NCBI GenBank assembly: GCA_019358935.1
Contig: JAHHIK010000090.1
Location: forward strand, 1 to 34,341
Origin: Tolypothrix carrinoi HA7290-LM1
Lineage (GTDB): Bacteria > Cyanobacteriota > Cyanobacteriia > Cyanobacteriales > Nostocaceae
Direction: 5' to 3'
DNA: 34,341 bases
The position numbers and the translations under genes are program-made. How positions within the stretch are numbered: position 1 is the first letter of the stretch; each line of letters starts with the position of its first letter. Of this stretch, positions 1 through 34,341 are shown in pieces. The notes under the pieces were generated by a model. It did no database searches, was not told the origin of the DNA, and saw only the letters and a list, made by a program, of their open reading frames with translations.

Positions 1-59
1 CCAACCAATCGCTGCGTTTCTGTCGGGTTGTTTTGAATATAATCTAATACAGAACTCAT
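1..59 (-). CDS. 5' end of an IS5-family (ISL2-like) transposase running off the window
   Basis: Manual translation from ATG at 59 gives MSSVLDYIQNNPTETQRLVG, resembling the N-terminus of the transposase at 28266 (MCIVPDYIEKYPRRTKQILG). Confidence 0.65.
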   Translation of the reverse strand, partial: MSSVLDYIQNNPTETQRLV

Positions 60-154
60 GTTCTTCTGGCTAAAAATCTAATTTTATACTCTTTTACTAC
101 ATAATGCTTCTATTTTGGAGATGTCTATTGGGGATTGGGTGTCAAATCGAAAAA

Positions 155-583
155 TTATGGTGGTTGCTCATTACCCACCACGCTATCGCCGCGACCAGTT
201 TGACATATCGCCAGGAGTGCTGTAATTTCACGTTTTTTTAGTTGTCTACCCCGTTGCTTTTTACTCGCCTTTATGCTACGTAAATCTACAGCCTTCTGGT
301 AATCTTGTGCCTGAATTAAATCCAACTTAAAAGCTTCAAGCAACACCCTCCTCAACGCACATAACATCTTATTTGCCGTTGCCGGGGCGTGTTTTTTCAT
401 AAAGAAGGAACGCACAGCAGCCGTATGCTGATACCTTAATGCCGCCCAGTCGAGAGTCATTGCATCGCACGCACCGTTGGTTAAAAGAGAAGCGATCGCA
501 TTTAAAGCCTGTTCCATCGTAGGGCGAGAACCAGGAGCAAGACTATCGAGATACACCGCCGCTGGGTGTAGCGTCAGTGGCAA
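155..583 (-). pseudogene. Tyrosine recombinase/integrase, N-terminal core-binding part only; catalytic domain missing
   Basis: HPAAVYLDSLAPGSRPTM...LRYQHTAAVR...APATANKMLCALRRVL is typical of cyanobacterial plasmid XerC/D-like integrases. The ORF ends before the catalytic Arg motif, near the IS at the window edge. Confidence 0.8.
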
Positions 584-735
584 TGGCTCGCGAGCGAACT
601 AGCGCCTGAACTAGGGGTGAACGCATTTATTTATCAGAAGTGGCATTCTAGTAAACTATTGAGCGATCGCAGAGTGCATCCCTCTACATTAATAGTCAAG
701 GGTTTGTTTGTATTTCTTTATAATTGATGTTTTCT

Positions 736-966
736 CTACCTAAGAGGGTGGTATAGTCCATCTGAGGCATTCCATTCCCAACCCACGCGGGAGCAGCGGA
801 TCTCGATAAAGCAATATTTTGACCGCACCGTTGTCCACATCGGGTCAAGAGTTGTCCCTGGTGTCCAACATAAGGGACAGAATTTTAATGTTGTCACTCT
901 CTCAATAGGTACTTGTTTGACTACCGCACTCTTGATTGTCAAAATATGAATTGACGCTGCTTTCAT
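736..966 (-). pseudogene. Fragment of a double zinc-ribbon domain protein
   Basis: KFCPLCWTPGT..DPMW...RSKYCF resembles zinc-ribbon proteins found beside integrase/parA on cyanobacterial plasmids; both ends look non-homologous. Confidence 0.5.
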
Positions 967-970
967 CCCA

Positions 971-1289
971 ATAATTAGTCATAAGCGTTATTTAACCTGC
1001 ATTGGGGGTGTTGCCAAAACTACACTCACCCAAAATTTAGGTTATCATTTTGCACAAAAAAAGAAAAATCGCGTTTTGCTGGTGGACATCGACCCACAGG
1101 CGATCGCTTGACTACTTTTATGGGACTCGAACCCGACGAACTAGAGACAAGCATCCACTTTCTCTATTGTTGGGGGCAAACCATTACCCGTAATGCCCGA
1201 ACTGATTCACGGTATGGCGCTTGTCCCGGCTGATATCAACCTTGCCTAAGTTTGAAATGCAACTGGCTTACGCAATCGCACGAGAATAA
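971..1289 (+). pseudogene. parA: ParA family ATPase, N-terminal fragment with frameshifts
   Basis: Reading across frames gives GGVAKTTLTQNLGYHF...RVLLVDIDPQA(S)LTTFMGLEP...LVPADINL...EMQLA (deviant Walker A and the DPQ motif). Confidence 0.85.
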
Positions 1290-1562
1290 GGTCTTCATGC
1301 CGTTAACATCAGAGAGGAAAGTTGCGATCGCACTTGTTCTCGCCGTCCTTGAGCTGACATCGCGTCATGTACACGGTAGATCTCCAGGCGCACCCAGAGT
1401 TTCGTCGCCAATTTCGGCAGTAATGCGCTCATACAGCGCCATGTCCGGTGTTTCTGTTTCATTCAGCGTTCCCACTGCGCGCGATCGGCCGAGCAAAGGC
1501 ACTGGGCGCAGCAACGACCAACCCACGAGCTGGCTTATCGCCGATCGCAGCGACTACGTGGG

Positions 1563-1711
1563 GGGCGAGGTCTTCCCAAGACTTATGTGGACAGCCTTCA
1601 AGGGTTCGCTCTCGACGCACGCGTTGCGCGTTCATCCGAGATTGTCGCTCTTGTGTCGAGGATCTATTAAACGAACGCTTGTGCCACATAAGGCGATGGG
1701 TTATTGCAGGG
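1563..1711. repeat. Divergent copy C of the 114-bp inverted-repeat element; core inverted relative to the flanks, with a ~30 nt insert
   Basis: CTTATGTGGACAGCC...GTGCCACATAAG arms; core TTCATCCG..GTCGCTCTTGTGTCGAGGAT shared with 2110-2223 and 12388-12501. Confidence 0.75.
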
Positions 1712-2000
1712 CACATAACAAATCTAGCCGCGTCTGTCCAGGTCTATGTGGTGCCCCAATCGTGATCGCAATGATATCGGAATCAGCTAAATCGTCGTAG
1801 CGATTCGATGGAATCACATCCATTTGGGCCAGCAATGGAATGGCATCGCTAATATCCCAGGCTTGTCCTTCTGCCTTAGATAAATTGCGATCAAACAAAA
1901 CAATAGACACAGATTTGCCGAGCAGCACTAATGCATTTACGATCGCTGCGCCTACATTTCCCGCACCCACAATGCCAACTTTAGATGGTTTGATACTCAT
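1701..2000 (-). pseudogene. ldh: L-lactate/malate dehydrogenase, N-terminal NAD-binding domain, truncated by the repeat element
   Basis: KVGIVGAGNVG, KAEGQAWDISDA and GAPHRPGQTRLDLL motifs. Confidence 0.85.
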
Positions 2001-2109
2001 AAAAGTTGTGTTGCAAAAAATTAAAAATACGCTACAGGTAGTAGTCTAAAACCGAAAATTTTGCTGTTTACTGCTATATATAGCAGGTACAAAAATTGTT
2101 GTAACACAA

Positions 2110-2223
2110 CCCCTGCAACAAAGAGTCGCCTTATGGGGACAGCCTTCATCCGATGCAGGTCGCTCTTGTATCGAGGATAAGCGTAAATAAGGCTGTCCCC
2201 ATAAGTCTTGGTCAGGTGTCGCC
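2110..2223. repeat. Copy A of the 114-bp element with 17-bp sub-terminal inverted repeats
   Basis: CTTATGGGGACAGCCTT / AAGGCTGTCCCCATAAG perfect IR; near-identical to 12388-12501. Confidence 0.9.
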
Positions 2224-2227
2224 CAAT

Positions 2228-2703
2228 TCATGTCTTGAATTCGATGCCATACTTAGGCGCTGCTGCCAAAACTCTCTCAATTGCAGCAGGAGTGGCTGGG
2301 ACTGATGGAGCGTCTTTTCTGTCTACTTCAACGCCAATTTCGGCAAAAAATCTTTCAATTCCGGCAGGCATGTACCATGCCAACATCTTGGCACGCTGTG
2401 TGGTATTGTTCCTAAAGCTATGCAGATGACCCGGGGCGCGAATAAAGAAAGGTTCCAGGTGTCGCGATCGCGATTTGGTCATCCAGTTCAAACTCAAGTT
2501 CGCCCTCACTGGATGTAGAATGCTTCATCTTCTCGATGGTGAATATGAGCAGGAGGTCCAATTTGAGGATCGACTCGAACTTCAACGAGGGTGTATTGCC
2601 CAGCAGTGTTTTCGCCCACTGCCTTGAAGGTGAGGACATCTCCCACAATAGAGAGGGAAGTCCCTTGACTTGGTTTCATTAACAGTCCATGAGGGAGAGT
2701 CAC
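2228..2703 (-). pseudogene. Cupin-domain protein (quercetin 2,3-dioxygenase-like), frameshifted
   Basis: GPPAHIHHREDEAFYI then EGELEF, HSFRN and PAGIERFFAEIG, spread over three frames; AGGAG RBS upstream. Confidence 0.85.
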
Positions 2704-2721
2704 TGTAATTTCTCCTGTTTG

Positions 2722-2871
2722 TTAGATAGTTGGTGGTGTGAACAAGCTGTTGTTTGGCTTTAAGTCGTCATCCCAAACCCAGAGCAATTCATAGTTGTGT
2801 TGCAAAACGTTGTTGAGGACAGAAATCTCCTTGAAGAAGGAATTGATGATGAGCGGCAAAAGCTTGAGCAT
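2722..2871 (-). CDS. Putative 49-aa small protein
   Basis: MLKLLPLIINSFFKEISVLNNVLQHNYELLWVWDDDLKPNNSLFTPPTI*, with GGAGAG upstream; first ORF after promoter module copy 1. Confidence 0.35.
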   Translation of the reverse strand: MLKLLPLIINSFFKEISVLNNVLQHNYELLWVWDDDLKPNNSLFTPPTI

Positions 2872-2930
2872 TCGTATGCTGCTCTCCCAGGAGTGCTGAC
2901 TGCATTAGATTCTCCTGATTCTATCTATCC

Positions 2931-3030
2931 CAAGTGTACTAAGTTCCAATACTTGACTTCTTTGGCGATTCTTATGGCAGTTTGTCAGATTCTTATGGTA
3001 AAGAGCGAACCTATTGCTGAGTCATACAGG
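2931..3030 (-). promoter_or_regulatory. AraC-tail promoter module, copy 1
   Basis: TAAGAATC direct repeats 21 bp apart (2967-2974, 2988-2995) followed by a TACACT -10 box. Confidence 0.7.
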
Positions 3031-3196
3031 CGATGAGGTTTAGTAGTTTGCCTGACTACGGAGCGCGATCGCGGTGAAGTGTCTTTGTTCGTCCATAGGT
3101 TATGTCGATCGCTTTGTGCCAAGGATCGCGATTAGGCAGGAAAACGGACAGCTTCGCTGTCGCTGAAGGCAACGCCAAATTCGATGGGCATGTCAC

Positions 3197-4123
3197 TCAT
3201 TTCAGATTCTGCCGCACCCAGCGTTCGACCCCCAAGATCTCGATGCCTCGCTGGGCATTGAATGTCTTGTCCACCTCCCACGAGACTCCTCTGCCCTCCT
3301 TTGAATACCACCCTGTACTTCCTCATGGGGTTGTCAGGATCTTGCGCCAGTTCGTCCTTCAACTTGGGCACGCTCCATTCCACCCGCTGCACCTTCCGAC
3401 CCAAAACAGAGTCCACGATGTCCGCCAATTGTGCGTAGGTGATTGTATCGCCAGGCGTATACACAATGCGGTTGACGACCCGTGGTTCGGCAAAGAGGAT
3501 TTCCGCCGTCAGAGTGCCGATATCTTCGGGGGTCGTGACCGTAACGGCAGTGTCCCAACTCTAAGTGCGCATGTACGGTGTTTTGGGCCAGGTCAACCAC
3601 GCCGAAAGAAGGCTGGAACAAAAAGCTGGTGAACATACCCGTCGAAACAATGACCCATTCCGTGCGGTCCTGAGATCGCAGGAGGTCGCGCACGTCGAGC
3701 TGCTCATCGAACAGGTCCTGCGCGCTGCCTCTGCCGATGACATCGTAGTCAACGCCGAATTGCCGGCGTGAAGTAGCGTTTCACGCCGGCATCGAGAACG
3801 GCGCGGGCGAGTTTTCGTTGGATGCCGCTTCCAGCCACGAAGCCAGTGCAGCCGATCACAGTGTGGAAATGTCCGAAAAGGACGGCGAGGTCGGTGATGG
3901 AGTCGGCGACGAGGTCGCCAAAGAGGAATTTGACACCGAGAGAATGGAGTTCGGCGATGTCCCGTTGTTTGCTTGGGGCGTGGGAAGCGATGGTTGAAGG
4001 ACCCAGGAGAACCGTGAGGGTAGTACCAGAAAACGGAGCGGCGCGCTTGGCTAAGTTGCGAAGAACGGACATGCCGAGTTCGCCGGCACCTAGGACGAGA
4101 ATAGGAGTGTCGTATGACATCAT
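3197..4123 (-). pseudogene. NmrA/isoflavone-reductase-like aromatic alcohol reductase, several frameshifts
   Basis: ILVLGAGELGMSVL, WVIVSTGMFTSFLF and YTPGDTITYAQLAD motifs in successive frames; visibly GC-richer than its neighbours. Confidence 0.85.
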
Positions 4124-4190
4124 CTGAACCTTAGAGTATGAAATGAGCAGAGTTTTCAGCCGTTTTTTGCGTTATTACCCAACAAGTCTA

Positions 4191-4985
4191 TTAGGTATAG
4201 TAGGTATAAGTTCTAAAATAAGCAGTTGGTTGATAGCCTATTCTTTGATACACTGGAAAGCCAGCAGGACTTGCATGCAAAGCAGTACGTTTTTTGCCAT
4301 AGCGCTGCGCTGCTTGTTCTAGAGAGTGCCGAATAACGGCTTCAGCATAACCTTGATTTCTGTAATCCGGTAAAGTTGCAACCCATCCTAAATAAAATTC
4401 ATCGCTTATTAGAAATGTTGTCGCCGTTGATACTGGTTGATTTTCCACATAACCTAGTGTACCGAATACCGTCTCTTGCCAAAATCTATCAAGTTCTAAA
4501 GCTTCGCGAAAAGGTGCAAGAGGAAGATTATAACTAATTGCATTAATGTCAGCGACAGCTCGTCTCATCTCCAAGTTATTCACACTAACACAGTCTAATT
4601 TCGAGCTATGTGTTGTCGAAGGAAGCAGTTGCTCAGTAGCCATACCAGCGATCCTGAGTAAGGGAACAAGCCCCTGTCGAGCAAATACTTCATCGATCTG
4701 AGGATGAAGGAACTCTGGTACCCAGTCTTCAGCAACTACCATCCACCAGGGTTGATTGCGCTTTTTAGCATAATTGCAAGCCACTTTTATTTTTGTTTCT
4801 AGCTCAGTCTCGTCGTAGACGGGTTTAGTAAGAAAGACAGTATTGATAAAGACATTGTCTGTACCGCTCCAAGCGACGACTAATTCATTCGCTGCTAAAA
4901 TTTCTCCTTTGGGACATGCGCTGGCAAAGTAACTCCAAGCATTAATAAATTGTTGATTTGATACAAAAGTCTCTGATTGTAACAT
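4191..4985 (-). CDS. GNAT family N-acetyltransferase
   Basis: Intact 264-aa ORF; VATLPDYRNQGYA acetyl-CoA motif, LHASPAGFPVYQRIGY. Confidence 0.9.
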   Translation of the reverse strand: MLQSETFVSNQQFINAWSYFASACPKGEILAANELVVAWSGTDNVFINTVFLTKPVYDETELETKIKVACNYAKKRNQPWWMVVAEDWVPEFLHPQIDEVFARQGLVPLLRIAGMATEQLLPSTTHSSKLDCVSVNNLEMRRAVADINAISYNLPLAPFREALELDRFWQETVFGTLGYVENQPVSTATTFLISDEFYLGWVATLPDYRNQGYAEAVIRHSLEQAAQRYGKKRTALHASPAGFPVYQRIGYQPTAYFRTYTYYT

Positions 4986-5364
4986 GACTCACAGCTCCTT
5001 ATCGCTGATTTTTAGAAAAATTGTGGCTGTACTACGAGATCTGCGATTGCATGATTGCACTGCGCTCCGCGCAATCGCAGAGCGATAAAAACTCAGTGAA
5101 TTTGTAACCGCAAAATTAACTCAATCAAACTCCAATAACCCCAGACAATGAAATTGAGATGGCTATGGAGAAAGCGCTCTGCCATAGTTGGATGCGCCCA
5201 ACTTGGGAGCATGACAGAATTGATGCGATTGAATAAGGCGTAAGTATAGTGGAGACCAAAAATCCTTTGTGGCACCAGCCATCTGGGTGTACGAAATACG
5301 TGGTGTACCTGCCGACCGCGCTCTGCCGCCAGCACAGCCATATCAATAGCACTTTTCCCAAATC

Positions 5365-6668
5365 CTACAACTGCAACGCGCTTTTGATACTCCCCACAAA
5401 AGACAGCCGGGGGATTCTTGAAGACCATAAATGAATCTTTAATGGTGCTATCAAAGACACCCTACTGATTCCACTAAGGTCTAACCCTAGTTTTATCGCT
5501 ACTTTGGCTATGATATTTGCCGCGCCGTTTGCATCGGCATTTACCAAAATATTTTTTGCAGTTCTGAACAAACCTCGCTTAACACGTTTTCCTGATGATT
5601 GCCACTATACGCGGTTTTTCACGAAATTTAGGTATTGTATCACCATCAAGAAAGCTTGCTTTGCTTGTATAAGCTTCTTCGGCTTCTACGAACTGAATTC
5701 CATACTGTTCGCACAGTTGAGCAATTCTATCTTTTAAACGTGCTGTAGGTATTTGAACAAATTTTTGATTGTTCTTTTTCCCCATATCAGCACCGTCTTT
5801 GTGTCCTTTATTCCAACCAAAAACAACCGTGCCAATCTTGTTATTTAAACAATGGTTAATAACTAATCTGGCAGCTTTGTTAACAGCATCCCTAACTTGC
5901 CGATTACGTTTTTCAGTTATATGAGCTAACTTTTTATTCCAAAAACCTTGAGGCTTCCCTTCTTTAATTGTAGAAACTTGTTTGTTAAACCATTGATTCA
6001 TCGACTTAAGATGTCTGCCATCAATGATGAAACTAGTACCAGCATTAGAAATACAAGTTAACCAATTGTTGATACCGTGGTCTATTCCCAATACTTTTGA
6101 AGGGTCTAGCTTAACACTAATATCAGATTGTTTGTATACATATTCAATGTATAAACATTGATTTATCGGAACTCTTCTAAATTCGTTGATGTCCGCAAAT
6201 TTTAGATTTGATGGCATGGGTAGATGGAAAGCATCAAGACTAAACCAAGCTTTTACTTTGCTACCAAGAGGAAAGCGTAGTCAACCATTTTTAAGCTTGA
6301 TATCAGCTTTTGGATAAGTGACCAATGCTAAACCACCCTTACGGTATTCGGGTAGTTTAGGACGTTGGTCTACCGTTCCTTTCTTAATGCCTTTCAGTAA
6401 TCCGATGTATGACTTGAAAGATTCTGCAACTGTAGTTAAACACTGTTGAGCAACATGAGAATACATTGCTTGAAAGTGCAAATTGCTCTTAAATAGTTTA
6501 TGTAAATCAAACTTGCTAGGTATCTTGCCAGTTTTGAAATACAATTGTCTTGCATGTGGATGTTCCGCAATTAGCAAGTTTTGCAGACTCACCACACAAA
6601 AACTCTAAAATTGCACGATTATCAGCATCTGGATTAATTAAATGTTGTTGACAACCATAATTAGACAT
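5365..6668 (-). pseudogene. tnpB: TnpB RNA-guided endonuclease, frameshifted
   Basis: MSNYGCQQHLI start overlaps the tnpA stop; RuvC-like motifs LGIDHGINNW, EEAYTSKASFLD and NADANGAANI lie in separate frames. Confidence 0.9.
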
Positions 6669-7202
6669 TTTTTTGATTCTCAATGTATTGTTTGACAACT
6701 GATATCGGCGCACCACCAACAGTTGAAACAAAATAACTGTTTGTCCAAAGTGTTGGTAGTCGTGATTTTAACCAAGGAAATTCTTGTCTAAGAAATCTTG
6801 ATGAACGCCCTTTCATGTATCGGACAATTTTTGCAATCCCAAACTGTGGGTCTGCTTCAACCAAAAGATGTACGTGGTCTGGCATGACTTCCATCTCTAT
6901 AACCTCGCTGTTAAATTCCTTGGCAACTTCTAGAATAATTTCTTTGAGACGAACATCAACGCCATGAACTAGTACTTTTCGGCGATATTTAGGACACCAT
7001 ACAACGTGGTACTTGCAAGAATATGTGATATTGTTGTTTGACTTGTATTTTTGGTTCATGCAATCATTATATGACAGCGAGCCATATAATGATGTAAAGC
7101 CAAGATCAAGATTATATGAAGCTCATCTGTATAATCTTCAATGCGAAGGTGCTACCGACTTATCCCCGTGTCTAAAGCCAGGGGCTTGCGTCTCGCTTCT
7201 CG
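5384..7202 (-). mobile_element. IS200/IS605-family insertion sequence (tnpA+tnpB)
   Basis: Inserted 3' of TGAC, right end TCAA, sub-terminal hairpins (CCCCTGGCTTTAGACACGGGG; CCCCCGG...GTGGGG), no target duplication. Confidence 0.92.
6661..7059 (-). CDS. tnpA: IS200/IS605 Y1 (HUH) transposase
   Basis: Intact 132 aa: YHVVWCPKYRR, DHVH HUH motif, LWTNSYFVSTVG, QYIENQ. Confidence 0.95.
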   Translation of the reverse strand: MNQKYKSNNNITYSCKYHVVWCPKYRRKVLVHGVDVRLKEIILEVAKEFNSEVIEMEVMPDHVHLLVEADPQFGIAKIVRYMKGRSSRFLRQEFPWLKSRLPTLWTNSYFVSTVGGAPISVVKQYIENQKNV

Positions 7203-7625
7203 GTCATTGAAAATGTCGAGGGATTTAATATCTCGTTCTGTAACAACTTCACCAGTGAATTGGGCTTCTCCCGGAAATATTGGACGATGTTTTCTGTCCG
7301 TATATTGACCTGTGGCGATCGCAACATATTCAAATGTGTCTTCGTGACAGCCATCTGTGTTTTGGAATCGCACTCCCCAACCATCCTCTTGTTCTTCAAG
7401 TGCCAGAACTTCGTGTTTGATTTGAACATCAATCTGAAAATGATTGACCGCTGCACGCAAATATTGTTGGATTTGGGTTCGTGTGGGATGTAAATCTGGC
7501 GCAAAAGGCCAGGGAAAATCGGATAAATGATACTGCGAACTGATGTTTTGAAGGCGAACTTCCAAGTATGCTACAGCCCATACACCGCCAATCTCTGTAG
7601 ACTTCTCAAAAACAACAGCCTCATA

Positions 7626-7969
7626 TCCTTATCGAGCGCGATGTCAGCGATGAAGAATGGGCATTTGTCGCGCCGTACTTAACGTTAATGACCGAAGATG
7701 CGCCGCAACGCGAACACAGCCTACGAGAAGTATTTAACGGCTTGCGGTACGTGGTGCGAACTGGAGGCGCGTGGGGCTATCTGCCGCACGACTTACCCCC
7801 GTGGCATACTGTCTATGAGCGCAGTTTCGCTTGGATGAGCAAGTTTCGTCGATTAGCACGAGACTATGAGCGATTGGCAGAAACCCTTGCTGGCTTTCAC
7901 TTGATTGCCTTTGTGATGTTGATGGTCAAACAGTTTGTTGAAATCCGGTTTCAGAGTGCATAACACCCT
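7626..7969 (+). mobile_element. Internally deleted IS5-family (IS1031-like) element with right end
   Basis: DVSDEEWAFVAPYL...LPHDLPPWHTVY fused directly to the C-terminal ERSFAWMSKFRRLARDYERL; right IR GTGCATAACACCCTC followed by TAG. Confidence 0.85.
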
Positions 7970-8184
7970 CTAGGCGTTCTAAACCATTGTTCAAGACTTG
8001 ATCGCATTTTCGTAATGCTAGCCGGAACGGCTGCTCCGTGGCGATCGCCTCTTAAAGGCTAGAAACTGATTGACATCTACCATTGTTGTGGGGCTGATGG
8101 GAAGATGGGTGGAATAACGATAACTGGTATCAAGCATTTACTCTCATCAACCTATCTACTCACCTACTTCTCAAGAAACTAAAT

Positions 8185-8751
8185 CTAATGCATACGCTGC
8201 ATCAATGAATTAGAGGGCAAATTCGGATTGAGAACCTTCTCAGCACTTTCAGCACCCACAACGGGTAGACTGTTGGTATCAATCAGCCCCAGTTGAACTA
8301 GAACAGAAGCTTGATCCCAATAAATGTGTTCGTGTGCTAACTTTCCGTCTCTAAAGCGAACGATCGCAACCACTGCTACTTCAACCCGCTTTCCGGTTGG
8401 GGCGAGACCGGGTAACATCCAGTCCATGCGAATCGTGTGCGTGAACTTAAGCACCATTTCATCCACTAGCCGATCGGTGCCGATCGTACGGGAAACAGGA
8501 ATTAGTTCTGTGTCAAAAGGCATCTGCGGAATGAAATGTTTGGAGTAAAACTCGCGCAGCTGGTCTAATCCAACGCCTCCGGTCATGACTGGAATGCTAT
8601 TAACGTAAGCATCGGGAACCATTGTGGCAAGCGTTGCCTCCGTATCACGCGTTGCGAACTCGTCTGCCAGGTGTTCTTCCCAAAGGGCTTGCAGAACCTC
8701 CTGTGCAGGAGTAAGTTTTGTCTGTAAATTCGAGATTGTTTCACCGCTCAT
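8185..8751 (-). CDS. SnoaL-like ester cyclase / NTF2-fold protein
   Basis: Intact 188 aa; DEFATRDTEATLATM, WMLPGLAPTGKRVEV, HEHIYWDQASVL; CAGGAG RBS. Confidence 0.88.
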   Translation of the reverse strand: MSGETISNLQTKLTPAQEVLQALWEEHLADEFATRDTEATLATMVPDAYVNSIPVMTGGVGLDQLREFYSKHFIPQMPFDTELIPVSRTIGTDRLVDEMVLKFTHTIRMDWMLPGLAPTGKRVEVAVVAIVRFRDGKLAHEHIYWDQASVLVQLGLIDTNSLPVVGAESAEKVLNPNLPSNSLMQRMH

Positions 8752-8945
8752 AATTAACTCCTGAGTGCGATTCGTTTAACCCAAAAAGAGTAGAAATACT
8801 CTTGGGAAGGTTAGCTAGGTAAATCAACCTAGACAACTTGGATTTCTGTATGGGTGAAATTCCCATCCTACAGGTGCAGTAGTGACAGCATATCCCTTAC
8901 GGTAGCGACTAGTCATCAATCCGTAAAGCAGGGATAAAAGACGTT

Positions 8946-9154
8946 CAGAAGGCAGCTATGCTGAGGGCAGAGGGCAGAAGGAACCCACCCTTAAAAGTGT
9001 GGGATTGAAGCAAGGACACCGTTTTTCCTCGCGCTCCTTTTCTCGAAAAACATCTTTTTTTTAAATGGGCTTTAAACCCATAACTAAAGTTTTTTTTTAG
9101 AGGGCAGGAGACAGAATGCCTTCAGCATAGCTGCCTCCTGCCCTCTGCCTTTCT
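8946..9154. repeat. MITE-like element bounded by inverted GGCAGA(G/A) heptamer (STRR) arrays, inside intron domain I
   Basis: GGCAGCTATGCTGA / TCAGCATAGCTGCC inverted ends; the reverse complement of 9121-9154 matches 19670-19703. Confidence 0.75.
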
Positions 9155-9583
9155 TTGTAACTTAAAATCCAATTGAGAACCCCGTCGAGCATAGCTGGTC
9201 ATGAGTAGAAAACGAACCCTTGATAGAACCATCGTAATAGTTAACAAGCCTACGTGGATTATTGGCTTGCCCAAAAAGGGAAAGGATAATTGACAAATTT
9301 TTGTCAAAATGGCGAGGCAACTTCGGGATTGACCGAGCAAGCACCCATAATAAACCCGGTGGAAAGAGGGACTCTAAAACCAGCAACAAACGGAAAACCA
9401 GGAACGAAGTAACCCGAACGTATGCTCTTGTAGAAATGGTCGAAGCTACAAGCAACTGCTAAGTGAATGCTACGGAACGGGAAGGATTGCCTAAAAAGCA
9501 AATGCCTTTGGGAAAGCCAAAGGATAAGCAGACGTAGGCACGATGATTTGGAAGGTAAAGCTATAAGTAGCAATGTAGAAGTT

Positions 9584-11342
9584 ATGAGCGAGTTAAAGAC
9601 TACGCATGAATGGAACAAAATCCCAAGCGCGAAAGCTAGAAAGGAAATTGTTTAAGTTGCAAAAACGGATTTACCAAGCCTCAAGTCGTGGTGATGTCAA
9701 AACAGTCCACAAACTCCAACGACTATTGATGAAATCCTGGGGTGCAAAATGTATTGCAGTCCGGCGAGTCACACAGGAAAATTCAGGCAAGAAAACAGCC
9801 GGAGTAGACGGAGTTAAATCATTAAACCCAAAACAAAGGTTAAAACTTGTCCAAAATCTGAAACTATCCCAGAAAGCAAAACCAACCAGAAGGGTATGGA
9901 TTCCTAAACCTCATGGGGAAGAAAAGCGACCCCTGGGAATACCTGTAATCACAGACCGTGCTGTACAAGCATTAGTAAAATCGGCACGCTTTGCCAGAAT
10001 GGGAGGCGCATTTTGAGCCAAATAGTTACGGCTTTAGACTCTTGTCGCTCATGTCACGATGCAATTGGAGCAATATTCAACGCTATTAAGCAAGGGTCTA
10101 AATATGTGTTGGATGCCGATATCTCGAAATGCTTCGACCGCATCAACCATCAAGCCTTGTTAACATGCGTTAAACACATTCCCCGCCATGCGTCACCAAA
10201 TTAGAGCGTGGCTCAGAGCAGGAGTGATAGATAATGGCGAATTATTTCCTACAACTGTTGGCACACCACAAGGCGGGTGTATATCGCCTTTATTGGCAAA
10301 TATAGCCCTTCATGGCATGGAAAACTGGGTACACCAAAAGTTTCCTAAACAGCAACCAAAAGTTGACGGCAAAAGAGTATTTACTCCCAGCCCAATTTTG
10401 ATTCGCTATGCAGATGATTTTGTGATTTTACACAAAGACATCGAAGTCATTCAAAAATGTCAACAAGCTATGGCTCTTTGGTTATCAGACATGGGCTTGG
10501 AATTGAAACCAAGTAAAACCAAAATTTCCCATACACTTTATGAGTATGAAGGAAAAGTTGGGTTTGACTTTTTAGGATTTTCAGTTCGACAATATCCTGT
10601 AGGAAAGAATCGAGCAGCTAAGAATCCAAAAGGAGAACCATTAGGTTTCAAAACACTCATCACTCCAAGCATTGAGAAAATCAAACAACATACCTCAAAA
10701 ATTGGAAAAATCATCAAAACATATCATGCTGCTAATCAAGCGCAATTGATTAAAAGATTGAATCCAATCATTAAAGGATGGACAGCTTACTATTCAACAG
10801 TAGTGAGCAAACAAACCTATAATCAAGCTGATTTATGTACATATCAGCAACTCTTTGCCTGGGCAAAACGTCGTCACCCTAAACAAAATCATCAACAGAT
10901 TGCTCATAAATATTGGTCAACTGTTGGCAACGACCATTGGGTTTTTACCAATAAACAGTCGGGCAATATCCAGCATTTAATCAAACACCACAAAACTCCG
11001 ATAGTGAGACATATCAAGGTGCAAGCAGAACGCAGTCCTTATGATGGAGATTGGGTTTACTGGAGTACGAGAATGGGCAGACATCCAGAAGTTAAACCAG
11101 AAATAGCCATACTTCTGAAGAAACAAAAGGGTAAATGCTCTGAATGTGGACTGTATTTCCAAGATGAAGATTTGTTGGAAATAGACCATATAATTCCTCG
11201 CTCAAAAGGCGGAAATAACAGTTACCAAAATAAACAATTACTTCATCGACATTGCCATGATACTAAAAGTGCAAATGATAATAAATCATTCATTTACACA
11301 CTAGAATTAGATGAGGATTATCTAAATGATAATCCTTTCTAG
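9584..11342 (+). pseudogene. ltrA: Group II intron reverse transcriptase/maturase with HNH endonuclease; frameshifts in the 5' third
   Basis: GKKTAGVDG, KRPLGIP, VLDADISKCFD, GTPQGGCISPLLAN, YADD, and C-terminal CSEC...EIDHIIP...HRHCH. Confidence 0.93.
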
Positions 11343-11624
11343 AGGTTTGTATGACAAACACCAAATCATTGAGGAGCCGTGTGAATCGAAAGGTTCATGC
11401 ACGGTTTTGTAGCCGAGTCAGGAGGGTGACTTCCTGGCTTAGGCATCTTTCACTGTTATGGTTCATGTTGTAGGTCATTCTATGCAACCTATCGTTGATA
11501 CTAGGAAGTGTTTCCTAATTCTTAAACTTTAGCCTTGACGACGGAACCTCAAATTGACTAATTTCAATTGTTCAATTGACTGCACTCTGAAGCTAACTCA
11601 AATGTAAACAGCGTGGTCTGACTA

Positions 11625-11748
11625 GTGGGTGTTATGAACTTTGGGAATGATTCGCTCTTCGTTGGCAGTTTCAGCCATGCCTCGAAACTATCAACAAGGG
11701 CTGAATTTTTCTCCTAAATCGGGTTCTACAGAAGTGCATAACACCCTC
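11625..11748. mobile_element. 124-bp IS5/IS1031-derived MITE
   Basis: IRs GTGGGTGTTATGAACT / AGTGCATAACACCCTC flanked by CTA/TAG; right end identical to that of the IS5 ending at 7969. Confidence 0.8.
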
Positions 11749-11764
11749 TAGTTCTATCTATCGC

Positions 11765-11863
11765 AAGTGTACTGAGTTCCAATGCTTGACTGCTGTCAGA
11801 TTCTTACAATAATTTGTCAGATTCTTATGGTGAAGCGCGAACCTGCTTTGGTATCATCCCGAT
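11765..11863 (-). promoter_or_regulatory. AraC-tail promoter module, copy 2
   Basis: TAAGAATC repeats at 11799-11806 and 11820-11827, TACACT -10 box, tail encodes GMIPKQVRASP*. Confidence 0.72.
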
Positions 11864-12159
11864 GAATCGCACAAAAGGTAGTGCCCCGATCGAAAGGATA
11901 GATGAAACGTCCGCAGTATCTCGAATTCACGGGTGAGGCTATCGCATCGGCGATCGAAGTTTCCGAAAAAAGACGAGGCTAGAAAGTGCATGACTGGACA
12001 ATCAGCCTGATTTTGATGGTCATAATCTGCCAGATCATCCAATAGACATCGGTTATTTTAGATTATCCGAAACTTCTGAAACTTCGACACAGAGAACTTT
12101 ACAGCCATCCTTTCCATCAGGACACTACCGACATGAACCACTCGTTCGGGAATGCGATC

Positions 12160-12387
12160 GCGTTCGGTGCTGTGAATCCACCATCGATAACCAAACGTTG
12201 TCCCGTAATGTAGCTGGCAGCATCAGAACACAGAAAAACAACCGCTTGAGCAATTTCTGCTGCCTGACCCATGCGACCCATCGGAACCATAGAGGCAAGA
12301 CCATCTACCGTGATACCCATTTGCTCTACTGTGCGATCAAGCATCTCAGTGGCAATCGGTCCTTTCTTGACGGCATTAATCCGAATG
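12160..12387 (-). pseudogene. C-terminal fragment of an SDR oxidoreductase
   Basis: GIRINAV..GPIATEM...PMGRMGQAAEIAQAVVFLCSDAASYITG..LVIDGGFT. Confidence 0.85.
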
Positions 12388-12501
12388 CCCCTGCAACAAA
12401 GAGTCGCCTTATGGGGACAGCCAACATCTGTAAAATGTCGCTCTTGTATCGAGGATAAGCGTAAATAAGGCTGTCCCCATAAGTCTTGGTCAGGTGTCGC
12501 C
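12388..12501. repeat. Copy B of the 114-bp element
   Basis: Same length and flanks as 2110-2223, differing only within a ~15 nt stretch of the core; bracketed by a GAATG (up to CCGAATG) direct repeat. Confidence 0.9.
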
Positions 12502-12802
12502 GAATGGCTTGTTCGACTGGCGTAATGAAAATTTTGCCTTCGCCAAGTTCGAGAGTCCGAATTGCGTCCATAATCTTTACTACTAGCAGATCTACTTGAC
12601 TGTTTTCTACGACAATTTCTACCTTGAGTTGAGATATCAAATTCATGGTAAACTCTACACCGCGATAGCGTTGAACTTGTCTCATTTGGCAATTGTAGTT
12701 ACGTACTGTTGAAACTGTCATATCTATAATTTCGGCATTGGCAAGGGCAGTTTTAACTAAAGCCAAATTGTCAGCAGGAACGATCGCTTCAATCTTTTTC
12801 AT
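12502..12802 (-). pseudogene. Divergent P-II family nitrogen regulator lacking about its last 10 residues
   Basis: MKKIEAIV...YRGVEF...KVEIVV...LGEGKIFITPVEQAIR; CAGGAG RBS. Confidence 0.85.
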
Positions 12803-12882
12803 TTTCTTCTCCTGAAATGACATCACTACTTTGTTCATTATTGTTGTATGGAGCCGCAAATCCCTTTGCATCTAGATTGTTC

Positions 12883-13023
12883 TTACTTGAACTTTGATCT
12901 CAAGTTGTGAATACCAATTGTGTTCATCGAACGACATAGTAAACGCAAACGCTGAATTTTTTCAGCTTGAAAATTATTCATCAAATGAAGAAAAGCTTGA
13001 TATCTAACAGAGTTAATTTTCAT
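12883..13023 (-). CDS. Possible 46-aa small ORF
   Basis: MKINSVRYQAFLHLMNNFQAEKIQRLRLLCRS..., between the 71-bp motif and the P-II gene; no clear RBS. Confidence 0.25.
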   Translation of the reverse strand: MKINSVRYQAFLHLMNNFQAEKIQRLRLLCRSMNTIGIHNLRSKFK

Positions 13024-13048
13024 TTTTTTGTCGTTAATGAGGTTTACC

Positions 13049-13119
13049 GCAATTGTGTGGATGAGCAAATGAATCGGCACAATTAGCACTCTTGATGGTG
13101 CAAACCCTCAGTTCAGCTT
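13049..13119 (-). promoter_or_regulatory. 71-bp conserved leader motif, copy 1
   Basis: Shares ATTGTGTGGATGAGCAAATGAATCGGC (27/27) and AGCACTCTTGATGG (14/14) with 22709-22780. Confidence 0.55.
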
Positions 13120-13340
13120 TAGATAAGCGTTTCGTGTTTCAATGTGTTTGGCATCCACTCCTACAGGTTAACTTGGCTCAGATATCCAGAAGCTTCAAGC
13201 AGTGCTAGTTTTAGAGGTTTAGAGAGAGCGCCACAAAGAGTGCTTACTGCGTCAGTTTTACTGCTCAGTCACATATGCCAATAACTTAAGTTCTGAGCCG
13301 ACAATGTGTTTCGCTTACGCATTAATTTGAAATTTCGCTG

Positions 13341-14068
13341 CTAGTCGCTTTTGCCAAAATAATCTTTTCTGCTAAACCGACAGGGTTAGAAAACATCACC
13401 TCATGACCACCTGGCAAAAGCACGAGCCGAAATAGCCCCAAGCGGTTAGACATTCTCGGATGCCAGCCCCACTCTCCGATTCGGTAGGGAGATGTCTTCG
13501 GTACAGTAGAGGTAACTTTTGGGAATTGGCAGCGAGTAAAATTGCTTCAAGTCCAACTTGTCAATTTGCGGTTGATACGGTTCAGACGATAATTGTGCGT
13601 AACTGGATGAGTGCCAGTTCGAGGTCAGCGTCGTTGAGAAACGCTTCTCGCCAAGTATCAAAAGGTAGCATCATCGTATTATCGTCCGATTCTCTAGCTA
13701 GCTTGTCGAGTAACTCTTGAGTGTGCGGTGGGACGTTATCTCTGATGCTCTCACCATCCTGACGGATAAAGGCATCCAAGAAGATTAGCCGTAAGGCTGC
13801 GATCGCCAATCGCTTCGGCAACTTTAGCAATAATTGTACCGCCGAAACTATGTCCTAATAGGACGATATCGGTTAAGTCTTGACCAACGATGTAATCGAC
13901 TATCGATTGCGTGCATTGAGCATGGTTGACGTTTTTATTCACGCCTTTACCATGTCCTTTGACTGTGGGAGCAAAAGCCTGATGTCCTTTAGCTTCTAGA
14001 TGTTTGATGACAGCGATCCTCGTAGAACCATCATGCCACGAGCCGTGAACCAAGACAAAAGTTGACAT
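13341..14068 (-). pseudogene. Alpha/beta hydrolase (salicylate-esterase-like), frameshifted
   Basis: FVLVHGSWH, GHSFGG nucleophile motif, LIFLDAF, SYLYCTED, PGGHEVMF. Confidence 0.88.
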
Positions 14069-14187
14069 AGAATCGCTCCTTTAGATGTGGTATGAAAATC
14101 AAGCCCGTCCGTTATCTCTTGAAATGGACGCAGTGCGTATTCTGTCGTTCGTCACCGTGAAAGTGCCGTAAGCTGTTGACCTTTGGC

Positions 14188-14253
14188 ATGAACCACTCGT
14201 TCAGGGATGCGATCGCGCATTAGTTCACTGTGAATCCACCATCGACAACCAAA
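14188..14253 (-). repeat. Remnant SDR 3' end (LVVDGGFTVN*) plus downstream sequence, paralogous to 12132-12196
   Basis: CATGAACCACTCGTTC....ATGCGATCGCG and CTGTGAATCCACCATCGA shared between the two sites. Confidence 0.65.
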
Positions 14254-14408
14254 TGAATGTTTACGCTTCAATCAGTTGGGAACCAGCTTGATTGAGAAGG
14301 GCTATATCGTTACAGGCTGGGCGAATTTCAAGTATTTCTTTGCTCATTCGGGGGTGAGGAGTTCGAGCATCAATTTGTTTTTCACCCAGCATTCAATTGG
14401 AAGGGACT

Positions 14409-14441
14409 GCGTTGCCTTCGGCTCACGCGAAGCGTGTCCGC
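14409..14441. repeat. Mini double-hairpin (SDR5-like) element at a gene-fusion junction
   Basis: Minus strand GCGGA-CACGCTTCGCGTG-A-GCCGAAGGC-AACGC; same layout as 28140-28162. Confidence 0.55.
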
Positions 14442-14576
14442 GTCAGAAAGTTCAGAAAGCACCATGCGGATCAGCAAATCAAGTGCATCGCGCATCAGAG
14501 CCAATTTATCGAACGACTTGTCATAGTTAGAAGCACGTTCTTGGTCAAAAACAAAGTTTGATGCTTGGTTTTTCAT
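14442..14576 (-). pseudogene. N-terminal fragment of a class I SAM-dependent methyltransferase
   Basis: FDQERASNYDKSFDKLALMRDALDLLIRMVLSEL resembles CmoA-like N-termini; stops before motif I. Confidence 0.55.
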
Positions 14577-14660
14577 TTTGAGCAATATTCCCTGAAGAAA
14601 ATTCAGATCCTTCTTCTAATGAAATCGGCTGAAATCGTACAGGTTTACCATAGGCATGAC

Positions 14661-14925
14661 CAGCCCCTTCGGGGTGGGGTGTGGGGGAGCCACTGCGGTG
14701 GACGGGTTTCCACAGCAGTAAGCAAGTGGCGTTGTGGGGTGTGGGGTTGCATGTCGAAAAAGCCCCGAAGGAAAGGGTACAGAGCAAGTACTTTTAAGTA
14801 TGGAAAAATCAAAAAGATGTATTTTGAGGCACTACGTGCGAAAGATACGGCATCCTTGTTTGAAACCCCTGATTTTAATTATGGGGTTCCCTACACCCCA
14901 CACCCGAAACCTGCAACCCCCTTCA
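14661..14925. repeat. MITE-like element with inverted GGGGTGT heptamer ends and a nested short dispersed repeat
   Basis: GGGGTGTGGGG ... CCCTACACCCCACACCC; nested GCCACTGCGGTGGACGGGTTTCC...GCAAGTGGCGT hairpin typical of cyanobacterial short repeats. Confidence 0.6.
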
Positions 14926-15007
14926 TAAGGCTGGCACACTTGCAACAGCTTCCCAACAGCTTGATAACACTACCTAACGGTTAACAGAGTGCATGAATTG
15001 TGCTATC

Positions 15008-15971
15008 CTAGCGAGTTCCGGCAGCAGAGCCAATCGGTACAATTGCTTCGATTTGTTGAAGTTCGCTCTCCTTCAACACAATTTCCACTGCACCCACATT
15101 TTCATGCAGCCGTGCTTGACGTTTCATTCCGGGAATTGGGATGATGTCCTCGCCCTTTGCCAGCAACCAAGCGAGTGCAAGTTGGGCAGGCGTACACTGC
15201 TTCTGGGCAGCGATTTCCTTTATTTTTTCGACCAGTTCTAAGTTGCGATAAAAATTCTCGCCTTGAAAGCGGGGACTGTGCCGCCTAGCATCGTCGAGTG
15301 GGAAGTTGTCGGGAGACTGAAACGCTCCCGTTAAAAATCCTCGTCCCAGCGGTGAATAGGCGACTAAACTTGTTCCTAATTCTCTACAAACGGGTAACAC
15401 ATCCGTTTCAGGTTCTCGCGTCCATAGACTGTATTCAGTCTGAAGCATGGCAATTGGATGCACCTGAGCCGCTTGACGCAGGGTTTTAGCACCCGCTTCT
15501 CTTAGTCCGGCATAGCGCACTTTACCTTCTTGAATCAGGTCTGCGATCGCGCCAACCGTCTCGCGCGATCGGCACATTCTGATCGACTCTCGCGGGATAG
15601 TACAGATCAATGTAGTCCACACCCAAACGCTGTAGGCTATAAGCCAGAAAGTTCTGCACAGCAACCGGACGGCTATCTTCACCGTTAAAGTTACCTTTGT
15701 GATCGCGCAGTTGTCCGAACTTCACCGCAATAAATACTTTATCACGGGGAACCCCTTTGATCGCTTCGCGAATCAGCAATTCATTGTGACCCATGCCGTA
15801 AAAGTCGCCCGTGTCGAGAAAGTTAATGCCAAGGTCGATCGCGGCTCGAATCGTTGCGATACTTTCAGCATCATCGCTTTGCCGATCGCCATAGAAGTCA
15901 GACATCCCCATGCAACCCAATCCTAACGCTGAGATTTGCGCGTCTGTTGTTCCAAGTTTGCGGTATTTCAT
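15008..15971 (-). pseudogene. Aldo/keto reductase, frameshift near 15565
   Basis: [47 protein letters not shown]. Confidence 0.92.
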
Positions 15972-15991
15972 GATGTTGCTCCTTTGATTGA

Positions 15992-16898
15992 TTAACGAGT
16001 GATGTAACCACCATTGATAAAGATCGTTTGACCATTGACCCAGCGAGACCGCGGTGAAGCCAGAAATTCAACCAGTGGCACAATGTCATCAATTTCGCCT
16101 AAGCGTCCTGCTAATCGGGTACCCGCCGCGATTCCTTCTGGCGTTAGCGATAGCGCGATAAAACGGAGTATCGACTGGTCCGGGTGCAATCGAATTGACT
16201 GTAATGTTCCGTCTCCAGTCGATTTCTTTTGCCAGTGCGCGAGTAAACTGCTCCATTGCTGCCTTGGTTCCGGTATAGGCGGAATAGTTGGGAATGTTGG
16301 CAGCTAAAAGAGAACTCACAACGTTAATGATTCGTCCATTATCTGCAATCCGTCGAACGGCTTCCTGCATGATAAAAAACGCCCCTTTTGAATTGATGCC
16401 TGCTTTTCGATCGTAGTCTTCTTCTGTAACCTCCGCCAATGGCTTTTTCACCGATCGCCCTGCATTGTGAACCACGATATCGACTTTTCCAAAAGCTTTC
16501 GTTGTTTCATCGAATAGCTTTCTGATATTGGCAACTTGAGAGAGATCAAAAGAAACGAGAAGTGCCCGTGTTCCCTGTTGCTGCACTAAACGAGCCGTTT
16601 CTTCAGCCTGGTCGCGCGTGGCTTCCCGATGATAATGCACGACAACCGAAGCACCGTTACGAGCGAGTGCAACAGCATACCCCCGACCAAGATTGTTTCT
16701 AGCACCTGTGACGATCGCGACTTTGCCTGTGAGTTCCCGATTGGCTCTTGTTGCCAAAGACGGATCTGTTTGAGGTGGGTTCTCTGATTGTGCATTAGCT
16801 TGTCCAGCCGCGTTGGCGAAGCCTCTCCCTTGGAGAATCGCACCGACGACACCAGCGCCTCCAATCGCACCCAAGAATTTACGACGATTCGTGTTCAC
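15992..16898 (-). pseudogene. SDR oxidoreductase with twin-arginine (Tat) signal peptide, frameshift near 16160
   Basis: NRRKFLG signal, TGARNNLG, HNAG, YTGTK catalytic motif; C-terminus [13 protein letters not shown] in a second frame; GGAGG RBS. Confidence 0.88.
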
Positions 16899-17046
16899 AA
16901 TGACCTCCTAGGGCTAGGTTTAACTGAATTTCCTTGATTTCAATTAAACTAAACTCAACCTACAAAGGACATGCACATTTTCTAGATAGACTTGTTTATT
17001 TTTAAGCGTGGAAAAGCCCACTGACAATGATTGAAAAAACCAATGC

Positions 17047-17964
17047 TTAGCTTTGTAAGCTTTGTCGAAAGTTCAAAGGGGACAGTAAAGCATGTTTTTT
17101 GAAGAATTGGGAGAAGTGGGCTGCATCCTTAAATCCCAAGCGAAAAGCAATTTCCTGTACCGATTCCGGCGATCGCGCCAACATTGCCTTAGCCTCAGCA
17201 ATCGTCTTCTGGGCAATCCAACTGTTTACTGATTTACCTGTTTTGCGTTTGATCGCTGTACTGAAATAGCTGGGATGTAAATACTGTGCTTGGGCATAGT
17301 CCTGCACTTGAAAAAGGTGATCGCACTTGCCTGCTTTTGAGATCGCGAAAGTGTGCTTCTTTGATTGCGCTTGAAGGTGAGTACGATCGCAGAATTGGTT
17401 GAAGCTTCAGTCAATGGATCATAAGCTTTCCAAAACCGTTCTTTAATCTTGAACAGCAGCACCACGGTTAAACTCCCAATCACTTTGAACTTATAGGCAG
17501 AATCCGATTGATACTCTTGCAAAAGCTGACCACCTAAGTCATCAAAGATTTGAAAGATCTCGCGATCGGGATAACTCGGTGGCGCAACTTCAGCAATCAG
17601 GAATGGAAACTCATCCAAAATATTCTCATGAACATACTGCTTGAGAAACGATTCTGTGAAGGTAATTATATATCCATGCCATAGTTCATGAATCTCGTAT
17701 CCCTTCACATGACCCGGATTCGTAAAATAAATTGTGCTGTCCTGGGTGAGATAGGATTGATCGTCGATGATATAGCGACCTCGCCCTTTGCGAATGATTA
17801 AAACTGAGTAAAAGTTCGTCCTTTAAGAGTGGAGGCTTGACCGGAACCTCTGTGTGAATTTCCTCAGTCCGATGAACCGTAAAATCAACGTCTTGCTCTA
17901 GCTTGCTGCCCATTGAGGCATGAAGTTCTGACATCGAATTGTAGGTTCTAATCGCGTCATTCAT
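17047..17964 (-). pseudogene. AraC family transcriptional regulator, two frameshifts
   Basis: C-terminal HTH: VQDYAQ..LHPSYFS..IK..TGKS and SVQEIAFRLGFKDAAHFSQFFKK. Confidence 0.88.
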
Positions 17965-18119
17965 TAGTATTCTACTATTTGGTTAAATACCTGCAACCTT
18001 AGTACCGGACAAAAGCTTGCAACGGAAGAAGAGGAAAGGGTTACAATCGACGAATTATTGCGCGTTCTCCGATTTTGTCGCCTTGTGAGACTGTAAGTCA
18101 CCGTCAGTATAACACAATA

Positions 18120-18206
18120 GGCTAACGATCCTGTTCAGCGGTGACGAAAAAACTTAAACGATCGACGAAGGAACCTTGCACGTCCGCTGCAACAGGCTGG
18201 TTATGC
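18120..18206 (-). other. Solitary integron attC-like recombination site (87 bp)
   Basis: Minus strand GCATAAC-CAGCCT-GTTGCAGCGG...CCGCTGAAC-AGGATC-GTTAGCC: AAC/GTT core boxes and paired L boxes with one unpaired base. Confidence 0.7.
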
Positions 18207-19165
18207 CGCTTGCGCCAAAAACGAGGCGGAGCAATTGATTGACCTCTGTGGGGCGTTCCCGCCCAATCCAGTGTCCGGTATTTGGCAGCAATACCTTTTT
18301 TCTCAAGTTCTTTATGTTTTTTCTAGCTGGTTGATGAGATCTCGATTTAGCGTCACGGCTGCATCGAACTCTCCCCCAATAAACAAAGCAGGTTGTTGGA
18401 GCTTCGCGCCACTCAAAAAGGGCGTGAGTTGCCAATCCTTGTCCAGGTTTCGATATCGAGCCAACCCACAGGAGCGCATCCGGTTCGCTCAAACTCCTGA
18501 GTGAGAAAATCAAGGTCTTGCTCGCTCAACCAACAAAGGAAGCTGCTCCGGTTCAGCTACACTGTCCAGAAATTTTTCTGATTTGTCGAATAGAAACCGC
18601 CACCTTTTTTCGCTCTGTGCATCCCCAGATGCGGAATAGAGCATCATGCGAAGAGATTTACTCACGTTGGCTTCTAGTTCTGCCTCTGCTAACCCTTGGG
18701 GGGCGAAAATACAACACATATAGCTGTTGCTCACCCGCCATCCGTTTTAGTATTTCCGTTGGGGGTCTACTGTCCCAAGCAAAGAGCGCGATAAGGGACA
18801 CTCAGCAAGCCGATCGCTTTAAACAAATCTGGACGTAACAACGCACAATGCCAAGCCAAAGGCGCACCTTGATCGTGCCCGATGATCGTAGCTTGTTCTC
18901 GATCAAGAGCATGAACCAGCCCAACGATATCGCTAGTTAGCTGAAGAATGTTGTATGCCTCAACTGACTTTGGCTGGTCGGTTTGCCCGTAACCCCGTAG
19001 ATCTGGCGCAACAACGTGAAATCCAGCTTCTGCGATCGCTGCAATCTGATGTCGCCAAGCGTACCAGCATTCTGGAAACCCATGACACAGGATGACAAGA
19101 TTTCCTCGACCTTGCTCAGCAATGTGCATTTTGATGTAGGGCAAACGCATCTTAAAGTGACACAA
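18201..19165 (-). pseudogene. Epoxide hydrolase (alpha/beta hydrolase), multiple frameshifts
   Basis: LCHGFPECWYAWRHQI, APDLRGYG, IGHDQGA, GHWI..E.P.EVN; stop TAA lies in the attC R'' box. Confidence 0.9.
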
Positions 19166-19321
19166 TAAAGGTTGATTTTTGAATGAATATATGCATTAAG
19201 TATACAACCGACATTCCGCAGGTTGGTAAGTTTTAAGGTCTAGGTGAATTGGCTCATATGTTGTGTTCTCGCAGGCGCGATCGCGCAGTAAAAGCGAACG
19301 CGAGTGCTGCTATCCCTTCCC

Positions 19322-19560
19322 CATTCGTGACAAGTTAAGGCAAAATTTGTTTTGTCAATAGTAATTACGCTGTAAATAATCGATACTGCTGAGTATCGAA
19401 TTAAGCCTTGTATTGAGGTTTTGGGGGAAGGATGAACGATGCTTTTGAATATGACGCGATCGCTGGCTTAAAATTTGCCTTTGGGACCGAAATTTTGGGC
19501 GATATTTTAAGCACTATTACTTATTGACAAATGCTTGATGACCTTAACTGGTCACCAATG
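19322..19560. mobile_element. 239-bp MITE, probably IS4-derived
   Basis: 19-bp IRs CATTCGTGACAAGTTAAGG / CCTTAACTGGTCACCAATG (17/19); imperfect 9-bp target duplication TCCCTTCCC / TCCCTGACC. Confidence 0.8.
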
Positions 19561-19669
19561 TCCCTGACCAGAGCGATCGCATAGCAATAGAAACCTGACT
19601 ATTGTGAGCTGAAATGGGCAAAATCTTATCTGGGCAAAGGGTTCTGCTGACCAATACAATGATAATTGA

Positions 19670-19850
19670 AGAAAGGCAGAGGGCAGGAGGCAGCTATGCT
19701 GAAGGAGCAATCGGATGGGGATTCAAACCCCAACCGATTGAATCCACCGTGTAGACGGTGGGGTTTTATACCCAGTTGGCTCCAGCCAGAAGGCTGAATC
19801 AAAGACATAATTTATACCTTCTGCCCTCTGCCCTCTGCCTTCTGCCTTCC
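19670..19850. repeat. MITE-like element with inverted GGCAGAG heptamer ends
   Basis: AGGCAGAGGGCAGGAGGCAG ... CTGCCCTCTGCCCTCTGCCTTCTGCC with internal hairpins; one end shared with 8946-9154. Confidence 0.75.
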
Positions 19851-19949
19851 GCCGAAGGCGGATAAAGCACAAGAAATTCTACTTTTTTTTAAGAAATTAA
19901 AATAGTGATTTTAGGTAACATCTGTACAAGAAAATACCTAAAAAATACT

Positions 19950-20331
19950 ATGAAACTTAAACCAAAAATTACAATTGCAGAGTATTTTGTAGACATAGAT
20001 GACCCCAGAATCGAACGTTCAAAGCTACATAAATTAACTGACATCATCACTATCGCTATCTGTGCTGTGATTTGTGGGGCTGATACCTGGGAAGATATTG
20101 AAATATTTGGTGATGCAAAGTATGAGTGGTTAAAACAATTTTTAGAACTTGAAAATGGAATTCCATCTCCTGACGGAGACGCTTCCTGAACGCATGATAC
20201 GTTTGCTCGTGTATTTTCACGCATAGACCCGAAACAATTTCAACAATGCTTCCTAAATTGGGTTAAATCAGTTAATAAATTAACAGATGGAGAATTAATT
20301 TCTATAGATGGTAAAACTTTACGGCATTCCT
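19950..20331 (+). pseudogene. ISAs1 family transposase, N-terminal fragment with a 24-nt insertion
   Basis: DDPRIERSKLHKLTDII, GADTWEDIE.FG, NGIPS[insert]HDTFARVF, ISIDGKTLR. Confidence 0.9.
20168..20191. repeat. 24-nt short dispersed repeat insertion
   Basis: Removing TCCTGACGGAGACGCTTCCTGAAC restores ATT CCA TCG CAT GAT (IPSHD). Confidence 0.7.
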
Positions 20332-20475
20332 TCGTTTTCTGATGCACAATAATTTCTGATATATTCTGAGTAATTAAATTTAATTATTCATATTAAATTC
20401 CCTTCAGAAAATTACTAATCAAATCTTATTGTTTAATTAGTTGAAATCTTTTTAGAATACGCTTCTAAAAACATA

Positions 20476-21795
20476 TTGCAGGTTTTTGGAAATTTTGGTG
20501 CGTTTGCCCTGATTGAACAGGCGATCGCTAAAACAAAAGCATCTGAGAAGCGAAATCGCTCTTTACCAGCACAGTTGGTAGTAAGTCTTGTAATTGCCAT
20601 GAGTTTCTGGTCGAGAGATTCGATGAGAGATGTGGTGAAAAACTTAATAGATGGTATATCAGAAGCATGGGTCAAAGTTGGTAAATATTGGCGAGTGAAA
20701 GCGCAAATCAGCAATAACTCAAGCCCGACAAAGATTGGGAGCAAGGGTAATGAGCCAATTGTTCCATCAGGTAGTACGACCAATGGCTAGCAACGAAACT
20801 ATCGGAGCATTTCTCAATGGACTGCGAATAGTGGGGAAGCGATGGTACTTGCTTTGATGTACCAGACAGCGATGAGAATGTAAGGGTTTTTGGTCGTCCT
20901 GGCAGTCGTCCTGGAACACAAGCAGCATTTCCCTTTCGTCAGATTAGTGATCTTGGTGGAGGCTGGAACACATTTGATTTTCGACGCATTCATGTGTCCA
21001 TATCGGTAGGAAGTGCGAGTGCGGGCATTGAAATTATTACGCTCTGTTAGTTCAGGGATGTTATTGATGTGGGACAGAGGAATACACATTCCTACGCAAT
21101 GGTACAAGCAACAGTTGCCTCAAGTTGTGATTATTTAGGAAGAATCCCAGCTAACGTCAAGTTCTTAGTTGAAGAACCTTTAGCAGATGGTTCATATTTG
21201 AGTTGGATTTATCCATCGGGTAAATTAAGAAAAAAAGGTTGTCAACCTATACTCTTACGAGTTATTGAGTACACAATTGAGAATCTCGATAAACCAGATG
21301 AACAACTGAGATATCGCTTAATTACCAGCTTGTTAGATATCGATAAATTTCCTGCCCAGCTACTGGCGATGGAATATCACCAACGTTGGGAAGTCGAAAA
21401 TACTATTGATGAACTCAAAGTACATCTTTTGGGACGAAAAACCCATGTTCGCTCTCAAAAACCGAGGGAAGTCGTGCAAGAAGTTTATGGGTCGTTACTG
21501 GGACCCAATCGCTGTGCGCTCTTTGATGTTCCAAGCTGCAACTAGGGCTGGAATCGCGCCTTTACGTTTGAGTTTTACTGGTACATTGCGAGTTATTCGT
21601 CGCGCTATCCCAAAATTTCAACGTTCTTCACCTCAAGAACTACCCTTTTTTTAAGTTGGTTGAGTGTCGAAATTCTTGACACTTTATTGCCTGAGCGTGT
21701 TCATCGAAGTAACCCTAGAGTTATCAAAAAACCTGTATCAAAGTTTCGCTCGAAAAGACCTCAACACCGAGGTAATGGTACTCGAACTCATCCTC
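20476..21795 (+). pseudogene. IS4 family transposase, many frameshifts
   Basis: KRNRSLPAQLVVSLVIAMS N-terminal domain, LLMWDRG, RLITSLLD..FPA..LAMEYHQRWEVENTIDELK (YREK-type motif). Confidence 0.88.
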
Positions 21796-21900
21796 CTGGA
21801 TGTACCAGTCGCGTAAGCTGGGTGCATCCAGTTTCGGTGGAGTCAGCCAAAACAAAGCATCTGCATCCTGTGTTGTCTCGATCAACCCTGAAGTAGAGTA
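21796..21900 (-). pseudogene. Small internal fragment of an NmrA-like NAD(P)-binding protein
   Basis: TQDADALFWLTPP motif. Confidence 0.45.
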
Positions 21901-21961
21901 GCACTGGCTGAAATCAGCTTCCAGGTTTCGAGTAACGGGTTCTCCTGAGTTGATGACACAG

Positions 21962-22668
21962 ACATGAAAATTTGAGTCGTGAGCGGAGTGTAGCCAGTCG
22001 CACTCAGCTTGAAATGGATGTGAGCCGCCCGCCAAGTGTGTCGTCCCAGGAGGCGCAACACCTCACCGCAGAATCCGCTGGTTGGTACGTTGTATCCACT
22101 TGGCACAATGGTTTCAAAGCTGTAGTTGCCGTCACCATCGGTGTAGAACTGCCCGCGAAAGTTTCCGGCGGGTTGGGATGGGTCTTGGATGTCGTACAGT
22201 CCCTTAGAGTTGGGTTGCCAGACATCGACCAGCGCATTAGCAATTGGTTCCCCGTTGACATCTAACACGCGACCTGAAAGGAACAGTGGCTCACCCTCCG
22301 CATCAACGCCAATGCGATCGCCCATTTGTCGTTCGGGTGCATTGGGGACATAGAGCGGTCTCTCTAGATTGCTCTCGGTTGCCTTACCGTTCGTGTCTTG
22401 TAGCAGCAACACTAGCTCCGAAATGCCGAGCAAATCGGTGAGCGCGTGAATTTCCCCGTCTGGGATGTCTTGCGTGTGGCGGCTAGCCCGCTACTCGGAA
22501 ATCACGCCCCTGCTGCAATTCTGGCTCGGTCAAATTTACTTCTCGGACAAAGGCGTGGAGATGCTTCACCAGGCTAGTGTAAATTTCGTACAGGCGCGGA
22601 TGGGTTTTGCCGCCGTCACCGTGGTCAATCACGGCTTGCGTAATGTTGTCGATCGTGATTGCCTTCAT
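21962..22668 (-). pseudogene. Intradiol ring-cleavage dioxygenase (catechol/hydroxyquinol 1,2-dioxygenase-like), frameshifted and C-terminally truncated
   Basis: LVKHLHAFVREVNLT, VDVWQPNSKGLYD, NFRGQF, WRAAHIHF, LTTQIF. Confidence 0.88.
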
Positions 22669-22708
22669 AAGTTGTCCCCAATGTTCGATATGTGAATGAA
22701 CTGTTGTA

Positions 22709-22780
22709 GCGATTGTGTGGATGAGCAAATGAATCGGCGCTTCGGAGCACTCTTGATGGCGCAAACTCCCAGTTCCGCTT
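22709..22780 (-). promoter_or_regulatory. Conserved leader motif, copy 2
   Basis: Ends 40 bp upstream of the dioxygenase ATG; homologous to 13049-13119. Confidence 0.55.
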
Positions 22781-22814
22781 GTCCGGATCGATATTGATCG
22801 GGACAGATTGAGGA

Positions 22815-23107
22815 CGACAATAGAGCGGTTCTGCTGAGGCAACGCCTTCAAAGCTTTGGTTGTGATACAATCGACGACGCGGGAAAGTGGTGAGATTGAC
22901 AATGTTGCGCGCCTGCGGACTTACGAGAACAATATCAGCGTTCATGCTGCGATGCAAACGAGTATTGCTGTTGTAGAGAGCAGTGCGAAATCCCAGTTGC
23001 ATAAACATCATCATATCTGCGAATGCAATTCCCGCCATCGCAGCCATCAACCGACCTCGCTCACGACTCACCTGCAACCAAGCCAGCGGGACTCGACGTT
23101 TCATCAT
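22815..23107 (-). pseudogene. devC: DevC-type ABC exporter permease, N-terminal fragment
   Basis: PLAWLQ...RLMAAMAGIAFADMMMFMQLGF..ALY.SN...FPRRRLY. Confidence 0.85.
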
Positions 23108-23113
23108 TGACTC

Positions 23114-23506
23114 CTAAAGACTAAATCGCTTCTGACGATGCGCCTTTGAGGGATATTTCAACGGCGTAAATTTTCCATATTCGGTCATCCATCGCTCTGC
23201 AACGTCCCAGCTAGGCAGTTCAGAACTGTCTTGGTTCCAGTGCACAACCGAGGCTTCATCACACCACTCAACTAATTTTGGCATCGCTTCACGGTGCGCA
23301 CCCGCCAGCATATAAGCCCGCATTGAGGGTTCATCGTCCCAAGCGGTTAGCGTCCAAAAAATTGTTCTGGTTTGCGATCGCGTGGTGGTATGAATGTTGC
23401 CAGGAGCACGTTTTGCTTGAAATTGGCTGCGAACGGCATACCCCAGAAAAGCTGGGAGATAACGCAGCGATCGTAACCGTAACCGAGTCACTGAAATGAG
23501 TGCCAT
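23114..23506 (-). CDS. DUF3291-like / ABM-fold protein (130 aa)
   Basis: MALISVTRLRLRS..., FWTLTAW, GAHREAMPKLVEWCDEASVVHW; AGGAG RBS before ATG at 23506. Confidence 0.75.
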   Translation of the reverse strand: MALISVTRLRLRSLRYLPAFLGYAVRSQFQAKRAPGNIHTTTRSQTRTIFWTLTAWDDEPSMRAYMLAGAHREAMPKLVEWCDEASVVHWNQDSSELPSWDVAERWMTEYGKFTPLKYPSKAHRQKRFSL

Positions 23507-23532
23507 GACTCTTCTCCTACCCAATTCAAGGA

Positions 23533-23651
23533 AAGCCCTCCGATTAAAATCGGGGCTACACAAACAATGTGTGCCTCCGCACACCACAAAGCAGTTGTAT
23601 CCATCAGTCCACGAAGGTGGACTTTGTTCGACTAGCCGCGAATTCATTCGC
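23533..23651. repeat. Cyanobacterial REP-like hairpin repeat
   Basis: GCCCTCCGATTAAAATCGGGGCTAC, GTCCACGAAGGTGGAC and GCGAATTCATTCGC hairpins. Confidence 0.6.
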
Positions 23652-23670
23652 CGAGTACCGATCCAATGGT

Positions 23671-24057
23671 TTAGCTGAGATCAATCCAAATCGATTTGGT
23701 GTGCGTATAGTTCTCCATCACCTCTTTGCCAAACTCGCGCCCAAAGCCAGACGCTATCAGCAAACACGATATTTGCAGATTTACCACCGAGTTCCATTGT
23801 GGTTTTCTTCAGCGTATCAGCACTGTTGCGAATGATGCCAATCCCGACTTCTGTTGAACCTGTAAAGCTGCAAAATTGTTGATCGCGGGATGCTTCACAA
23901 GCTGGTCGCCGACTCGACCACCGGGTCTTGTGATCATGTTATAGACCCCTGCGGGCAGTCTGGCTTCATCAAAGATTTCCGCGCCAATGCGATCGCAGAT
24001 AGCAGTGTCGCACTGGCAGGTTGTTGTCTGCTGCTCTACGTTTGGTGCTGGCTGCAT
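23671..24057 (-). pseudogene. Aldehyde dehydrogenase collapsed by internal deletions
   Basis: Start with GGAGG RBS, then [24 protein letters not shown] and [20 protein letters not shown] within 387 bp. Confidence 0.85.
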
Positions 24058-24081
24058 GGAATCCTCCTTGTCTTATCTAAC

Positions 24082-24163
24082 TTGAGTGTAATTAGTTTCA
24101 ACGCTCAACTTCTTTGGCGATTCTTACAACGCTTTATCAGATTCTTATGGTGTTAGCGAACCG
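24082..24163 (-). promoter_or_regulatory. AraC-tail promoter module, copy 3
   Basis: TAAGAATC repeats at 24119-24126 and 24140-24147; TACACT -10 box. Confidence 0.72.
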
Positions 24164-24272
24164 ATATCGTTCAAGAGTTTGCCCGTCGATACCTTGGACA
24201 AAACCAATGTATGCAGAACAGTTATACCCACAGATTACCGCAGCCGCTTCCTTTGAGAAATTGCTGTCGGTT

Positions 24273-24695
24273 CTAGAGAAGTCCGCCATTGGCTTGAATC
24301 GTTTGTGAGGTAATCCATCCGCCTTCCTCACTGACTAGAAACGCAACCATATTAGCGATATCGTTCGGCTCACCTAGACGACCGAGTGGTGTTTGTTGCT
24401 TCAGTTGCTCCAACACTGGTGGTGGTAATATCAAGCCATCCGTTTGAGTCACACCCGGCGAAACGTTGTTAACCGTTACGCCTCGCGCCCCAAGTTCCTT
24501 AGACAAGCACAGAGTAAATAGTTCCGATGCTGCCTTGCTACCTGCATAAAGTCCTCCTGCTGGCATGGGCAGTTTAGTCCCCTGCAACAAAGAGTCGCCT
24601 TGGTTGCCCCTGCCGTAGCCAGAGTGAGAGCGATAGCCCGACCAATGCCTTTGAGAAGCACCAGTGATAATAGCAACCTTTCCTTTAAGACTCAT
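24273..24695 (-). pseudogene. SDR oxidoreductase with a central deletion at repeat scar D
   Basis: KVAIITGAS.GIG.AIA followed almost directly by LYAGSK, GVTVNNVSPG and PLGRLGEP. Confidence 0.85.
24579..24604. repeat. Core-less scar (copy D) of the 114-bp element
   Basis: CCCCTGCAACAAAGAGTCGCCTT is identical to the left end of copies A and B, followed by GGT as in the right flank. Confidence 0.8.
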
Positions 24696-24751
24696 AGTTC
24701 AAACACTCCCTGGATTTCAAACATCTGTTCTATTCCACTCAATCTGTTTTG

Positions 24752-24839
24752 GGTAGTGTTCTAGATTAGTGGTTAAGACTCCTGAAACGTTCAACATGTA
24801 AACCCTTCAGGCTCATAGCAACAAATCTAGAACACCACC
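24752..24839. mobile_element. 88-bp MITE with IS1-like ends
   Basis: IRs GGTAGTGTTCTAGATT / AATCTAGAACACCACC (15/16). Confidence 0.7.
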
Positions 24840-24852
24840 GTTCTATTATCTA

Positions 24853-24980
24853 AAGTGTATTGAAGTGTATTGAGTTCCAATGCTTGACTCTTTTTTTGAT
24901 TCTTACAATGATTTGTTAGATTCTTATGGTGAAGCGCGAACTTGTTTCGGTGTCATTCCAGTGAGGCGTTTAAACTGTTT
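24853..24980 (-). promoter_or_regulatory. AraC-tail promoter module, copy 4, with a duplicated -10 box
   Basis: Repeats at 24898-24905 and 24919-24926; tail KQFKRLTGMTPKQVRASP*; 10-bp tandem duplication AAGTGTATTG. Confidence 0.75.
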
Positions 24981-25069
24981 ATTTACCTGCGGAATGTTGG
25001 ATAATCTACGCCCCTTTTCGGTTAAGCAATTTGTTATGCTATGCGGTGGGTCGTGCGGCACCCCGCTCG

Positions 25070-26044
25070 TTAATCGCGCCAGCGATAATCCACAGGCACC
25101 CAGGTATAACCCTTATCTTCTGCACGGATGTGCCCCACTCCTGGAAAGGGCAAATGTGCAGCTGCGACTAGGCGGCGTGATTTTTCTGCACGGGCAAATT
25201 GTTTCGCCCGTTGCTCTGCTGCGGCATTGGAATTGACATCGTAGACAACTGTGATTTTAGGATTCGGAAATTGAATCGATAAGACGTGAAGAATATCGCC
25301 CCAAAACGCGGGGGCGATCGCAAGAGCTTTCAACTACATAAAAGCTGTGTCCCGGCGTGTGCCCAGGCGTGGGACGCGCAGTGATTCCTGGTAAGATAGC
25401 TGTCTCGCCAGAAAACGATTTAAGCTTGCCTGCATCGAGGTAGGGTTTGACCGTTTTGACTGCTTCATCGAAATATCTGCGGTCGAGATGCAATCGCTCT
25501 GCATTCGCGGCATTCGCGGGATCGAGCCATAAATCGACATCAGGCTTGCCAACGTAAACTGTGGCAGTAGGAAACATCAGTCGCCCATTTTCGACTCCTC
25601 CGCCGCTATGATCGGCATGAATATGGGTAAGGAGAATCATGTCGATCTCATCTGGTGCATAGCCTGCTGCCTTTAACGACACTTGCAGCTTGCCACCTAG
25701 CTTTGGCCCGAACAATTGTCCTGACCCAGTATCCACTAACACCTGTTTATCTCCAGTATCGATAAGAAACGCATTGATTGAGGCTTCAACAGGGTTCGCA
25801 AGGAAGTTTCTATGGAGGAGATGCTTGATCTCTGCCTTTGTTCGCATTAGTTAGAACCTTATGGAGATCTTGCGGTACTGTACCATCGCGCTTGTGCCGT
25901 AATCGTGAATTCGCCTAACCTAAAAGAGTAGACACCCGGTACTTGAGCTTTTATAGTTTTACCTGTAGCCATCCCTGAAGAAATATACGAGGTTGTAATA
26001 ATCAGTACTGTGGTTATAACAGCTAAAATTGCTCTAAAAAACAT
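25070..26044 (-). pseudogene. MBL-fold metallo-hydrolase (methyl-parathion-hydrolase-like) with signal peptide, frameshifted
   Basis: THIHADHSGG, PGHTPGH, FWGDILH, AHLPFPGVG; hydrophobic N-terminus. Confidence 0.9.
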
Positions 26045-26145
26045 GGTGGATGTATCCGGTGAATCTTCTGATAAAAGTCGGAGGAAAGGGCAAGGAAGCT
26101 ACAGTGGTTTATTCCTGAAGTTACAAACCATGTCCTATCTATCCC

Positions 26146-26209
26146 AAATGTAATGAGTTCCAACGCTCAACTTCTTTGGCGATTCTTACGATGATTTATC
26201 AGATTCTTA
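26146..26209 (-). promoter_or_regulatory. AraC-tail promoter module, copy 5, still attached to its araC gene
   Basis: Repeats at 26181-26188 and 26202-26209; the distal repeat begins with the araC stop codon; TACATT -10 box at 26147-26152. Confidence 0.78.
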
Positions 26210-27126
26210 TGGTGAAGCGCGAACCTGCTTTGGTGCTATTCCAGTGAGGCGCTTAAACTGTTGCGTCAAATGGCTTTGACTGGAGAAACCCACTTGTAAT
26301 GCAATGTCCGCGATCGCCAAATCCGTTTTCGACAGCAGCAATTTCGCCCGTTCCACTCGCTGTTGAATCACGTACTGGTGCGGAGAAATACCTGTAGCGC
26401 GTTTGAACAAACTGGCAAGCGGAAGTGGGGCTAATATTGATGACTTCTGCAATTTGTACCAGTGATAAATCTCGGTCAAGGTGAGCGTGAATATAATCGA
26501 TCGCTTGTTGCAACTGGGTACGAGTTAAGCTTCTGTCAAGAGACGTGATGATTTGTGCGGACTTAGAATAGTGTTGCAAGAGATGAATGACTAACACTTG
26601 GGTCAATGATTCGACATACAATTGACCCATCATGCCACCTGAGCGCAATTCAGCTAAAAGCAGCATTGCAATATGCTGAAGATTCAAGTCCTGCTTACAG
26701 AAACAGTTCACGAGGTCGAGCCGCTCTGTATCAATTTCAGACGCTTGGGCAACTTGTCCGACCAACTTCGGCTGTAAGTGAATATGTAGTTCTGTATGGT
26801 ATGAATCACTTCCAAAGACAACGCCAGTAGCTCGGTTGTCCAGCAGGAATAAAGATGCTGTCACCCTTTTGAACAGTTGATTCATACAGGCGATCGTCAC
26901 GCTTCTGGGTCAAATGGCCGGGATGTCCCAGGGGTAATTTGAGCCAATGATCTGACAGGGCAGGAAGTTCACTTTCACCTGGAGTCAGAGGATTCTGATA
27001 CTGCTCAACCAAGATACCATTCCAGTCCATTTGCCGACTGGACAACACCAGAGTTTTATTATTTAACCGATGGTTGAGTTCGATTGGTCTAAGAAGGGTA
27101 CCTGTCACAGATTTTGTTTTTAACAT
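26207..27126 (-). pseudogene. AraC family transcriptional regulator, two frameshifts
   Basis: WNGILVEQY, LYVESL, AIDYIHAHLDRDLSL, IADIALQVGFSSQSHLTQQFKRLTG. Confidence 0.92.
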
Positions 27127-27231
27127 TTAACTTATCTATTTGATTTAGTGCTATTCTTAAATCGGTCGTGTTACAAAAAAAATTGTACCTACTTTCAGCA
27201 CCTTGTTATCGAAATCTGTTGGCTGCTGATG

Positions 27232-28188
27232 TTAGTATTTGTTTGCAGTCGGGCTAAATAAATTTTCTTCAATCAAAGTGCGATTGATGAAAGTGGCAGC
27301 AATCGTCCCACTCGTAACAGCTAAAGCTATCTGTGAATAAGGGCTAGACACATCACCAACAGCATAGAGTCCAGAAATCAAGGTTTGCTTGCTGTCATCA
27401 ACTTGTACTATGTCATCGCTACCAAATTTACAGCCTAACTTTACAGCTAGATTGCTGTGCTGATACGGTTGAGGGCGTAGAAATATACCGCGACGTGGCA
27501 GCACTTCATGATTCGTAAAGACAATACCTGTTAGTTTGCCGTCTTGATGTTCTAGTCGGGCAATTTTTTCTTCTTTGTAACTGAACTCTCCAATCTAACA
27601 ACTGCTGTCGTTGCTCATGACTTAATTCGGCAGAACCATCACAACAGAGAACTAAATCGCGGCTCCAGCCTGTCAGCATAAATGTCATCTCAAATCCCAC
27701 CTCCCCTTTGCCATAAATTGCTGGCATCCTATCGATCGCACTTCCCAACCGTGACAGTAGGGACAGTGAAAAATGCTGCTGCCCCAAAGTGAGAGCGAAT
27801 CCATCAATCGGCGGAAGAGTATCTTTCATTCCTGTGGCTAATAGCAGTTTCCAAAAGACAAATTGTTTGCCATCGCTCAGGGTAACTTGAAAGCGATCGC
27901 CCAATTTTTGAGCATCGACAACTTCACCCACCATGATTTCGACTTGATCGTAAGGACGCAATTGCTCCCGTCCAATTTGCAGAAGTTGTGCGGGTGAAAT
28001 TCCATCTCTGGAAAAGAAACTATGAGCAGCATGAGAAACTTCATTGCATGGCTTTCCAGCATCGCAGACCAATACCCGTTTGTAAGCTCGTCCTAGCACA
28101 AGGGCGGCACTCAAACCCGCTGCACCTCCACCGACGACGTTAGCGGAGCTTTGCCGTAAGGCATCGCATCAAAAACATCAGTATTCAT
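27232..28188 (-). pseudogene. NAD(P)/FAD-dependent oxidoreductase (thioredoxin-reductase-like)
   Basis: Reconstructed MNTDVFDAIVVGGGAAGLSAALVLGRA, LLLATG, FHCPYCHGWE, GLYAVGD; several frameshifts. Confidence 0.9.
28140..28162. repeat. 23-nt SDR5-like insertion into a HIP1-like site (ACG^ATCGC)
   Basis: Removing TTAGCGGAGCTTTGCCGTAAGGC restores the reading frame DAIVVGGG. Confidence 0.8.
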
Positions 28189-28189
28189 A

Positions 28190-29332
28190 AGACCTGTCCG
28201 AAATATAAATACGGCATAAAAAAGTGGTAGAAGAATAAAATGTGTATCTACCACTCAAAGCAAAAATGTGTATTGTACCTGATTATATCGAAAAATATCC
28301 ACGACGGACAAAGCAAATATTAGGGATTACCTATGAACAGTTGCATTTGCTAACAGAATCATCAATTATTAGGCATAGAGAATTAGAAAAAATTAAGGAG
28401 CATCAAAAAATTAGAATTAATGCAGTTGGAGGTGGAAGACCACAAAAATTATCATTCTCTGCACAAGTATTATTATGCTTATTCTACCTCAGACAGATGC
28501 CATCATTTGAGATTTTAGGAATGCTGTTTGGTATTTCCACGCACAGAAGCGAATGATACTTTTCATTATTGGAGGAAAATCATTCGTAATATCTTGCCAG
28601 CTAGCCTACTCAAAGAAGTCTCAAAAAAAGATGGAGATTTGGCAGTTGTTCAAGAAATTTTAAGCAATTTTCAATTAGTAGTTGACAGTGCAGAACAGCC
28701 TATAAATCGACCATCCCAGCCAGAGAAGCATTCAACTATACTACTCAGGAAAGAAAAAACAACATACACTGAAATTGTCAGATTGTTGGTCTTCCTTTAG
28801 CTCAGGATATTGTCGATGTAGAAGTAGGCTTCCTGGGGCGATCGCAGATATAAATTTATTTCGTAATCAACAAGAAAAATTTCACAATAAACAAGGATTT
28901 GGAGGGGATAAGGGATATCAAGGCGGTAAAAATATAAAGACTCCTCATAATAAAAAAAGAAAGCAAGAATTGAGTGATGCACAAAAACAAGAAAATAAAG
29001 TATTTTCGAGTAATCGGATATATATTGAGCATCTCATAAGATTGGTGAAAATTTTTCAAATAGCATCTCGCAGATTCCAACTGAAAAGCGATGTTTACAA
29101 TGAGATAATTTTCACGGTATGTGGATTGGTAAGGTTGAGAATTGGTAGTTTGATTTTAGCAGTTCCTGACGTTAGAAAATAATGGCGATCGCCTGAAATT
29201 GTAGAACTCTATTGTTCTGGTCTAAACTATCAGTAACGGTATCAAACCCTATTTATTACATTGAAAGAAAATCTGCACTATTGTGGTCTGAAAGCCTTGT
29301 ATATACTCGCTTGCAAGTTTTAGGACGGGTCT
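28190..29332 (+). mobile_element. IS5-family (ISL2-like) insertion sequence
   Basis: IRs AGACCTGTCCGAAA / TTTAGGACGGGTCT; ATA target duplication. Confidence 0.85.
28266..29182 (+). pseudogene. IS5-family DDE transposase, frameshifted
   Basis: GGGRPQKLS, LVVDSAEQPINRP, GDKGYQG, RIYIEHLIRLVKIF. Confidence 0.88.
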
Positions 29333-29459
29333 ATAGCTTGTTCTAATGAAAGCTGGCATTAAGTTAGCAGTAAGAGAAAATTGAAACTTAGCACGCGCGA
29401 AGTCAGCAGCCGATTGCCCAGAAACATCAGGCTCCGTCGGCAACACGCGCAACGGCTTT

Positions 29460-30242
29460 TCATTGCGACCAAACGTTCAACCGTCGCTCATAGATTTGCG
29501 GTACAACCTGAGTAGCGGCAGTTCCGAGGAGTAGGCGCAATGGCGGGTTAAGGGCATCGACGAGCTTGAGTATTGCCGCGCTTGATGCGGTTGGGTCGCC
29601 GCTCTTCACACCCGCATTTCGGGTTGCTCGCGCATTCCGCAAGCTGTCATAGTCGGGTATTGGCTTAACGTGTACCGCCGAGCTACCAGCCCAATCCCTG
29701 CTGAATCCACCAGGCTCGATCAGGGTAACTTTGATGCCGAATGACGCAACCTCCTGACTGAGCGCCTCGCTGAACCCTTCCAATCCCCACTTAGAGGCGT
29801 GGTACAGTCCCAGGAGGGGGAATGCACCAATACCGCCAAGGCTGGAAACTTGCTTTCCTGTGTCCACTGCCTTGAGCGCGTAGGTAGGGCAACGCCGCTT
29901 GAGTGACCCACAGCGCCCCGAACAGATTGGTTTCGATCTGCGCCCGTGATAAAGGACTCGCTGACTTCTTCGATCGCTCCAAACAAGCCGTAGCCTGCAT
30001 TGTTAACAATCACGTCAAGTTGCCCAACCCTGGCGCGATCCGCTGCCTTCACTGCTGCGAAGTCCGCCGCCCGGTCGGTGAAACCGCAGGGGCAAGATCT
30101 GATCGCCAAAACGCTCCACTAAATCTTTAAGATTGTCAGGGGTACGCGCTGTCACCGCCACTCGGTCGCCACGCTCTGGTGCCGCCTCAGTCCTAGCGCG
30201 ACCAAACCCGCGCGACGTACCAGTAATAAACCACGTTTTCAT
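29460..30242 (-). pseudogene. SDR oxidoreductase, multiple frameshifts
   Basis: KTWFITGTSRGFG, VNNAGYGLFGAIEE, YHASKWGLEG, KVTLIEPG. Confidence 0.88.
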
Positions 30243-30291
30243 ATGTGCTCCTTAGTAAGAAATGGCGACTTTATTCTCAAGTATCATGATG

Positions 30292-31026
30292 TTAGAATGC
30301 GCTCTTCGTCAGTCGGACAATGACTTCGTTGACATCAACATTGTCCGGTTGGGATACCGCATACAAGACGGCAAGAGCGATCGCATCTGGAGTCAGTGCG
30401 GTTTTACGGATGTCTTTCAATAGGTCTAAAGCTGCATCATCTGTAATCTCCCAGCCGAGTTCCGTCTCTACCACACCAGGAGAGATGGTGGTCACACGGA
30501 TATTCTTCGATTCCTGCCGCAGTCCTTCGGAGATTGCCCAGACTGCGTATTTGGTGGCGCAATAAACTGCGGCAGTGGGCACTACCAAATGTGCGCCAAT
30601 CGATGCCGTATTGATAAACTGACCGCCGCCTTGTGCTTCCATAATCGGCAAAGAAGCCGCAATGCCGTTCAATACACCACGGATATTCACATCAATCATT
30701 GTGTCCCATTCCTCGACTTTCAAGTTACTCAACGGGGACAGTGGCATCACACCTGCATTGTTGAAGATGACATCGACGCGACCAAACTGATCTAGAGCAA
30801 AGTGAATGAAGGCTTTTACATCCTCGCGATCGGTGACATCTAGGGCCTTGAATTCGGCTGTACCCCCCCAGGCGCGGATCTCCTTGACAATCTTTTCCAG
30901 CTTTTCGGTTCGCCGTGCCCCTAGAACGACCTTCGCACCGTTTTGGGCAAGTAACTTCGCGGTAGCTTCTCCGATGCCGCTACTGGCTCCAGTAATCGCA
31001 ATGACTTTGTTTTCTACGTTTAACAT
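30292..31026 (-). CDS. SDR family oxidoreductase
   Basis: Intact 244 aa; TGASSGIG, NNAG, YCATK. Confidence 0.93.
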   Translation of the reverse strand: MLNVENKVIAITGASSGIGEATAKLLAQNGAKVVLGARRTEKLEKIVKEIRAWGGTAEFKALDVTDREDVKAFIHFALDQFGRVDVIFNNAGVMPLSPLSNLKVEEWDTMIDVNIRGVLNGIAASLPIMEAQGGGQFINTASIGAHLVVPTAAVYCATKYAVWAISEGLRQESKNIRVTTISPGVVETELGWEITDDAALDLLKDIRKTALTPDAIALAVLYAVSQPDNVDVNEVIVRLTKSAF

Positions 31027-31100
31027 GATGATTACCCGTCTTGTTGAAGTTAGTTTGAGTTAACTGTTTCCGCAGGGCGATCGCAACCTTGCCTTCTGGA

Positions 31101-31673
31101 TCACGACTTGGCTGGTTGAACTGAATCATGATATTTGCTCTGTTTAGATGCATTTATTTCTGCGATGTCACCGGAAAATTGACCTTGTTTTCCAAAAAAC
31201 AACTCTTTGAGCGTTCCTGCTGCTATCAAAGCACGGGGAAAGCCGGATGTAACTGTGGTAATGTAGACGACTTCCATCAACTCTTCTGGCGTAACCCCAT
31301 AGTTCAGAGCATACTGAGCATGAACTTTGAATTGCGGCATCGTGCCTTGTGCTGCAAATCCAGCAAAAGAAACAAGCTGACGAGTCTTAGGATTGGGCAC
31401 CTCACGCCCCCAAATGTCGCCCAAGGCATAGTTGAGCGTCAGATCGGCAAGCTCTGGAAAATCCTTTTGAAGCTGTTGAAAATGCGGTGGAAGATTTTTA
31501 CCGCCTGTAAGACTGTTCAAAACTTCTTCGCCGCGCTTCTGTCGCGTCAGCGTTTCAGAGGGTTGTGGAATCGTTATTTGTGCTTGCGTCGGTGAGAGCA
31601 TAAAAATTGCTCCCGTTGCAATCAACGTTACAATTACTCCCGTCGCAATCAATGTTAGAAGTTTTCTATTCAT
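31101..31673 (-). CDS. Carboxymuconolactone decarboxylase family protein with N-terminal hydrophobic/signal segment; last ~20 aa possibly frameshifted
   Basis: YALGDIWGR..L/P.PKTRQLV, HAQYALNYGVTPEELMEV, GFPRAL. Confidence 0.85.
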   Translation of the reverse strand: MNRKLLTLIATGVIVTLIATGAIFMLSPTQAQITIPQPSETLTRQKRGEEVLNSLTGGKNLPPHFQQLQKDFPELADLTLNYALGDIWGREVPNPKTRQLVSFAGFAAQGTMPQFKVHAQYALNYGVTPEELMEVVYITTVTSGFPRALIAAGTLKELFFGKQGQFSGDIAEINASKQSKYHDSVQPAKS

Positions 31674-31733
31674 GATTTCTCTTCGCTGTCCATAGCGGAC
31701 TTATTTTTTGACGGTTTCTCTTGAGATGTCTTC

Positions 31734-31825
31734 ATCCTACAAATTCGAGCCAGCATTTCAAATGCCCAAACCTATCCGATGATTGCCTAATTCTCCAAAA
31801 CAGTCGCTTTAAGAAGTTCTATAAT
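31734..31825. promoter_or_regulatory. Divergent promoter region with a putative AraC (YqhC-type) binding repeat
   Basis: TGCCCAAACCT / TGCCTAATTCT 21 bp apart (31763, 31784); TAGGAT -10 on minus (31734-31739); TATAAT on plus (31820). Confidence 0.5.
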
Positions 31826-31862
31826 CGTCAGAGTAAGGCATTTAGCGAGTCGAGTCTCTAGC

Positions 31863-32783
31863 ATGACAGTTGAAATCCCTAATCCTGATGCGATCGCCAA
31901 TCAGTGCAAAGAGCTAGCAGCATTAGTGACTCGGCATACCGAGGGCAACGGGAACGGTATCCATCCAACTGCGATCAAGCAATTGGACTTTACGCGATCT
32001 GATGCTGTGTCTACCGCACTCCACCATGTTTGTGAACCGAAGATCGCGATCGTCGTTCAAGGTCAAAAAGAAGTATTGCTGGGTGAGGAAACGTATCAGT
32101 ATGGCGCAACGCAGTATTTAGTCATTTCGGTTGATTTACCGCTGAGTGGATTTGTGGTTGAGGCGACACCCGACAAGCCGTATTTAGGGCTGAAGCTGAA
32201 CTTAGACTTGATGCAACTGTGCGCTCTGGTTGCCCAAATGAGTCCCAGTTCAGGAAAGAAAGAGAACTCTGTCCGAGGCGTATCAGTCAGCAATGGCGAT
32301 GCAGCGTTGATTGAGTGTGCCCTTCGCCTCACCAAGCTCTTAGATACGCCGCAACATATCCCGATGCTGGCACCGATGATGATTCGTGAACTCTATTACC
32401 GTCTGCTCATCGGTGAACAAGGTGAAGCCGTGCGCCAAATTGCCACATCGGGTAGCACTATGCAGCGAATTGCGTCAGCCATCAAACTGATCAAGGCTGA
32501 GTTTACCCAACCGATGCGGATCGAGGATTTAGCAGGGCGGGTCAGTATGTCTACTTCGTCGTTTCATCAGCATTTCAAGCAAGTGACCTCGATGAGTCCG
32601 CTTCAGTATCAAAAGCAGTTAAGACTTTTGGAAGCGCGTCGCCTCATGCTTGCCGAAAACGCTGATGCGACGTATGCTGCCTATCGGGTCGGGTATGAAA
32701 GCCCCTCACAGTTCAGCCGCGAATATTCGCGCATGTTCGGTGCGCCACCGATTCGGGACATTGAACGGCTGCGAACTGCTTGA
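31863..32783 (+). CDS. AraC family transcriptional regulator (AraC_N domain, YqhC-like)
   Basis: Intact 306 aa; IVVQGQK, SPLQYQKQLRLLEARRLM, VGYESPSQFSREYSRMFG. Confidence 0.95.
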   Translation: MTVEIPNPDAIANQCKELAALVTRHTEGNGNGIHPTAIKQLDFTRSDAVSTALHHVCEPKIAIVVQGQKEVLLGEETYQYGATQYLVISVDLPLSGFVVEATPDKPYLGLKLNLDLMQLCALVAQMSPSSGKKENSVRGVSVSNGDAALIECALRLTKLLDTPQHIPMLAPMMIRELYYRLLIGEQGEAVRQIATSGSTMQRIASAIKLIKAEFTQPMRIEDLAGRVSMSTSSFHQHFKQVTSMSPLQYQKQLRLLEARRLMLAENADATYAAYRVGYESPSQFSREYSRMFGAPPIRDIERLRTA

Positions 32784-32792
32784 GCGCAACTA

Positions 32793-34012
32793 GTAGTCTG
32801 TCAAGGCAACGAAAGCCGGGTGAAACACTTGGGTATAAGCGTTCCATCTTTCTACGAGCATCCTTCGTTTTAAAGCGCCAATTTACACTTACACGATGCT
32901 GATTTCGTTGTCGCTCCCATTTCCCCAATCTCTCGCTTACAACGTTTGTAAGTCTGGAATTCTTCTTTCTAGACATTGACGCGATAAAACTGACAGTTCA
33001 ATCTCAACTTGATTTAACCAAGAAGCGTGTTATGGTGTGTAGTGAAACTCTAATTTTCTAATAATTCGCCGTGCATATCGACGGTTGAAAAACTTCGTAT
33101 AATGCGGCTGGATTATGAATGTTCAAGTTATCCACTATCTATAGAATTAACTGAGCTTGAGGATAATAAACATCAACTAAATCTTTCCGAAGTTTAGCAA
33201 AATCAAACGAGCGTGCGTTGTCGTGTTATTTCAATATGTCGCCAGCCAGCTAGCGGTTCTAAGTAAGCAAATAAATTGACAGTTCCGTTACGTTCGTATT
33301 CGCGCGTCATAACGCTCTGGCTGCTTTGGTTCAGGAGGCAAAGGCTCGTAAACATCCTTTATTAATTGACATGGACGTTCATCAAAACAAATTACAGGAC
33401 GAAGTGGGTCATACGGCTGACTGTATAAATCTAATAAATCTTCCATCCGTAATACATACTCGGCATCAACCTTGGGGATACACCACTGTTCCTTTAACCA
33501 CGGTTAAACGAGCGTTTTTTTTAAAGTCCTACGTACCGTTTCATAACTAATTGAGTCCACAATGCCTAAATGTACTAATCGCCCTGCTAACAATCTCAAT
33601 GTCCAACGTATATTTCCTGTGGGTGCTTTTGAACATGCCGTCGCAATTAAAAAAGCTTCTTTTTCACCATCAATTTTGCGTGTCTTAGGTGGATGTGGAC
33701 GCTCGTTTAATACTAAATCTATACCTCCAGTTGCCAATCTGTGCCGAGTGCGTTCCACTGTTGAAACATTCACCCCAAGGTTGTGTGCGATCGCTTTATC
33801 AGTTTTGCCCTCAAAGCTCATTAAAATAATACGGGCACGGGTTATAGTTCGCGCCTTGGTTTTTCCCGCTCTAATAATTGTTCGTAGTTTTTCTAGCTCT
33901 TCCTCCGTCAAATTTACGGTATATTTTTTTATCATGATGCTACTTCCTAAACCCCTGAAGATAGTTTACCAAAACTTGGTAATACCCGGCTTTCGTTGGC
34001 TTGATAGACTAC
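32793..34012 (-). mobile_element. IS630-family insertion sequence
   Basis: 28-bp IRs GTAGTCTGTCAAGGCAACGAAAGCCGGG / CCCGGCTTTCGTTGGCTTGATAGACTAC; TA duplications. Confidence 0.9.
32800..33935 (-). pseudogene. IS630 transposase: HTH ORF-A (33504-33935) intact, DDE ORF-B degraded
   Basis: RWTLRLLA..., SISYETVRRTLKK with an A8 slippery run; downstream fragments DNLN, HASWLNQVEIELSVL and WRFKTKDAR. Confidence 0.85.
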
Positions 34013-34341
34013 TAGTATCATCGGAAGAAAAAACAGAGTTAAAGATTTTATTCCTGCGATCGCGATAAACAAGCAGGCTTGTAGATTTTTCCTACATCCT
34101 TTGTGATATCGAGAGTTTGGCGTTTTATTCCTGTGATAACAATTATGATCGCAAGAATTTTGGCGCTACCGAAGCTACTGTTTTAGTAGTCGTTAAAAAG
34201 ACCATTCAGTGTCATTATACCGATAATATTGCCGCAACTAGAACCATAATATTGCCTAGACTTGAGTTCAAATGCTGATTACGTCGTTCTGTAATAAATT
34301 TAATGCATTTGTTATTGGAATCATAAATTTGCCGATAACGC

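Follow-up and report, generated by a model that had tools for sequence, protein, structure and literature searches.

A family of gene-less mobile elements of about 110 bp is represented in the window, the 34,341-nucleotide stretch of Tolypothrix carrinoi HA7290-LM1 contig JAHHIK010000090.1 analyzed here. The element is common in one group of filamentous cyanobacteria, and on balance we favor the reading that it is moved in trans by an IS607-type serine transposase, with both directions of its core produced by template switching at a hairpin. It apparently represents an undescribed non-autonomous element with an ordinary flip; no published description of the family, or of IS607-derived miniature elements, was found in the open-access literature covered.

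Three of the sequences in the window, designated A, B, and C, are real copies of one element family. Copies A (2112..2221, minus strand, running from a left end at 2221 to a right end at 2112) and B (12390..12499, minus strand) both carry a reversed core. Together with their junction dinucleotides (2222-2223 and 2110-2111 for A; 12388-12389 and 12500-12501 for B), they span 114 bp each (2110-2223 and 12388-12501) and share 93% identity. Sequence comparison bore out the layout that the first-pass annotation had given them, in which an inverted repeat and its partner enclose the core between two outer ends, X and Y, as well as its statement that the termini are not inverted repeats; indeed, the ends of the element are unlike. 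Copy C, placed by that annotation at 1563-1711, reads from left end to right end on the plus strand (1566..1710) with its core "forward"; both of its ends are reversed relative to those of A and B while the core keeps their plus-strand direction, and the flip reported for it is thus real. Its left junction dinucleotide, in the register indicated by empty sites, is a GG (1564..1565, plus strand) preceded by the preferred G, and its right junction dinucleotide (1711-1712) carries one mismatch. The subterminal inverted repeat of C consists of a left arm (1582..1596, plus strand) and an imperfect partner arm (approximately 1678-1692), with an extra small hairpin inserted at approximately 1597-1632. 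In A, the invertible unit (2130..2205, no strand assigned) comprises 15-17-bp arms (2130-2146 and 2189-2205) around the core. The two arms pair with each other in the predicted folds of all three copies, with folding z-scores of -5.6 for copy A and -5.9 for copy B (0 of 200 shuffles folded equally well). Positions 1400-2400 gave no match in Rfam.

The family comprises about 38 copies in this genome and occurs in each of the genus's 11 genomes; other Nostocaceae genera have sister families. Among 35 copies of this genome, labeled by eye, those with the end type of the window have 10 forward and 7 reversed cores, and those with two other end types have 5 forward and 13 reversed cores; a leave-one-out classification of end type agreed with the by-eye label in 34 of the 35, and subfamily counts throughout are based on profile searches together with labels made by eye. 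Each of the four larger end types contains both core directions. The same ends enclose the same core in opposite directions in C2 and C12, and likewise in L398 as compared with L399-L401. Copies have multiplied in clonal bursts, and their interior is replaceable. A true core-less form is present in two relatives, one copy has a group II intron end inside its core, and a nested copy (C174) contains the tail of an IS607-type tnpB that ends in a different right end of its own, most simply explained as a secondary insertion. A hairpin unit moving without outer ends was considered for genus g6 and dropped once fixed ends were found there.

The insertion sites are informative about how the element moves. 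Empty sites were identified for C75 in three relatives, for C146 in two, and, less exactly, for C17 in two, and two further filled/empty pairs were found between L009 and L177. At these sites, only a G-run overlap of 2-3 bases is repeated (2 and 3 bp being indistinguishable within G-runs), without target duplication. Searches for empty sites of C168 and C178 returned no orthologue, and comparisons for C2, C12, and C180 gave unclear junctions. In 32 copies that have the end type of the window, the junction dinucleotides always start with the same base at both ends (29 G, 3 A), the base preceding the dinucleotide is G in 30, and the junction repeat never exceeds 3 bp; in six, the ends differ at the junction, the left retaining G and the right deviating. 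An A junction variant was found at an empty site that itself has A. Insertion targets are G-G-G or G-A-G, with base preferences on both sides of the insertion point, and no target consensus extends beyond about four bases in the 32 sites. Two motifs lie 10 bp apart at each end, as judged by eye, and the 15-17-bp inverted repeat lies 15-20 bp inward of the termini. The junctions of the sister family appear to overlap by approximately 3 bp and are often mismatched, which is looser than a strict serine dinucleotide. The distinction originally drawn from a DDE-type MITE is upheld by the absence of terminal inverted repeats and, at the empty sites and in the 32 copies, of a fixed-length target duplication. 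The proposal of a mobile, non-autonomous element with unlike ends and a core that occurs in both directions is supported.

Three of the four copies in the window lie at deletion junctions that destroyed genes. Copy B connects a short-chain dehydrogenase gene truncated at its 5' end with a P-II gene truncated at its 3' end. A lactate/malate dehydrogenase gene is cut off at the right end of C, leaving an N-terminal fragment (1712..2000, minus strand), and the DNA past C is not a continuation of this gene. The fourth copy, D (24579..24601, minus strand), consists of a right-end stub only, within a short-chain dehydrogenase gene that is short by about 100 codons, a size inferred from Pfam positions. 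D had been interpreted as X-CTT joined to GGT through removal of the core. Its 23-base right end stands, matching the first 23 bases of A exactly, but the last three bases (24602-24604) continue the host gene, according to its orthologue in G080, and the rest of Y is missing beyond them. Because those three bases belong to the dehydrogenase gene, D is not a clean empty state; judged from its sequence, it is a right-end stub at a deletion junction rather than a demonstrated "core removed" state. Since the same three bases also match Y, D may alternatively have formed in two steps via a core-less intermediate. The deletions at B, C, and D would likely reflect one-ended recombination or recombination between neighboring copies.

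Several traits of the element point to the IS607 family, namely its unlike ends, lack of terminal inverted repeats, GG-type junction with an upstream G, and phased motifs accompanied by a subterminal repeat. IS607 elements are described as having unlike ends with a GG at each junction and as inserting into (G)GG or TGGG with no duplication of the target; near their termini they carry short phased motifs together with an imperfect inverted repeat (PMC6188088; bioRxiv 2023.11.20.567912). A similar asymmetry between left and right junctions is reported for one IS607 TnpA (bioRxiv 2023.11.20.567912). A further report states that an IS607 right end requires only 39 nt (bioRxiv 2026.03.11.711047), and one survey describes subterminal inverted repeats as absent from the IS607 elements of six other species (PMC9956272). 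Unlike ends, GG junctions, phased motifs, and the absence of target duplication are shared with IS607, IS1535, ISC1926, and the Clostridium IS607 IStrons. Moreover, inspection by eye of true IS607 elements in related genomes revealed GG at both ends and an upstream G in six G022 copies, and the junction variants of the family (GG, AG, and apparently AC) mirror the IS607 types of these genomes, again by eye. A tnpA- and tnpB-bearing IS607 from G001 resembles the family at both termini: its right end, aligned end-to-end with that of the family, ranks first of 41 tails (z 7.7), and its left end ranks second of 38 (z 3.8). These z values are inflated, because an unrelated tnpB tail reached z 4.4 in the same comparison and the highest score for a left end (z 5.4) was off-terminus. 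On this reading, TnpA would bind the two phased motifs at each end and cut at the dinucleotide to release a mini-circle, which would re-insert at a matching dinucleotide, with G preferred just upstream.

Unlike IS607, the element is only about 110 bp long, lacks tnpA, tnpB, and omega-RNA, and carries a perfect 15-17-bp hairpin whose interior lies in either direction. A tnpA gene (MerR-type HTH plus serine recombinase) was found inside no copy examined, and tnpB or omega-RNA before the right end was absent apart from the nested tail in C174. No autonomous element with identical ends was found, including among approximately 90 IS607 loci viewed. Profile models of the ends failed to pick out the seven resident IS607 elements, as well as 30 IS607 loci of four other genomes.

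Long versions with recombinase genes between the same ends, which the first-pass annotation had suggested seeking, did not emerge from genome, metagenome, viral, or plasmid searches. The left-end pattern matched three other genomes (one by chance) among 300 family genomes, with no gene-bearing parent, and a second left-end pattern, run on 389 genomes, gave 50 loci that were examined and contained neither tnpA nor tnpB. The right-end pattern gave 16 matches among all GTDB representatives, six of them family members, and 22 stretches in metagenomes, 19 of them family members; all family members were miniature. For the left end of the sister family, 75 of the more than 250 matches listed were examined, of which 58 had a right end and none had tnpA. 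The ends of genus g6 yielded 16 stretches and no gene-bearing parent, the viral contigs had 0 matches to the family ends, and the plasmid collection gave no match. Because no gene-bearing parent was found and three copy-bearing genomes lack a detected tnpA, membership of the element in IS607 is unproven.

These same results give some weight to another possibility, which we consider plausible although improbable, that the element is moved by a different or unrecognized conservative recombinase, either a free-standing or host-kept serine enzyme or a relaxed-target IS110-like one, with the flip again a by-product. Besides the missing parent with matching ends, IS607 tnpA was not detected in G003, G005, and G015, all of which carry copies (several of them identical and apparently recent in G015). 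Moreover, the family is patchy, occurring in 16 of 149 Nostocaceae genomes (32 of 388 for the sister end type), whereas IS607 turned up in 4 of 5 genomes tested in one set and in 7 of 11 in another. However, the assemblies of the three genomes are fragmented (140-430 contigs), and a repeated helper tnpA may therefore be unassembled or lost; furthermore, the GG junction preceded by a G and the end-to-end alignment with one IS607 argue for the IS607 connection. IS110/IS1111 elements have a specific target of about 14 bp, and no long consensus of the kind that IS110-type targeting would give was observed.

A bolder proposal, which we judge rather unlikely, is that of a clade-wide, parentless superfamily of 105-115 bp, moved by an unrecognized host-kept serine-type recombinase much as REPINs are moved by RAYT. 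Its end pairs would have diversified into GG, AG, and AC types around a common hairpin core, itself rewritten and turned in place by exchange between copies. If true, this superfamily would offer the smallest natural substrate on which insertion proceeds without duplication, and it could point the way to a new recombinase.

As for the flip itself, replication template switching is the likely source; the flip would then be a copying error that happens now and then and not a functional switch. This source is favored because the arms co-vary in Watson-Crick fashion, clonal bursts keep a single core direction, and all 14 of 14 automatically paired orthologous sites agree in direction. Pairing between the arms holds in 98% of 330 cells, a level reached by 0 of 500 shuffles, and 11 of 15 pairs change on both sides; not one G-U pair occurs in the 330 cells, which makes it less likely that the arms act as an RNA structure. 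Within copies, the median length of the longest perfect inverted repeat is 17 bp, versus 9 bp in chimeric controls, and a perfect repeat of at least 15 bp was present in 75 of 126 copies versus 25 of 300 controls. C34 and L232 have opposite directions at one site but contain different core variants (by eye; contigs only). Between C2 and C12, the crossover lies in the outer 7 bp of the arms, only 7 bp of identity being available for a switch. Mechanistically, the subterminal inverted repeat would form a hairpin that occasionally lets the replication fork switch template; a switch in the outer arms would perfect them and reverse the spacer, slippage across the hairpin would delete the core, and each new core form would then be multiplied by transposition. 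Template switching in short inverted repeats has been described as yielding both arm homogenization and spacer inversion (PMC8604942; PMC5941160), although the published spacer inversions consulted are 2-5 bp long, compared with approximately 46 bp here, and here each form is multiplied by transposition.

By contrast, the original suggestion of a dedicated site-specific system for inverting or excising the core was not supported. A tyrosine recombinase of the Xer or RIT type, binding to the arms and responsible both for turning or removing the core and for moving the element, now seems very doubtful. The arms, described initially as TTATG-purine motifs resembling XerC/XerD and RIT sites, do have a TTAT-purine look in one subfamily, but the TTAT word is not kept in the others. 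Binding arms of the Xer/RIT type are conserved in sequence and lie 6-8 bp apart; here, the arms are about 46 bp apart and drift freely while remaining complementary, unlike a site read by a protein. The C2/C12 crossover within 7 bp does equal the size of a tyrosine-recombinase overlap, and a core-less form exists. However, the overlap at the junctions is 2-3 bp with no variable 6-bp coupling sequence at the ends, no recombinase lies between the ends, there is neither a recombinase trio nor terminal repeats as in RIT or Xer/dif systems, and the fixed direction of bursts and orthologous sites argues against an active inversion. The N-terminal fragment of a cyanobacterial tyrosine integrase at 155..583 (minus strand) is not part of the element and is not bounded by family ends. 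It is truncated, as had been noted, relative to a 305-aa integrase encoded at another place in the genome, where the upstream DNA differs (97% identical full-length counterpart on contig C91). Of 34 own copies, 3 have a member of this integrase family within 2.5 kb, compared with a background of 0.8%, but two of the three are C and A, leaving two independent loci (P about 0.03 by our own arithmetic), and such integrase neighborhoods are decayed mobile regions that collect all kinds of insertion.

There is similarly little to recommend a REPIN- or IS605-like single-strand element, in which the hairpin would be the substrate of an HUH (Y1) enzyme such as RAYT and the two directions would reflect a symmetric substrate. 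Miniature elements of the IS200/IS605 type have separate hairpins at their two ends, and their tetra- or pentanucleotide target lies on one side only; the present family has a two-sided base preference and a junction base matched at both ends, unlike one-sided Y1 targeting. Its non-autonomous inverted doublet, hairpin, variable spacer, and lack of target duplication do resemble REPINs as portrayed in one study (PMC3116915). Moreover, RAYT-like genes score above cut-off in 7 of 11 genus genomes, and the group II intron end in one core would fit a hairpin exposed as single-stranded DNA. Nevertheless, fixed unlike ends lie outside the hairpin, none of 23 RAYT-like loci contained a family copy, and the repeats that flank the best RAYT genes are of other kinds. 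Finally, the chance that the two core directions are assembly artefacts is negligible: although contig breaks fall within the shared arms in the best-matching public run, one of its contigs spans the unique flank, left end, and core of C (1129-1625), and both directions recur in many independent assemblies with internally consistent clonal groups.

To our knowledge, MITEs have almost always been traced to DDE transposases and found by their terminal repeats and target duplications; elements such as this one would be missed by screens that rely on those features. Correia/CREE and RUP are bacterial MITEs of DDE families. Like these, and like the type II MITEs of Anabaena sp. 90, which are small, multi-copy, gene-less, and gene-disrupting without an obvious parent (PMC3542288), the present element is small, multi-copy, and gene-less, disrupts genes, and has no obvious parent. 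Unlike DDE MITEs and, going by their description, the Anabaena set, it lacks terminal inverted repeats and target duplication. The flip appears to be a common by-product of hairpins and of little importance. If IS607 TnpA moves these elements, they would constitute minimal natural substrates about 110 bp long, and their hundreds of variants would show which end positions matter, thus providing a test set for end recognition by a poorly understood serine transposase and for its tolerance of mismatches at the junction. The copies also shape genomes, as the three of four at gene-destroying deletion junctions in the window illustrate.

All types of the family share one plan, comprising a left end, an arm, an interior of ~46 bp, the complementary arm and a right end, and at least six end types can be distinguished. 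A core-profile search detected 38 copies in the home genome (E < 0.6). With a covariance model, each of the 11 genomes in the genus proved to contain the family, as did 16 of 149 Nostocaceae genomes once the filters were tightened; a sister end type is present in 32 of 388 Nostocaceae genomes, none of them from the home genus. Because the interior is often swapped for, or filled with, different small repeats or further members of the family, the ends would constitute the unit and the interior its cargo.

A nested structure lies at C174:1370-2160 of the home genome (G000): a second member has entered the G-run in the core of a first, and this second one contains the 3′ portion of an IS607-type tnpB that has a right end of its own. 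In related genomes, the 3′ end of a group II intron (Rfam RF00029) is inserted within the core of a copy (L229 2388-2465; G009 C39), and another copy (L259; G008 C146:1661-1733) lies in frame within an IS605-type tnpB, where a 507-codon open frame remains. In an IS605 element, a sister-family copy (L342; G095 C1:4697967-4698042) separates the starts of the divergent tnpA and tnpB, and a purine-rich stretch within its right end lies ahead of the tnpB start; at L359, a similar copy is found upstream of tnpB. Very small hairpin repeats, which we take to be SDR-like, repeatedly enter cores (C, C1, C3, C52, C81 and many others) at two fixed points, changing the neighbouring bases.

In the window, which is contig C90 of a genome of 7.96 Mb, copies A (2110-2223) and B (12388-12501) are the same unit, as the first-pass annotation had proposed: both measure 114 bp, they are 93% identical, and they fold with z of about -5.6 to -5.9 (0 of 200 shuffles equally good). 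In copy C (1563-1711) the ends stand in reverse order relative to A and B, but the core runs in the same plus-strand direction as theirs, bearing out the claim of a core flipped relative to its flanks. Copy D (24579-24601), identical to the first 23 bases of A, had been read as an element with its core removed. An orthologue of its host dehydrogenase gene in G080 matches up to 24602, so the three bases after D are native to that gene, which makes D a right-end stub at the junction of a deletion of ~100 codons (a size inferred from Pfam positions). Since these three bases equally fit the other end, a core-less intermediate en route to D is possible. B lies between a dehydrogenase gene and a P-II gene, both truncated, and joins the two; at C, a lactate/malate dehydrogenase gene breaks off and unrelated DNA follows. 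Three of the four copies (B, C and D) mark deletions. Frameshifted or truncated genes (dehydrogenases, AraC regulators, an aldo-keto reductase) occur throughout the window (1-34341), along with several IS remnants and, at 9606-11342, a disrupted reverse transcriptase of a group II intron. A cluster of short repeats (826-895), flanked by the integrase fragment and a broken parA-like frame, has a five-base word in common with the element arms and is scored by none of the family profiles; it is possibly a partition or regulatory site.

At the family level all three proposed structural states exist, although D is no clean example of the core-less one; that state was found in G004 and G006, where a left end adjoins a right end at a shared orthologous site. 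The core has been lost in another way at G000 C45:23260-23305, where two right ends meet head to head and the hairpin has collapsed. The claim that the core occurs in both directions also held. Labelling 35 home-genome copies by eye gave 10 forward and 7 reversed cores for the window's end type, and 5 forward and 13 reversed cores for two further end types taken together; the 58 complete sister-family copies comprise 31 forward, 15 reversed and 12 unclear. One clean pair is formed by the home-genome copies C2 and C12, whose ends are the same and whose identical core points in opposite directions; they have a 45-bp insert in common, and the crossover lies in the outer 7 bp of the arms; L398 differs in the same way from L399-L401. 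Clonal bursts in G002 each have one fixed direction. A screen of 155 distinct copies gave 14 orthologous pairs in the same direction and none in opposite directions, the sites not all being independent. Outside this screen, C34 and L232 occupy one site in opposite directions by eye, and their core variants also differ. The contigs of the public sequencing run that contains the window show a single orientation, as contig-level data would in any case.

In an alignment of 22 units, 98% of 330 cells are paired between the arms, 11 of the 15 pairs have changed on both sides, and there are no G-U pairs. The longest perfect inverted repeat has a median of 17 bp within copies, versus 9 bp in chimeric controls. 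At orthologous sites, blocks of bases have changed between nearly identical flanks, both arms together at one site, which suggests in-place rewriting; short modules differ in blocks at C75/L181, C168/L322, L313/L315 and C35/L199. Replication template switching is known to yield both arm homogenisation and spacer inversion (PMC8604942; PMC5941160), although the inversions described in the portions of these sources used here span only 2-5 bp, against the ~46-bp interior of this family. Template switching between the arms would likely homogenise them and reverse the core, and exchange between copies aligned by either arm may contribute. The flip is likely an ordinary by-product of hairpins, not remarkable in itself.

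Empty sites were found for C75 (three genomes), C146 (two) and C17 (two, less exact), with only the G-run overlap repeated, and two more came from L009 and L177. Each of 32 copies with the window's end type has one and the same first junction base at its two ends (29 G, 3 A); the preceding base is G in 30, the next base outward is never C, and no junction repeat is longer than 3 bp. For the A variant, the empty site also carries A; in the six junction mismatches, the left retains G and the right deviates. Sister-family junctions are looser than a strict dinucleotide. At the site of C12, G001 has a different insertion of ~100 bp with a C-run at both termini (L158; G001 C2:581784-581890).

IS607 elements are described as having GG termini and (G)GG insertion without duplication, together with an imperfect inverted repeat in a subterminal position and phased motifs (PMC6188088). 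Further accounts add that a Clostridium TnpA favours TGGG and, with unequal dinucleotides, leaves the donor's on the left and the target's on the right (bioRxiv 2023.11.20.567912), and that TnpA requires only 39 nt at the right end (bioRxiv 2026.03.11.711047). Unlike-ended, GG-junction, duplication-free insertion is common to IS607 and this element, and genuine IS607 elements of G022 show the same G-GG pattern. The best terminus-to-terminus match of the family right end is that of a four-copy IS607 in G001 (rank 1 of 41), whose left end ranks 2 of 38, but since an unrelated tail reached z 4.4 this comparison is suggestive only. The home genome has seven IS607 tnpA matches above the cut-off. 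An IS607-type transposase would move the element into G-runs with no target duplication. Three IS607-type tnpB copies (G000 C35:61867-62961, C35:126-761 and C51:4945-6039) have right ends resembling that of the C50 element, with no tnpA match nearby.

Descent from IS607 is only putative, because no parent with the same ends was found in GTDB representatives, metagenomes, viral contigs, plasmids or ~90 IS607 loci, because the end profiles fail to pick up resident IS607 ends, and because IS607 tnpA was undetected in G003, G005 and G015, all of which carry copies (identical ones at several sites in G015). Long versions with a recombinase gene between the same ends, envisaged in the first-pass annotation, were likewise not found in the first four collections. 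One survey reports that the IS607 elements it covers, from six other species, lack subterminal inverted repeats (PMC9956272). That the family is a superfamily without any parent, mobilised by an unrecognised recombinase that the host retains, seems rather improbable. The tyrosine recombinase of Xer/RIT type originally proposed to act on the arms fares worse: arm spacing, short junction overlap and drifting arm sequence misfit such systems as generally known. The truncated recombinase at 155-583 is indeed an N-terminal tyrosine integrase fragment (PHROG 1, E 9e-4), with seven matches in the home genome and a 97% full-length copy on C91; as a mover it has in its favour that 3 of 34 own copies, at two loci, have a member of this integrase family within 2.5 kb, versus a 0.8% background; the signal is weak, and a tendency to cluster in decayed mobile regions would account for it. 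RAYT-like genes are present, one of them between its own inverted REP-like repeats (G000 C1:32407-32859; conserved in G009 and G004), yet none of 23 RAYT-like loci holds a family copy, which speaks against a RAYT-moved element. The empty sites and the 32 junctions lack the features tested for a DDE-transposase MITE and for an IS110 element.

A search of title-level listings in the open-access literature turned up neither this family nor miniature elements derived from IS607. The reading we somewhat favour is a duplication-free, IS607-like miniature element, its full mechanism including the ordinary flip. Such an element works like an IS607 substrate and is a putative, rather than an established, member or derivative of IS607.
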